Assembly (NCBI GenBank): GCA_001786395.1
Contig: MFWN01000024.1
Coordinates: 27,697-73,493, forward strand
Length of the DNA stretch: 45,797 bases
Direction of reading: 5' to 3'
Source of the DNA: Candidatus Pacearchaeota archaeon RBG_13_36_9
GTDB lineage: Archaea; Nanobdellota; Nanobdellia; Pacearchaeales; GW2011-AR1
Shown: positions 1 through 45,797 of the stretch, one piece after another
How the letters are laid out: each line of letters opens with the position of its first letter
Position numbering within the stretch: the first letter of the stretch is position 1
Program-made: the position numbers and the translations under genes
The notes under the pieces: model-generated
Database searches by the model: none
Seen by the model: only the letters and a program-made list of their open reading frames with translations
Told to the model about the DNA's origin: nothing

Positions 1-3000
1 GGAACATGGAAAATTGATGTTAACTTTTCTTCTGAATATTCTAATGTGCCTGTAAATGACACTAAAAATGCAAATATAAGTGTTTATAACCCTCCTACTC
101 TGACTGTTAATTTAACTAATCCTGCTGCAAGCACAGTTATAAATAAAAGTGAAAGTTTAATAATGAACTGCACTGCCAACTGCTCTGGACAGGCATGCGA
201 GAATGTTGTTGTTTATCCTATTTACTGCCAGGGAGCAGGATGCACCCCAAACAAGGCTTTAAGGACTGACTCTGCTAATCTAAGCTCTAATGTTAACAGC
301 GCGAGTTTGGGCATTCTCAATCCAAATACTGCGCAAGATGCTGGCTTTAATGTTTCTTCAAGCAACTATGGAAATTATGTCTTAAGCTGCAATGCAACTT
401 CTTCCAACAATGGAAATCCAGATTCTCCTACAACTCGTTCTTTAATTGTAAATTCGCTGCCGAATGCTTCGTTTACTTATCCCTTGAATGGAACCTGGCT
501 GCATGCGACCGAGACATTGGATGCAACAGCTTCTTCTGATATTGACGGCACAATAGCTGAATATTTATTTGAAATCGATGACAATTCTGCTTTTGCAAGT
601 TCAACAATTATCTGTCAGGGAGCAGGAGCCAGCTGCGAGCTAAACACTTCCTCCCAGACACAATGCTCTCAGGAATCCAATGCTTGTTACTTAAGATTGA
701 GGGTTATTGACAATTATGGCGGAAGAAATTCAACAGCTATAAGAATAGGCATAGATAATGTTGGGCCGACTGCCTTGATGGACCGCCCTTTTAACAACAG
801 CTACATTGCAACAGAGAGCCAGATTGTCAATGCGACTGCATCAGATTCAGGAAGCGGAGTTGAATGTATAGAATTTTCAGCTTACTATGATTTTGCCTGG
901 AACACAATAAATACAGACTGCTCTTCTCCATATTCTTATGAATGGAGCCTTGCTTCTGTCAGCGACCAGGTTATACAGGTGAGAGCAAGAGCCAATGACT
1001 CAGAAGGAAACTGGGGCAGGTATGCAAACAATACAAACATAACCCATGATACAACGTTTCCCAATGCGGTTTTGAATTTGCCTCAGAGCAATACCATAAT
1101 TAATTCAAGTACCTATGTTTTAAATGCAAGCTCTTCGAGTGATGCGCTCTCTGGAATTAGAAACGCCACTTTTTACTATGAAAACAGCACTGATTTTAAA
1201 GAGATTGGAAGCGATACTGATCCGAGCGATGGTTTAACTTATTCCTGGGCAATCGGCATTGGAGACGGAGTTTATAATATAGGTGTTAATGTAACTGATA
1301 GGGCTGGATTGGTAAATACAACAAGAAACACGAACATAACTATTGATATTATCAACAATGCACCTGTTTGCATTGTTATTTATCCTAATGGATATGAAAA
1401 TGTTTCTGGAATTATTACTGTAAATGCGACTGCTTCTGATTCTGACCCTTCGGATTATGTTGTGAATGTCAGTTTTGAATACCTGAGAAGCGGCGGAGCG
1501 TGGACTCTTATTGGAGATAACCTTACTTCTAATCGCGGCAGTTACACTTTAAGCTGGGACACTTCTTTAGTTTCTGATTCTAATAATTATACAATAAAGT
1601 GCAACGCAAGTGACACTAGAGGAGGATTTGGAAGCGATATTTCTAATAATAATTTTACAGTTGACAATGCTGCTCCAGGCATTACTGAGCCTTACATAAA
1701 TTCTACAAGTGTCGAGGCAAATACTTACATCTGCTTTAATCTGACTGTCAGCGATAATTTTTTGGAGATTGATAGAACTTGGGCGGAAGTCAGCCTCCCC
1801 CCCGGCGTTGGCGGAAGCCAGAATCTTACCTTGTATGATGCAGGAGGAGATTGTGATGAAAGCGCAGGAGACGGAGTGTATTCAAACAGGTATCTTGTTT
1901 TATTTGATGGAGAATACAACTGGACAAGGGCGTATGCAAATGACAGCCTGGGAAATTTAAACATAAGCACGATTGGACTGAACTTTTCAGGGTATTCTGA
2001 TTCTTATCTTATAGTTAACATGCTTTCTCCTGTTTCCAATATAGAAATAAACGAAGCTGGAAACGGGAGCTCTTACTACCAGAATTGCAATGTTACTTGC
2101 AATGAGAGCGGAGGGGCATGCAACGAGGTTTATCTTTTCCCCCAATACTTTTATTCTGGAATTTGGACAGATATTTTAACTTCTGGAGATAATTTATTTA
2201 ATGAAGTTAACAACTATTCTTGCGGAGACCTTGATTCTAGAGCAGGATGCAATTATTCCTTTAATATATCTTCAAATTACTCTGGGGGAAATACCTGGGC
2301 TATCAGATGCAGGGGCTTAAGCAGCAATGCAGCTGCTGATTTTTCGAGTTCAGTGGATTTGTATGTGAATAAATTCCCAGTTGCTAATTTTACTTATCCT
2401 TCTAACGGAAGCTGGATTCATGGAATTGAGACGTTAGATGTCGGGGCTTCTTATGACAGTGATGGAAGCCTTATCAATTATTTTATACAACTCGATAACA
2501 ATACTAATTTTGACAGCCCCAAGAACTTATGCGATGGTGTATCAACAATATGCGGTTTTGCTACTAATAATCCGCTTATTCAAACCCAGTGTTTAGAAGA
2601 AAGTACAAGCTGCTTTTTGAAAATAACTGTTACTGATGATGATAGCACAACTAACTATACAATAATACAAATAGGCATAGATAATGTTGTCCCTACACTT
2701 CAATTAGACAGACCTTTTAACAACAGTTATATAACAACAGAAAGCCAGACTGTCAATGCAACTGCATCAGATTTTGGAAGTGGTGTTGATTGTGTTGTAT
2801 TTTCAGCTTACTATGACTCTGCCTGGAACACAATAAATACAGACTGCTCTTCTCCTTATTCTTACGCTTGGAATCTGGGTTCTGTAAGCGACCAGATAAT
2901 ACAGGTAAGAGCAAGGGCAAATGACACAGAAGGAAACTGGGGCAAGTACGCAAACAATACAAACATAACCCATGATGCAACAAAGCCTTCCATACAGCTT

Positions 3001-6000
3001 TCTTACCCTTTAAACAACAGCTATTTCAATTACACAACCCTTAGTTTTAATTTCACTGCAACAGACCTGGTTGCAACTGTTTTGAACTGCTCTTTAATTA
3101 TTGACGCTTCTATCAACCAGACAAATTCCTCTACAAAAAATGGCACTGTTACCCAGTTTACAGTAGCTAATTTAGGAGAAGGCAGCCATAATTGGAGTGT
3201 CAACTGCACAGATTATGTTGGAAATGAAAATTCAAGCCAGACAAGAAAAATTACGCTGGATACCACTCTTCCTATAGTAAACTTAAATTATCCTGCAAAT
3301 AACCAGTGGCTGAACAACTCTAATGTGACTTTTAATTATACTCCGATTAATACACATATAGATTCCTGCGAATTGTGGGGAAATTGGACCGGCTCTTGGC
3401 AAAAAAATGATACAGATATAACTATCACAAACGGAAGCGTTAACAGCTTCAATAAAATTATTCCCGATGGCAGTTACTTATGGAATATTAAATGCAACGA
3501 CTCTGCAGGGAATTGGGCGTTTAACTCCAGCAATTTTACACTAAATGTCCACAGCGAAGTTCCCTTGATTTTTTTTAATCCTTCTACAACCAGCTCTGAA
3601 ATTACAGGGCTCAATTGGATTTTTATAAATGTTACTGCAAGTGATTCATATAAAGACTCTGTAAGGCTGGGATGGAGCTCAAACGAGACTTTTGACAACA
3701 GCGAGGGTAACATTTACTGGAAGAATAAAACAGGATTAACTGACGGGAACTACAGCTTTTATGCTTGGATAAATGATTCTGCAGGAAATCTTAATTTAAC
3801 AGCTACAAGAACTGTTCTTGTTGATGCAACTGCCCCTAATTATACTTTCCAGAACCAGACAATCTCAGGAAACTACGTAAACATAGTTCATAGAGATGAA
3901 ACAGTTAATTTATCTGCTTATTGGGCAGATGCAGTTAATTTAAGTGCTGCCTGGCTGGCTACTAACGAATCTGGAGTGTGGGAGAATAAAACTACTTACG
4001 GCTCTCCTAGAGTTTTAAACGGTACAGGAAACACGAGCGAGTTTAACTGGAGCAATTCTTCTGTTCTTCCTGGGACACAAGTTTCCTGGAGGATTTATGC
4101 AAACGACTCTGTAAACAATGTTAATGTTACTGGCCATATGACTTTTCAAATTTGGGGGTGGGCGGAGGTTTGGAGTTCTTATTTTTCTCCTGCGGGAGTT
4201 AAGCAGGGAGAGTTAGCTACTATGTACTGCTTGGTAAGGGATAATGTTTCTCAATCAGGGCTTTTAGGATATAATGTAAGTTTTTTAAGAGAGGGCGCCT
4301 CTTTAGGCAGCAACCTTACAGGAGCCGGCGGATATGCCATTTATACTGTTAATGAAACAGTTGCGGGAAGTTATAGCTATAGGTGCCAGATAGGGAACAA
4401 TGCAAGCGCATACTATAATTCTTCTTCTAATTATTATAAAGACAGCGTTTTAGGAGTGGGGTATTATTTAGCAATTTATGATTATAATGATTTGACTTAC
4501 AACAGGGCTTATGAGGGTACAACAGACACTACAACCACTCCGGTTAATGATTATCCTGCTTTGCAGTCAGACAGCAATGATTTTGAATATTTTTCCTCTA
4601 CAGGCACCTCTGGCTTGTATGCTTATCAGAGGTTTGAGATAAGAATAAACGAGTCTGCAAATCAGATGAAGGAACTTAACATAACCTGGAGTGGTTACGG
4701 AGATGTAAATTCTGGAACAGACGGGTTTAACATCTCTATTTATAATTTCAGCTCTAGCTCTTGGATTCAGCAAGTCTCCTATTCAACCAATAACTCTGAA
4801 AGACGGGTTTATTTTGGATTTGACAATTACTTTTCTGATTTTGTTAACTCTACAGGATATGTATGGATTCTGGCTAGGAGCTACTCTGCTGCGCCAACTC
4901 CGAGCCCAAAAACAGCAACAATTGCAACAGACTATGTAGGAGTAAATGTAAAAAAAGATATAATCCCTCCTGATGTTGTTTTAATACAGCCTGTTAATTA
5001 TTACAACAGCTCTTCCAAAAATGTAACTTTTAACTGCAGCGCATCTGATGATTATAGAGTTCAGAATGTAAGCTTATACGGAAACTGGACAACTGGCTGG
5101 CATTTAAACGAGACAAATACATCTGGGTTGAACAATGTGAATTATACTTTTAATAAAAGCATAGAAGAGGGAGCTTTTCTCTGGAACTGCTATGCCTGTG
5201 ATAGAGCTAATAACTGCGCATTTGCGTCTTTAAACAGAACATTTACAATTGACCTAACGCCTCCGTCTGTTAATTTAATATATCCTGGAAACTACCAGAA
5301 CCTTTCAGGGCTTACAATCAGCCAGTTTAATTTTAGCGTCAATGATTTTACTTCCATAGCCAATTGCTCTCTATACGGAAACTGGACAACAGGCTGGCAT
5401 TTAAATCAGACAGTTTTGAACCCTAACAAGAATGTGCAGGTTAATTTTTCTTCTGCAAATATGTTAGAAGATGGATATTTTTTCTGGAATGTTTTGTGTT
5501 ATGATATTGTGGGCAACAAGGCTTTTAATTCCAGCAATTTCAGTTTTGGGGCTTTTTTATATCCAGACCTTCCTGTTTATATCAATGCTACCCAGGACAA
5601 AAATGATGGAACTGGAAACATAACCTTGTTTTGGAATGCTTCAAACCATACAACTGATTATTATATTTATTCTGCTTCAAGTTTAGCAGGGGCTTTTACT
5701 TTGCTGAACACAACAGCAAAACCTAATTACACTGACACAACTTTTTCAGGAACAAGAAAGTTTTACAGGATTGATTCCTGGAATCCAATAGGGCAGAATT
5801 CTTCTTTAGAGCATTTTGGGGCGCACGTTTACACTCTCAGGCATACTGCAACAAAGACAAGAAACTGGATAGGATTTCCAACAGATTTTGTTAATTTAGA
5901 TAATGCCAACCAAACGCTTTATGACATAAGAAACGCAACTACTTTTTCAATGTGGAACGAAACTATTCAAAAAAGAGTTTCCTGCACCAAGTTCTCGTGC

Positions 6001-6405
6001 CCGGACAGCTTTGAATGTACAGATGAATTATGCAATTTTAATCTTCAGCAGGGAAGAGGTTATGAAGTGGATATAAACTTAAGCGTGGCAAGCCCAGTAA
6101 CCTGGAGCCAGGCCGGAATAGTTTATAATAAGACAACAATAAGCTTAAATAAAAACGATACTAATTTTCGTAAAAATTGGGCGGCAATGTATGCAAATAC
6201 TTCAATTACAAATGCACAGGGATTTACTAACAACTTAACAAATGAAGATGCGGTTACAAATTGGAATTCTGCAATCCAAGAATCACAGGGTTACATCCGC
6301 TCCCCATTTAATGCAAGCCAGTATCTCGGGACTAATTTTAATATTATACCAGAAGGAGGTTATGAAGTTTCTGTGACTTCATCAGGAACATGGGCTCAAG
6401 GATAA
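1..6405 (+). CDS. Giant extracellular/cell-surface protein; N-terminus lies outside the window (frame open from nt 1, at least 2134 aa)
   Basis: Frame 1 is uninterrupted from the window edge to TAA at 6403-6405. It is built from Cys-rich modules (CTANCSGQACENV.., NVTCNESGGACNEV..), PKD-like units (SSDIDGTIAEYLFEIDD, SYDSDGSLINYFIQLDN), many ~90-aa Ig-like modules (NCSLIIDASINQTNSS..HNWSVNCTDYVGNENSS) and an FN3-like C-terminal part. N-x-S/T sequon density is very high. There is no C-terminal TM. Confidence 0.85.
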   Translation, partial: GTWKIDVNFSSEYSNVPVNDTKNANISVYNPPTLTVNLTNPAASTVINKSESLIMNCTANCSGQACENVVVYPIYCQGAGCTPNKALRTDSANLSSNVNSASLGILNPNTAQDAGFNVSSSNYGNYVLSCNATSSNNGNPDSPTTRSLIVNSLPNASFTYPLNGTWLHATETLDATASSDIDGTIAEYLFEIDDNSAFASSTIICQGAGASCELNTSSQTQCSQESNACYLRLRVIDNYGGRNSTAIRIGIDNVGPTALMDRPFNNSYIATESQIVNATASDSGSGVECIEFSAYYDFAWNTINTDCSSPYSYEWSLASVSDQVIQVRARANDSEGNWGRYANNTNITHDTTFPNAVLNLPQSNTIINSSTYVLNASSSSDALSGIRNATFYYENSTDFKEIGSDTDPSDGLTYSWAIGIGDGVYNIGVNVTDRAGLVNTTRNTNITIDIINNAPVCIVIYPNGYENVSGIITVNATASDSDPSDYVVNVSFEYLRSGGAWTLIGDNLTSNRGSYTLSWDTSLVSDSNNYTIKCNASDTRGGFGSDISNNNFTVDNAAPGITEPYINSTSVEANTYICFNLTVSDNFLEIDRTWAEVSLPPGVGGSQNLTLYDAGGDCDESAGDGVYSNRYLVLFDGEYNWTRAYANDSLGNLNISTIGLNFSGYSDSYLIVNMLSPVSNIEINEAGNGSSYYQNCNVTCNESGGACNEVYLFPQYFYSGIWTDILTSGDNLFNEVNNYSCGDLDSRAGCNYSFNISSNYSGGNTWAIRCRGLSSNAAADFSSSVDLYVNKFPVANFTYPSNGSWIHGIETLDVGASYDSDGSLINYFIQLDNNTNFDSPKNLCDGVSTICGFATNNPLIQTQCLEESTSCFLKITVTDDDSTTNYTIIQIGIDNVVPTLQLDRPFNNSYITTESQTVNATASDFGSGVDCVVFSAYYDSAWNTINTDCSSPYSYAWNLGSVSDQIIQVRARANDTEGNWGKYANNTNITHDATKPSIQLSYPLNNSYFNYTTLSFNFTATDLVATVLNCSLIIDASINQTNSSTKNGTVTQFTVANLGEGSHNWSVNCTDYVGNENSSQTRKITLDTTLPIVNLNYPANNQWLNNSNVTFNYTPINTHIDSCELWGNWTGSWQKNDTDITITNGSVNSFNKIIPDGSYLWNIKCNDSAGNWAFNSSNFTLNVHSEVPLIFFNPSTTSSEITGLNWIFINVTASDSYKDSVRLGWSSNETFDNSEGNIYWKNKTGLTDGNYSFYAWINDSAGNLNLTATRTVLVDATAPNYTFQNQTISGNYVNIVHRDETVNLSAYWADAVNLSAAWLATNESGVWENKTTYGSPRVLNGTGNTSEFNWSNSSVLPGTQVSWRIYANDSVNNVNVTGHMTFQIWGWAEVWSSYFSPAGVKQGELATMYCLVRDNVSQSGLLGYNVSFLREGASLGSNLTGAGGYAIYTVNETVAGSYSYRCQIGNNASAYYNSSSNYYKDSVLGVGYYLAIYDYNDLTYNRAYEGTTDTTTTPVNDYPALQSDSNDFEYFSSTGTSGLYAYQRFEIRINESANQMKELNITWSGYGDVNSGTDGFNISIYNFSSSSWIQQVSYSTNNSERRVYFGFDNYFSDFVNSTGYVWILARSYSAAPTPSPKTATIATDYVGVNVKKDIIPPDVVLIQPVNYYNSSSKNVTFNCSASDDYRVQNVSLYGNWTTGWHLNETNTSGLNNVNYTFNKSIEEGAFLWNCYACDRANNCAFASLNRTFTIDLTPPSVNLIYPGNYQNLSGLTISQFNFSVNDFTSIANCSLYGNWTTGWHLNQTVLNPNKNVQVNFSSANMLEDGYFFWNVLCYDIVGNKAFNSSNFSFGAFLYPDLPVYINATQDKNDGTGNITLFWNASNHTTDYYIYSASSLAGAFTLLNTTAKPNYTDTTFSGTRKFYRIDSWNPIGQNSSLEHFGAHVYTLRHTATKTRNWIGFPTDFVNLDNANQTLYDIRNATTFSMWNETIQKRVSCTKFSCPDSFECTDELCNFNLQQGRGYEVDINLSVASPVTWSQAGIVYNKTTISLNKNDTNFRKNWAAMYANTSITNAQGFTNNLTNEDAVTNWNSAIQESQGYIRSPFNASQYLGTNFNIIPEGGYEVSVTSSGTWAQG
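451..1050 (+). repeat. Copy 1 of a ~600-bp intragenic duplication (PKD-like + Ig-like unit)
   Basis: The protein segment NSLPNASFTYPLNGTWLH...RARANDSEGNWGRYANNTNITHD recurs at 2368-2976. The DNA shares long identical runs, e.g. gcctggaacacaataaatacagactgctcttctcc. Confidence 0.85.
2368..2976 (+). repeat. Copy 2 of the ~600-bp intragenic duplication
   Basis: NKFPVANFTYPSNGSWIH...RARANDTEGNWGKYANNTNITHD is colinear with 451-1050, at an offset of about 1.92 kb. Confidence 0.85.
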
Positions 6406-7817
6406 AGATGGTATTTGGCTTAGTAATATGCTTTTTCCTAGCAGCAGCTTGGTTTTCTTGCCTTGCTGAAGCGAGCCTGGCATGCGGGCAGGTTAATTCG
6501 ACAGCGGGCATTGAGCCGCAGTGGATGAAAGTTAAAATTTATGGCATTGATAAAAATAAGTTTACAACCTGCAGCGTAAGCCCTGCTGAAAATAAATTTT
6601 GCTGCGATATAGAGGCGATTTATCCTCCTTTGAACTTGCCTGTTGGAAGCCAGATGAATGGGGAGATTTTTAACGAAGAAGGGTATTTCGCAGGCCCTGT
6701 TTCATTGTATACAAGCGGAGAGGGCTATGATGTATTTCCTTTGATGAACCTGAAAAAGGCAATTGTAATCAATAGTCCAGGCAGGGTTATTTTTTCCAAT
6801 GAACCTAAACTTCTATTGAATGCCAGTTTTAAAAGTCCTTTTACAAATATTTCTATTGAAAGGAACGGGCAGAGAGAATTTCCATACACTGGAGAAGAAT
6901 TACAGAGATATATAAACGGGAGTTTTGGAATGAATTACTTTAAGATAATAGCTGGAGATGGGCAGAGAGAATTTAGCGAGACTAGTTCTGTGGCAATTCT
7001 GAAAAATTTTGTCTTAGATCGGTTGATTGAGTGTGAAAAATGCAATAATAAATTGATAAAGAGCGGTAAAGAGGCTGTTATTAGGATGAATGTTTTACTT
7101 TCTCATGAAGTAAAAGGATTAGAGTTAAGAGAGTATGTCCCAATCGAATTTGAAATTTTAGAAACAGACGGGCAGATAAAAGAATATAGCCAGACGCATA
7201 AGGTTATTGTATGGAATGTCAGTGGAAAAAATATAGGCCAGTCATACAGGGTTCTTGCCCCAAAAGTCAGCTTTTTCCCCAGGAAATATGTTTTCCGCGC
7301 AGAACTGGAGAATGTTTTGCTTAGAGAAGATAAGATAACTGTGAGCAGATTTTTTTCATTCTGGAGCTTTGACGAAGGAATAGAGCTAAAACAAAAGGTA
7401 AAGAAAGTTTATTCTAGGATCTCTCCAAGCAGCCCTCTTGTTTATAAGCTTAAGGGCAGAGAGATAACTAGAATAGCAGTATTTCCTAAAAAAATAATCA
7501 ATGGGGCTGAATTTGTTGCTGAGGAATACGAGGAGGAAAATGCAGGAGATGTGAATTATTATTCTTTTGATACAAACATAGCGACAGAAGATATTGAAAA
7601 AATATTTGTTGAGTTTAAAGTCCCTAAAAACAATTCAGGAAACCTGAGCCTGTATGTTTTTGAAAATGGATGGGAAGAATGGGACAGCTCAAAAATAGAG
7701 TTTAGCAGGGAAGAAGGCGAATATGCCTATTACCAGGCTTACATTCCAGCAACAAAGAAGATAGCTTTGGCAGGAGAGGAAGAGGGCTCCGGGAATTTTT
7801 TGAGGATTTTTAATTAG
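6390..7817 (+). CDS. Secreted protein with a PGF-pre-PGF-like C-terminal domain
   Basis: The N-terminus looks like a signal peptide (MGSRIK + MVFGLVICFFLAAAWFSCLAEA). The C-terminal segment IEKIFVEFKVPKNNSGNLSLYVFENGWEEWDSS..YAYYQAYIPATKKIALAG matches the pattern of archaeal PGF-pre-PGF domains. It overlaps the upstream giant gene by 16 nt; an alternative ATG is at 6408. Confidence 0.7.
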   Translation: MGSRIKMVFGLVICFFLAAAWFSCLAEASLACGQVNSTAGIEPQWMKVKIYGIDKNKFTTCSVSPAENKFCCDIEAIYPPLNLPVGSQMNGEIFNEEGYFAGPVSLYTSGEGYDVFPLMNLKKAIVINSPGRVIFSNEPKLLLNASFKSPFTNISIERNGQREFPYTGEELQRYINGSFGMNYFKIIAGDGQREFSETSSVAILKNFVLDRLIECEKCNNKLIKSGKEAVIRMNVLLSHEVKGLELREYVPIEFEILETDGQIKEYSQTHKVIVWNVSGKNIGQSYRVLAPKVSFFPRKYVFRAELENVLLREDKITVSRFFSFWSFDEGIELKQKVKKVYSRISPSSPLVYKLKGREITRIAVFPKKIINGAEFVAEEYEEENAGDVNYYSFDTNIATEDIEKIFVEFKVPKNNSGNLSLYVFENGWEEWDSSKIEFSREEGEYAYYQAYIPATKKIALAGEEEGSGNFLRIFN

Positions 7818-8128
7818 AAGTCTAATGGACTGTTTTTATTTATCACATAAATATAAAAAATTTTAGAATGATTTTCCAGTTTTTGATAGGAGATTTTTTC
7901 GTAGGCTTTCTTTTTTCTAAATCTTAAATTAAAGGGAATTTCAAAATACTTAGTTGATTTTTCCCTTCCTCTTTCAATTATTCTTGCCTCTTTTTTACAT
8001 AATTCTGGGGAGAATAGGCAAACATTGCGAAAACCATTTTTTAAAGCTAAAGCTTCATCGATTTCTAATAATACCCGGTATAGGACGTTGTTGTTTGGCA
8101 AAACTTTAGAACTTATAATTTCCCCCAT
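7814..8128 (-). CDS. Small protein (104 aa), putative AbrB/SpoVT-like DNA-binding protein; paralog of 8271..8579
   Basis: It aligns along its whole length with the divergent neighbour (..LEIDEALALKNGFRNVCLFS..RGREKSTKYFEIPFNLR.. versus ..VELGYEEALQLKGYINNICVFS..RGKNEATKYFLIPRELR..). The 'YF-IP-x-LR' segment resembles the AbrB swapped-hairpin motif. Confidence 0.55.
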   Translation of the reverse strand: MGEIISSKVLPNNNVLYRVLLEIDEALALKNGFRNVCLFSPELCKKEARIIERGREKSTKYFEIPFNLRFRKKKAYEKISYQKLENHSKIFYIYVINKNSPLDF

Positions 8129-8270
8129 TTTTACTACTCTTAATTGATACTATATTTCAAAATTTCTTGGATAACTTTGTTTAAAAATTTATCCTTAAAA
8201 TTGTATAGGGGTAGGAATAATTGCTTATTTTTTAAAATTTGAAAAGATTTAAATACTAAAATTAATATTT

Positions 8271-8579
8271 ATGCTTATGGGAAAAATACTTGGAACAAAA
8301 ACAACAAAAGAGGGCAAGGTAATTTTTGAAGTTGAACTTGGATATGAGGAAGCTTTGCAGTTAAAAGGGTATATTAATAACATTTGTGTTTTTTCAGAAG
8401 ACGCAGCAGAGATTAAAACAAACTTATCGCAGCGAGGGAAAAATGAAGCAACCAAATATTTTTTAATTCCAAGAGAGTTAAGGAGCAATTTGCGATTTAA
8501 TGAAAAAGTTAAATGCCAGAAATTAGAAACAGATACAAAAATAATATTTGTTTATGTTGTTGATAAAATAAAAATCTGA
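8271..8579 (+). CDS. Small protein (102 aa), putative AbrB/SpoVT-like; paralog of 7814..8128 and first gene of the KaiC-like operon
   Basis: See the paralog alignment above. Its stop lies 6 nt upstream of the KaiC-like gene. Confidence 0.6.
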   Translation: MLMGKILGTKTTKEGKVIFEVELGYEEALQLKGYINNICVFSEDAAEIKTNLSQRGKNEATKYFLIPRELRSNLRFNEKVKCQKLETDTKIIFVYVVDKIKI

Positions 8580-8585
8580 TTAAAA

Positions 8586-9305
8586 ATGGAAGATAAATTA
8601 AGCGGAAGAGTAATTGAGAGAGAAAGTATTGGAATTAATAATGTAGATAAGATGATTCAGGGGGGGGTTCCGAGAGGGGGGATTGTCGGGTTGAGCGGGC
8701 CTCCTGGCGTAGGAAAATCAATTTTTACACTGCATTTTTTATTACAGGGTGCAAGGCAGGGACAGAAATGTGTTTACATCAATCTTGAAGAGCCAGAAGG
8801 GAATATAATCAATATGATTAACCAATTTGAGTTTTCAAAAGAATTTCTCGATTTTGTTGATAAAGAAAAGATTGTTATAAGGTGCTTTACTTATCCTGAA
8901 TATGAAAAGATTTATTCCGACCTTTTTCAGAAAATAAGGGAAGATAATTCTATAAACCGATTGGTTATAGATAGCTTTAATTGTTTTTTTCCTTCAGCAT
9001 TTAATCCAGAATCTTTAAGTTTAAGTGGAGAAGTTAATATAAGGCGGATGATAAACCAGGCATTTTCTATGTTTAGGAGGAAGGGGCTAACAACAATCTT
9101 AATTTTAGAAATGCAATTAGACAAGCAGACAAGATTTTACTACAACATCCCGCATCTCGTAGATGGGATTATTAATTTAGATTTTCTAGAACTCGGGGCA
9201 ATAGAAAGAAGAATCTTTATTCCTAAGATGAGGTGGACAAATCAATACAGAGAAAGCAAGAGCTACGAGATTAATAAAAAAGGCATTGTTGTCAGGGGAG
9301 AATAA
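8586..9305 (+). CDS. Single-domain KaiC/RecA-superfamily ATPase (archaeal KaiC-like)
   Basis: It has Walker A GPPGVGKS, the KaiC-type acidic pair in CVYINLEEPEG, and Walker-B-like RLVIDSF. The length of ~240 aa is typical of single-domain archaeal KaiC homologs. Confidence 0.85.
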   Translation: MEDKLSGRVIERESIGINNVDKMIQGGVPRGGIVGLSGPPGVGKSIFTLHFLLQGARQGQKCVYINLEEPEGNIINMINQFEFSKEFLDFVDKEKIVIRCFTYPEYEKIYSDLFQKIREDNSINRLVIDSFNCFFPSAFNPESLSLSGEVNIRRMINQAFSMFRRKGLTTILILEMQLDKQTRFYYNIPHLVDGIINLDFLELGAIERRIFIPKMRWTNQYRESKSYEINKKGIVVRGE

Positions 9306-9330
9306 TCTTCTGTGTAGGAGGCGGTTTATT

Positions 9331-10440
9331 ATGAGAGATGGTTTTAAAGATTATTGGATAAGCAAGTTGTTATTTCCTAAGACATACATTATTGATAAAC
9401 CTGGAATAATAATAAGTAAGACCTCTTCAAAATATAGTAATAAGGAAGTCAAAAGAAGGATGATTTATGACTTCGAGGATATTGCTGCGAATTTACAGCT
9501 AAAAGCTTCTAAAAATTTAGGTCAAAGCGAAGCAGATAGATTGTTTTATAAAATAGGAAAGGATGTTGCTGTAAGATATATGTTATTGTCAAAAGCAAAA
9601 AAGTCACCTTCCTTTCTTCAAAATTCTTTAATAAATTATTTATTCGACAATCTTAAAGGAGGGGGATTTTCCCTTGCTGAAAACGTAACTTATAACGTGA
9701 AGGAAATGTCCTTAATTTTGAAAGGAAAATCAAATATGATTTGCAGGAAGAGTAAATTATCTTCTTTTACTTCGGGTCTAATTAGTGGCTTTGTTAGTTT
9801 TCTAACAGGCGAGAACATAGAAGCAGAATCAAAATGCTATGATTGTCCAAATAATTGTATTGTTATAGCTAATAAAAGCATAGAAGAGAGATATATTCCA
9901 GATACTCAGAAACTAATGCCAATGGAGAATTATAATATTTTGAATTTTCCAAAATTTCTTATGGAATCGGAAAAATATCATACGTTTAATGATTTAATTA
10001 AGTTTGGGAAAGTTAAGGTAGGTTCTGGAAAAATACTTTTTATGGGTAAGGCGCTTATTCCTATAGAAGCAGGTTGCCTTGAGTTGGTAGCAGATTATTT
10101 TGTTAGAATTAATAAAAAAGATTTATTAGTTAATGCTTTAACTGAAAGTTCAGAAAAATTAGCAGAAGAATTTCTTAAAGATAAAGAGACAATCTCGAAT
10201 AAGGTGAAAGCAATCAAGATTATGCTGAGTGCTTTTGGATGGGGTTTAGCCGACTTGAAGAAATATAAAAAGAAAATATTTTTTGATTTTATAAATGCCC
10301 CCATAAATAAATATGGTTTTTTATATAGAGCATCAGTTGTTAATGGCTATATAAATAATATTTTTAATAATAATTTTAGAATTGAAAGAATAGATTATCC
10401 TCAGAATTCTAATGTAAAAATAGTTTATTCAGTATCTTAA
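9331..10440 (+). CDS. V4R-domain-like (4-vinyl reductase type) putative ligand-binding protein
   Basis: CRKSKLSSFTSGLISGFVSFLTGENIEAESKCYDCPNNCIVIA fits the V4R signature C..G...G......E..C.....C.h.h. A second, Cys-less V4R-like half (LSAFGWGLADL...) follows. ATG 9331 is preceded by AGGAGG; the ORF track starts it at 9286. Confidence 0.5.
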   Translation: MRDGFKDYWISKLLFPKTYIIDKPGIIISKTSSKYSNKEVKRRMIYDFEDIAANLQLKASKNLGQSEADRLFYKIGKDVAVRYMLLSKAKKSPSFLQNSLINYLFDNLKGGGFSLAENVTYNVKEMSLILKGKSNMICRKSKLSSFTSGLISGFVSFLTGENIEAESKCYDCPNNCIVIANKSIEERYIPDTQKLMPMENYNILNFPKFLMESEKYHTFNDLIKFGKVKVGSGKILFMGKALIPIEAGCLELVADYFVRINKKDLLVNALTESSEKLAEEFLKDKETISNKVKAIKIMLSAFGWGLADLKKYKKKIFFDFINAPINKYGFLYRASVVNGYINNIFNNNFRIERIDYPQNSNVKIVYSVS

Positions 10441-11538
10441 TCTCATTATTTTGTATTTACTTGCGAGAAAAAGATAATTCATAATAACTCTTAATTTCAA
10501 ATTAATCGGAATTTTATTTTTTATGTTTTTAGGTATTTTAGTATCCTCATTTTTCATCATTTTTTTCAAGAGCTCTGGATTTTTCCTAATTTGATGCAGT
10601 AATTTTACTTTTAATTTGCTGCTTAACTTCAAAGACAGCTTTTTTATATACAAGTTAAGATTTTTTTTATTCCATTCTTTTTCGTAACTTTTAAGATTAT
10701 TTTTATTTATGGCTCTTGCTAATATAATTGAAGTATCTAAGATTGGACGAATTCCCTCACTTACAGAAGAACTTGCATTACCGAAACTATCCCCAAGAAA
10801 AGCGCAATTTTTAATTACTAATGGCAAAACGGGGCTTGATGGGATTATTGCTTTTTCTTGTTTTGTTATTTTTGGATTTTTTATTATTTTATTATATAAT
10901 GTATCCTTAGGAACTTTGATTAAATTAAAATCAATTTTGTTTTCATATACCCAGTCCCCGTGTATAACCTTATCTTTTGTAGGGTAGAAATCTTCCAGAT
11001 AATTTACTTTGTCTCTTGATACACAGAAATAAAAATAATTTCCAATATCTACCTTGTTTTTTAAGACTTTGATATTGCCTATCCAGTATCTGAAAGGAAG
11101 GGGCAGTTTATACAGTCTTCTAAGGAAAAATGAGGCTCCTGAACAGTCGATTAGATATCCAAATTTATATTTATTTTTGTCAGTTATTAAAACTTTATCT
11201 TTGACTTCTAATGCATTCTCTTTTTTAAATAAGGCATCAGAATTTTTCAGTAAAAAATTGCAAACTTTTTTGTAGTCAATAAAAAAGAAATTTTCTTTTA
11301 GTTTGTTTGTTTCACCATAGATTCCAATAACAGCACCATCAAACTTATGTTCATAAGTTAGCTTATATTCATCGATTATCTCCTTAAATGTATTCCTGTA
11401 GACAAAAGGGGCATTTGACCCTGGGCTTTTTTTATCGATAATCAAAATACTCCCTTTGTATCCTTCTCTTTTAAGATTGTAAGACAATCCAGTTCCGGCG
11501 ATTCCTGCTCCGATAATTATAACATCATAATCATACAT
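10429..11538 (-). CDS. FAD-dependent oxidoreductase, geranylgeranyl-reductase-family-like
   Basis: The N-terminus carries a Rossmann motif (DVIIIGAGIAGTG). A GD-type motif (FLGDSFGNASSSVSEGI) is also present. It overlaps the UbiA gene by 8 nt and has a Lys-rich C-terminal ~80 aa. Confidence 0.6.
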   Translation of the reverse strand: MYDYDVIIIGAGIAGTGLSYNLKREGYKGSILIIDKKSPGSNAPFVYRNTFKEIIDEYKLTYEHKFDGAVIGIYGETNKLKENFFFIDYKKVCNFLLKNSDALFKKENALEVKDKVLITDKNKYKFGYLIDCSGASFFLRRLYKLPLPFRYWIGNIKVLKNKVDIGNYFYFCVSRDKVNYLEDFYPTKDKVIHGDWVYENKIDFNLIKVPKDTLYNKIIKNPKITKQEKAIIPSSPVLPLVIKNCAFLGDSFGNASSSVSEGIRPILDTSIILARAINKNNLKSYEKEWNKKNLNLYIKKLSLKLSSKLKVKLLHQIRKNPELLKKMMKNEDTKIPKNIKNKIPINLKLRVIMNYLFLASKYKIMRLRY

Positions 11539-12403
11539 ATTTAACTTCTTTCATACCCTTTATTTTTGAAACGAAGTATATAAAATAAATAAAGATAAAT
11601 GAGAAACTAAGCCCAATTAAAGACAGGTTTGTTGTTTTGTCGAAAACAAAAGCAAATGGTAAAGCAATTATAACAAGTCTCACAAGGCCATAAGCTACTA
11701 TTTCTTTTTTGGTATCCATGCAGTAATCCATGAAAACTTTTATTATAAATAACATAAATACAACTGATAGAAATTTATTTCCTAAATCAAGTAAAAAATA
11801 AGATAAGAAGACCGCAATAAAATAAAGGCTTAGAAAAATGTGTGTTATTACTTTTCCATTTTTGTAGGAGGTCATTAGTGTTTTATATTTTCTTTTTTTG
11901 TCTTCCTTTATCCCCCTTAAATTTTTCATTGGGGTTATTAATCCAAAAGAAATTGCCGCAAGCGGGATTATTAGAAGAAATGTTCTTGTATTTAAATTTA
12001 AGATTAGGGAAGAGCTTAAAATGGGGATAATTACATGAGTTATAGATAAAGCAACCGAATCTCCAAATAAAAAAAATCTGAAAAATTTGTTGTAAGCAAA
12101 GCCCATAAATAGGCTTGCTATTACTGTAAAAAAAATTATATAATTATAAAAAGACAGGAATATAGAGACAGACAGCAAAGTAACTATTGCTAATTTGGCT
12201 CTTTTAAATTTGAAGTCTTTATCTGCTTTCGCATTAATTAATCCCCCTACAGTGTACATCAAGATGCAGCATACCATTAAAATAATAATACTCAGAGTTA
12301 TTTTATTAGCAAATGCTACAGCAATCATAATAAAAGAGAGGGGCATCAGGGACCTTTCTATTCTTGTAGCTTTCAGGAAATCAAACAGTTCTTTTTTCAT
12401 CAA
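11531..12403 (-). CDS. UbiA-superfamily prenyltransferase (polytopic membrane protein)
   Basis: It has about 8 hydrophobic segments, an N-terminal LKATRIERS motif, a first Asp-rich motif NAKADKD, and a second loop NLRGIKEDKKRKYKTL. The acidic motifs are partly degenerate. Confidence 0.6.
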   Translation of the reverse strand: MMKKELFDFLKATRIERSLMPLSFIMIAVAFANKITLSIIILMVCCILMYTVGGLINAKADKDFKFKRAKLAIVTLLSVSIFLSFYNYIIFFTVIASLFMGFAYNKFFRFFLFGDSVALSITHVIIPILSSSLILNLNTRTFLLIIPLAAISFGLITPMKNLRGIKEDKKRKYKTLMTSYKNGKVITHIFLSLYFIAVFLSYFLLDLGNKFLSVVFMLFIIKVFMDYCMDTKKEIVAYGLVRLVIIALPFAFVFDKTTNLSLIGLSFSFIFIYFIYFVSKIKGMKEVKYV

Positions 12404-12535
12404 AAAAAATGTAAAAGAAGGATTATTTATTTAATTTTAAAAGAAGGATAAAAATTCGGCGGGATGAGAAATTTTTTTATAATTTTATCCCGTGTTTAGA
12501 ATTAATAATTTATCCCTTTGTTTTCATTATTTACT

Positions 12536-12997
12536 ATGAAGTATTTTTTAGAGAGAAAGGAACTTGAAACAAAGGAGCATTCTAAGTTCTATGATATAAC
12601 GGGGGAGGTAAAAGGGGCAATAAAAAAATATAAAGTTCAAAATGGGCATGTTTTGGTGCAGGTTATGCATACTACCTGCGGGATTTATGTTAATGAGGGG
12701 GAAGAAAGACTGCTGCAGGATTTTGTTCTTTATTTAAATAAGAAGGCTCCTCAAAACAAGGGGTTGTACTTGCATGATGATATTGAAAAAAGGGACTGCC
12801 CTAAAGATGAGCCTGAAAATGGGCACAGCCATATTAAATCTGCTTTATATTCGAATTTTTCAATAAGTTTGATCTTAAATAATGGAGAACTGCAGCTCGG
12901 AAGATACCAGAGAATTTTACTTGCGGAGTTTGACGGGCCATGCCCTAGGAAGCATAAAGAAAAAAGAAAATATTTCATTAGTATTTTAGGAGAATAA
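12536..12997 (+). CDS. yjbQ: YjbQ/UPF0047 family protein (secondary thiamine-phosphate synthase-like)
   Basis: Family hallmarks are present: HTTCGIYVNEGEE, NGHSHIKSALYS, LQLGRYQRILLAEFDGP. The track starts it at TTG 12518; ATG 12536 is more likely. Confidence 0.8.
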   Translation: MKYFLERKELETKEHSKFYDITGEVKGAIKKYKVQNGHVLVQVMHTTCGIYVNEGEERLLQDFVLYLNKKAPQNKGLYLHDDIEKRDCPKDEPENGHSHIKSALYSNFSISLILNNGELQLGRYQRILLAEFDGPCPRKHKEKRKYFISILGE

Positions 12998-12999
12998 AA

Positions 13000-14031
13000 A
13001 TGTTGGATGAATACTTAAAATCAAAAGCAGAGTTTGTAAATACAAAACTGGAAAGTTTTTTGCCTAAAAGCATTGATGAAACATGGGTCAAAGATAATTT
13101 TCCTTATTATAAGGGAGATGCAGGCATAATGAATGAGTTAATGAAGCCTATTTGGGATTTATTAGAAAGAGGGGGGAAGAGATGGAGGCCGGTTTTAATG
13201 ATGTTATGCTGTGATGTTGTTGGGGGAGGGTCAAAAATAGAGGAGCTTATTCCTGTTGTGGAAATAATTCATAATGGAACTTTAATGGTAGATGATGTTG
13301 AAGACAGCTCTGATATAAGAAGGGGAAAACCCTGCATCCATAAGATTTTTGGAGAGGATGTTGCAATTAACACAGGCAATATGATGTATTATCTTCCTTA
13401 TTTAATAATAAAGAAAATAGACTTGGATAAAAAGACAAAATTAGCTGTTTATGACCTAATTAATGAAGAGATGCTGAAATTGTCTATCGGACAGGGCATG
13501 GACATTTATTGGCATAGTGGCGGGGAAAATATCAGCGAACAACTTTATCTTCAGATGTGTGCCTTTAAGACAGGAACTTTAGCAAGAATGTCTGCTAAAC
13601 TTGGAGCATTATTAGGAAATGCGAATAAAAAACAAGTTAAAGCTCTTGGAAAGTTTGCTGAAACAATAGGAATAGCATTCCAGATTCAGGATGATATCCT
13701 TAACGTGACTAATAAAGAATGGGGGAAAGAATTTGGAGAGGATATTACAGAAGGGAAGAGAAGCTTAATGGCTATAAGAGTTTTGGAAAAAGGAAACGAA
13801 GAGGACAGGAAAAGGCTTTTGGAAATATTATCCATGAAAACAAAGGATGAAAGGCTAATTAACGAGGCAATTGGACTGATGAAGAGATATGACACGATAA
13901 ACTATGCAAAAAAGAAAGCTGAAAAATTAGTGGAAGATGCTTGGAGAAATCTGGATTCCTGCATCCTTCCTTCTGATTCTAAAATAAAATTAAAGATGTT
14001 TGCAGATTTTCTTGTGAACAGGGAGATTTAG
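13000..14031 (+). CDS. Short-chain trans-polyprenyl diphosphate synthase (GGPP-synthase type)
   Basis: The first Asp-rich motif is LMVDDVEDSSDIRRGKP and the second is FQIQDDILN. The size of ~340 aa fits. Product chain length cannot be read from the sequence. Confidence 0.85.
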   Translation: MLDEYLKSKAEFVNTKLESFLPKSIDETWVKDNFPYYKGDAGIMNELMKPIWDLLERGGKRWRPVLMMLCCDVVGGGSKIEELIPVVEIIHNGTLMVDDVEDSSDIRRGKPCIHKIFGEDVAINTGNMMYYLPYLIIKKIDLDKKTKLAVYDLINEEMLKLSIGQGMDIYWHSGGENISEQLYLQMCAFKTGTLARMSAKLGALLGNANKKQVKALGKFAETIGIAFQIQDDILNVTNKEWGKEFGEDITEGKRSLMAIRVLEKGNEEDRKRLLEILSMKTKDERLINEAIGLMKRYDTINYAKKKAEKLVEDAWRNLDSCILPSDSKIKLKMFADFLVNREI

Positions 14032-14032
14032 G

Positions 14033-14566
14033 ATGGAGCAAGTTGTTTTATTGGACGAAAATAATAATAAGATAGGAATTGGAGAAAAAATTAAGGTGCA
14101 TGAGCAGGGAAAACTTCACATGGCATTTTCTATATTTATTTTTAATAACAAGAGAGAGCTGATGCTGCAGAAAAGAAGCAAGAATAAGTACCATTCAGGG
14201 GGATTATGGAGCAATACCTGCTGCAGCCATCCAAGGCCTGGTGAAAACATAGAGGCGGCGGCGCATAGAAGATTGAGGGAAGAAATGGGGTTTGATTGCG
14301 AACTTGAAAAGGTATTTAGCTTTAGTTATAAAGTTAAGCTAGGAAGCTTGTTTGAGAATGAGCTGGATTATGTTTTTATAGGAAAATTTAATGGAAACCC
14401 TTTTATTAATTCTGAGGAAGTTGAGGGCTGGAAATGGGTAAGCATGGATGAATTAGAAAAGGAGCTGGAAAAAAACCATTGGGATTATAGTTACTGGTTT
14501 AAGGTGGCTTTTCCGAGAATTATTGGTTTCTTAGGGGAAAATGGGGCTTCTTTATTCAAAAGCTAA
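14033..14566 (+). CDS. idi: Isopentenyl-diphosphate delta-isomerase, type 1 (Nudix fold)
   Basis: LHMAFSIFIFN..LMLQKRSKNKYHSGGLWSNTCCSHPRPGE..RRLREEMG is the classic type-1 IDI signature, including the NTCCSHP motif. Its start is 2 nt after the synthase stop. Confidence 0.85.
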   Translation: MEQVVLLDENNNKIGIGEKIKVHEQGKLHMAFSIFIFNNKRELMLQKRSKNKYHSGGLWSNTCCSHPRPGENIEAAAHRRLREEMGFDCELEKVFSFSYKVKLGSLFENELDYVFIGKFNGNPFINSEEVEGWKWVSMDELEKELEKNHWDYSYWFKVAFPRIIGFLGENGASLFKS

Positions 14567-14654
14567 ATGTAACTCCGGATATATATTTTCAGTCTATAGC
14601 TAAGTAAGCCTGTTTTTTAATAAGATTTATATAAATAAGAATTATTTTAAGAGC

Positions 14655-15323
14655 ATGAAAATAAAATCTCTTCCTTTGGAAGACCGACCCAGAGAAAAGC
14701 TGATTAAGCAGGGGGCAGAAAATCTGACGAATTCTGAACTTTTGGCGATAATCTTGAGAGTTGGGAATAGGGGGGAGAACGTTTTAGATTTATCAAACAA
14801 ACTTTTTAATAAATATGATATTCGGTCTCTTTCCAGGGTTGAAATAAGCAAGCTGAGAAAGGAAATTGGAATAGGGGATGCTAAAGCATGCCAGATTGCT
14901 GCATGTTTTGAGTTGGGGAGGAGACTGGCTGCGTTTAAGAAAGACGGACATATTATAAGGGACACAAAAGATATAGCTAAAATTTTTCTCCCTGAAATGG
15001 GTGCTCTAAAAAAAGAGCATTTTAAAGGGGTTTATCTTAATTCAAGAAAAAGGATAATCAAAGAAGAGACAATTTTTATAGGCAGTTTAAACGAATCAGT
15101 TATTCATCCTAGAGAGATTTTCAGAATAGCTCTGGACGAAAATGCTGCTGCTTTAATCTTGCTCCATAACCACCCTTCTGGAGACCCCACACCAAGTGAG
15201 TTTGATATTAAAGTTACCAAAGAATTAGTGAAAGCAGGAGATATTTTGGGAATTAAAGTACTTGACCATATTATTTTAGGAGAGAATAAGTATCTAAGCT
15301 TTAAAGAGGAGCGGTTGATTTGA
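14655..15323 (+). CDS. radC: RadC-like JAB/MPN-domain protein
   Basis: The N-terminus reads NSELLAIILRVGNRGENVLDLSNKLF, and the JAMM motif reads LLHNHPSGDPTPSEFDIKVTKEL. Confidence 0.85.
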   Translation: MKIKSLPLEDRPREKLIKQGAENLTNSELLAIILRVGNRGENVLDLSNKLFNKYDIRSLSRVEISKLRKEIGIGDAKACQIAACFELGRRLAAFKKDGHIIRDTKDIAKIFLPEMGALKKEHFKGVYLNSRKRIIKEETIFIGSLNESVIHPREIFRIALDENAAALILLHNHPSGDPTPSEFDIKVTKELVKAGDILGIKVLDHIILGENKYLSFKEERLI

Positions 15324-15324
15324 G

Positions 15325-15573
15325 CTATTCTTCAAGCTCCTCTTTTATTCTCATCCCTTTGGGCGTTAATTGATAAAGCCTTCCGGTTTTTTCTTTTGGA
15401 TTCAGGCATTTTGCAATTTTCTTTTTTTCAAATGCCCGTAAAATATCGCTTACGTTATTGAGCCCTAGCCGAGTTTCTTCTTTGATTTGGGTTGGTATTT
15501 TAGGCTTGTTCATAACTTTAATAATTTTTCTTCTTTGCTTTCCACGGACTACCCAAGAATAATTTTCATTCAT
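15325..15573 (-). CDS. Small winged-helix transcription regulator (82 aa)
   Basis: The HTH and wing pattern is PTQIKEETRLGLNNVSDILRAFEKKKIAKCL..GRLYQLTPKG. A TATA-like element (reverse strand of 15593-15600) sits ~25 nt upstream of the ATG, which would fit a leaderless mRNA. Confidence 0.65.
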   Translation of the reverse strand: MNENYSWVVRGKQRRKIIKVMNKPKIPTQIKEETRLGLNNVSDILRAFEKKKIAKCLNPKEKTGRLYQLTPKGMRIKEELEE

Positions 15574-15880
15574 TGCTAAAGGTATAAATGCGGTATAAAA
15601 AGCTTTACACTGATTCTATACCGAAATATTTAAAAACTTTCAGTTCTAGTTAAAGCGGTGTCAAGAAACAGGATTAGGAAGTTTTTTTGGATGTTGAACT
15701 GCAAAGGGCTAATCAGCTTTAGATTTTTTAAGTGGTTATTTGGGTAAAGAAGCTTCGCAGAAGGTTTATGTAGGAACCGCTATTTAATAAGCAATTTTGC
15801 CATAATTATGGGATTACATATGTTTTATTGAAATCAATCGATGATAAAAATGTATATAAACTTTTTATTAATAATAATTT

Positions 15881-16027
15881 ATGGAGTCAATTATACAGGA
15901 AATTGAAACCAGCTTAGATAAATGCCAGGAATTTATCTTTAAGCTGAGGAAATTTTTCAGGAAAAATCCAGATGTTTCAGAAAGGTTTGTTAAGTTTCTG
16001 CAGGAAAAAGAAGAACTGATTTTTTAA
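15881..16027 (+). CDS. Possible 48-aa small ORF (MESIIQEIETSLDKCQEFIFKLRKFFRKNPDVSERFVKFLQEKEELIF)
   Basis: It runs from ATG to TAA inside a 460-bp gap and is predicted helical. No RBS is evident and it is below the ORF-track cut-off. Confidence 0.2.
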   Translation: MESIIQEIETSLDKCQEFIFKLRKFFRKNPDVSERFVKFLQEKEELIF

Positions 16028-16034
16028 CTCAAAA

Positions 16035-16394
16035 TTACTTTTCTATCATCTTTTTCACTTTTTCAATCAGATCTTCTTTTGTAAATGGCTTTGTTATATA
16101 ATCTGCAATTCCAGCTTCCTTTAACTCTTCAACTCTCTCTGACGAAACCGGGATTGCGCTCAAGAATGCAAATTTTGCTTTTACCCCCATGTTTTTTAGC
16201 TTTGCAAAAATATCCCAGCCAGACATATCCGGAAGCATGATATCAAGCAGAATAACATCAAAGCCCTTTTTTATTTGTTTTATCCCTTCTTTTCCAGAAT
16301 AGGCTGTTTCTGTTTCAAACCCCGCGTTTGTCAATATTAATTTAACCGCTTCTGCTGTATCTTTATTATCCTCTATATAAAGTATTTTTTTCAT
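16035..16394 (-). CDS. Stand-alone CheY-like receiver (119 aa)
   Basis: It has the acidic pocket IEDNKD, the phospho-acceptor in LLDIMLPDMSG, and the conserved KPF lysine. It is about 75% identical by eye to 25606..25965. Confidence 0.9.
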   Translation of the reverse strand: MKKILYIEDNKDTAEAVKLILTNAGFETETAYSGKEGIKQIKKGFDVILLDIMLPDMSGWDIFAKLKNMGVKAKFAFLSAIPVSSERVEELKEAGIADYITKPFTKEDLIEKVKKMIEK

Positions 16395-16395
16395 A

Positions 16396-17190
16396 TTACT
16401 TTTTTAGCTCTTTTATCTCTTTTTTTAGCTCGCTCATTTTTACTTCTCTGCCAATCATCAGTTTGTTTAGCTTTTCAATTTCTTTTTCTACCTGCTTTTT
16501 TTCAGTTACATCTCGGAATATGCCAATTGTTGAGATAAATTTTCCGTTTGTTATTTTTGGAGAAATATTTCCTTCTACAAATATCTCTTTTTTATTTTTT
16601 GAAATAAAAATTGTATTTACATTTTCTAAGTGTTCTCCTGCGCAGACTTTCTTAAATAAATCCATGCAGTGCGTTTTTTGGTCGCTTTTTAGAATATTCA
16701 ATAAGCTGAGGCTTTTAATGTCCTCTTCTGAATAGCCCATTATTTCTTTCCATTTTTTGTTTACATAAATAAAATTGCAGTCTTTATCTACACTTTGTAT
16801 CAGGTCATTTGCATTATCCAAAATTTCTTTATATTCTTTTTCTGTATATTTTATTCTTTTGTTTATTTCATTTGCAAGCCCTGCAAATTCATTGTTTTGG
16901 CTTAGGTAAACTTCCTCATTTCTTTCAGAGACTGCTGTTTTAATTTTTTCAAGAGGCTTCATAATTGATAGAGAAACAATCAAACCTGTTGTTATTATTA
17001 AGATAAATGAGCTAACAAGAAAGAAAACAATTGAAAGTGAATTTATTTTTAGATTGGATAAGTTAGCTTCTGAACTTATTACTTTTGCAGTTATATTCCC
17101 GTTTGCATAAATAAATAGAAAATATCCACTAAGAGAGACTATTAGAAATATTGTAAATAAACCTAAAAAAATTTTAGATATTATCTTCAT
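16396..17190 (-). CDS. Membrane-anchored TM-TM-HAMP-like-PAS sensor protein with no kinase domain
   Basis: It has two N-terminal TM helices, a HAMP-like linker (IMKPLEKIKTAV...EFAGLANEINK), one PAS domain, and a C-terminal coiled coil MIGREVKMSELKKEIKELKK. Confidence 0.8.
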   Translation of the reverse strand: MKIISKIFLGLFTIFLIVSLSGYFLFIYANGNITAKVISSEANLSNLKINSLSIVFFLVSSFILIITTGLIVSLSIMKPLEKIKTAVSERNEEVYLSQNNEFAGLANEINKRIKYTEKEYKEILDNANDLIQSVDKDCNFIYVNKKWKEIMGYSEEDIKSLSLLNILKSDQKTHCMDLFKKVCAGEHLENVNTIFISKNKKEIFVEGNISPKITNGKFISTIGIFRDVTEKKQVEKEIEKLNKLMIGREVKMSELKKEIKELKK

Positions 17191-17387
17191 TTTTCCTCTT
17201 TTTATCTGAATAAGAAGGGGGCTCTTAAATATCTCACGGCTCTTTTTGGATAACCTTCTTAAATTGTTGGATAAAAATAATTCTTTTTGTAGCTTTTTAT
17301 AAAAGTTCTTAGAATTCTTTCTTATGATCTATAAAATATATAGCTAAAGCTTTTTATAAGAATTTGGTTGTATATTCCGCCCGGCTT

Positions 17388-17957
17388 TTAATTTTTCATT
17401 CTTTTTTTTACTATCTCGTGAATTCTTAATTTTATCTTTAGTTTTCCTATTATCTTTTTTAGGACTAAAATTATAAATGTTAGAAGTATTAAGCCCCCAA
17501 TTATCAATAAAATTATAATTATTTGCCCAGAGGTTTTACTGTCTTTTTTTATTATTTCAAATGAGTCTTTTCCTTCGGCTTCTTCTTTATTATTTACAAC
17601 AATCTGGACATCCAGTTCATAATTTCCTTCAGGGGCATTTTCTGGAATTTTTATATTGCCCACAAAAGAAGCTTGTGTTTCTATTGCAAGTGTTTCTGAT
17701 TTCGAAGCAAGGATGTTTTTTTGTGAGTCCAGAATATTATAATTAAGAGTTATGTCCATTCTTTGTTGTCCTGCAAGGTTCATTATTTTTGTTGTGAACC
17801 ATAGCTCGCCTCCAGCTTGGATGTTTTTGTGCGTATCTGCAATCTGAACCTCAAGATTGAATGGATTTTCCTGAGCTGCCGCTAAGGATAAAAGCAGGAG
17901 GCCTAAAACCAGGATTTCAATAAATAAGGTCTTGTTTTTTTCTTGTTTTGATTTCAT
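17388..17957 (-). CDS. Secreted beta-sandwich (CARDB/DUF11-like) protein with a C-terminal TM anchor and basic cytoplasmic tail
   Basis: The parts are a signal peptide (LVLGLLLLSLAAAQE), a ~110-aa domain (LEVQIADTHKNIQAGGELWFTTKIMNL..ITLNYNILDSQKN..GNYELDVQIV), the TM IIIILLIIGGLILLTFIILVL, and the tail KKIIGKLKIKLRIHEIVKKRMKN. It is a paralog of 24533..25090. Confidence 0.75.
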   Translation of the reverse strand: MKSKQEKNKTLFIEILVLGLLLLSLAAAQENPFNLEVQIADTHKNIQAGGELWFTTKIMNLAGQQRMDITLNYNILDSQKNILASKSETLAIETQASFVGNIKIPENAPEGNYELDVQIVVNNKEEAEGKDSFEIIKKDSKTSGQIIIILLIIGGLILLTFIILVLKKIIGKLKIKLRIHEIVKKRMKN

Positions 17958-18438
17958 CTTCCTCTTTTTCTACTTTATCAAAAAAATTGAATATTTTATT
18001 TAATAGCTCTTCGCCTTTTGTTGAAGGGCTGAAAGCTATAACTCTGGCATTATTCTCGGAAGCGTAATCTGCAATTTCTTTTACAAAAGCAGCTACTTTA
18101 TTTTCATCATTGTATATTAAAAGAGTGGAAAGTGCATCAATTATTAAGAATTTTTCCCCTTTTATCTCTTTTATAAAACTAGATATTGCGTAACTTAATT
18201 TTTCTAAATCCCTTGGAGAAATGTGAAGAACCTCCTCCTTTTGCTTTTCAGAAGTTACACAGTCTATAAAAAATATTTTTTCAGTTTTTATCTTATTTTT
18301 CTTTAGTGTTTCTTCTATGCTTTTTTGGGTTTTATTTAAAGAAACGTAAATGCCTGTGCAGTTTTGCATAGAACTTACTATCTTGTTTATTTTTTTCTGC
18401 AGTTTTTCTACAGGAGTTATTATTAGTAATGAAGACAT
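17917..18438 (-). CDS. P-loop-less KaiC/RecA-like (DUF835-like) protein, cassette A
   Basis: It is colinear with the KaiC-like protein 8586..9305 but lacks Walker A and the EE pair (GIYVSLNKTQKS). The Walker-B-like strand KFLIIDALSTLL is retained. It is about 65% identical to 25092..25571 and overlaps the next gene by 41 nt. Confidence 0.6.
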   Translation of the reverse strand: MSSLLIITPVEKLQKKINKIVSSMQNCTGIYVSLNKTQKSIEETLKKNKIKTEKIFFIDCVTSEKQKEEVLHISPRDLEKLSYAISSFIKEIKGEKFLIIDALSTLLIYNDENKVAAFVKEIADYASENNARVIAFSPSTKGEELLNKIFNFFDKVEKEEDEIKTRKKQDLIY

Positions 18439-18469
18439 TTTATAAGAGTATATTTGAGAGTATATAAAT

Positions 18470-18829
18470 TTACTTTAAAATTTTTTTAACTCTTTCTACC
18501 AAATCTTTTTTTGTAAAAGGCTTTGTTATGTAATCTGAAATTCCCACTTTCTTAAACTCTTTCATTCGTTCGGTAGATATTGGAATAACGCTAAGAAAAG
18601 CATATTTAGAATCATATTTTTTGCTGCTTAATGTCTTAAAAATATCCCATCCAGACATGTCAGGCAACATTACGTCCAATAAAACAAGGTCAAATTGCTT
18701 CTTGTGTGTTTTTTCAAGCCCGTCTGCTCCACAAAAACTTATCTCTACTTCATAGCCTGCATCCTCCAGCATCTGCTTTACTGCTTCTGCAGTATCTCTA
18801 TGGTCTTCTACATAAAGTATTTTTTTCAT
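18470..18829 (-). CDS. Stand-alone CheY-like receiver (119 aa)
   Basis: VEDHRD, LLDVMLPDMSG and KPF motifs are present. It shares an ATGA overlap with the upstream kinase. Confidence 0.9.
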   Translation of the reverse strand: MKKILYVEDHRDTAEAVKQMLEDAGYEVEISFCGADGLEKTHKKQFDLVLLDVMLPDMSGWDIFKTLSSKKYDSKYAFLSVIPISTERMKEFKKVGISDYITKPFTKKDLVERVKKILK

Positions 18830-20625
18830 TTTTTAACCTCCTCTTTATATCTGATTGGCAATGTGAAATAAAAAGTAGAGCCTTTTCCTAATTCACTCTT
18901 TAAGTTTATTTTTCCTCCTAATAATTCAACCAGCTGTTTAGTTATTGCAAGCCCTAAGCCAGTTCCTCCAACTTCGCTTTTTAAAGGAGTATAAATCTGA
19001 TAAAATTTCTCAAAAAGTTTAGATATTTTATCTTCTGGAATCCCGATGCCTGTATCCGTAACCTCCACTAAAACACTGTCATCCTGCTTTATTGCTTTTA
19101 TTTTGACATAGCCTTCTTCTGTGAACTTAATGGCATTATCAATTAAATTATTCAGTATTTCTGTTAATCTTATACTATCTGTGCTCATGTTTATTGGCTT
19201 GTCTATCTCAACGATTAATTTTATATTTTTCTTATCTGACAATATCTTCAAGTCATTTACAATAGAGCTAATGCAATTTTCTAAATCTATTTTAGAAATA
19301 TTCAATTCAAATTTATTGGATTGAATTCTTGCAATCTCCAAGATATTATCTACTAGAAACCTTAATTGATTGCTGTTTCTTCTTAATGCGTTTAGATTAT
19401 TAATATTCTTTTCAGAAAGTTTCGTCTTTATTTCTTCCAATAATTCCAGGTTTGCATATATTGCTGTCAGGGGAGTTTTCAATTCATGGGATACTATATT
19501 CATAAAATCTGTCTTGGCTATATCTAGCTCTTTTAATTGTTCTACTTGCTTTTTTATTTTTTCTTCTGCCTCTTTTCTTTGTGTGATATCGTGATATACA
19601 ACATAAACACCAGTTTGTTTTTTAGATTCATCGTAGACTGAACCATATGAAGCAGAAATCCATTTTGTTTCTTTATTTTTTGTAAGGATTCTAAACTCAC
19701 TAGTCGAAGTTTTTAAATCCCTCTTTGAAATACATTCGTTCCATTTAGCCGTTATCTTCTTATTATCATCAGGATTTATATAAATCATGAGTCGATTATC
19801 ATTTGGCTTAAAGTCCATAATCTCAGACAGGGTGTATCCTGTAAGTCTTTCAATGGCAGAATTAGCGTAAACCAGATGATGAGCCATATCATAAGATAAA
19901 AGCACATCAGATATATTATCAGCAATCATTTTAAGTTTTTCTTCACTCTTTTCCAAATCCTTTTCTGCTCTCTTCTGTGCTGTAATATCTCTAACAGTTG
20001 CCTGCAAATAAATTCTTCCTTCTTCTTCAACTCTGCTTAATAAAACCGTTGCAGGAAAATCTCCGTCTCCATATCTCATATGAGTCCATTCAAAAAAACT
20101 ACTTCCTTCTTTCATTGCTTTTTCAATCATTTTCTTTGCCTTGATTGAAGATAATTGCCCATCTGGCTGCTTTTCAGGAGATAGATCCACTGGTCCTAGA
20201 GAAATAAATTCTTTTTCATCTTTTACATTAAATATTTTAATCGCTGAATCATTTCCAGAAGTAAATTTCCAGTTTGGAGGTTCTAAAGTCATAATTGCAT
20301 CTTTTGAAAAAGTAAATAGCACTTTGTATCTTTCATCTGTTTCTTCCCTTCTTTTTGCTACATGCTCTCTTTTTCCTACTATTTCTTCTCTTCCGGTTGC
20401 TACTGTTTCTCTTTTTCCTACTATTTCTTCTCTTTCTAATGCTATACCTTCTCTGTTCTCTCCTTTTTTTATTCTCTCTCTTTTTCCTACTATTTCTTCT
20501 CTTCCGGTTGCTACATGCTCTCTTTTTCCTACTATTTCTTCCCTTCTTTTTGCTACATGCTCTCTTTTTCCTACTATTTCTTCTCTTCCGGTTGCACTCA
20601 ACTTTTTTCTAATTTTCTCCATCAT
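18826..20625 (-). CDS. Cytoplasmic PAS-PAS histidine kinase with an N-terminal charged 14-aa tandem repeat
   Basis: It has the H-box DFMNIVSHELKTPLTAI, the HATPase N and G boxes (NLIDNAIKF, DTGIGIP, GGTGLGLAI), and two PAS domains. No TM segment is present. Confidence 0.9.
   Translation of the reverse strand: MMEKIRKKLSATGREEIVGKREHVAKRREEIVGKREHVATGREEIVGKRERIKKGENREGIALEREEIVGKRETVATGREEIVGKREHVAKRREETDERYKVLFTFSKDAIMTLEPPNWKFTSGNDSAIKIFNVKDEKEFISLGPVDLSPEKQPDGQLSSIKAKKMIEKAMKEGSSFFEWTHMRYGDGDFPATVLLSRVEEEGRIYLQATVRDITAQKRAEKDLEKSEEKLKMIADNISDVLLSYDMAHHLVYANSAIERLTGYTLSEIMDFKPNDNRLMIYINPDDNKKITAKWNECISKRDLKTSTSEFRILTKNKETKWISASYGSVYDESKKQTGVYVVYHDITQRKEAEEKIKKQVEQLKELDIAKTDFMNIVSHELKTPLTAIYANLELLEEIKTKLSEKNINNLNALRRNSNQLRFLVDNILEIARIQSNKFELNISKIDLENCISSIVNDLKILSDKKNIKLIVEIDKPINMSTDSIRLTEILNNLIDNAIKFTEEGYVKIKAIKQDDSVLVEVTDTGIGIPEDKISKLFEKFYQIYTPLKSEVGGTGLGLAITKQLVELLGGKINLKSELGKGSTFYFTLPIRYKEEVKK
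20341..20592 (-). repeat. In-frame 42-bp tandem repeat (5 full copies plus a partial one) encoding REEIVGKREHVA[KT][RG]
   Basis: The core ttttcctactatttcttc recurs on the + strand at 42-nt spacing. One unit carries a 27-nt insertion (RIKKGENREGIAL). Confidence 0.85.
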
Positions 20626-20693
20626 AATCTCCTTTTAAAATTTTGAATCTCAAACCCCCCTTCTTTTATTCAAATAAAAAGCATTTAAGTATT

Positions 20694-20831
20694 TTATTTA
20701 TTATAATCTTCTTCTTTTTTTCCTACGTCCGCGCCAGATATTTTTAATTTGGATGCCGTATCACTATCTGTTGCCTTAGAATTTTTCAATAATAACTTCA
20801 AAGTCTCTTTTTCGCTCTTAGCAAGATTCAT
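20694..20831 (-). pseudogene. Remnant of an Lrp/AsnC-type regulator gene (45 codons)
   Basis: MNLAKSEKETLKLLLKNSKATDSDTASKLKISGADVGKKEEDYNK* matches the first ~33 aa of 29225..29779 (MNLTKNEKKVLKFLLENARVSDSLIAEKLKISSQAVGK..), then diverges and stops. It sits in the equivalent position upstream of the cassette-A kinase. Confidence 0.6.
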
Positions 20832-20998
20832 GCTTCCTCTTTTAGGCTTACTTTATGAATTTAATGTGCATTATTTATTTATATATTTAAGGTTATATGT
20901 CTAAACCTTTTATCTAAATTTAGTTCAAGATTTAAACCTTAAACTTATATTGTTAATAATATTGGAGATAATATCATAAAAAAGGTTATAAACAATCA

Positions 20999-21016
20999 AG
21001 AAACCTTTTGGTTTCT
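20999..21016. promoter_or_regulatory. Inverted repeat AGAAACC-tttt-GGTTTCT between a TATA-like element (~20986-20992) and the wHTH gene
   Basis: The 7-bp arms are perfect and lie ~40 nt upstream of ATG 21058. Confidence 0.35.
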
Positions 21017-21057
21017 GGCTGTCAAAATGCCGCATTAAAGTGGTCAAGCATTTCAAC

Positions 21058-21258
21058 ATGAAAGAGGAAAATATAATTAAGATTCTTGAAGGGAAGAATA
21101 TTGGACCCAATATAACCGAGTTAGTCAATCTTTCTAAGTCCTCTCGTTCAGCTGTCAGAACTGCTATTGCAAAATTAGAAGGGGCTAATAAAATTTCTTT
21201 TAGAAATATTGGGCTGGCTAAAGTTTATTTTTTAGATCAAAAAAAGGTGAAGCAATGA
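21058..21258 (+). CDS. Small winged-helix DNA-binding protein (66 aa), translationally coupled to the surface-protein gene
   Basis: ITELVNLSKSSRSAVRTAIAKLEGANKISFRNIGLAKVYFL gives the HTH plus wing. It shares an ATGA overlap with 21255. The track begins it at GTG 21040. Confidence 0.65.
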   Translation: MKEENIIKILEGKNIGPNITELVNLSKSSRSAVRTAIAKLEGANKISFRNIGLAKVYFLDQKKVKQ

Positions 21259-23330
21259 AAAAGAAATATTTATTTGCATTATTTTTTAATGTTATCTTAT
21301 TTAGTTTAGATTATGTTTCTGCTGGCTTTGTAGATAATGCTGCAACATATTGGATGCATAATAAATCTGATTCTCAATTTAGTGCTTATCGTCAGTTAAG
21401 AAATGTAAGTACAGAACTTGCAATGATTACCCCTGCTAGTTTAAGTACAAATAATCTTGGAATATTTTGTTGGGGAGATAATTGGACTTCTCCTAATTTT
21501 ACCAGCATCACTTCAGTCAGCGGGATTTGGAATTTCTCCTTGAATTATACTAGGAGTACTACTGGTTCAAGAACCCCTGTTCTTTATTTATTTGCAAGAA
21601 TCTTCAAGTTAAACTCCACTGGAAGATTTGAGATAGCAAATTCAACTCAGTCCGCAAATGTTGGCGGACAAACAACGAATACTGCTGTTTTGTGGGGCTA
21701 TAATCTGACAGATAGTTCTTTAACAAATCTTTCTGTTGGAGAGAGAGCGGGAGTTCAATTTTGTATTAATGTTACAACTGCCCGAAATAGAAACGCAAAT
21801 ATCTACTGGGAAAACTCGACTCGTTCTTTTGTGGTAATCCCCCTCCAGTATTTTGACGCCTCTTCTCCAAATTTAAATATAACTTATCCTCTTAATGCCA
21901 CTTATAATATTAGTGTTTCTTCATTAAATTACACAGTCTCTGATGCAAATTTACAAGCTTGCTGGTATAATTTGAATGGAACAATTAATATAACAATTAC
22001 TTGCGGAACAAATTTGACTGGATTGACTTCAACAGAAGGAAGCAATATTTGGAGAGTTTATGCTAACGATACAGCAGGAAATATAAACTCTGGAAATGTT
22101 TTTTTTACTGTTGACACGACACCTCCGCAATGGAGTAATATTCAGCAGAATATTCCAAGCCTTTATTCTGCTAACCTTTCTTATTTCAACATTGCCTGGA
22201 CAGACAGTGGTGGCATAGGAATTGTTCTTTTTGAAGGCAATTTTTCAGGAGTTCCTGTAAATTATACAATGTATTTAATTTCTGGAAATACTTACGGGTT
22301 TAATGCAACACTTCCTGCCGGAACTTTTTACTGGAAATCCCATGCAAACGACTTCTATGGAAATCTTAATTCAAGCCCAACTCAAATGTTCATAATCAAT
22401 AAAGCAAGCCAGACAGCAACTCTTAATATAAATGAAAGTTCCCCTATAGTTTACGGAACTTGGGTAAATGTGACTTGCAATGGAGAATTATTTAGAAATG
22501 ATGCCGATTTTAGTTCTGAAATAGGACATTCTATTCTATTAAACGCAGGAAATTATAATTATTCATGCAGATTATATGAAAATGAAAACTACTCGTATGA
22601 TGATGACAATTTAACATTTAAGGTTAATCAGGCAGCTGGAGACATTCGCTTATCGCCTCCTCAGCAGAATCTTAGTGGCGGCGGCAGTTGTTTGTACAAT
22701 TGGAGTTGCACAGAATGGAATAAATGCAGTCAGGAAGGAAAACAAACTAGAACTTGCTGGAATCTTGGTACGTGCCCTAATAGGTATAATGCTCCTAAAA
22801 CAGAGCAAAATTGTGCATATCTTGCCTCAGAAAAAGCTTTATTTGATATCGTTTTAACAGTAATAAACCCACAAATAATTCTTGGAGAGAACTTAACTGC
22901 CAAAATTTCTCTGGTCAATTATGGAAATAAAACAAATTTAAATGTCACTTTAAATTACACGATAACTGATTCAAATAATAAAACTATTTTAAGGGAAAAA
23001 GAAATAGTGCCAGTAGAAATCCAAAATGAATTTATTAAGGAATTTGTTTTACCATCTCAAATAGCTCTTGGAGAATATAAATTGTTTGTTGAAATAAATT
23101 ATGAAGGTCAGGAAAAAGAAGCTGTTTCACAAGGTTCATTCAAAATTCTTCCAAAAAAACAAGGATTTTTCCCTTCTCTTATAGGAAAGGCGATTTGGAC
23201 TGACTCCGACAAAAGAAACTATTTGATAACAGGCACTTCACTTTTAGTAATTATTATGATCGTTGTTTATATTTTAATTAAAAAATCTATAAGAGAAAAT
23301 AAACAGAGTATAAAATATAAAAATGGATAA
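21255..23330 (+). CDS. Sequon-rich surface protein (691 aa) ending in a Cys-rich knot + beta-sandwich + TM anchor
   Basis: It has a signal peptide, Ig-like modules of the family seen in the giant proteins (ITYPLNATYNISVSSLNYTVSDANLQACWYNLNG..IWRVYANDTAGNINS), the Cys motif at 22678-22815, the beta-sandwich at ~22840-23150, and the TM LLVIIMIVVYILI. Confidence 0.85.
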   Translation: MKKKYLFALFFNVILFSLDYVSAGFVDNAATYWMHNKSDSQFSAYRQLRNVSTELAMITPASLSTNNLGIFCWGDNWTSPNFTSITSVSGIWNFSLNYTRSTTGSRTPVLYLFARIFKLNSTGRFEIANSTQSANVGGQTTNTAVLWGYNLTDSSLTNLSVGERAGVQFCINVTTARNRNANIYWENSTRSFVVIPLQYFDASSPNLNITYPLNATYNISVSSLNYTVSDANLQACWYNLNGTINITITCGTNLTGLTSTEGSNIWRVYANDTAGNINSGNVFFTVDTTPPQWSNIQQNIPSLYSANLSYFNIAWTDSGGIGIVLFEGNFSGVPVNYTMYLISGNTYGFNATLPAGTFYWKSHANDFYGNLNSSPTQMFIINKASQTATLNINESSPIVYGTWVNVTCNGELFRNDADFSSEIGHSILLNAGNYNYSCRLYENENYSYDDDNLTFKVNQAAGDIRLSPPQQNLSGGGSCLYNWSCTEWNKCSQEGKQTRTCWNLGTCPNRYNAPKTEQNCAYLASEKALFDIVLTVINPQIILGENLTAKISLVNYGNKTNLNVTLNYTITDSNNKTILREKEIVPVEIQNEFIKEFVLPSQIALGEYKLFVEINYEGQEKEAVSQGSFKILPKKQGFFPSLIGKAIWTDSDKRNYLITGTSLLVIIMIVVYILIKKSIRENKQSIKYKNG

Positions 23331-23841
23331 AGCTTTAATATTAGTAAAAAAGTACGAAGATTATCTTAATAGGATATTTGAAATAATAAAGGAGCGTGGA
23401 AAAAAAGCATGCTATGTTACATTTAACAAAACTCCTGATTTTATCTTGGAATCTGCAGCAAAACACAATATCCAAAAAGATAAGCTTTATTTTATTGACG
23501 GTATAACTGCAAGGATTAAAAGTTCTGCTAAAATTAAGAATTCTGTTCAGATAAGCTATTTTGATAATCTTTCAAAGATAAGCAACAACATCAGAAAGAT
23601 AGTAAACAAAGGTTATCCTTTAGTTATTTTTGATTCACTTTCAAACCTCCTCATTTATCCTTCTATAAATGACTCCTCTATTGTTAAATCCCTCAAGGTT
23701 TTATTTGAATCCCTTGATAAAGTGAATGGAGAAGTTGCTTTTGTTTGTTATGAGAAGGATATTGGGAATTATTCATTAGACAAAACATTATCGTTATTCA
23801 ATAAAATTATAAAGCCCTCCAGCGAATTATTTGGAACATAA
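23323..23841 (+). CDS. P-loop-less KaiC/RecA-like (DUF835-like) protein, cassette C (divergent copy)
   Basis: KACYVTFNKTPDF..KLYFIDGIT..YPLVIFDSLSNLLIYP..GEVAFVCYEKD is colinear with 17917..18438 and 25092..25571. It overlaps the upstream surface-protein gene by 8 nt. Confidence 0.5.
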   Translation: MDKALILVKKYEDYLNRIFEIIKERGKKACYVTFNKTPDFILESAAKHNIQKDKLYFIDGITARIKSSAKIKNSVQISYFDNLSKISNNIRKIVNKGYPLVIFDSLSNLLIYPSINDSSIVKSLKVLFESLDKVNGEVAFVCYEKDIGNYSLDKTLSLFNKIIKPSSELFGT

Positions 23842-23934
23842 AAAAGATTTAAAGATTGAAAATCTTTAACTCATTTCAGTTTTAAACAACTGAAGATTTA
23901 AAAATAAGCAAGACTTAAATAAACAGAGAAAAAT

Positions 23935-23956
23935 ACAGAAAACTATAGTTTTCTGT
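23935..23956. promoter_or_regulatory. Perfect 22-bp palindrome ACAGAAAACTATAGTTTTCTGT
   Basis: Read directly from the sequence. It lies in the 208-bp gap, ~95 nt upstream of the receiver gene 24050, and is preceded by two small hairpins (23851-23867, 23876-23893). Confidence 0.45.
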
Positions 23957-24049
23957 CTGATTAAACCAAAGAAAAGCAAAGCTTTTCTGGTCCCCAAAAA
24001 TCCATAAAAGATTTTTGCGGTTTCAAACAAAACAAACAAAAAATTTGAC

Positions 24050-24406
24050 ATGGGAAAAAAAATAATGATTGTGGATGATGAGCCTGATATAAGGATGCCT
24101 ATAGAAGAGGTTCTTGAAAGAAATGGGTATAAAGTCGTGACTGCAGTTAGTGCTGATGATTGCCTGAAGAAAGTTCAGGCAGGGGAAAGGCCCGACTTAA
24201 TTTTAATGGATATTGTGATGCCTGGAACTCCTGTAAGAAAAATAATTCCAAAACTTGGCAAAATTAAGATAGCTTATTTATCTGTTGTCAGAATTTCTGA
24301 AGCTGAAAGAAAAGATTTAATGAAAAACAAGAATATTGTTGATATTATACAAAAGCCATTTGAGCTTAGCGAATTAATAAAAAGAGTTAAGAAGCTAGCT
24401 GGATAA
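24050..24406 (+). CDS. Stand-alone CheY-like receiver (118 aa), divergent type
   Basis: VDDEPD, ILMDIVMPG and QKPF motifs are present. Confidence 0.85.
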   Translation: MGKKIMIVDDEPDIRMPIEEVLERNGYKVVTAVSADDCLKKVQAGERPDLILMDIVMPGTPVRKIIPKLGKIKIAYLSVVRISEAERKDLMKNKNIVDIIQKPFELSELIKRVKKLAG

Positions 24407-24532
24407 ACTTTTGTTCCGGTTCGTTTGCACTGAGAACTTGTATTTTAGTATCTAAAAAATGTTTTAATTTAATGTAAATTATACCAAAAAATATTTCTTA
24501 CGGGATAGGGGTTCACTTCATATTAGTCTGTA

Positions 24533-25090
24533 TTATTTCTCATAAAGTTTCCTTTTTTCGATTATCTTCCCAACCCGAATCTTTATTTGCAATTTTTCAA
24601 ATAGAACTCTCAGTTTTTTATATGAGAAAATCAAAATTATCAAAACCAATATAAAAACTGCCGCAATAGCAATTAGGTAATACATCCTGTTGTCAATTTG
24701 TTTTTCTACAACATTGAAAGATGTCTCTGCGACAACCTCTTTATCATCACCATAATCTACTTTTGCATTAATTTTGTATTTTCCAGGCTCAGTATCCTCA
24801 GGAATATTAAAAGTCTTTACAAAACTGGCTTGTGTTTGAACAGCCATTGTTTCTTTATTTTCTGCTATTATGCTGTTGTTATCATCACTAATCCAGTAAT
24901 TTAAAGAAATATCCGCTTTCTCGATATTTTCAAGATTAGCTATCTTTATGGTGAACCAAATATCATTTCCTGCCAAGACTTCTTTATAATTGTTATGAAC
25001 ACTTACTTCTAAGTTAGAAGCACCTTGAACAAAAACTATTTCCATTAAAAAAATAAAAGTAACTGTTGAATATAAAAATAGTTTATTCAT
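24533..25090 (-). CDS. Secreted beta-sandwich protein with a C-terminal TM anchor and basic tail (paralog of 17388..17957)
   Basis: The signal peptide is followed by LEVSVHNNYKEVLAGNDIWFTIKIANL..ISLNYWISDDNNS..GKYKINAKVDY, the TM YYLIAIAAVFILVLIILIF, and the tail YKKLRVLFEKLQIKIRVGKIIEKRKLYEK. Confidence 0.75.
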   Translation of the reverse strand: MNKLFLYSTVTFIFLMEIVFVQGASNLEVSVHNNYKEVLAGNDIWFTIKIANLENIEKADISLNYWISDDNNSIIAENKETMAVQTQASFVKTFNIPEDTEPGKYKINAKVDYGDDKEVVAETSFNVVEKQIDNRMYYLIAIAAVFILVLIILIFSYKKLRVLFEKLQIKIRVGKIIEKRKLYEK

Positions 25091-25091
25091 G

Positions 25092-25571
25092 TTATTTTCC
25101 TTCTACTTTATCAAAGAAATTGAATATTTTATTTAATAATTCTTCTCCTTTTGTTTTCGGACTTAAAGCCACTATCTGCACATCCTTCTCAGAGGCATAT
25201 TCTGTCATTTTTTTAACAAATTTAGCTACGCTGTCTTCATTATTAAAAATTAAGAGGGTTGATAAAGCATCTATAATAAGAAATTTTTCTCCTTTTATCC
25301 CTTCCATAAATGCACCAACAGCAGAATCCAGCAAGTCTAATCTGTCTGGAGCAATATGCAAAACATCATCTCTTGTCTTTTTTGATGTAACACAGTCTAT
25401 GAACAATATTTTTTTAGTGTTTATCTTGTTTTTGGTTAAGCTTTCTTCTATGCTTTTTTGAGTTTTGTTTAAGGAGATATAAATTCCAGTTAACTTTTGT
25501 ACTGTCCTGATTTTTTCAATTATCCTGGCTTGCAGTTTTTCAACAGAAGTTATTATTAAAGTGGAGCTCAT
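25092..25571 (-). CDS. P-loop-less KaiC/RecA-like (DUF835-like) protein, cassette B
   Basis: It has the same architecture as 17917..18438 (GIYISLNKTQKS, KFLIIDALSTLL). Its stop is 1 nt from the start of 24533..25090. Confidence 0.6.
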   Translation of the reverse strand: MSSTLIITSVEKLQARIIEKIRTVQKLTGIYISLNKTQKSIEESLTKNKINTKKILFIDCVTSKKTRDDVLHIAPDRLDLLDSAVGAFMEGIKGEKFLIIDALSTLLIFNNEDSVAKFVKKMTEYASEKDVQIVALSPKTKGEELLNKIFNFFDKVEGK

Positions 25572-25605
25572 TTAATATTTCAAATAAATTGTTACTTAAA
25601 TACTT

Positions 25606-25965
25606 TTATCCAATCATCTTTTTTATCTTTTCTATCAAATCTTCTTTTGTAAAAGGCTTTGTTATGTAATCTGAAATTCCTGCTCTTTTTAGTTCTTCCA
25701 TTCTTTCTGATGATACTGGTATTGCGCTTAAAAAGGCGAACTTTGATTTTACTCCTTTTTTGCTTAAATTCGCAAAGATGTCCCAGCCAGACATATCCGG
25801 GAGCATGATATCCAGCAAGATAAGGTCAAAATTCTCCTTTTCAATTATTTTTAGCCCGTCTTTCCCGCAGGAAGCTATTTGAGAGTCGTAGCCTGCAACA
25901 TCTAAAATCATTTTTACAGCTTCTGCAGTGTCTTTATTGTCTTCGATATATAGGATTTTCTTCAT
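25606..25965 (-). CDS. Stand-alone CheY-like receiver (119 aa)
   Basis: IEDNKD, LLDIMLPDMSG and KPF motifs are present. It lies 2 nt downstream of the kinase. Confidence 0.9.
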   Translation of the reverse strand: MKKILYIEDNKDTAEAVKMILDVAGYDSQIASCGKDGLKIIEKENFDLILLDIMLPDMSGWDIFANLSKKGVKSKFAFLSAIPVSSERMEELKRAGISDYITKPFTKEDLIEKIKKMIG

Positions 25966-25967
25966 GT

Positions 25968-27932
25968 TTAAGACTTTCCTCCTTTCAATTGTTTTTTCTT
26001 TATAATTTCTTTTATTTGTGAATCAAATTTTGCAAAGGGGTCGGGGTAATTTCTGTTTTCAATTTTTTTGCTGCTTATATCTTCTGCTTTGCGTTTAATT
26101 GGAAGAGTGAAAGTAAAAGTTGTCCCTTTTCCTTGGATGCTTTTAACTTTTATTGTCCCTCCATGCGCTTCGACTAATTGTTTGGTTATTGATAATCCAA
26201 GGCCAGTTCCCCCATATCTTCTTGAAACCGAAGCATCTACTTGATAGAACTTTTGAAATAAATTTTTTATTTTTTCTTCTGGAATTCCTAATCCCGTATC
26301 TGAAATATCTACTTCAATAAATTCTCCACTTTGCTTTGCTTTGATAGTTATACTTCCTTGGTCTGTAAATTTTATTGCATTAGTAATAAGGTTATTTAAG
26401 ATTTCTTTTATTCTTGAATCGTCAACTTCTATTATCTGGAGTTTTTCTATTTTTGTAATTATTTTGAGGCCTTTTTGATTTGCAAGGATTTGTAATTCAT
26501 CAACTACATTTTTAATTAATTTTTCTAAATCTACTCTTACTCTTGTCAGTTCAAATTTTCCAGAATCCATTCTGGCTATTTCCAGAATATTTGAAATAAG
26601 CATTTTCAGGTTATTTGCGTTTCTTCTTATTGCTTCAAGGCTGTTTAACTCTTCTTTTGTCAAGTTCTTTTTCATGTCATCTAAAACATCCAGATGGGCA
26701 ATTATTGCAGTAAGGGGGGTTTTTAATTCATGAGATACTACATTTAAGAATTCGGATTTGGATTTGTCAAGCTCTTTTAACTCTTCATTTGCTTTTGATA
26801 TGTCTTCCATCATGTTTAAAATAGCTATTTTTGTGTTGCTGATGTCTTTTGTTTTTTTATTTACTTCTCTTTCCAGAGCCTCTCCTTTTTCTTTTTCAGA
26901 TTCTAGGAGCTTTTGCTGGTATTTTTCCAAGTTTTGTGCCATTAGTTCAATCGAGCTTATTAGTTCTTTAATCTCCCCTTTTGCATTTATGCCTATCTTT
27001 TTATTTAAGTTTCCTTTTCCAATTTCTTTTGTGATACTTACTAGTTCAGAAAGTGGGCGGGTAATGTTTTTAGATAAAATTCTGTTGAATATAAAAATAG
27101 TTAAAATAAAAAGGAGGCCCGTGGACCAGATTAAAATCAGAAAAATATTTAGGGTGTTTATTCCTTCTTTGTAAATTTCTCTTGGGAGTGTTGTTTCAAC
27201 AACAACTGCTGGATTTTCTTCTATATCTTTTATTAGGAAATATGTCTGTATCTCTGTCTTATTTTTTTCGAGATATTCTATGTTAGATTTTAGCGCCTCT
27301 TTTGCTTCGGGATTTTTGAATTGCTCGTAGGAAATCATATTTATCTTAACCCAAACTAAACTTTCCAGTTCTTTTATTTTCTCTTCATTTAGCTTGTACC
27401 CTATGGTTAAAAATCCTGCGGAGGGGCCTTCCTTATTGCTTCTTAATATGGGTTGGGAAGAAATAATCAAAAAATAATTTTCTAGAACTTTTAACCCAGT
27501 TACATTTGTTGTTTCAAATTTTTCATAATTATTGGATAGGTATTCTTTTATGCCTTTTACTTCAGATTCCGCTAGTTCTGCGCGGTTTATAAAATAAAAT
27601 ATGTCCCCCGATGTATTTGTAAAAGACATAAATTCAATATTTAGATTAGCCAGTGTTTCATCGTTTAAATTTGAGACTATGTAACCAGGATATTCATTTT
27701 GTATGAATAAATAAGTGTCATCCCAGTCTGCCCAATCTACAGAACTAGACCTCACTATTTCAAATTCTTTGTTAATAGCTTCTTGGACTCTTTTGCAGTT
27801 AATATTTGCATTTTCATTTTCTAATTTCGAAAAGCTTTTGTTTATTGTAAAGTAGGAGAACAAGGAAATTATAATTAACATGATGAGAGTTATGGAAATG
27901 TTTATTGCAATCATCTTGTTTTGGAGGTTCAT
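25968..27932 (-). CDS. Membrane sensor histidine kinase: TM-CHASE4-TM-HAMP-coiled coil-HisKA-HATPase
   Basis: CHASE4 hallmarks are VDWADWDDTYLFIQ and SSQPILRSNKEGPSAGFLTIGYKL. HAMP reads ITRPLSELVSITKEIGKGNL. The H-box is FLNVVSHELKTPLTAI, and the N/G boxes are NLITNAIKF, DTGLGIP and GGTGLGLSI. Confidence 0.9.
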   Translation of the reverse strand: MNLQNKMIAINISITLIMLIIISLFSYFTINKSFSKLENENANINCKRVQEAINKEFEIVRSSSVDWADWDDTYLFIQNEYPGYIVSNLNDETLANLNIEFMSFTNTSGDIFYFINRAELAESEVKGIKEYLSNNYEKFETTNVTGLKVLENYFLIISSQPILRSNKEGPSAGFLTIGYKLNEEKIKELESLVWVKINMISYEQFKNPEAKEALKSNIEYLEKNKTEIQTYFLIKDIEENPAVVVETTLPREIYKEGINTLNIFLILIWSTGLLFILTIFIFNRILSKNITRPLSELVSITKEIGKGNLNKKIGINAKGEIKELISSIELMAQNLEKYQQKLLESEKEKGEALEREVNKKTKDISNTKIAILNMMEDISKANEELKELDKSKSEFLNVVSHELKTPLTAIIAHLDVLDDMKKNLTKEELNSLEAIRRNANNLKMLISNILEIARMDSGKFELTRVRVDLEKLIKNVVDELQILANQKGLKIITKIEKLQIIEVDDSRIKEILNNLITNAIKFTDQGSITIKAKQSGEFIEVDISDTGLGIPEEKIKNLFQKFYQVDASVSRRYGGTGLGLSITKQLVEAHGGTIKVKSIQGKGTTFTFTLPIKRKAEDISSKKIENRNYPDPFAKFDSQIKEIIKKKQLKGGKS

Positions 27933-27933
27933 C

Positions 27934-29259
27934 TTAATCTATTTGGTATCTCTTGGGCTGGCCTCGTTGATTTAGCAATTCATTTATTTCTTTTTTTAAT
28001 TCAACCATTTTAAGCTCTCTTCCTACTGCAAACTGGTTAAATTTTTCAAGCTCTTCTGCCCTTTCTTTTAACTCTTCTTCTGCTTTCTTGCGCTCGGTGA
28101 TATCCCAGAAAATGCCTAATATGCCAATAACGTTGCCTTTTTCATCCTTGACAGGGGTTTTTATCGTATGGACAAATACCTTTTTCTCATCTTGTATATA
28201 CCCCTCTTCTATATCTTCCATCTTGTCTGTTTCCATAAGTCTCTTATCATCTGCTCTATATTTTTCAGCTAATTCTTTAGGAAAAAAATCAAAATCTGTT
28301 TTTCCGGTAATTTCTTTTGGTTTAATTTTCAGGTCTTTAGCATAATTTTCATTGCAAGATATATAAACTAAGTTGCTATCCTTTAAGAAAATTTTCTGCG
28401 GAATATTTTCAACCAATAATCTGTATTTTTCTTCGCTTTCTTTTAATTCTTTTTCTGCTTTCTTTCTTTCTGTTATATCTCTAAAGAAGCCCAACATTAT
28501 CTTTTTACCTCTAATCATCACCTGGCTGCTGGTTATATCACAATAAATTACTTTTCCATCTTTTCTTAATACTGGAAGATTTTCTGCAGTTGTTATCTTT
28601 CCTTCCCGCTGTTCTTTAAATTTCTCTATCACTAAGGGTAGGTCTTTTTTTGGATGGATTCCCGTAATGCCCAGTTCCAGGATCTCTTTTTCAGAATATT
28701 TAAGCATTTCCTGGATTTTTTTATTTGCAGAGATAAAGTTCTTCTTCTCTGCATCTGCCACAATAATTCCTTCTGCAGCCTCATCAAATATCACCTTGTA
28801 TTTTTCTTCGCTTTCTTTTAATTCTTTTTCTGCTTTTTTTCTTTCTGTTATATCTTCTCCGGAGCTTATTGTTCCGGTTATTTTGCCTTTATCATCTTTT
28901 AACAGGGTGCTATGCCAAGAGATTATTTTTTCTCTTCCTTTTTTTGTCAGGACCAGATTTTCAAAAAATTCTGTGTAGTTTAATTCTCCTTTCATTAATC
29001 TATTAAACACTACGTGGACTTCTTTTCTTTTTTCTTTTGGAATGCAAGCATCAAACCAATTCTTTCCAATTAGCTCTTGTTTTTTATATCCAAGAAGTTC
29101 GCAGCCTTTTTTATTTATTAAAACAATTGTTCCGTTTGAATCAAGAAAAACGATTAAAGAATTAATCAAGTTTAATAATTCTTCAGCTGATTTATTGTAA
29201 ATACCTTCCATCTTCCCTCTTTTTTTATAATCTATTTTTGAAATTTTCAATTTCTGCAA
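27934..29259 (-). CDS. Soluble triple-PAS sensor protein with no kinase domain
   Basis: It has three PAS units, each followed by DITERKKAE(K/E)ELKE.. linkers, and the C-terminal coiled coil VGRELKMVELKKEINELL. Its stop is 1 nt from the kinase start. An alternative start is M17 (nt 29211). Confidence 0.85.
   Translation of the reverse strand: MQKLKISKIDYKKRGKMEGIYNKSAEELLNLINSLIVFLDSNGTIVLINKKGCELLGYKKQELIGKNWFDACIPKEKRKEVHVVFNRLMKGELNYTEFFENLVLTKKGREKIISWHSTLLKDDKGKITGTISSGEDITERKKAEKELKESEEKYKVIFDEAAEGIIVADAEKKNFISANKKIQEMLKYSEKEILELGITGIHPKKDLPLVIEKFKEQREGKITTAENLPVLRKDGKVIYCDITSSQVMIRGKKIMLGFFRDITERKKAEKELKESEEKYRLLVENIPQKIFLKDSNLVYISCNENYAKDLKIKPKEITGKTDFDFFPKELAEKYRADDKRLMETDKMEDIEEGYIQDEKKVFVHTIKTPVKDEKGNVIGILGIFWDITERKKAEEELKERAEELEKFNQFAVGRELKMVELKKEINELLNQRGQPKRYQID
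28422..28480. repeat. Copy 1 of a near-identical ~58-bp repeat (PAS linker coding sequence)
   Basis: tgtatttttcttcgctttcttttaattctttttctgctttctttctttctgttatatct differs from 28798-28856 by essentially one base. Confidence 0.8.
28798..28856. repeat. Copy 2 of the ~58-bp PAS-linker repeat
   Basis: The offset of 376 nt equals one PAS unit. Confidence 0.8.
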
Positions 29260-29779
29260 AAACCGGCTTCGGATTTTCTGTTTTTAGATTATTAATTATC
29301 TCATTGAACAACTGTATTGGGGAATTTTTTATTAAAGAGTTGTGAGAGAAAGTGAAAAGTTCTTTGTTTTCAATAAAATTATGCAGTTCTTTCTTTTTTT
29401 GGGGAGAGTGGAAAAATGAATCCATCTCATCTACATCCCGAAACCCATAGAGCATGGCGTGAGTTAAACTTCCGTGAGGAAGCCTGAACACTTGGATAAT
29501 GTTCGGAGTTTCTAAGAGCTTTTTTTCTGTTTCAAGCTCTCCTTTATCTAATCCTTCTTGCGTTAACTTAGCTAATGCAACTGCAAATGTCTTAATGCCC
29601 AGTTTAGAATAATTAAGATTTACGGTATAAGAGTCAATCAAGTTTTTCTCTAGTTTTCTTCTTATTTTTCCAACTGCCTGGCTTGAAATTTTTAGCTTTT
29701 CTGCTATCAGGGAATCAGAGACTCTCGCATTTTCCAATAAAAACTTTAGAACTTTTTTTTCGTTTTTTGTTAGGTTCAT
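29225..29779 (-). CDS. Lrp/AsnC-family transcription regulator (184 aa)
   Basis: The N-terminal HTH is EKKVLKFLLENARVSDSLIAEKLKISSQAVGKIRRKLEKN and is followed by a RAM-like alpha/beta domain. It is the first gene of cassette B and is divergent from 29964. Confidence 0.7.
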   Translation of the reverse strand: MNLTKNEKKVLKFLLENARVSDSLIAEKLKISSQAVGKIRRKLEKNLIDSYTVNLNYSKLGIKTFAVALAKLTQEGLDKGELETEKKLLETPNIIQVFRLPHGSLTHAMLYGFRDVDEMDSFFHSPQKKKELHNFIENKELFTFSHNSLIKNSPIQLFNEIINNLKTENPKPVFAEIENFKNRL

Positions 29780-29871
29780 TTTCTCTCTTCTTTTCTCACT
29801 TTCAAATATAAATCATTTAATAATTATTAGTTTATAAATTTAACTATATTTTATTAAACCAAAAGAGACTT

Positions 29872-29901
29872 ATAAGTTTAAAGTTTCAACATTAAACTTA
29901 T
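29872..29901. promoter_or_regulatory. Inverted repeat ATAAGTTTAA-n10-TTAAACTTAT in the divergent promoter region
   Basis: The 10-bp arms are perfect. It lies 63 nt upstream of ATG 29964 and ~95 nt upstream of the Lrp ATG. Confidence 0.4.
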
Positions 29902-29963
29902 ATCTTTAACTTAGCTTTCTGTCATCGTTAGAGTTAGGACTTTAAAAAAAAGAGGCAGTAAAA

Positions 29964-32900
29964 ATGAGCAGATTATTTGTTAAAAGGGTTTACAGTCAAA
30001 ATCTTGTTTTAGGAGCAGGTATAGTGTTTCTTCTCAGCATTACTTTCATTTTGCTTATTCTTCCCAAGTTTAATATGTTCGCTGTTCAGTATTCTGATGC
30101 TGAAAAAATATTAATTCCAGAAGTTGGCGCAGAAAAAGAAATTGAATATTATGGATATAAATATTCAAACAGTTCAGGGATTATTGTTTCTGCCCTATCA
30201 GAGATTCATTGTTCCTGGAAAAGCGCAGGGGAAGATGATAGCTGGAAGGAATGTGAAGCTGTTTTTGAAATAGAAGATAGCAATAGGGTAAAAAGCAGGC
30301 TATATTCTCCCAAGGTTGAGCTTAATTTTGCAGATAAAATAAATGTAAAAAATATTGAAATAAGCTATTCTCAAGATTTTGAGATAGAGCGTGAAACTTA
30401 TATCCAATCAGGTGCAGAGGAGACTGCCCAGGAAGTTGGCCGTGGCAAGGAAAGGAAAACAGGCTTATTTTCTGCATCAAATCAGGGAAAGCTTAAAAGG
30501 CCGGTAGAAAGGACTTTAGAAACTGAGAAAAAGGTTTTTCTGAAAGATGAAAAATTAAGCTTCAAAAAGAGAAAATTTACTGATTTTTCAGACTTTTCTG
30601 AATCTGTTACTGAGAATCATAATCTCTCTTTGAGTAGCTCCACAGAGGGAGTTTCCCCTCCTGTAAGGGGGGAGATTTCTGAGCAGAACCTTTCAGGGAG
30701 TTATCAGGAATCAGAAAACAATGGGTCTAATCTAGAGACTAATAATTCTGGTTCAAACGTTTCTGCTCAGAAATCTTTAGAGTCTTCAGATAATTTTTCT
30801 GAAGCTCTTAAGAATTATTCAGAGAATTATGAGGAAGGGTCTCAAGGACACAATCTCCTTTCAGGATTTTCTCTTTTTAGTGATACGGAGTTGAGTACAG
30901 AAGAGCCCTTTGCTGTCAGAGTTAGATTTGAGATTCCTAAATACTCTTCCAACCAGTTTGACTTTAAGATTTATGAGGAAGGATTTGAGGCTTCGATTGA
31001 TCCAGATGTTTCTGGGTGCGGCAGTTTGGACTCTGAAAATGGGGTTTATTTGCTGGAGGAAGACGTTGAAGCGGCACAAATCTGTTTTATCATCTCTGAG
31101 AATAATATTACACTTGATTGTCAGGGGCACAGGATAACCTATTCTTTTTCAGGAGAGGGGTATGGAATATATTCTTCTGCAAATTTTACGACAATAAGAA
31201 ATTGTTTTATTACAGATGGAAATTTTACGGGCAATGGAAGTGCAGTTTACCTTTTAGATTCGGAAAATAGTTTAGTAGAAAATAACACAATTTTAACTTA
31301 TCTAGATTACCTCGAGGGAGTTTATGTTAGCGGAGATTCTAACATTATAACAAATAACAACATTACCACTTATGGCAGATATGCTTATGCTGTTTATTTT
31401 ACAAATTCTTTTAATAATTCAGTCATTAATAATTCTCTGAGAACTTATTATTGGGATTCTTATGGAATCTTTCTTGATTCTAGTTCTGGCAACCAGATAC
31501 GCTGGAACAATGCTACAACTTTTGAAGCAGAGGCTTATGGGATTCGGATGTACAACTCTAGCTACAATCTGGTCAGCTACAATAATATCACTGCAATTGA
31601 AGAGTTAGGATATCCTTTTTATCTTGCATCTGACTCAAATTATAACAATCTATCAAATAATGAGCTTGCAGTTTATGTTAAGGATAACGCTGCAATCTAT
31701 GTTGATTCAGATTATAATTATTTTAAGAGCAATAATCTAACCAGCCATGGAAATGTAGCATTTGGAATACATATCCGGCCAGAGGCAAGCAACAATACTT
31801 TTCAAAATAATCAGATACTTACTTATGGAGATGATAGTTATGGTGTTTATTTTGAATCTGGCTCCAACAATGTCTTTTTAGATAATATTTTTGTTACTCA
31901 TGGTTATTATGGATTTGTTTTTTTGATTTCAGGCTCAAATTTCAACTCTTTTTTTAATAACTCTCTTTTTACATATGGGTTGTGGTCCCCCTGTGTTTTA
32001 ATTGAGGGGCCTTCAAATGGGAATTTATTTTCAGGTATTAGGGCAGTAACAAATAATTCCTTTTCTGAAATATTCTACGCCTATAATTATTATGTTAACT
32101 TTTCAGTCCAGGACAGTTATATCAATGCTTCTTATCCTGCAACAGAAGAAGTTTATTTAGAGTCTTCATTAACTGACAGTGTGTGGAATTTTACTAATGT
32201 AACAACCTTTGATTCTAGGTGGGATATTGCGACCAGCGGAGAGTTGATTGTTTCAAATTATCTTGACATTTTTACAAATTTCACTAATGGCTCTTATGTT
32301 TCTGCAGACATCCTCTTATCAGATAAAAATTTTAACGAGATTTTTTCAGGGCAAACTAATAGAAACGGGAGCTTAAGTAAGATTCTTCTAGATTATATCC
32401 AGAACACCCCCGATAATATTACAGGATATTCTAATTATTCATTAAATGTTTCTCTTGGATGGGAATCTTTCAGTCTATCTCTAAATTTGAGCCAGAGCCA
32501 CTCTTTATTCTTTACTTTTGATTCGGGGCTTTATCAGCAATACAACGAGGAAGTTTATCCTAGAATCAGTTTTATGGATCCTACACCTGCAAATGAGACT
32601 ATACGAAACAGTACTTCTTTCTTTGTAAATGTAACTGCAAATGACTCTGAATCAAATATCTCGATGTTTATGGATTTTGATGGCTCCTTGCTTGGGTGGT
32701 GGAGAATGGACGATATCGGAGAGAGAGGAGAGATTCTTGATTATCTTGGCAGAAATAACGCCGCTGCGCACGGAAACGCAAGACGGTCTTCAGATGGAAA
32801 GCTTGGCAAAAGCTTTATTTTTGAAGGAAATGGAGATTACATTAACCTTGGAAATAGCAGTATCCTTTCTCTCGAGCATAATTTTTCAATTTCTTTTTGG

Positions 32901-34127
32901 GTAAAGACTTCAGATTCTTCTGGGCAGCCTACATTTATCGGGAGGGTAGATGAAGGAGGGGAGTATGTAAGCTATTGGTATATTGGGAAAAAAACTGGAG
33001 AAGGCAGGGTAGAAGTGGGATTAGGAGACGGGGTTAATTACTCTATTTTTCACTCAATAAGAGATGTAGACGACAATCAGTGGCACCAAGTGATTTGGAT
33101 AAGAAATGACGGGGGTCAAGAAATCTACATAGACGGGATAAACAGCACATATGAAGCGAGATTTGATGGCCCCATAGGGGACATTAATATTTCAACAGAT
33201 GTTTATATCGGAGGAGATCCTGAAAGCGAAGACTATTACTTTAATGGTAGCATAGATGACTTACTGTTATTTAATAAGAGCCTATCAAGAGAAGAGATAC
33301 TAGGATTATATGCTAACCAATCTTTAAAGTACATTGGAATTAATTTTACCAATCTGCAAGAAAAAAATTATTTATTCAGAGCATATTCCCAGGATTATGG
33401 TGGGAGGGTTAACCTGACTGAAGAAAGGTTTGTTTTGATTAATTTCAGTTACGCTGAAGCGAATTTTACTAATTCTACAAACTCTACTCCTCCTGCGCCC
33501 CCTGGCGGAGATGGCGGGAGCACGCCTCCTAATTGCATGCCTCTATGGTCCTGTAATCAGTGGTCTGATTGCATAGACGGAAAACAGACAAGAATCTGTA
33601 CAAATCCAGATTCAGATTGTAAAGCACGCCCTGACATAGAAAGAAGTTGTAAAGTTAAAGATATTGAAAAAAATGGCAAAAATGATACTTTATTTGATAT
33701 AAGCCTGCAGATAATTAAGGATAAGATTTTTCCTAATGAAAATTTATCTGTAGCAATGACTTTAATTAATCTGGGCATTCCCGGCAAGGTAAATGCAAAT
33801 TTACATTATAGGATTGTTAGCTCATCCGGGGAGATGGTTTACGAAGAAAAAGAAGTAGTTCCTGTTGAAACTCAGATAGAGTTTATAAAAACGATAAATA
33901 CCTATGATTTGGAACAGGGAAACTACAGGCTTTTAGTAGACTTAAGTTATGAAGGCCAGATAGAGCCTGCAAATGCACAAGGCAGCTTTAGCATAGGCAA
34001 TGGGTTTTTGTTGGGGTCTGTCCAGAGAGTGTTCGTTTATATTTTGTCCCTGTTTTTCTTAACATTAATTTCTTTAACATCATACCTTCTTCTTAGGGAG
34101 CTGAAAAAAAGAAGGGCAAAGTTTTAA
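29964..34127 (+). CDS. Large surface protein (1387 aa): N-terminal TM/signal, Ser/Glu-rich linker, right-handed beta-helix repeats, LamG-like domain, Cys-rich knot, beta-sandwich, TM anchor
   Basis: The PbH1-like repeats run ~31050-32060 (NNTILTY..GVYVSGDSNIITNNNITTYG..AVYFTNSFNNSVINNSL..). The LamG pattern runs ~32650-33320 (LLGWWRMDD..GKSFIFEGNGDYINLG..NFSISFWVK..QWHQVIWIRN..YIDG..FNGSIDDLLLFNKSLSREEI). The C-terminal module is at 33528-34127. Confidence 0.85.
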   Translation: MSRLFVKRVYSQNLVLGAGIVFLLSITFILLILPKFNMFAVQYSDAEKILIPEVGAEKEIEYYGYKYSNSSGIIVSALSEIHCSWKSAGEDDSWKECEAVFEIEDSNRVKSRLYSPKVELNFADKINVKNIEISYSQDFEIERETYIQSGAEETAQEVGRGKERKTGLFSASNQGKLKRPVERTLETEKKVFLKDEKLSFKKRKFTDFSDFSESVTENHNLSLSSSTEGVSPPVRGEISEQNLSGSYQESENNGSNLETNNSGSNVSAQKSLESSDNFSEALKNYSENYEEGSQGHNLLSGFSLFSDTELSTEEPFAVRVRFEIPKYSSNQFDFKIYEEGFEASIDPDVSGCGSLDSENGVYLLEEDVEAAQICFIISENNITLDCQGHRITYSFSGEGYGIYSSANFTTIRNCFITDGNFTGNGSAVYLLDSENSLVENNTILTYLDYLEGVYVSGDSNIITNNNITTYGRYAYAVYFTNSFNNSVINNSLRTYYWDSYGIFLDSSSGNQIRWNNATTFEAEAYGIRMYNSSYNLVSYNNITAIEELGYPFYLASDSNYNNLSNNELAVYVKDNAAIYVDSDYNYFKSNNLTSHGNVAFGIHIRPEASNNTFQNNQILTYGDDSYGVYFESGSNNVFLDNIFVTHGYYGFVFLISGSNFNSFFNNSLFTYGLWSPCVLIEGPSNGNLFSGIRAVTNNSFSEIFYAYNYYVNFSVQDSYINASYPATEEVYLESSLTDSVWNFTNVTTFDSRWDIATSGELIVSNYLDIFTNFTNGSYVSADILLSDKNFNEIFSGQTNRNGSLSKILLDYIQNTPDNITGYSNYSLNVSLGWESFSLSLNLSQSHSLFFTFDSGLYQQYNEEVYPRISFMDPTPANETIRNSTSFFVNVTANDSESNISMFMDFDGSLLGWWRMDDIGERGEILDYLGRNNAAAHGNARRSSDGKLGKSFIFEGNGDYINLGNSSILSLEHNFSISFWVKTSDSSGQPTFIGRVDEGGEYVSYWYIGKKTGEGRVEVGLGDGVNYSIFHSIRDVDDNQWHQVIWIRNDGGQEIYIDGINSTYEARFDGPIGDINISTDVYIGGDPESEDYYFNGSIDDLLLFNKSLSREEILGLYANQSLKYIGINFTNLQEKNYLFRAYSQDYGGRVNLTEERFVLINFSYAEANFTNSTNSTPPAPPGGDGGSTPPNCMPLWSCNQWSDCIDGKQTRICTNPDSDCKARPDIERSCKVKDIEKNGKNDTLFDISLQIIKDKIFPNENLSVAMTLINLGIPGKVNANLHYRIVSSSGEMVYEEKEVVPVETQIEFIKTINTYDLEQGNYRLLVDLSYEGQIEPANAQGSFSIGNGFLLGSVQRVFVYILSLFFLTLISLTSYLLLRELKKRRAKF

Positions 34128-34163
34128 TTATTTTCTCATCAGGCTTTTTAATCTTTACAAAGG

Positions 34164-34171
34164 TTTATAAA
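34164..34171 (+). promoter_or_regulatory. TATA box TTTATAAA for the RHH-giant gene operon
   Basis: This is the archaeal TATA consensus. It predicts a TSS near 34194, inside the palindrome. Confidence 0.4.
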
Positions 34172-34183
34172 TCATTTTTTAAT

Positions 34184-34211
34184 AGTATTACTGAGTAATA
34201 CTTAGTAATAT
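34184..34211. promoter_or_regulatory. Operator-like 19-bp palindrome AGTATTACT-g-AGTAATACT plus a third half-site AGTAATAT
   Basis: Read directly from the sequence. It lies 12 nt downstream of the TATA box and 43-70 nt upstream of the RHH ATG. Confidence 0.5.
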
Positions 34212-34253
34212 TTAAAAAGCAGGTGTTTTTTGTATATAAAAAGAGAGGCATAA

Positions 34254-34406
34254 ATGAAAGAGAGAGCGAGTTTTACTTGTGACAAGGAAACATTGAGGGT
34301 TCTAGATGAATTAGTGAAATCCGGCAGATACAGGAACAGGAGCCATGCTCTTGAAGAGGCAGTGAAACTTCTTAAGGACAGGGAAAAAAAGGAGGGGCGA
34401 AAATGA
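34254..34406 (+). CDS. Ribbon-helix-helix (CopG/Arc-like) DNA-binding protein, 50 aa, missed by the ORF track
   Basis: MKERASFTCDKETLRVLDELVKSGRYRNRSHALEEAVKLLKDREKKEGRK gives a beta-strand followed by two helices with the typical [RN]RS..[LI]EEA[VI]..[LY]L signature. An RBS-like GAGAGG lies upstream. Its stop overlaps the giant gene start (ATGA at 34403-34406). Confidence 0.65.
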   Translation: MKERASFTCDKETLRVLDELVKSGRYRNRSHALEEAVKLLKDREKKEGRK

Positions 34407-37400
34407 ACAGGAAAAGCATGGCTAAGATAGGAGCAATAAGCATTGTTGCAATTGTTCTTATAGCGATTATTTTGGTGGTGGTGGTTACTTTATTCAGTTC
34501 AGCCTTAATAGACAAGCAGGAATATTATTTGGGAGAGAGCATCAAGTTTAATATGGAGAATCTCGGGGATTACAAGCTTAAGATAACTACTCCTTCGACT
34601 TCTCTGATTAGGCTGGGAAGCAACGATGTTTTTATTTTCAGGCCTCAAGAGGCGGGTAATTATTCTGTGGAGCTTTGGAGAGGCGGGGGGAAACAGGATT
34701 ATTATTTTGAAGTTTTGTGGAATGGGACAGAAAACAATCCACCTGGAAATGAAACTGGACAGAATGATACTGAAGAAAATGAAACTGGCAGTTACGAGGA
34801 AGAAAAGCCTTTTGGATACGATGCAATTAAGATAGGCGAAAGTGTTAACTGGAGCATAGAAAGAGTTATTGAAAGCACTGTGAGAACTAAAATAGTTGTT
34901 CCTGATGCTGCTGAAAATATTAAGGTGTATAAGGCAACTGCTGCAGGAAAACAGGAAATTGAGTTTGAGGTTAGAGATTCTGTTTTTGGCGAGATATTGG
35001 ATGTTATTAACAAAAGAAATGAAAAAGAGGTCATTTTTCAGGCAAGTGGCAGGATTGTTGTTGAGTATACAACCAAAGGGCCAGAAAAGCAGGAAAAAAA
35101 GCTAGACGAGAGAACAAAAGAAATCAAGATAGGCTCTCCAGAGGGAGTTAATTATGAAAATGTCTTGGCTTATACTGAGATAGAAGCCAGCAGCAGGCAT
35201 TTTATCAGTGTTTATTGGAAAGAAGAAAAAAAGTTTGTGGATTTTAGATCTTATGATTTAAATGAAGATGGCAAGGTAGATAGGATTGAGTGGATTGTGC
35301 CCCATTTGTCTGAGCAGACCTTTGAAATAGTAGTGATAAGCAAGGCAGAGCATCTGGATCCTGGGAGAAATTTTATTTCAGATGTTTATAGCAATGTGAG
35401 CGTCAAGGATAGTATTTGGCAGGAAATTCCAGGGGGGAATTATTTAAGAGTAACTTTTGAAAAAAACCTGACAAATGGAAATGATATTACTTTATATGCA
35501 AGAGGAAGCGGAAAAGTAGAGGTTTATGAGAAAAATGGAAATGAGAAATTAATGGAGCTGGATATTAATGGGGAAAACTGGTATAAAGAATATTTCAGAG
35601 AATATTTATTTCAAGACAGTTTTGACTTGCTTATTTTTGGGAGTGTGGAGCTGGATTATGTTATTGACCCTACCCTTACAAATAGCCCTATTGGATATAC
35701 TGATCCGGGAAGTGACTGGGTAAATGAAACAGGGGGTTATTCAGATGGGGGATATTACGCCCAGGCAACTGCCCAGAATAAATACCTTATCTATTATAAC
35801 TATAGTTTCAGCATTCCAACTGGCTCTACTATCAACAGCGTAATGATAAGAGTTGATCAGTGGGCTTCAGATGGAAGTGATTACCATACTGTTGAAGTCA
35901 GCTGGGATGGCGGGGCTGCCTGGGGAAGCGCCACTGCACTTCCTGCCTCTTCAACAGAAAGAACTGATTGGGTGAATGTGACAAGCAATACCACCTGGAC
36001 AGTGGATAAGTTGAACAATACTAATTTTCAGGTGAGATTAAGAACCCAGGCTTCAGGCAAGCCTGCTGATTACTGGAGAGTGGATTGGGTGCCTGTGGAA
36101 GTTATTTATACAGAGCCAATTTCTGCGCTTTCAGTTTCTTTAAACAGCCCTATTGATTACTGGAACTACAGCGCCTATAATGTTTATTTTAATTACACTC
36201 CCTCAAGCACAGGAACTTTCATAAACTGCAGCCTATGGGATAATTCTTCAGGCACTTTTTCTCCGCAGGTTTATAATTCAACTGCGATAATAAATGGGAC
36301 CAGCAACCTTCTAAACAAGACTTATTCTTCAGATGGTTCATATTTATGGAATATAAGGTGCTGTGACAACACTAACTGCACTTTTTATTATTTCAACAGG
36401 ACATTTACGCTAGACACTGCTTATCCCACAGTCAATATAATAAGCCCGCCTGACAACAATTTTTCAGACTCTCCTTATGGAGTTGTTTTTACTTATAATG
36501 TTACAGATACTAGCGGAATTGTTAACTGCTCTCTGGTAATTGATGGAACTTTTGCTGATACAGATTCCACTGTGTCAACTTCTGTAAATCAAAATTTCAC
36601 TTACGGGCTTTCAAGCGGGCTTCATAACTGGAGCGTAAATTGCTCAGATTATGCAGGAAATCAGAATTCAAGCTCTACCAGAACAATTAATATCTCTGTT
36701 GCAGAGCAGGATTGGGGTGCAACGTGGTACGAGACATCTACTTCAACTTACACTTCAACAGCATATATAAACCTTGAGAATGTTAGAGATGGTACTGCCA
36801 ACTGGATGAATGCAACTATTGCTTCTAAGGGACTTTACACAATGGTTTCTGCAACCTCCCCTTTTATGGGCGGGCAGGGCGGCTTGCTGGAAGCAAGCTC
36901 TTCAGTCTCTTTTTTAAGCTACTTCTTAGTCCCAGACAACAAGGGGTATGTTACCTGGAAGGTTTATATTTCCAACAGTTCTGGAGATACATTACTATGC
37001 CAGAGTGGAAATGATGTTACAGGCGGCACAAGAATAGCAACAGTCGGCAGCAACACTTCTGTTTCTGGCTCATGCAACTCTCCTGCTTACGATTTGAGAG
37101 TTCAAGGCACAGACAGAATAAAACTTGTTTTGAATCTTTATAACGATGCGGTTTCAGCAGGGTCTTTTATACATTACTGGGATGACATTTTTCCTTCTCA
37201 GGTCGACTTGGGGAATTTTTCAACCTTGGGGATTCTTTATACAGATTTGTTTGCTCCAACAACTGATTTAAGCATAAACACTGGGGAGCAGTTCAATGTT
37301 TCCTGCGAAGTCAACTGCTCTGTTGGAAGATGCATGAACACTAAAGTTTATGTTCAATACAATACTTCTTCTTCTGACTGGGCAAATGTAAGCAGCTCTG

Positions 37401-40400
37401 GAAACTTAATCTTAGCTTCAGGGCAGACAAACGGGCACAGCTTAGGGAATGTCAATACCACTACTGTCTGGACTAATTTTACTTTGCAAGGAAATGCAGC
37501 CTCGGTAAATAATATAAGGTGCATAGGCATCTCTAATTATTCTATAGACTATGGCGAGACAACAAGGCAAATTACAGTCTCGGCAGCAAATCTTGCTCCA
37601 AATGTCATAGCGGTAACACAAAACAATTACTGGAGAAATGAATCTAGCATTGTGCTTTATTACAATGCAAGCGATGACAATAATTTGTTAGCCAACTGCT
37701 CGCTTTATCTAAACGGGCAATTGAATCAGACAAATTCTTCTGCTTTGCTTGATGCCCAGACAAATAACTTTACTATAAGTGCTATAGCTGATGGTTCTTA
37801 TAACTGGAGCGTGCAGTGTTTTGATACTGCTTCTTTGTCTAACTGGTCGCAGAACAGGACATTTTATATTGATACCTCTTTTCCCGGGCTTATTCTTAAT
37901 TATCCAGGCATAGATGATGTTTTATATATTAGTACTGTTAGTTTCAACTTCACTGCAACAGATAATATGGTTTTGAATATAACCTGCAACCTTACTGTAG
38001 ACGGCAGTGTTGTCGATGCCAATTTTAATGTTACTAATGGGACAATGGTCAACAGGACACGTACGGGGATAGGTATCGGAGACCATCTCTGGAATGTAAC
38101 TTGCTGGGACAGGGCAGGCAATATAAATAAAAGTGAGACAAGAAACTTTACTATAACTGACCTGCCGCCGACTGTTTTGTTGATAGAGCCTAATAACAGC
38201 TACTGGCATAATGAATCGAATATTACTCTTTATTACAATGCATCTGATAATAATAATTTAGCCAATTGCTCGCTTTATCTTAACGGGCAGTTCAACCAGT
38301 CCAATAGTTCTGCAATATTAAACGGAGAGCTTAGCAATTTCACCATTCCTTTTATAGCAGACGGAGAGTATAACTGGACTGTTAACTGTACAGATAATGC
38401 AGGGCTTAACACCAGCTCCTCTAAGAGAACATTTTACATAGATACAATTTTTCCTGAAGTTGATTTGAATGCTCCCCGGGACAATAATTTTTCCTTAACC
38501 TCCAGCGTTTATTTTAATTTCACTGCAACAGATAACCTTGATACAAATTTAACCTGCAACCTTACTATTAACAGCGCAGTGACTGGGGGCAGCAATTTTA
38601 ATGCAAGCAATGGAACGCTTACCAACAAGCTTGTTACTGGATTGACTGATGGAGATAAATACTGGAATGTCACCTGTATTGACAATGCAGGAAACTTAAA
38701 CACGAGCCGGACATGGATGTTAAACGTTACAGTGTACCCTTCTGTTGCCCTGAATACTTCAGATAACTCTTTTTTTAATTATTCTGATATTTACCTTAAT
38801 TATACGCCGAGCGACAATACCAATTTAAGCAATTGCTCGCTTTATCTTAACGGGCAGTTCAATCAAACTAACTCTTCCAGAGTCTTAAACGGGCAGATGA
38901 ATAACTTCAGCCTTTTGGCTGGAAGCGGCTATTATAACTGGAGTGTTGTTTGTTATGACTATATTGGCTTGAAAAACTGGTCTGCAAACAGGACATTTAC
39001 TGTGGACTTGGCATATCCTACTATAAACCTATCCTATCCACTTCCTAACCAGACTATTTATGATGCTACAGTTTATTTTAACTACACTGCCGTAGATGAT
39101 TTAGATACTTCCATAGAGTGCAACTTAACTGTAAATAACAGCGTTCTTAATTATACCTTTGCTGTAAATGGCAGCGTTACTTCAATCCCTATAACTTTCA
39201 CCCGGGGGGGATTTAAGATGTGGAATGTCAGCTGCTGGGACAATGCAGGCAACTTAAATTACAGCGAGACAAGAAACTTTACTCTTTATCTTCCTCCGAA
39301 GGTTAACCTGAGCAGACCTGACAATAATTACTGGAATAATGAGAGCAGCATAGTGTTGTTTTATAACATAACAGAATATAATGCAAACATTGTAAACACA
39401 ACTTTGTATATTAACGGGCAGGTTAACCAGACAAATAGTTCTGAAGTCTCTACCACCGGAGAAAATAATTTTACAATAGAATATTTGGCAGATGGAGCTT
39501 ATAATTGGACAGTTATAGTTAAGGATATAGAGAATCTTATCGGCACAACAGTCAATAGGACTTTTTACATTGATACTTTGCCTCCCAATGTAACCCTTAG
39601 TCAGCCAGGAGATTATTCCACTGTTGACACAAATAATGTCAGTTTTAATTTTACTGTCTATGACAACCTTGCCCCCAACCTGACCTGCAATTTGAGCATT
39701 TCAGGATTTGTTGAGGATGAATTCATGGATATGGTTATAACAGAAGGGCAAGCTACTGCAAGGTATATGCTTCTTCATGATGGAGATTATTACTGGAGCG
39801 TCGAGTGCATGGATCTTGCAGGGAACTATAACATTACAGAAGAATGGAATTTTACAGTTGAAGCACCTCCAAATGTGACTTTAGTTTCGCCTGAACCTGA
39901 TTATAGGACAAACAGCTCGAACATTACTTTTGTTTATTTGCCAGAGGATTATTATCCGATGATTCAGTGCGATCTTTACATTGATGGCTTGTTTAATGAT
40001 ACTGATGAGGGTATAGAAGAAAATGAGAACAACCAGTTCGATGTTTATTATATCTCTGAAGGAAATCATAACTGGACTGTCAACTGCACTGATTCGGATT
40101 GGAACACTTTCCAGCCAGATGTCCGCTTTTTTACAATTGATAAAACACCTCCTAATGTTAATTTGATGCTTCCTTTAAATGACTCTGGAATTGATTTTAA
40201 TGAAGGCAATATAACTTTTTGGTGGAATGCAACAGACCTTTTAGATTCACAGTTGAAATGCGATTTGAGGATAGATGGCAATAAGCAAGGAGCTACTAAG
40301 GATGTAACTTCTGGAACCCCTTATCAGGAAGATATAGATACTTTAACAGAAGGGGGGCATTATTGGAACGTGACTTGCTGGGACAGAGCAGGCAATACTA

Positions 40401-41350
40401 ATACAAGCGCTCCCTGGATATTCAATTTCACTTATCCTGATTTTTTTATCAATTTAACTTATTTTATTTTTAATACAACCTCTCCTGCAGAGGATGACCT
40501 AGTTTTGATTAATGCCACAATAAGAAATTTGGGAGGGGCTGATGTGGATAGCTTTGTAGTTCAGTTTTATGATGGAGACCCTGATTCGGGGGGGGTACAA
40601 ATAAATGGAAACAAAACTTTGAGTATCTTAAGGTACAATACAACTGAGACTAATGTTGTATGGACAGCAGACAGGGGAGACAGCCAGATTTATGTGGTTA
40701 TAGACCCGACAGTATCTTCTGGAGGGCTGTTAGACGAGTGGAACGAAACTAATAATGAGGTGAACAGAAGCATTATTGTGGGCTCTTGGTACGTGCTGTA
40801 TGGCAACGTGACTTCTGAGAGCATTTATGTATTGGATGATGAAACGAGCAGGGTTATTAAATGGTTTGCAAATGATACTTATAATGGCAGCATTTTCGTT
40901 GCAGACGAAGAAAGCATTATTTCCTGGGCAGATGTCCAGGCCATTGGAAAAAACGAAACTGGCGGAAATACCAGCAATGATTTCGCAGATATTGATGCTC
41001 TTTTGGAAATGAGCGGATTCAGCGATTCAGTTTACAATGTTTTTACAGATAGTGGGACCACAAGAGACAGAGCTACCTTTTTGATATTCCAGAAACAGGT
41101 GAACTATGTGCCTGTTGCTAATTCAACCAACAATACTAATTTCGTCACTGGAATACTCTGGGATATGTTAGATGATGAAGACGGGCAATACAGCCAGGCT
41201 GATGAAGAAGATTTGGTTTTTACTTCCAAAATTAATAAGGGTGCAGTGGGGGCTTATGGAGCGTATGATTATGAAGTAAGGATTCCAGCTGCATTAAGAG
41301 AGTATAAAGGAACAGACTCAGAAGTTGCAATTTATATAGAGCTATACTAG
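34403..41350 (+). CDS. Giant surface protein (2315 aa): N-terminal TM anchor, unique N-terminal region, tandem Ig-like modules, CARDB domain, C-terminal globular region
   Basis: The single N-terminal TM is IGAISIVAIVLIAIILVVVVTLF. More than 14 modules of ~95 aa follow. The CARDB signature is at ~40480-40780 (LINATIRNLGGADVDSFVVQFYDGDP...DEWNETNNE). Sequon density is extreme. Confidence 0.9.
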   Translation: MNRKSMAKIGAISIVAIVLIAIILVVVVTLFSSALIDKQEYYLGESIKFNMENLGDYKLKITTPSTSLIRLGSNDVFIFRPQEAGNYSVELWRGGGKQDYYFEVLWNGTENNPPGNETGQNDTEENETGSYEEEKPFGYDAIKIGESVNWSIERVIESTVRTKIVVPDAAENIKVYKATAAGKQEIEFEVRDSVFGEILDVINKRNEKEVIFQASGRIVVEYTTKGPEKQEKKLDERTKEIKIGSPEGVNYENVLAYTEIEASSRHFISVYWKEEKKFVDFRSYDLNEDGKVDRIEWIVPHLSEQTFEIVVISKAEHLDPGRNFISDVYSNVSVKDSIWQEIPGGNYLRVTFEKNLTNGNDITLYARGSGKVEVYEKNGNEKLMELDINGENWYKEYFREYLFQDSFDLLIFGSVELDYVIDPTLTNSPIGYTDPGSDWVNETGGYSDGGYYAQATAQNKYLIYYNYSFSIPTGSTINSVMIRVDQWASDGSDYHTVEVSWDGGAAWGSATALPASSTERTDWVNVTSNTTWTVDKLNNTNFQVRLRTQASGKPADYWRVDWVPVEVIYTEPISALSVSLNSPIDYWNYSAYNVYFNYTPSSTGTFINCSLWDNSSGTFSPQVYNSTAIINGTSNLLNKTYSSDGSYLWNIRCCDNTNCTFYYFNRTFTLDTAYPTVNIISPPDNNFSDSPYGVVFTYNVTDTSGIVNCSLVIDGTFADTDSTVSTSVNQNFTYGLSSGLHNWSVNCSDYAGNQNSSSTRTINISVAEQDWGATWYETSTSTYTSTAYINLENVRDGTANWMNATIASKGLYTMVSATSPFMGGQGGLLEASSSVSFLSYFLVPDNKGYVTWKVYISNSSGDTLLCQSGNDVTGGTRIATVGSNTSVSGSCNSPAYDLRVQGTDRIKLVLNLYNDAVSAGSFIHYWDDIFPSQVDLGNFSTLGILYTDLFAPTTDLSINTGEQFNVSCEVNCSVGRCMNTKVYVQYNTSSSDWANVSSSGNLILASGQTNGHSLGNVNTTTVWTNFTLQGNAASVNNIRCIGISNYSIDYGETTRQITVSAANLAPNVIAVTQNNYWRNESSIVLYYNASDDNNLLANCSLYLNGQLNQTNSSALLDAQTNNFTISAIADGSYNWSVQCFDTASLSNWSQNRTFYIDTSFPGLILNYPGIDDVLYISTVSFNFTATDNMVLNITCNLTVDGSVVDANFNVTNGTMVNRTRTGIGIGDHLWNVTCWDRAGNINKSETRNFTITDLPPTVLLIEPNNSYWHNESNITLYYNASDNNNLANCSLYLNGQFNQSNSSAILNGELSNFTIPFIADGEYNWTVNCTDNAGLNTSSSKRTFYIDTIFPEVDLNAPRDNNFSLTSSVYFNFTATDNLDTNLTCNLTINSAVTGGSNFNASNGTLTNKLVTGLTDGDKYWNVTCIDNAGNLNTSRTWMLNVTVYPSVALNTSDNSFFNYSDIYLNYTPSDNTNLSNCSLYLNGQFNQTNSSRVLNGQMNNFSLLAGSGYYNWSVVCYDYIGLKNWSANRTFTVDLAYPTINLSYPLPNQTIYDATVYFNYTAVDDLDTSIECNLTVNNSVLNYTFAVNGSVTSIPITFTRGGFKMWNVSCWDNAGNLNYSETRNFTLYLPPKVNLSRPDNNYWNNESSIVLFYNITEYNANIVNTTLYINGQVNQTNSSEVSTTGENNFTIEYLADGAYNWTVIVKDIENLIGTTVNRTFYIDTLPPNVTLSQPGDYSTVDTNNVSFNFTVYDNLAPNLTCNLSISGFVEDEFMDMVITEGQATARYMLLHDGDYYWSVECMDLAGNYNITEEWNFTVEAPPNVTLVSPEPDYRTNSSNITFVYLPEDYYPMIQCDLYIDGLFNDTDEGIEENENNQFDVYYISEGNHNWTVNCTDSDWNTFQPDVRFFTIDKTPPNVNLMLPLNDSGIDFNEGNITFWWNATDLLDSQLKCDLRIDGNKQGATKDVTSGTPYQEDIDTLTEGGHYWNVTCWDRAGNTNTSAPWIFNFTYPDFFINLTYFIFNTTSPAEDDLVLINATIRNLGGADVDSFVVQFYDGDPDSGGVQINGNKTLSILRYNTTETNVVWTADRGDSQIYVVIDPTVSSGGLLDEWNETNNEVNRSIIVGSWYVLYGNVTSESIYVLDDETSRVIKWFANDTYNGSIFVADEESIISWADVQAIGKNETGGNTSNDFADIDALLEMSGFSDSVYNVFTDSGTTRDRATFLIFQKQVNYVPVANSTNNTNFVTGILWDMLDDEDGQYSQADEEDLVFTSKINKGAVGAYGAYDYEVRIPAALREYKGTDSEVAIYIELY
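37585..40435 (+). repeat. Five tandem ~570-bp (190-aa) units, each an A-type + B-type Ig-like module pair
   Basis: The anchor string gcca(a/c)(t/c)tgctcgctttatct(t/a)aacgggca recurs at 37691, 38261 and ~38829, with diverged copies near 39400 and 39960. The A module reads NCSLYLNGQ.NQTNSS..YNW(S/T)V.C, and the B module reads NLTCNLT....WNVTC(W/I)D.AGN.N.S. Confidence 0.85.
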
Positions 41351-41373
41351 GGAGATAATGCAAAAGGTTCATT

Positions 41374-41404
41374 GAACTTTGCTGCTTTCAGACAAGCAAA
41401 GTTC
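41374..41404. terminator. Hairpin GAACTTTGCT-n11-AGCAAAGTTC between convergent genes
   Basis: The 10-bp stem is perfect. It lies 24 nt after the giant gene stop. Confidence 0.4.
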
Positions 41405-41489
41405 TTCAGTTATTTGGAAATTGTTTGGCTTACTTTAATATAGGGAACAGAGATTTAAAAGCTGGGGGCAAGAGGGTTATGGAACTACC

Positions 41490-42032
41490 TTAAGAAACTG
41501 TGCCAGTGCTTTTTCTTTGCCAGATTATCTTTTGTTCTAAGTTGTAGTTTTTAAATTCCCTTAACTTTATATATTGGGCTTCTGAAATCTCAACATAATT
41601 TATCCTGAAATTATATTTATCTTTAATTTCCTGCACCAACTTGTTAATTTTTTCTTGCGGCAGAAAGTCTCCCACTACCAGCAATTTTGCAGCGTTGCCT
41701 TCCTTGGATTCTAAGATTATTTTTTTGGAGCGCGGATGGGAGGCTATTGTTTCTATAAACTTTTGTAAAGGATCCCCATCTTTTTTTAGCAGATTCATCA
41801 GTTCTTTAGTCTTTTCATTTTGGTCCAGCTGATAAAATCTTACTTTTCCTATTATTTTGGTTTTTAAGAAGCCCTTTTCTGAGAGCTTGTTAAGTATCCT
41901 GAAAGTCGTGGTGATGTTCACTTTTGCAAGATTTGCAACATCTGTAAGAAAATAATTTTTCTCGGGGTTTTCCATAAAAAGATTTATTATTCTTACAATC
42001 TTTTCATCAAAAAGGTCTTTCAGAATCTCCAT
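41490..42032 (-). CDS. Winged-helix transcription regulator (180 aa) with a C-terminal alpha/beta domain
   Basis: The HTH plus wing is FLTDVANLAKVNITTTFRILNKLSEKGFLKTKIIGKVRFYQL. It is divergent from the 42237 operon. Confidence 0.7.
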   Translation of the reverse strand: MEILKDLFDEKIVRIINLFMENPEKNYFLTDVANLAKVNITTTFRILNKLSEKGFLKTKIIGKVRFYQLDQNEKTKELMNLLKKDGDPLQKFIETIASHPRSKKIILESKEGNAAKLLVVGDFLPQEKINKLVQEIKDKYNFRINYVEISEAQYIKLREFKNYNLEQKIIWQRKSTGTVS

Positions 42033-42072
42033 TTCTTGCTTTCTTTCCCCTCTTTATGTTAGGGAAATCAAG

Positions 42073-42080
42073 TTTATAAA
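42073..42080 (-). promoter_or_regulatory. TATA box TTTATAAA for the regulator gene
   Basis: It lies ~41-48 nt upstream of ATG 42032. A GAGGGG RBS-like element lies between the two. Confidence 0.4.
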
Positions 42081-42083
42081 TGT

Positions 42084-42160
42084 TTTCATTTTTGAAAATA
42101 CAAGTTTCAATTCTGATGATGATAGATTTCATTTTTGAAATGGTTATTTCATTTTTGAAA
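42084..42160. promoter_or_regulatory. Three copies of the 14-bp palindrome TTTCATTTTTGAAA (42084-42097, 42127-42140, 42147-42160)
   Basis: All three repeats are exact. Centre-to-centre spacings are 43 and 20 bp, roughly 4 and 2 helical turns. The repeats lie between the two divergent TATA boxes. Confidence 0.7.
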
Positions 42161-42171
42161 AAAGCGAAACA

Positions 42172-42179
42172 TTTATAAA
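42172..42179 (+). promoter_or_regulatory. TATA box TTTATAAA for the 42237 operon
   Basis: It lies 58 nt upstream of the ATG, is preceded by the purine-rich BRE-like gcgaaac, and has strong GGAGG/AGAGG RBS elements downstream. Confidence 0.5.
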
Positions 42180-42236
42180 GACTAAAGTTTTTAAAATGGG
42201 ATAATTAACCCTTGAAAGGAGGAAAAAAGAGGTAAT

Positions 42237-42989
42237 ATGAAGACAGTAGAAGGTTTATCCTTATTTATACTTATAATTGCAGTTATAGCTTTGTTTTCAG
42301 CTGGGCTGGTTTTAGCGGTAGTTCCTTTTGGTGCAGATATAACAGAAAATGTCACTACAAGAGCTGCACCAGATGATCCTGAGCTCCATAATGCTAATGC
42401 AGGAAATGTGACTTATATGACTATTTTTGGCTACTCTGTAACGCAGGCATGGCAGGGTTACTATGGTAATGTTTCTGGTACAATAATGTTGGCAGATAAC
42501 AACGATAAAGTATTGTACAATTGGAGCCTGGCAAATCCAGAGGGCGAGGTTTATGCAACTGAAAACGGAACAGGGCAGGTTGACTGGGGCAATGTAGAAT
42601 GCTTTAATATATCTGAAAATGGAAATCTAACTGCTTTGGAGACTTGGTTCAACATCTCTTCAGCTGATCCTGATGGTGTCAATGAAACTTTCTCATACAG
42701 CAATGATCACGATGTTTTTTATACTGCAGATGAGACTTTTAGTTATGGCGAGTGTGCAGCAGCTTTTATGTTTAACAGCTCGGGAGCTTCTGACCCTACA
42801 CAATTCCAGGAAGTGCTTCTCACAGACCAATCAGATGATGTGCAAATAATTTTCGTTGCACTTATCGAGGAATTTGGAAGAGCTGGTTTTGATGGGAATA
42901 ACTATGACTTTGAAATGGTTGTTTTGGAGAATGGGCATGGCACAGATACAGCATACAGGAACTACTACTTTTATGTAGAGTTGCAATAA
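42237..42989 (+). CDS. N-terminally anchored or secreted beta-rich protein of unknown family (250 aa); paralog of 43122..43886
   Basis: The N-terminal hydrophobic helix is LSLFILIIAVIALFSAGLVLAVV. Motifs shared with the paralog are WQGYYGNVSGTIMLAD..VLYNWSL..GEVYAT, FQEVLL, DFEMVV and YYFYVEL. Confidence 0.8.
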   Translation: MKTVEGLSLFILIIAVIALFSAGLVLAVVPFGADITENVTTRAAPDDPELHNANAGNVTYMTIFGYSVTQAWQGYYGNVSGTIMLADNNDKVLYNWSLANPEGEVYATENGTGQVDWGNVECFNISENGNLTALETWFNISSADPDGVNETFSYSNDHDVFYTADETFSYGECAAAFMFNSSGASDPTQFQEVLLTDQSDDVQIIFVALIEEFGRAGFDGNNYDFEMVVLENGHGTDTAYRNYYFYVELQ

Positions 42990-43038
42990 GGTTATTTTAT
43001 TTATTATTTTTTAGTTAAATAAGAAGTAGAGGGTTAAT

Positions 43039-43087
43039 ACAGAACAAAATGTTCTGTCTCCCAAAGTTTAGACAAACAAAAACTTTG
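43039..43087 (+). terminator. T-tract followed by two hairpins (ACAGAAC-n5-GTTCTGT; CAAAGTTT-n10-AAACTTTG) after the first operon gene
   Basis: Read directly from the sequence. They lie in the only sizeable gap (132 nt) in the operon. Confidence 0.35.
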
Positions 43088-43121
43088 TGATAAGGGAAGA
43101 GATTATAGAAACATAAAGAAG

Positions 43122-43886
43122 ATGAAAAACCATAAAAACTTGGTGGAATTGTTTTTAGTTATAACTGTAGGCTTGGCTATCTTTTTATTAATAAGGGTGC
43201 AGGCAGCTGACCCTGTTGGGCCAGATGCCATTGATTTGATAAGCAACGTGACCAAAAATACAACAGCCACAAAAATAATCAACATTTCGGGGGGCAGGAT
43301 AGGCACTTTTGATGTCAATGCAACTATCCAGAATCCGCGGTGGAAGGCATTTATCGGTAATGTTACTGGAAAATTCACTTTAATGGATGGGCAGGGGGCA
43401 ACGGTTTTTGACTGGACAATCAGTTCTATAACTGGAAGAATTTATGCCACAGCTAACTCTACTGCATTATCTTGGGCGTCTGTTAATTGCTCTAATGTCA
43501 CAAGTTTAGAATTGGAGAATGTAAAATTTAATCATACTAGAGCAGATGATAATATAACCAAAACCTTTAATGCTACAATTAATTCCACAGAAGACAACCT
43601 GACGATTTCTGGAGGGCATAATTATTTTTATGTTGGAGCCAGATACATGCCTGCAAACACCTGCCCAACATTAAACACTTATGAAAACAGCAACCCCCAG
43701 GATACTGATTTTGAAGAGGTGGCTTTATACGATGGGGGCAATATGATATATGCCGCTCTGCTGGAAGATAATGAGGCAGGTTATAATGGCTATAAATACG
43801 ATTTTCAGATGATTGTTCCTGAAATAGGCTTATCAGACTTTAGCGGGGCAACAGCCTACTATATTTATGTTGAAATTGGAACTTAA
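43122..43886 (+). CDS. N-terminally anchored or secreted beta-rich protein (254 aa); paralog of 42237..42989
   Basis: WKAFIGNVTGKFTLMD..TVFDWTI..GRIYAT, FEEVAL, DFQMIV and YYIYVEI are colinear with the paralog. Confidence 0.8.
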   Translation: MKNHKNLVELFLVITVGLAIFLLIRVQAADPVGPDAIDLISNVTKNTTATKIINISGGRIGTFDVNATIQNPRWKAFIGNVTGKFTLMDGQGATVFDWTISSITGRIYATANSTALSWASVNCSNVTSLELENVKFNHTRADDNITKTFNATINSTEDNLTISGGHNYFYVGARYMPANTCPTLNTYENSNPQDTDFEEVALYDGGNMIYAALLEDNEAGYNGYKYDFQMIVPEIGLSDFSGATAYYIYVEIGT

Positions 43887-43888
43887 AA

Positions 43889-44899
43889 ATGGAAAATGAA
43901 AATATTATCAAATTGGGAGTGAAGGCAATAGAGGCAAGTTTTATTATAATAGAGGTTGTTCTGTTATTCCTGCTGTTTTCTTTTTTCAGCTCTCCTGTAA
44001 GCGGAGGAATTGGAAATCCTAATACCACTGTTCAGACAACTCTGAATATCGGGGAGGTTTTTCCGGAAATTTTGAATGTAAGCATAAATGAGGGGGCTGA
44101 AACAATTACTTTAATCCCTAATCAGTCAGTAAATGTTTCGTGCGTTGGATTGATTAGAGACTATAATGGAGAGCTAAATTTAAGCACAGTTAGTGCAAGA
44201 TTTTTCCTTAATTCTGTGGGTTATGATGGAGCAGAGGACAACAATTCGATGTACAGGAACAGTTCCTGCACTTTTAATGAAACTACTAATAATTGGGCGG
44301 GAGTTCCAGATGATCCTTATCACGCTTTGGCAAATTGCACCTTTGAAATTTGGTATTTTGCAACTCCTGGAGTCTGGAATTGCACAATGTGGGTAAACGA
44401 CAGCACTAATTTTAATGACTCTAACAGCGATGATATTAATGTTTCTGAGCTTTTGGCTCTGGCTGTTCCTGACACAATAAACTATGGGCTAGTTAATGCA
44501 ACTGATGTTTCTAATGAGAATGTTACCAATGTCACAAATGTAGGGAATGTAATGTTTAACCTTAGCCTTAAGGGATATGCTTACAATGAAACAACTACTG
44601 CTAATCTAGCAATGAACTGCACTTTAGGAAATATAAAGAACATTTCAATTGAGCATGAGAAATATAATATGACTAGTTCAAATGACAGCGTCTTAAATCT
44701 GGGGCAGACTGCAGGCATTTATAAAAACCTGACTTCTTCAACAATTGTAGAGATGTTTAATCTGGGTTACAGGACAAATGATACAATCCAGGATGCAATA
44801 AATGCAACTTACTGGAGGATTTATGTTCCGTTAGGGGTTGCGGGAAGCTGCCAGGGGAATATTATATTTGGGGCTGTGCAGTCCGGAGCTTCACCTTAA
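43889..44899 (+). CDS. N-terminally anchored sequon-rich protein (336 aa), unknown family
   Basis: The N-terminus MENENIIKLGVKAIEASFIIIEVVLLFLLF is a charged stretch followed by a hydrophobic helix. The gene starts 2 nt after the previous stop. Confidence 0.8.
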   Translation: MENENIIKLGVKAIEASFIIIEVVLLFLLFSFFSSPVSGGIGNPNTTVQTTLNIGEVFPEILNVSINEGAETITLIPNQSVNVSCVGLIRDYNGELNLSTVSARFFLNSVGYDGAEDNNSMYRNSSCTFNETTNNWAGVPDDPYHALANCTFEIWYFATPGVWNCTMWVNDSTNFNDSNSDDINVSELLALAVPDTINYGLVNATDVSNENVTNVTNVGNVMFNLSLKGYAYNETTTANLAMNCTLGNIKNISIEHEKYNMTSSNDSVLNLGQTAGIYKNLTSSTIVEMFNLGYRTNDTIQDAINATYWRIYVPLGVAGSCQGNIIFGAVQSGASP

Positions 44900-44936
44900 G
44901 TTATATTTTTTGATTTAAAGTGAAAGGAGGTTTAAA

Positions 44937-45590
44937 ATGAGTTTGATGTTTTTGGCTGACGGAGTACTTAGTCCGTTATCCTCTGGGGCAAGTCCTTTGG
45001 AGGCATTTGCAGGGGCAGCTGTGGGTATTATGGTACTCTTTCTTTTGTTGGGTGTGGCAATATGGGTGTATATTGCTCTTGCGCATATGGCTATTGCCAG
45101 ACGTGCAGGACAAAATGACAGTATTTCCGGGCTTTCGTGGGTTTTGGGTTTTGGGCCTTTGCTAATTGCCTATATTCTTTCGGGGATGCACTGGTGGCCG
45201 TGGCTTCTTATGTTAATAACATTTTTGCTGCTGTATTTGGGATTTGCTTTAGTGCTCTTCTCACCAGTTTTAGGAGTTCTGTTCATTATCCTTAGTGTGA
45301 TTGGATTTTTGGTTTTTGGGGTGTATTCAATAATCTGGATGTGCAAGATGTTTAAGGCAGTTGGAAGATCTATTTGGTTTGCGTTACTGCTGGTAATACT
45401 GACTGTTGTAGGATATCCTTTGGCATTCTTAGGGGCATATATTCAAATTTTCGTACTAAGCTTAATTGGACTGCTGATTGTTTTGGCAGCAGGAATTTTG
45501 TACTTGGTATTTATAGGGATTGCAGCATGGGGGAGCAGAGGACAGGCGAGAGCACCTGCAGCAGCTAAGCCAGCTGCTAGAAAGAAGTAA
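44937..45590 (+). CDS. Polytopic membrane protein (217 aa, ~6 TM) with an Ala/Lys/Arg-rich C-terminal tail
   Basis: It has hydrophobic segments throughout, an AGGAGG RBS 7 nt upstream, and the tail GSRGQARAPAAAKPAARKK. Confidence 0.8.
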   Translation: MSLMFLADGVLSPLSSGASPLEAFAGAAVGIMVLFLLLGVAIWVYIALAHMAIARRAGQNDSISGLSWVLGFGPLLIAYILSGMHWWPWLLMLITFLLLYLGFALVLFSPVLGVLFIILSVIGFLVFGVYSIIWMCKMFKAVGRSIWFALLLVILTVVGYPLAFLGAYIQIFVLSLIGLLIVLAAGILYLVFIGIAAWGSRGQARAPAAAKPAARKK

Positions 45591-45640
45591 ATTTTTTCTT
45601 TTTTATTTTGTTGTTTGTTTATATTGCTGTGATAATATTT

Positions 45641-45675
45641 AAAAAATTGAGAGGCATACGCCAACTCAATTTTTT
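45641..45675 (+). terminator. Hairpin AAAAAATTGAG-n13-CTCAATTTTTT followed by a T-run
   Basis: The 11-bp stem is perfect and lies 50 nt after the last operon gene. T-rich tracts flank it on both sides. Confidence 0.4.
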
Positions 45676-45797
45676 CTTTTTAATTTTAATCTGAGGACCA
45701 TTCTATATTGGGGGGTTTGTTTTTGAGGAGAAGAACAGTATCTCCGAACGTAATTAATCATTCTTAAATTACTCCAAAAAGTTTAAATACTTAACCT

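Follow-up and report, generated by a model that had tools for sequence, protein, structure and literature searches.

The sequence analysed here, referred to as the window, is a 45.8-kb stretch of DNA from Candidatus Pacearchaeota archaeon RBG_13_36_9. The host is a tiny symbiotic archaeon of the Pacearchaeota. All open reading frames of a preliminary description of this DNA were recovered on the same strands and at the same positions, and its central observation, that one gene set occurs three times within 14 kb, was borne out, with cassettes A, B, and C being diverged paralogues (Table 1). Further pairwise comparison gave 30% identity between the KaiC-like proteins of cassettes B and C, about 38% between the receiver of cassette C and the others, and 27–31% between the C-terminus of the 691-aa protein and the membrane proteins of cassettes A and B. 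In a search of the 45.8-kb window, HMMs built from the window copies matched these genes alone. The beta-sandwich/TM module occurs a fourth time, at the end of the 1387-aa protein, which shares 36% identity over 278 aa with the 691-aa protein, so that the system reaches position 34127.

Table 1. Genes and sequence elements of the three cassettes and their surroundings in the window.
Feature	Length (aa)	Position	Strand	Evidence
Satellite receiver, REC_S	119	16035..16394	-	79% identical to REC_B; REC HMM E 8e-63
Satellite membrane PAS-only protein	264	16396..17190	-	PAS_9 residues 134-230, E 1.5e-12 (Pfam)
Cassette A Ig-like single-pass membrane protein, conserved basic cytoplasmic helix	189	17388..17957	-	AF2
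Cassette A iKaiC, predicted P-loop-less RecA/KaiC fold, C-terminal DLIY tail	173	17917..18438	-	Pfam, AF2, Foldseek
Cassette A receiver, REC_A	119	18470..18829	-	Pfam Response_reg residues 4-115, E 4.4e-24
Cassette A sensor kinase, 14-aa repeats-PAS-PAS-HisKA-HATPase_c	599	18826..20625	-	Pfam
Truncated remnant of cassette A Lrp-type first gene		20694..20831	-	tblastn
Operator-like palindrome copy 1, divergent region between cassettes A and C		20923..20950	-	Consensus ATATAAGTTTAAKGTTGAAACTTTAAAC, 4 mismatches
Cassette C small winged-helix protein	66 (from ATG)	21058..21258	+	Resemblance by eye
Cassette C surface protein: Cys-rich motif, same beta-sandwich, TM helix at end	691	21255..23330	+	TM-module HMM E 3e-57
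Cassette C iKaiC	172	23323..23841	+	33% identical to copy A
Cassette C receiver, REC_C	118	24050..24406	+	Pfam Response_reg E 8.4e-17
Cassette B Ig-like single-pass membrane protein, basic cytoplasmic helix	185	24533..25090	-	36% identical to A; HMM E 6e-74
Cassette B iKaiC, short form without LIY tail	159	25092..25571	-	66% identical to copy A
Cassette B receiver, REC_B	119	25606..25965	-	65% identical to REC_A; REC HMM E 1e-65
Cassette B sensor kinase, CHASE4-HAMP-HisKA-HATPase_c	654	25968..27932	-	Pfam
Cassette B triple-PAS protein without kinase domain	441	27934..29259	-	Three PAS stretches (Pfam)
Cassette B Lrp/AsnC-type regulator (Lrp_B), first gene of operon	184	29225..29779	-	HTH_24 (Pfam)
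Operator-like palindrome copy 2, arms TATAAGTTTAA / TTAAACTTATA		29876..29903	-	Consensus ATATAAGTTTAAKGTTGAAACTTTAAAC, 1 mismatch
Surface protein: beta-helix/NosD, LamG, Cys-rich motif, beta-sandwich, TM; divergent from Lrp_B	1387	29964..34127	+	Pfam; HMM E 4e-57

Proteins and putative control elements of the cassettes

The domain architectures proposed earlier for the two kinases and the triple-PAS protein were reproduced by Pfam. The H-box and HATPase_c were found in both window kinases; the H-box of cassette A reads SHELKTPL, and its gene contains 42-nt tandem repeats (20340–20595). The satellite protein, previously read as TM-HAMP-PAS, keeps its TM segments and PAS domain, but a HAMP domain was undetected by Pfam; the motif GRE[VL]KMxELKKEI is found at the C-terminus of both this protein and the triple-PAS protein. 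All four receivers consist of a full-length Response_reg domain alone in Pfam, in agreement with the earlier statement that they have no output domain. In an alignment with E. coli CheY, REC_A keeps the acidic pair, the phospho-accepting Asp, a Ser at the Thr87 position, and Lys109. The equivalents of the acidic pair, Asp57, Ser/Thr87, and Lys109 are conserved in nearly all of 23 REC sequences, and the phospho-acceptor residues of the receivers are intact by this alignment.

DUF835 is the domain named "iKaiC" in the literature (PMC5847659), and this name is used here for the 159–173-aa KaiC-like proteins, which are predicted to have a RecA/KaiC fold. The AlphaFold2 model of copy A (pLDDT 92.7, pTM 0.87; 118-sequence alignment) found its best PDB matches by Foldseek in FlaH/ArlH (4yds, E 3.5e-7), PH0284 (2dr3, TM 0.74), and KaiC (7s65), with further matches to PH0186 and SSO2452, which upholds the fold first suggested. 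The accompanying guess of a DUF835-like family stands for copy A, the only copy to exceed a Pfam gathering score (DUF835, 42.3 bits against a cut-off of 33.1; DUF7090, 30.1; DUF7504, 27.6), but copies B (DUF7090, 26.5 bits, and DUF835, 25.1 bits, both slightly under the cut-offs) and C (KaiC PF06745, 19.6 bits) fell below the thresholds. A protein recorded for Candidatus Pacearchaeota archaeon RBG_13_36_9 matches copy A at 100% identity, copy B is 77% identical to a protein of another Nanoarchaeota genome (P0110), and copy C has 15 homologues at 52–94% identity. In the copy A model, strand 1 (residues 3–8) joins helix 1 (10–23) via 1–2 residues, indicating that the P-loop is deleted and that Walker A is missing, as had been claimed. 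The claimed loss of the EE pair was reproduced by hhalign, which sets SLNKTQKS against INLEEPEG of the window's genuine KaiC, and the Walker-B strand is retained, its Asp (D101) being present in 113 of 118 family members. By these alignments and the model, the P-loop and the catalytic Glu pair are lost, and iKaiC is predicted to be non-catalytic.

The AlphaFold2 model of the cassette A membrane protein (pLDDT 89.5) comprises a signal/TM helix (5–26), a beta-sandwich (33–136), and a long helix (141–188), with Foldseek matches to CARDB, FnIII, and TRAP-beta-type sandwiches; the cassette B protein gave weak Pfam matches to CARDB and MG2. The tail motif KSKxIIEKLRIKxKIxxIVKKK is kept between species. 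A basic stretch after a TM helix is in part predicted by the positive-inside rule. The gene of the cassette A membrane protein overlaps that of iKaiC by 41 nt, while the 691-aa protein gene of cassette C overlaps the iKaiC gene by 8 nt and the winged-helix gene by 4 nt.

The Lrp call for the first gene of cassette B is supported by matches to LrpA (PDB 1i1g, E 3.5e-5) and to AsnC (8q90, over residues 7–121) in addition to HTH_24, and operons in at least 10 loci begin with an Lrp_B ortholog (E 1e-55 to 1e-87). The remnant in cassette A is also real: the 38 aa encoded by 20831..20718 share 58% identity with Lrp_B residues 1–38, and a stop comes soon after. The winged-helix protein of cassette C resembles, by eye and unscored, ORFs of 61–68 aa located 5′ of giant surface-protein genes in L003, L005, L043, and L044. 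The palindrome, matched three times in the window against 0.04 expected, is conserved between the Lrp-type first gene and divergent giant surface-protein genes and occurs at the equivalent position and orientation in L005, L010, L018, and L009. The regulator may bind it; part of the palindrome, however, is TATA-like, and the element may belong to a shared promoter instead of serving as a regulator site. In the window, L003, and L005, the Lrp gene and homologous genes for beta-helix surface proteins point in divergent directions; only three of about seven informative loci have a giant surface-protein gene divergent from Lrp.

Gene order in other genomes

Linkage was counted in 23 species-representative loci from species-level DPANN genomes, all of them uncultivated MAGs; Pfam listings covered three loci, and the remaining loci were screened with six custom profiles. 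REC lies directly 5′ of iKaiC with short spacers in 18 of 22 loci, a kinase lies 5′ of iKaiC in 13/17, and the Ig-like single-pass membrane gene lies directly 3′ of iKaiC in 20/23, typically sharing 4 nt with it. The conserved order is [Lrp]-[PAS]-HK-REC-iKaiC-TM, with a PAS-only gene at the equivalent position in L003, L009–L011, and L016, and the co-localisation anticipated in the preliminary description therefore recurs in many species-level genomes. In most loci, the TM gene begins within 2 nt of the end of iKaiC or overlaps it, which suggests translational coupling. Cassette C has its ortholog in L045 (iKaiC 83%, REC 88%, same anchor module), where the counterpart of the 691-aa protein has 1530 aa and a C-terminal module identical in type; an iKaiC of this kind is followed by REC in all three contigs examined. 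Copies A and B of iKaiC are 74% and 77% identical, respectively, to proteins of other genomes and only 66% identical to one another, and are therefore old paralogues, not products of a recent segmental duplication.

The four genes are no obligate unit, since iKaiC+TM pairs occur without kinase or REC (L008, L024, L043, L044) and the TM gene is missing in L012 and L018. Additional sandwich-TM paralogues cluster close by in L007, L013, and L025. In five proteins (P0126, P0145, P0149, P0150, P0243), a giant ectodomain is fused through the beta-sandwich and TM helix to iKaiC; two fusion loci were examined, those of P0145 and P0149, and in both the fusion gene is still followed on its 3′ side by a dedicated sandwich-TM-basic-tail gene. 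REC and iKaiC are 55–80% identical between species and the kinase input domains differ, which, together with the retained TM tail motif, fits a conserved output module.

Proposed mechanism and competing readings

We propose, with a probability of roughly 55%, that these genes form a conserved output module of DPANN archaea (Woesearchaeales/Pacearchaeales), present in the window in three anciently diverged versions, in which a kinase signals through REC~P to a membrane-held iKaiC adaptor that is linked with both surface proteins and HTH regulators. A sensor histidine kinase whose input varies (PAS, CHASE4 or dCache, PAS-only helpers) would phosphorylate the stand-alone receiver, which, as REC~P, would act on the small non-catalytic, DUF835-like iKaiC; iKaiC in turn may be held at the inner membrane face by the basic cytoplasmic helix of the co-translated single-pass protein. 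The Ig-like ectodomain of the latter would represent the module that anchors the adjacent giant surface proteins, to which iKaiC is fused directly in some species. The Lrp-type regulator and the small winged-helix proteins may be wired to the module, with the palindrome in a promoter region presumably common to the module and the divergent giant surface-protein genes. Gene order, overlaps, and domain fusions point to a protein-protein output, which would involve physical contacts of iKaiC with REC and with the TM tail. Signalling would run from the kinase through the receiver to iKaiC, and would probably end in control of surface (adhesin-like) proteins, either of their production or of their state. 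The module is a concrete, testable candidate for signal relay by archaeal receiver-only regulators.

A distinctly less probable reading is that of an outside-in receptor, in which the Ig-like TM and giant surface proteins are sensors (e.g., of host-cell contact) and iKaiC passes their state inward, either to the receiver and kinase or to the small HTH regulators. The ectodomain-TM-iKaiC fusions are laid out like a receptor, the ectodomain motif ETVAIETQASFVG is nearly invariant and suggests a specific extracellular partner, iKaiC+TM(+wHTH) units are found without kinase or REC, and KaiC acts upstream of the kinase in the established SasA/RpaA pathway. However, the kinases have sensor domains of their own, extracellular or cytoplasmic (CHASE4, dCache, PAS), DUF835 is the output domain of the receiver in catalogued fusions (PMC5847659), and constant REC/iKaiC/TM partners with variable kinase inputs suit an output role better. 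It is improbable that iKaiC and the TM proteins instead serve as accessories of surface-protein biogenesis or anchoring, unconnected with the adjoining two-component genes, as the unaccompanied iKaiC+TM pairs and the nearby sandwich-TM paralogues might suggest, because REC so regularly precedes iKaiC or, in the cassette C type, follows it, REC-DUF835 fusions are known (PMC5847659), and a protein without P-loop would be unable to power biogenesis.

It is very unlikely that the small proteins are ArlH/FlaH-like accessories and that the module switches an archaellum or type IV pilus in the manner of CheY. FlaH (4yds) is the best PDB match in both sequence and structure, many homologues are labelled "archaellum biogenesis ATPase FlaH" by JGI, and two archaellin genes lie 3′ of the module in L002, but the weak NCBIfam FlaH/ArlH matches score far under the cut-offs (28.7 vs 194), the P-loop is missing, and the constant neighbour is the Ig-like TM protein. 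Furthermore, no ArlI/ArlJ-type domains were found in the three loci with Pfam listings, and no window protein scanned matched an archaellum family. A mere local segmental duplication lacking conserved functional linkage, suggested by three copies in 14 kb and by 64–82% DNA-level similarity of the REC and iKaiC genes between cassettes A and B, is refuted by the identical gene order in more than 20 other species-level genomes, the closer similarity of copies A and B to other genomes than to each other, and the cassette C ortholog of the same order.

Comparison with known systems

Fusion response regulators of the REC-DUF835 (iKaiC) type were catalogued in Methanomicrobia and Thermoplasmata in 2018 (Galperin, Makarova, Wolf, and Koonin; PMC5847659), in a census that included only four complete DPANN genomes. 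The module is therefore no new category, and the earlier suggestion that no similar system had been described was too strong; the specific order kinase-REC-iKaiC-Ig-like TM protein and its link to surface anchoring were not found in the accessible literature. Both systems pair a receiver with an inactivated KaiC-like domain and presumably have a protein-protein output without a DNA-binding domain. Here, in contrast, receiver and iKaiC are separate adjoining genes of a DPANN lineage, the constant partners are an Ig-like single-pass membrane protein and an Lrp-type regulator, and iKaiC is fused to giant surface proteins rather than to REC.

KaiC-like ATPases and their inactivated homologues were reportedly proposed as archaeal signalling components or hubs by Makarova, Galperin, and Koonin in 2017. 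CirA of Haloferax volcanii is an example of a KaiC-like signalling protein (PMC13464002). The RecA/KaiC-fold protein within signalling gene neighbourhoods and the concept of a non-catalytic iKaiC adaptor are common to both, whereas CirA and most hub members retain Walker A/B. ArlH/FlaH, the closest solved structure and sequence match, is likewise a single RecA/KaiC domain of similar size, but its Walker A is intact and it binds ATP (4YDS is an ATP/Mg complex), while iKaiC has no P-loop in the model and, apart from the two archaellin genes in L002, no archaellum genes nearby in the three Pfam-listed loci and the window. Cyanobacterial KaiC is a double-domain active ATPase/autokinase upstream of the kinase SasA in the SasA-RpaA pathway. 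There, too, a KaiC-fold protein communicates with a histidine kinase/response regulator pair, but iKaiC consists of one apparently dead domain that most likely takes its signal from the receiver while tethered to the membrane, and KaiA and KaiB are absent here. DUF835 proteins of Thermococcales-type archaea in Pfam combine a membrane N-terminus with a C-terminal DUF835 and resemble the proposed module in placing an iKaiC domain at the cytoplasmic membrane face.

The inactivated KaiC-like proteins and their cassettes

An AlphaFold2 model of the cassette A copy of the inactivated KaiC-like protein (iKaiC), built with 118 diverse relatives, is a single RecA-type alpha/beta domain (pLDDT 92.7, pTM 0.87). 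Its best Foldseek matches are FlaH/ArlH (4yds), PH0284 (2dr3; TM-score 0.74), cyanobacterial KaiC, PH0186, and SSO2452, with FlaH, PH0284, and KaiC at E values of 1e-7 to 1e-4. Model and matches agree with the RecA/KaiC fold that the preliminary description had proposed for these 159–173-aa proteins. The profile comparison of the iKaiC alignment with the window's genuine KaiC (128 bits on PF06745) has an hhalign probability below 1% and is weak alone, so the fold call is based on structure comparison. For DUF835 (PF05763; cut-off 33.1 bits), copy A reaches 42.3 bits, and it also passes the DUF7090 and DUF7504 cut-offs. Copy B, with 25.1 bits on DUF835, lies just under all three cut-offs, and copy C has no DUF835 match, its sole Pfam match being KaiC PF06745 at 19.6 bits (cut-off 26.6). 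The earlier guess of a DUF835-like protein therefore holds at the Pfam cut-off for copy A but not for copies B and C, which share 66% and 33% identity with A, respectively (30% for the remaining pair), as well as a common profile. At E <= 1e-3 the family comprises 2180 clusters (50% identity), 43 of these at E <= 1e-30.

In the copy A model, strand 1 (residues 3–8) is joined to helix 1 (10–23) by one or two residues, indicating that the Walker A loop was deleted, not mutated. The motif GxxxxGK[ST] was found in none of the three iKaiC copies, so the loss of the P-loop, as first suspected, is seen in both sequence and model. SLNKTQKS, after strand 2, does align with INLEEPEG of the genuine KaiC, and the former EE position is occupied by N in 101 and by K in 88 of the 118 relatives. 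The Walker-B-like strand is kept, its Asp (D101) being retained in 113 of them. Judged from these sequences, iKaiC is predicted to be incapable of canonical ATP binding. Conservation is strongest at N35, K/R36, D59, C60, D101, Y109, and N110, which sit at the C-terminal ends of strands 2, 3, and 4; from this position on the vestigial nucleotide-site face of the model, we infer that the face may now serve as a binding surface. At their C-terminus, long-form iKaiCs (among the homologous proteins P0002–P0114) carry [DE][DE]L[IV]Y-COOH after a charged linker in 20 of 23 cases, and some tails of the membrane partner end alike, in DDELIY, QELVY, or EEGVY (P0288 and two loci in the table).

All open reading frames of the preliminary description were present where it had placed them. 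Pfam agrees with the architectures given for kinase A (PAS-PAS-HisKA-HATPase_c) and kinase B (CHASE4-HAMP-HisKA-HATPase_c), detects three PAS domains in the 441-aa triple-PAS protein, and finds no domain besides the receiver in the four receivers (REC) of 118–119 aa. The HAMP domain claimed for the satellite PAS-only protein is not detectable. The Lrp remnant is genuine, with 58% identity to residues 1–38 of the intact Lrp (20831..20718) before a stop. Both kinases contain the H-box SHELKTPL, and the receiver phosphorylation residues (acidic pair, phospho-Asp, Thr/Ser, Lys) are kept in nearly all of 23 sequences; with an H-box kinase and a predicted phosphorylation-competent receiver, the window genes qualify as putative two-component genes. 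The intact regulator, Lrp_B, has an HTH_24 domain above the Pfam cut-off, aligns with AsnC (PDB 8q90) over residues 7–121 (E 6e-5), and carries 60 additional C-terminal residues, with no Pfam AsnC_trans_reg match.

Pairwise identities are 65%, 79%, and ~38% for the receivers and 36% for the membrane proteins, and the three cassettes are clearly paralogous, though diverged. REC and iKaiC genes are separated by 31–34 nt in cassettes A and B, and by 208 nt in reversed order in cassette C. The copy A iKaiC, 100% identical to a protein of Candidatus Pacearchaeota archaeon RBG_13_36_9, and the copy B iKaiC share 74% and 77% identity, respectively, with proteins of other genomes versus 66% with each other, so the multiplication is old. 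Profiles from the cassette proteins gave no further match elsewhere in the 45.8-kb window. A fourth copy of the membrane module (sandwich-TM) ends the 1387-aa surface protein and extends the system to 34127.

Several features of individual genes were also observed. The N-terminus of kinase A holds about six 14-aa repeats, encoded by 42-nt tandem repeats and missing from kinase B and from orthologs. Both PAS-only proteins lack a kinase domain and end with a common helix motif, GRE[VL]KMxELKKEIxEL, possibly a coiled-coil segment by which they dock to the kinases. Elsewhere in the window, an isoprenoid-type cluster encodes an FAD-dependent oxidoreductase (Pyr_redox_2/DAO), a UbiA prenyltransferase, a UPF0047 protein, and a polyprenyl synthetase, and is followed by a 177-aa ORF and a RadC-JAB gene.

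Conserved linkage, membrane partner, and fusions

The same gene order was found in three homologue loci on long contigs. A one-genome-per-species scan yielded 38 loci, which were then screened with profiles from the window proteins; apart from a few that are evidently mis-binned, nearly all belong to Woesearchaeota, Pacearchaeota, or Nanoarchaeota. Loci L010, L011, L021, L031, and L037 carry the DPANN-type module on MAGs filed as Methanosarcinales, Alphaproteobacteria, Eubacteriales, or 'bacterium', labels that are probably binning errors. Linkage was counted over the 23 loci that encode a close iKaiC. A receiver lies directly upstream of iKaiC in 18/22 and a sandwich-TM gene directly downstream in 20/23; a kinase lies upstream in 13 of the 17 loci with enough sequence, and all three neighbors occur together in 11/17. 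In at least 10 loci the first gene of the operon is of the Lrp type (E 1e-55 to 1e-87), and a PAS-only gene usually comes next. In most loci the stop of iKaiC either overlaps the start of the TM gene, as a rule by 4 nt, or is at most 2 nt away from it, the usual signature of translational coupling. The order of cassette C recurs in L045, where a small HTH gene and that of a 1530-aa surface protein ending in the same module precede iKaiC (83% identity) and receiver (88% identity), and on two more contigs iKaiC is followed by one or two receivers. A purely local segmental duplication with no conserved linkage, raised in the preliminary description as the alternative to a system, is contradicted by this conserved linkage. 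One Woesearchaeota genome has two archaellin-type genes (Flagellin_arch-type) after the module (L002/L009, 9939-12057); such genes were not seen in the remaining loci for which Pfam gene listings were made.

The 189-aa TM protein of cassette A was modeled by AlphaFold2 (pLDDT 89.5) as a signal/TM helix, an Ig-like sandwich ectodomain of seven to eight strands (residues 33–136), and a long helix (141–188) that supplies both the TM segment and a basic extension into the cytoplasm. Foldseek returned generic sandwiches (CARDB 3idu, RbmA FnIII, TRAP-beta), and Pfam CARDB, MG2, and DUF4625 were each under the cut-off, so the CARDB/Ig-like assignment holds at fold level only. Homology search gave at least 19 relatives of the TM protein, and family size was gauged from HMM matches in the retrieved loci. 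Across species, the ectodomain stretch ETVAIETQASFVG is nearly invariant, and the cytoplasmic tail follows the pattern KSKxIIEKLRIKxKIxxIVKKK, from which the tails of the giant surface proteins deviate.

Five representative fusion proteins (P0126, P0145, P0149, P0150, P0243) are built alike. A large ectodomain of the disaggregatase-repeat/CBM96 or sortilin/BNR type is joined by a Gly/Ser linker to the same beta-sandwich, after which come a TM helix and, past a basic linker, iKaiC at the C-terminus. Two fusion loci have the order 61–65-aa winged-helix (wHTH) gene, fusion, and two-sandwich TM protein with a basic tail, with neither kinase nor receiver. Among the top 150 relatives, ten multi-domain proteins were scanned, and no REC domain was found in any of them; REC-DUF835 and REC-PAS-PAS-DUF835 proteins are on record (PMC5847659). 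The surface-protein fusions and the published REC-DUF835 proteins together tie iKaiC physically to each of its proposed partners. Tandem iKaiC-iKaiC proteins (P0156, 360 aa; P0200, 339 aa) and tandem iKaiC genes (L022) recall the CI-CII double domain of KaiC, an analogy that suggests self-association.

A palindromic element and the surface-protein genes

A 28-nt element (consensus ATATAAGTTTAAKGTTGAAACTTTAAAC) occurs in both divergent intergenic regions, one separating Lrp_B from the 1387-aa protein and the other separating the Lrp remnant from cassette C. Three copies were observed in the window versus 0.04 expected, and 10 matches were found in 532 kb with zero in shuffles. In four other loci (L005, L010, L018, L009), the element lies 90–240 nt upstream of the Lrp-type gene in constant orientation, and homologous beta-helix surface proteins are divergent from the Lrp gene in the window, L003, and L005. 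The element is likely an operator or a shared promoter element. It is a candidate operator for the Lrp-type regulator or the small wHTH of 66 aa, which would couple the module to the surface-protein genes; being TATA-rich, it may instead act as a shared core-promoter element. A weak copy with 6 mismatches precedes the genuine KaiC operon, which encodes two paralogous ~100-aa proteins, KaiC, and a 384-aa protein without a Pfam match; it may reflect a regulon link or chance.

In a recurrent pair, a 61–90-aa winged-helix gene stands directly before a giant surface-protein gene with a few-nt overlap (4 nt in L003, L043, L044, and the window), an arrangement that seems to be general in DPANN. Directly before the sandwich anchor, the 691-aa and 1387-aa proteins carry a Cys-rich motif, CxxxWxCxxWxxCxxxGxQxRxC..., where the fusion proteins have Gly/Ser linkers. 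Several giant N-glycosylation-rich surface proteins of the window (46-6405 and 34403-41350) are without the sandwich-TM anchor.

Coordinates of the module genes, palindromic elements, and associated features in the window and in loci of other genomes (L)
Feature	Locus	Position	Remark
Receiver, satellite	window	16035-16394	
PAS-only protein, satellite	window	16396-17190	helix motif 16396-16470
TM protein A	window	17388-17957	189 aa
TM-protein tail peptide			KKLRVLFEKLQIKIRVGKIIEKRK
iKaiC A	window	17917-18438	C-terminal motif 17917-17931
Receiver A	window	18470-18829	
Kinase A	window	18826-20625	
Kinase A repeats	window	20340-20595	REEIVGKREHVATG
Lrp remnant	window	20694-20831	
iKaiC C	window	23323-23841	
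Receiver C	window	24050-24406	
TM protein B	window	24533-25090	
iKaiC B	window	25092-25571	
Receiver B	window	25606-25965	
Kinase B	window	25968-27932	
Triple-PAS protein	window	27934-29259	PAS-only; helix motif 27934-28020
Lrp_B	window	29225-29779	
1387-aa surface protein	window	29964-34127	Cys-rich motif 33540-33660
691-aa surface protein	window	21255-23330	Cys-rich motif 22700-22830
Element copy B	window	29876-29903	ATATAAGTTTAATGTTGAAACTTTAAAC; perfect 11-nt inverted arms, 10-nt centre
Element, Lrp remnant/cassette C	window	20923-20950	
Element, weak copy	window	8179-8206 (-)	between 7814-8128(-) and 8271-8579(+)
Element	L005	7160-7187	
Element	L010	2752-2779	
Element	L018	1481-1508	
Element	L009	2714-2741	
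Element	L007	4337-4364	upstream of second sandwich-TM gene
wHTH + giant gene	window	21058-21258/21255	
wHTH + giant gene	L003	1812-2018	
wHTH + giant gene	L005	6902-7102	
wHTH + giant gene	L043	4448-4645	
wHTH + giant gene	L044	744-929	
wHTH + giant gene	L044	10421-10693	
Genuine KaiC	window	8586-9305	
Isoprenoid-type cluster	window	10429-14566 (with the 177-aa ORF)	
177-aa ORF	window	14033-14566	
RadC-JAB gene	window	14655-15323	
TM protein, iKaiC-like end	L003	8509-9108	
TM protein, iKaiC-like end	L015	8477-9046	
Tandem iKaiC genes	L022	9095-10199	

Signaling direction and relation to known systems

About 40% of archaeal response regulators consist of a receiver domain alone, and in the 2018 census most of these lay outside conserved neighborhoods, with no function inferable; DPANN were represented by only four complete genomes, almost without two-component proteins (PMC5847659). 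The receiver-only regulator described here has fixed, conserved partners, namely iKaiC, the Ig-like membrane protein, and the Lrp-type regulator, turning the question of whom archaeal CheY-like proteins address into binding questions on small soluble proteins. The module also gives context to the dead KaiC domains of the DUF835, DUF7090, and DUF7504 type (2180 clusters at 50% identity) and may link a phosphorelay to DPANN surface biology through the giant surface proteins.

The repeated gene set is confirmed, its interpretation is supported for fold and conserved linkage, and the following mechanism is plausible. The kinase would phosphorylate the adjacent receiver, which in its phosphorylated form would bind iKaiC; iKaiC would be tethered at the membrane by the TM protein's basic helix or, in the fusions, by covalent linkage, and the state of the complex would act on surface proteins with the same anchor module, on the HTH regulators, or on both. 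The sensor parts of the kinases vary (PAS-PAS, CHASE4-HAMP, dCache, and kinases of 1190–1626 aa), whereas REC and iKaiC retain 55–80% identity and the TM tail its motif, a pattern of variable inputs and constant downstream parts by which the direction kinase to REC to iKaiC is favored. A reverse direction, in which the ectodomain senses and iKaiC reports inward, is possible and is consistent with the iKaiC and TM units that occur without a phosphorelay. Giant surface proteins are thought to mediate DPANN cell-cell contact. It is conceivable, if rather unlikely, that the iKaiC/Ig-like TM pair is a transmembrane coupler of giant adhesin-like surface proteins to the phosphorelay in episymbiotic DPANN, in the manner of an archaeal integrin, with receiver phosphorylation altering adhesin clustering or engagement (inside-out) or host-cell engagement being reported to the phosphorelay and HTH regulators (outside-in). 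Such a coupler would be the first molecular handle on the sensing or regulation of DPANN host attachment.

Among known systems, the predicted archaeal MoxR/Ig-like 'secretion system' (PMC5898192) was rejected as the home of the TM protein, as it has no KaiC component and consists of other families, and so was anti-phage defence, with no PADLOC matches beyond generic REC and HTH similarity. Active KaiC/RadA-type ATPases (PF06745) have a P-loop, a Glu pair, and a score above the cut-off, all of which the window iKaiCs lack, and ArlH/FlaH, the nearest structure, is matched with 28.7 bits against an NCBIfam cut-off of 194, again without a P-loop. Failing these defining motifs and thresholds, the window proteins are neither active KaiC nor ArlH; no ArlI/ArlJ-type domains were found in the three loci with Pfam listings, and the scanned window proteins matched no archaellum families. 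Makarova et al. reportedly proposed in 2017 that KaiC-like proteins, together with inactivated derivatives, are archaeal signaling hubs. In the accessible literature, no description was found of the split operonic REC/iKaiC form, the constant Ig-like membrane partner with its conserved cytoplasmic helix, giant surface proteins fused to iKaiC, the association of the module with Lrp/wHTH genes and the palindrome, or the wide DPANN conservation of the module. The earlier statement that the module was not known to be described as a system holds in that literature for the split operonic form, but is too strong for anything similar, as REC-DUF835 fusions are known (PMC5847659). Those response regulators are one polypeptide, whereas REC and iKaiC of the window are separate genes, proposed to work alike. 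Archaeal two-component signaling via an inactivated KaiC domain is already a known kind, and its split, membrane-partnered form appears to be new.

What the first reader, a model, noticed from the sequence alone, without database searches (positions are those of the whole stretch)
33528..34127. Shared C-terminal anchor module on large adhesin-like proteins: Cys-rich W-x-C-x-x-W knot, beta-sandwich, TM, basic tail
The 1387-aa (29964..34127) and 691-aa (21255..23330, module at 22678-23330) proteins have unrelated N-terminal parts. They end in the same ~200-aa arrangement.

First comes a Cys-rich motif: PNCMPLWSCNQWSDCIDGKQTRICTNPDSDC...C versus SCLYNWSCTEWNKCSQEGKQTRTCWNLGTC...C. The pattern W-S-C-x2-W-x2-C-x2-3-G-K-Q-T-R-x-C recalls thrombospondin type-1-like repeats.

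Next comes a beta-sandwich: LFDISLQII..LSVAMTLINLG..ANLHYRIVSSSGEMVYEEKEVVPVETQIEFIK..GNYRLLVDLSYEGQ versus LFDIVLTVI..LTAKISLVNYG..VTLNYTITDSNNKTILREKEIVPVEIQNEFIK..GEYKLFVEINYEGQ. A single TM and a short basic tail follow.

The beta-sandwich/TM part is the same domain that exists free-standing in cassettes A and B. The signalling cassettes and the adhesin-like proteins therefore share a membrane-anchoring, and perhaps signalling, unit. This suggests the surface proteins are inputs or outputs of the system.
Basis: partly seen in the sequence, partly recalled or inferred. Interest (0 to 1): 0.65.

Follow-up and report, generated by a model that had tools for sequence, protein, structure and literature searches.

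The report
Shared stalk-and-anchor module of archaeal surface proteins
Two unrelated large surface proteins of a small symbiotic-type (DPANN) archaeon end in the same cysteine-knot, Ig-like domain and membrane anchor. This undescribed module is common on surface proteins of that group, and only some sub-types sit next to signalling genes.

Summary
Proteins A (29964..34127) and B (21255..23330) have unrelated heads. They share about 190 aa: a six-Cys domain, a seven-strand beta-sandwich, one TM helix and a basic tail (BLASTP E 4e-31). The sandwich+TM also occurs free-standing at 17388..17957 and 24533..25090.

An exhaustive profile search finds 7,688 protein clusters. Among the best 153:
- 88 carry Cys-sandwich(-TM) C-terminal to at least 11 unrelated head types.
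- 51 carry tandem arrays of 3-14 Cys domains.
- 13 carry the sandwich alone.

Neither domain reaches a curated cut-off in Pfam or NCBIfam. Named genomes are Woesearchaeota, Pacearchaeota and Nanoarchaeia. The Cys domain also occurs in one CPR bacterium.

Resemblance to thrombospondin repeats is weak and fails the membership tests. The sandwich is a generic Fn3/MG-like fold.

Best reading: a membrane-proximal stalk plus type-I anchor that is shuffled among glycosylated adhesin-like proteins.

Linkage to P-loop-less KaiC (DUF835-like) genes is not general. It holds for the free-standing form (4 of 4 loci) and the B sub-type (2 of 2). The commoner neighbour is a ~186-aa HTH regulator, usually heading a PAS/kinase operon and transcribed divergently from these genes (6 of 8 informative loci). 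A conserved promoter-like motif lies between them. This fits the surface proteins being outputs.

The parts
29964..34127 (+). Protein A, 1387 aa. N-terminal hydrophobic segment, beta-helix/NosD region, Laminin_G_3 lectin-like domain, then the C-terminal module. 56 N-x-S/T sequons (4.0 per 100 aa).
33522..33659 (+). Six-Cys domain of A (residues 1187-1232): C-x3-W-x-C-x2-W-S-x-C-x2-G-K-Q-T-R-x-C-...-C-...-P-x4-S-C
   Evidence: E 1e-20; AF2 block-mean pLDDT 75-94 over residues 1-50 of the model and mean 81 when folded alone; conservation
33678..34001 (+). Seven-strand beta-sandwich of A (Fn3/MG/CARDB-like fold)
   Evidence: block-mean pLDDT 88-98; Foldseek E 2e-6 to GH3 enzyme chains; 1e-5 and weaker to complement C3 chains and the alpha2-macroglobulin domain 2p9r
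34029..34094 (+). Single TM helix of A (VFVYILSLFFLTLISLTSYLLL)
   Evidence: read; the hydropathy scan was run on homologues
34095..34124 (+). Basic cytoplasmic tail of A (RELKKRRAKF)
21255..23330 (+). Protein B, 691 aa. Signal peptide, Ig-like head, C-terminal module. 37 sequons (5.35 per 100 aa).
22677..22823 (+). Six-Cys domain of B
   Evidence: E 2e-27
22830..23156 (+). Beta-sandwich of B
   Evidence: E 1e-52
23220..23327 (+). TM helix (23220-23279) and basic tail (KKSIRENKQSIKYKNG) of B
23323..23841 (+). P-loop-less KaiC-like (iKaiC) gene overlapping the end of B by 8 bp. It is followed by a response regulator at 24050..24406.
   Evidence: no Walker A; ortholog after P0001 in L044
17388..17957 (-). 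Free-standing signal peptide + sandwich + TM + long basic amphipathic tail (189 aa). Last gene of cassette A: HK 18826..20625, RR 18470..18829, iKaiC 17917..18438.
24533..25090 (-). Free-standing sandwich + TM + long basic tail (185 aa). Last gene of cassette B: HTH 29225..29779, PAS 27934..29259, HK 25968..27932, RR 25606..25965, iKaiC 25092..25571.
29225..29779 (-). 184-aa winged-helix (HTH_24/AsnC-type) regulator. It heads the cassette-B operon and is divergent from A across a 184-bp gap.
   Evidence: homologues in the same position in L016, L020, L038, L051 and L054
20697..20852 (-). Remnant (first 41 residues) of the same HTH gene, between the cassette-A kinase and B
   Evidence: E 1.8e-10; also seen in L046
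29872..29901 (+). Promoter-like element 63 bp upstream of A. TTTCAACATTAAACTTAT lies inside the inverted repeat ATAAGTTTAA-N10-TTAAACTTAT. A related copy lies at 20931-20948 upstream of B.

Best explanation
The ~200-aa C-terminal unit is a conserved, portable stalk-and-anchor module of type-I surface glycoproteins in Woesearchaeota/Pacearchaeota-type DPANN archaea.

**How it most likely works**
- The protein is exported through its N-terminal signal sequence. The single C-terminal helix stops transfer, and the Lys/Arg tail fixes the orientation (positive-inside rule).
- Outside the cell, a compact Ig-like beta-sandwich sits next to the membrane.
- Above it sits a small six-Cys, two-Trp domain, probably held by disulfides.
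- Together these two domains form a stiff spacer that holds the variable head away from the membrane. Heads include beta-helix plus laminin-G lectin, Ig-like repeats and others.
- The module has been recombined onto many unrelated heads. The Cys domain can also be multiplied into long rods.

**What is shown:** homology, the architecture, the predicted folds, the wide distribution, the head diversity and the gene neighbourhoods.

**What is inferred:** the export topology, the disulfides, the spacer role and adhesion as the function of the heads.

**Signalling link.** In two sub-lineages the sandwich-TM unit is tied to cytoplasmic P-loop-less KaiC-like proteins. These are the small free-standing proteins with a long amphipathic basic tail, and the B-type module. 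There it probably also serves as the membrane partner of a signalling complex.
For: **Homology**
- A against B: E 4e-31, C-termini only.
- Window-wide phmmer finds the sandwich in four proteins.

**Distribution**
- Exhaustive profile search: 7,688 clusters at E <= 1e-3 and 149 at E <= 1e-30.

**Architecture of the best 153 hits**
- 88 have Cys then sandwich, nearly all followed within about 5-30 residues by one hydrophobic helix and a tail that begins with basic residues.
- Head length runs from 0 to 1495 aa. Heads of at least 150 aa fall into 11 BLAST clusters.
- P0001 and P0002 are the bare module behind a signal peptide. P0007 is Cys + TM only. P0162 and P0157 are sandwich + TM only. The parts are therefore independent building blocks.

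**Folds**
- AF2 of Cys + sandwich: mean pLDDT 89.8 with seven strands.
- Foldseek of the whole model matches GH3 enzyme chains (E 2e-6), complement C3 chains and the isolated alpha2-macroglobulin domain 2p9r, and RbmA.

**Disulfide evidence**
- Of 367 Cys domains, 318 keep all six Cys and 33 lack exactly C2 and C4. Only one lacks C2 alone.

**Extracellular location**
- Sequon density is 4.0-5.4 per 100 aa in A and B, against 1.2 or less in all but one of the window's non-surface proteins (the iKaiC 23323..23841 has 2.3).

**Taxa**
- Woesearchaeota, Pacearchaeota and Nanoarchaeia genomes.
Against: - No experiment or expression data exist. Only DNA metagenome runs hold the sequence.
- Signal peptides and TM helices were judged by a simple hydropathy scan, not a dedicated predictor.
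- I could not read model coordinates, so the Cys pairing is inferred from co-loss only. Metal binding by the Cys would give a similar pattern.
- The adjacency of B to an iKaiC gene, and the conserved cytoplasmic tail motifs in several sub-families, show that in part of the family the anchor is probably more than passive.
Confidence: 0.7

Rival explanations
1. The sandwich-TM unit is primarily a transmembrane signalling element. Its Ig-like ectodomain senses contact, or pairs side by side with the homologous stalk domains of the adhesins. Its cytoplasmic tail recruits the P-loop-less KaiC-like protein, which acts on the response regulator and kinase. The HTH regulator encoded at the head of the same operon then sets transcription of the divergent adhesin genes. 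The surface proteins would thus be both input and output.
For: - The free-standing sandwich-TM gene follows RR-iKaiC in 4 of 4 independent loci: window twice, L020, and L041-43 from another genome. Start/stop overlaps are 41 bp in window cassette A, 4 bp in L020 and L041, and none in cassette B (1-bp gap).
- These proteins share a ~25-aa amphipathic basic tail that A and B lack.
- B overlaps an iKaiC gene by 8 bp. Its head-less relative P0001 is followed after 3 bp by a 69%-identical iKaiC.
- The HTH heading the cassette operon lies divergent from module genes in 6 of 8 informative loci.
- A promoter-like motif is conserved in the intergenic regions of six of the seven units examined (it was not seen in L016): TTTCAAC, a 4-6 base spacer and a TTAT-containing TATA-like box, followed in four units by YGTTAA.
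- DUF835 is described as an inactivated KaiC domain fused to receiver domains in archaeal two-component systems (PMC5847659).
Against: - No KaiC-like or response-regulator gene lies within the sequence held for L015/L048, L017, L018, L019, L038 (four module genes), L040, L045, L001 or L054.
- Tails of A-type proteins are short and not conserved.
- L038 has the HTH with no sensor gene in the 1.3 kb held behind it. L054 and L051 have the HTH with PAS proteins but no iKaiC cassette.
- Loci with the linkage are relatives of one lineage (HTH 58-66% identical), so shared descent explains part of the synteny.
- No interaction was tested.
Confidence: 0.25
2. The Cys-rich part is a true prokaryotic homologue of the thrombospondin type-1 repeat and acts, as TSRs do, as a glycan- or matrix-binding adhesive unit rather than a spacer.
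For: - Shared local motif W-S-x-C ... G-x-Q-x-R-x-C.
- TSP1_ADAMTS is tied with Brr6_like_C_C as the commonest weak Pfam hit, with the best E-value of any family (4 of 62 domains, best E 0.0028).
- 7 of the 10 weak Foldseek hits are proteins that contain TSR or TSR-like domains. The complement C7 and C8-alpha chains (TM 0.49-0.57, 27-28% identity) were identified through. Midkine, pleiotrophin and MIC2 are counted as TSR-like from general knowledge.
- The domain forms tandem arrays, as TSRs do.
Against: - All Foldseek E-values are 1.6 or higher.
- hhalign against TSP-1 TSR2/3 gives 19% probability over 14 columns.
- No PDB sequence match to a TSR, and no Pfam hit at a curated cut-off.
- There are only two conserved Trp (W-x4-W) and one conserved Arg, not a WxxWxxW / RxRxR ladder.
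- One Cys precedes the first Trp and another lies between the two Trp. Co-loss points to a C2-C4 pair, unlike the group-1 TSR pattern (recalled from the literature).
Confidence: 0.2
3. The C-terminus is a sorting signal that is cleaved and replaced by a lipid or cell-wall link, like PGF-CTERM/archaeosortase or LPXTG/sortase signals, rather than a permanent TM anchor.
For: It has the same general shape: a hydrophobic helix plus basic residues at the extreme C-terminus of secreted, glycosylated proteins.
Against: - No PGF, LPXTG or other conserved short motif lies in front of the helix. The linker varies in length and sequence.
- Many homologues carry cytoplasmic tails of 40-170 aa with conserved motifs of their own, which makes no sense for a cleaved signal.
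- No NCBIfam sorting-signal model matches.
Confidence: 0.05

Closest known systems
Thrombospondin type-1 repeat (TSR; Pfam TSP_1 PF00090, TSP1_ADAMTS PF19030)
   Same: A small (~45-55 aa) extracellular six-Cys, Trp-containing domain with a W-S-x-C ... R-x-C motif. It occurs singly near the membrane or in long tandem arrays. The weak best hits by fold and by profile point to it.
   Different: There are two Trp spaced W-x4-W and one conserved Arg, not a Trp/Arg ladder. Cys residues lie before and between the Trp. Co-loss suggests a C2-C4 pair. No significant sequence or structure match was found. Hosts are archaea and CPR bacteria.
CARDB / macroglobulin MG / Fn3-like beta-sandwich domains of prokaryotic surface proteins
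   Same: A seven-strand sandwich of ~105 aa. Foldseek gives E 2e-6 to 5e-5 to GH3 enzyme chains, complement C3 chains and the isolated alpha2-macroglobulin domain 2p9r. The free-standing copies give weak Pfam hits to CARDB, MG2 and DUF4625.
   Different: All matches are below the Pfam cut-offs. The domain has its own strongly conserved motifs (LFDI..., L-I-N-x-G, V-P-V-E-T-Q-x-E-F-I-K, Y-E-G-Q). It has a fixed position directly before a TM helix.
C-terminal anchoring signals of archaeal and bacterial surface proteins (PGF-CTERM/archaeosortase, LPXTG/sortase, TM-anchored S-layer glycoproteins)
   Same: A C-terminal hydrophobic helix plus basic residues that holds a secreted glycoprotein at the cell surface. 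It is shared by many otherwise unrelated proteins of one lineage.
   Different: There is no recognition motif and no sign of cleavage. The unit includes two folded ectodomains, and in many members a sizeable cytoplasmic tail.
Inactivated KaiC (iKaiC, DUF835) modules of archaeal signal transduction (Galperin et al. 2018, PMC5847659; Makarova et al. 2017, cited there)
   Same: The small P-loop-less KaiC-like proteins next to the module match DUF835, DUF7090 and DUF7504; only 17917..18438 passes curated cut-offs (42.3 bits against 33.1 for DUF835), 25092..25571 is just below, and 23323..23841 has only a weak KaiC hit. They sit with receiver domains and kinases, as described for REC-DUF835 fusions.
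   Different: Here iKaiC is a separate ~160-170-aa protein. Its gene abuts that of a sandwich-TM membrane protein: overlaps of 41, 8 and 4 bp in several copies, a 1-bp gap in window cassette B and a 3-bp gap after P0001. I found no such partner described in the text I could read.

Membership tests
Thrombospondin type-1 repeat (TSR) | Significant match to the Pfam TSP_1 / TSP1_ADAMTS profiles | tested here: not met
   No hit for the modules of A and B. 4 of 62 family members hit TSP1_ADAMTS only weakly, best E 0.0028. hhalign against TSP-1 TSR2/3 (sequence verified against 1lsl) gives 19% probability over 14 columns.
Thrombospondin type-1 repeat (TSR) | WxxWxxW tryptophan ladder stacked with RxRxR arginines | tested here: not met
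   Column statistics of 367 domains. Only two conserved Trp, at W-x4-W (99% each), and one conserved Arg (93%).
Thrombospondin type-1 repeat (TSR) | Six Cys, all after the Trp strand, paired C1-C5, C2-C6, C3-C4 (group 1; recalled from the literature) | tested here: not met
   C1 precedes the first Trp and C2 lies between the two Trp. 33 domains lack exactly C2 and C4 together, against one that lacks C2 alone. This implies a C2-C4 pair.
Thrombospondin type-1 repeat (TSR) | Elongated three-strand fold | tested here: inconclusive
   AF2 model pLDDT 81 with short strands. Foldseek best hits are complement C7 and C8-alpha chains, midkine, pleiotrophin and MIC2. All have E of 1.6 or higher and TM 0.47-0.57, except MIC2 at 0.37. 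The aligned region of the large chains is not reported.
CARDB / MG / Fn3-like Ig beta-sandwich | Seven-strand beta-sandwich fold | tested here: met
   AF2 block-mean pLDDT 88-98 with seven strands. 209 PDB matches at E <= 1e-3, led by GH3 enzyme chains, then complement C3 chains, the alpha2-macroglobulin domain 2p9r and RbmA.
CARDB (Pfam PF07705) | Score above the Pfam gathering cut-off | tested here: not met
   Best is the free-standing protein 24533..25090 at 18.5 bits against a cut-off of 22.7. The modules of A and B give no hit.
PGF-CTERM / archaeosortase or LPXTG sorting signals | Conserved short motif (PGF, LPXTG) immediately before the C-terminal helix, with a very short tail | tested here: not met
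   No such motif in A or B. No position-conserved motif was seen on reading about 100 homologue C-termini. Tails reach about 170 aa. No NCBIfam sorting-signal match.
Type-I single-pass surface protein | N-terminal signal sequence, one C-terminal TM helix, basic cytoplasmic side | tested here: met
   Sequences. A hydropathy scan of 153 homologues shows an N-terminal and a C-terminal hydrophobic segment in most. High sequon density in the ectodomain. No dedicated topology predictor was available.
Component of an iKaiC (DUF835-like) / two-component cassette | Module gene directly adjacent to a P-loop-less KaiC-like gene and a receiver gene | tested here: inconclusive
   Met for B, for P0001, and for the free-standing form in the window (twice), L020 and L041. 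Not met for A, whose nearest iKaiC is 4.4 kb away across the divergent operon. Also not met for L015/L048, L017, L018, L019, L038, L040, L045, L001 and L054.

The most novel reading that the evidence does not exclude
The sandwich-TM unit is the membrane arm of a previously undescribed archaeal contact-sensing circuit. A small Ig-like type-I protein, and in the B type the adhesin's own stalk, docks a P-loop-less KaiC-like protein through its cytoplasmic tail. That protein feeds a receiver/kinase pair. An HTH regulator encoded at the head of the same operon then switches the divergently transcribed adhesin genes through the conserved TTTCAAC-(4-6)-TTAT promoter element. DPANN cells would thereby couple attachment to a host or a surface with remodelling of their surface proteins.
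Probability: 0.2. Interest if true: 0.75.

Novelty: new member of a known kind. Interest (0 to 1): 0.5.

Why it matters
DPANN archaea are thought to live attached to other cells, yet their surface proteins are almost entirely unannotated.

- **A handle for annotation.** The module identifies thousands of their surface-exposed proteins and separates the variable, probably host- or substrate-binding heads from a constant stalk. It could be added to domain databases.
- **Two new domain families.** Neither reaches a curated cut-off in Pfam or NCBIfam. The small six-Cys/two-Trp domain also builds long rods in DPANN and in at least one CPR bacterium.
- **A testable regulatory link.** The conserved HTH/PAS-kinase neighbourhood and promoter-like motif suggest how these organisms might regulate their adhesins. 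The iKaiC-linked sub-types offer an entry point into KaiC-like signalling hubs in archaea.

Tried and rejected
- **Word-indexed search, Cys domain only.** It returned nothing at E <= 10. The same tool found only 7 and 14 relatives with whole-module profiles. The exhaustive search was needed.
- **The search for related loci.** A narrower A-type alignment, A6, gave 8 genome and 24 metagenome loci. The locus sample is therefore biased towards A-like relatives.
- **PDB sequence searches.** The module and Cys profiles gave no meaningful hit.
- **Pfam and NCBIfam.** No family for either domain.
- **Literature.** Searches for a description of the module, of TSR-like domains in DPANN, or of DPANN adhesin anchors found nothing relevant. 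The Makarova 2017 KaiC-hub paper is not held.
- **Expression data.** None. Only soil-metagenome DNA runs hold the sequence.
- **Chance or low-complexity similarity.** Rejected on E-values.
- **Recent gene conversion between A and B.** Rejected, because the modules are only ~38% identical in protein.
- **Cleaved sorting signal.** Rejected (see membership test).
Full report
**1. The observation**

The window (about 28-40% G+C) encodes several very large, sequon-rich proteins and three signalling cassettes. Protein A (29964..34127, 1387 aa) and protein B (21255..23330, 691 aa) were translated.

BLASTP between them gives one significant segment, confined to the C-termini (E 4e-31). Every other segment has E >= 7.8. 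Pfam gives them different heads:
- A: Beta_helix/NosD at residues 385-618 and Laminin_G_3 at 955-1112.
- B: only weak Ig-like hits.

33528 is codon 1189, and the first Cys is residue 1191.

phmmer with either module against all ORFs of the window finds the other module (about 1e-29). It also finds the two small proteins 24533..25090(-) and 17388..17957(-) (1e-8 to 1e-15), over the sandwich for both queries and into the TM for module A only.

**2. How widespread the module is**

The word-indexed search found only a handful of relatives, but they were informative:
- P0001 and P0002 are a signal peptide plus the bare module (271 and 272 aa).
- P0007 is signal peptide + Cys domain + TM, with no sandwich.
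- P0003 has a different head and no Cys domain.

The exhaustive profile search over 1.84 billion representatives gave 7,688 proteins at E <= 1e-3, 1,501 at <= 1e-10 and 149 at <= 1e-30.

I split the profile into a Cys HMM and a sandwich HMM and scanned the best 153:
- 88 have a Cys domain followed by the sandwich.
- 51 have arrays of 3 to 14 Cys domains without a sandwich.
- 13 have the sandwich alone.

In the Cys-sandwich proteins the sandwich is followed, after about 5-30 residues, by one hydrophobic helix. A tail then begins with Lys/Arg and ranges from 5 to about 170 residues. The part in front of the module is 0-1495 aa long. Heads of at least 150 aa fall into 11 BLAST clusters (sizes 24, 19, 14 and 3, plus 7 singletons). 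Pfam finds beta-helix/NosD heads in some, and CARDB, PG_binding_1 or Kre9_KNH next to Cys arrays in others. It finds no family for either module domain. NCBIfam has none either.

Genomes with names are Candidatus Woesearchaeota, Pacearchaeota and Nanoarchaeia. One Paceibacterota (CPR) genome carries Cys domains. B itself is encoded identically in assembly GCA_035256385.1.

**3. What the two domains are**

AlphaFold2 with a 36-sequence alignment gives mean pLDDT 89.8. The sandwich blocks reach 88-98 and show seven strands. Foldseek against the PDB, run with the whole two-domain model, matches GH3 beta-glucosidase chains (E 2e-6), complement C3 chains and the isolated alpha2-macroglobulin domain 2p9r, and RbmA. 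Taken with the seven predicted strands and the weak CARDB/MG2/RbmA-FnIII Pfam hits of the free-standing copies, I read this as a generic Ig-like sandwich, with no specific function implied.

The Cys domain folded alone with 62 sequences gives pLDDT 81. Foldseek finds nothing significant (all E >= 1.6). Seven of the ten listed hits are proteins that carry TSR or TSR-like domains. The complement C7 and C8-alpha chains were identified through. Midkine, pleiotrophin and Toxoplasma MIC2 are counted as TSR-like from general knowledge.

Other tests of the TSR idea:
- Scanning 62 domains against Pfam at E <= 10 makes TSP1_ADAMTS one of the two most frequent families, level with Brr6_like_C_C at 4 of 62 but with by far the best E-value (0.0028).
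- hhalign of the family profile against TSP-1 TSR2/3 gives 19% probability. I first verified my recalled sequence against PDB 1lsl. It aligns only W-S-x-C...G-x-Q-x-R.
- Column statistics over 367 domains show six conserved Cys (90-100%), two Trp (99% each, spaced W-x4-W), Gln-x-Arg, Asp, Asn and Pro.
- 318 domains have all six Cys and 33 lack exactly C2 and C4. Only one lacks C2 alone. This is the signature of a C2-C4 pair.
- 21% of domains have an extra Cys at each flank.

The domain is therefore a real, probably disulfide-stabilised repeat. It fails the defining TSR features that I could test: the profile match, the Trp/Arg ladder, and the Cys order and pairing. 'TSR-like' is a lead, not a classification.

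**4. Location**

A and B carry 4.0 and 5.35 N-x-S/T sequons per 100 aa. The other giant proteins carry 6.1-6.5. Nearly all the kinases, regulators and enzymes of the window carry 1.2 or less; the exception is the iKaiC 23323..23841, at 2.3. With the N-terminal hydrophobic segments and the C-terminal helix plus basic tail, this fits type-I, heavily glycosylated surface proteins. The topology is inferred.

**5. Link to the KaiC-like cassettes**

The three small KaiC-like proteins (17917..18438, 25092..25571, 23323..23841) lack a Walker A motif. The true KaiC-like ATPase at 8586..9305 has GPPGVGKS. Two of them match DUF835, DUF7090 and DUF7504: 17917..18438 above the curated cut-offs, 25092..25571 just below. 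The third, 23323..23841, has only a weak KaiC hit. DUF835 is described as an inactivated KaiC domain fused to receiver domains in archaeal two-component systems (PMC5847659).

I built HMMs of iKaiC, the receiver, the sandwich and the Cys domain, and scanned every locus fetched.

*Where linkage holds*
- The free-standing sandwich-TM gene follows RR-iKaiC in the window (twice), in L020, and in L041-43 from another genome (P0162). That is four of four loci. Its start overlaps the end of iKaiC by 41 bp in window cassette A and by 4 bp in L020 and L041; in cassette B the two genes are 1 bp apart.
- These proteins share a ~25-aa amphipathic basic tail, for example KKIIGKLKIKLRIHEIVKKRMKN. A and B lack it.
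- B overlaps its iKaiC by 8 bp. Its head-less relative P0001 is followed after 3 bp by an iKaiC 69% identical to that one.

*Where it does not*
- L015/L048 (P0012), L017 (two module genes), L018, L019, L038 (four consecutive module genes on a 248-kb contig), L040, L045 (P0002), L001 (P0005) and L054 (P0025) have no iKaiC or receiver gene in the sequence held.

The module is a widespread generic anchor, but linkage does recur elsewhere for two sub-types.

**6. A more general neighbour**

A lies 184 bp from a divergently transcribed operon. Its first gene is a 184-aa winged-helix protein (29225..29779; HTH_24, 29.3 bits against a cut-off of 21.9). The operon continues with a PAS protein, the kinase, the receiver, iKaiC and the free-standing sandwich-TM protein.

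Homologues of this HTH (58-66% identity) occupy the same divergent position in front of module-bearing genes in:
- L016/L006 (an A ortholog in a Woesearchaeota MAG);
- L020;
- L038;
- L051/52 (a collagen-like protein followed by the sandwich-TM protein P0153);
- L054. I chose L054 (P0025) as a test of this pattern, and it showed it.

There the HTH heads an operon with a 1428-aa PAS-rich protein. On the other side lie a small 68-aa winged-helix ORF, the beta-helix module protein, a 2348-aa Big_13 protein and a 174-aa gene on the opposite strand. The window has the same order: A, 34403..41350, then 41490..42032.

L018 and L019 have 10 kb upstream without the HTH. That makes six of eight informative loci.

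In the window, a remnant of the same HTH (its first 41 residues, E 1.8e-10) lies at 20697..20852(-), between the cassette-A kinase and B. The window therefore holds two paralogous units of the form [sandwich-TM, iKaiC, receiver, kinase, HTH] facing [module-bearing surface protein].

The intergenic regions of six of the seven units share a promoter-like element: TTTCAAC, a 4-6 base spacer and a TTAT-containing TATA-like box. I did not see it in L016. In four units (both window copies, L038 and L054) the box reads YTTATAT and is followed by YGTTAA (A reads CTTTAA). It lies 63 bp before A, where it is part of the inverted repeat ATAAGTTTAA-N10-TTAAACTTAT, and upstream of B. It also occurs in L020, L038, L051 and L054. 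The stricter search pattern TTTCAAC-N4-AACTTAT, allowing two mismatches, finds six matches in the window against 1.45 expected, and none of 100 shuffles reaches six.

Part of this conservation reflects common descent of orthologous blocks. L038 and L051 were reached through distant sandwich-only proteins and still show it.

**7. Interpretation**

The best-supported reading (about 0.7) is a portable stalk-and-anchor module. The signal sequence exports the protein, the C-terminal helix stops transfer, and the basic tail stays inside. The Ig-like sandwich and the Cys/Trp knot form a stiff membrane-proximal spacer for interchangeable, probably adhesive heads.

The signalling reading (about 0.25 as the primary role, and likely true for the two linked sub-types) has three parts. 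The sandwich-TM unit recruits iKaiC through its tail. The HTH at the head of the cassette operon controls the divergent adhesin genes. The surface proteins are thus at least outputs of the system. No step of this was tested.

True TSR homology (about 0.2) and a cleaved sorting signal (about 0.05) are less likely, for the reasons given in the membership tests.

**8. Novelty**

C-terminal TM anchoring with Ig-like stalk domains is a known kind of arrangement. The two domain families have no Pfam or NCBIfam model that any member reaches. I found no description of the module or its arrays in the literature searched. I rate it a new member of a known kind, of moderate interest. The interest rises if the iKaiC/HTH coupling proves functional.

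Noticed in passing
window 29225..29779(-) and remnant 20697..20852(-); L016 1688..2248, L020 6499..7059, L038 1352..1921, L051 2292..2858, L054 6958..7524: A ~186-aa HTH_24/AsnC-type regulator is transcribed divergently from module-bearing surface-protein genes in six independent loci. In five of them it heads a PAS or kinase operon; L038 has no sensor gene in the sequence held. A truncated copy sits upstream of B, so the window holds two paralogous cassette-versus-adhesin units.
   Followed up: yes
window 29872-29901 and 20931-20948; intergenic regions of L020, L038, L051 and L054: A conserved promoter-like element: TTTCAAC, a 4-6 base spacer and a TTAT-containing TATA-like box (in four units YTTATAT followed by YGTTAA; not seen in L016). 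At A it forms the inverted repeat ATAAGTTTAA-N10-TTAAACTTAT. The search pattern TTTCAAC-N4-AACTTAT finds six matches at up to 2 mismatches in the window against 1.45 expected.
   Followed up: partly
window 21058..21258(+); L038 2252..2485; L054 7805..8011: A small 66-77-aa winged-helix-like ORF (…SITEL…LAKLEGA.KV..RN.GMAKVY…) sits just before the first surface-protein gene. Its stop overlaps the start of B (ATGA). It is too short for the default ORF list.
   Followed up: partly
P0010, P0017, P0019, P0036 and others; L008, L011, L012 (Paceibacterota), L018 37-297: The Cys/Trp domain also forms tandem arrays of 3 to 14 copies without the sandwich, in proteins of up to 1934 aa. Some also carry PG_binding_1, CARDB or Kre9_KNH domains. 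It occurs in at least one CPR bacterium, so the domain crosses the archaea/bacteria boundary among ultra-small organisms.
   Followed up: partly
homologues P0029, P0054, P0057, P0069, P0088, P0090, P0132, P0148, P0156; and P0071, P0117, P0136, P0142: Cytoplasmic tails of some module proteins carry recurring motifs. One is a helical Y..L...Y..L...EK..L.P.I motif. Another is a ~70-aa domain with N-D-F-x-N-W-I-x-D-V-F. Both suggest cytoplasmic partners in other sub-families.
   Followed up: no
L001 6496..6993 (P0005) with DDE transposase at 7190..8143; L001 265..6428 against window 46..7817: P0005 is a sandwich-TM gene that keeps only the last Cys of the Cys domain and has no signal peptide. It lies next to a transposase and is probably a truncated module gene. 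The same contig is syntenic with the left end of the window: a giant Ig-repeat protein plus a 475/523-aa protein.
   Followed up: partly
P0008 (531 aa); L038 2498..11484; L040 1088..3234; L017: Module genes often occur as tandem paralogues. Examples are four in a row in L038, two each in L040 and L017, and two complete signal-Cys-sandwich-TM units inside the single ORF P0008.
   Followed up: no
window 34403..41350(+) and 41490..42032(-); L054 12019..19065 and 19068..19592: The order A-like protein, ~2300-aa Big_13 protein, then a ~175-180-aa gene on the opposite strand is conserved between the window and L054. The window copy of that last gene hits HTH_IclR (24.0 bits against a cut-off of 22); its L054 counterpart has no Pfam hit on record. 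The two small proteins are clearly alike on reading their sequences.
   Followed up: partly
window 18826..20625(-), N-terminal ~100 residues: The cassette-A histidine kinase begins with about seven copies of a 13-aa repeat (…GREEIVGKREHVA…) in front of its PAS domains. Its paralogue 25968..27932 instead has a membrane-bound sensor region.
   Followed up: no
window 7814..10440: A true Walker-A KaiC-like ATPase (8586..9305) is followed by a 384-aa protein without Pfam hits. It is preceded by two divergent ~102-104-aa paralogues (7814..8128 on the minus strand, 8271..8579 on the plus strand). This is a separate KaiC-type unit in the same window.
   Followed up: no
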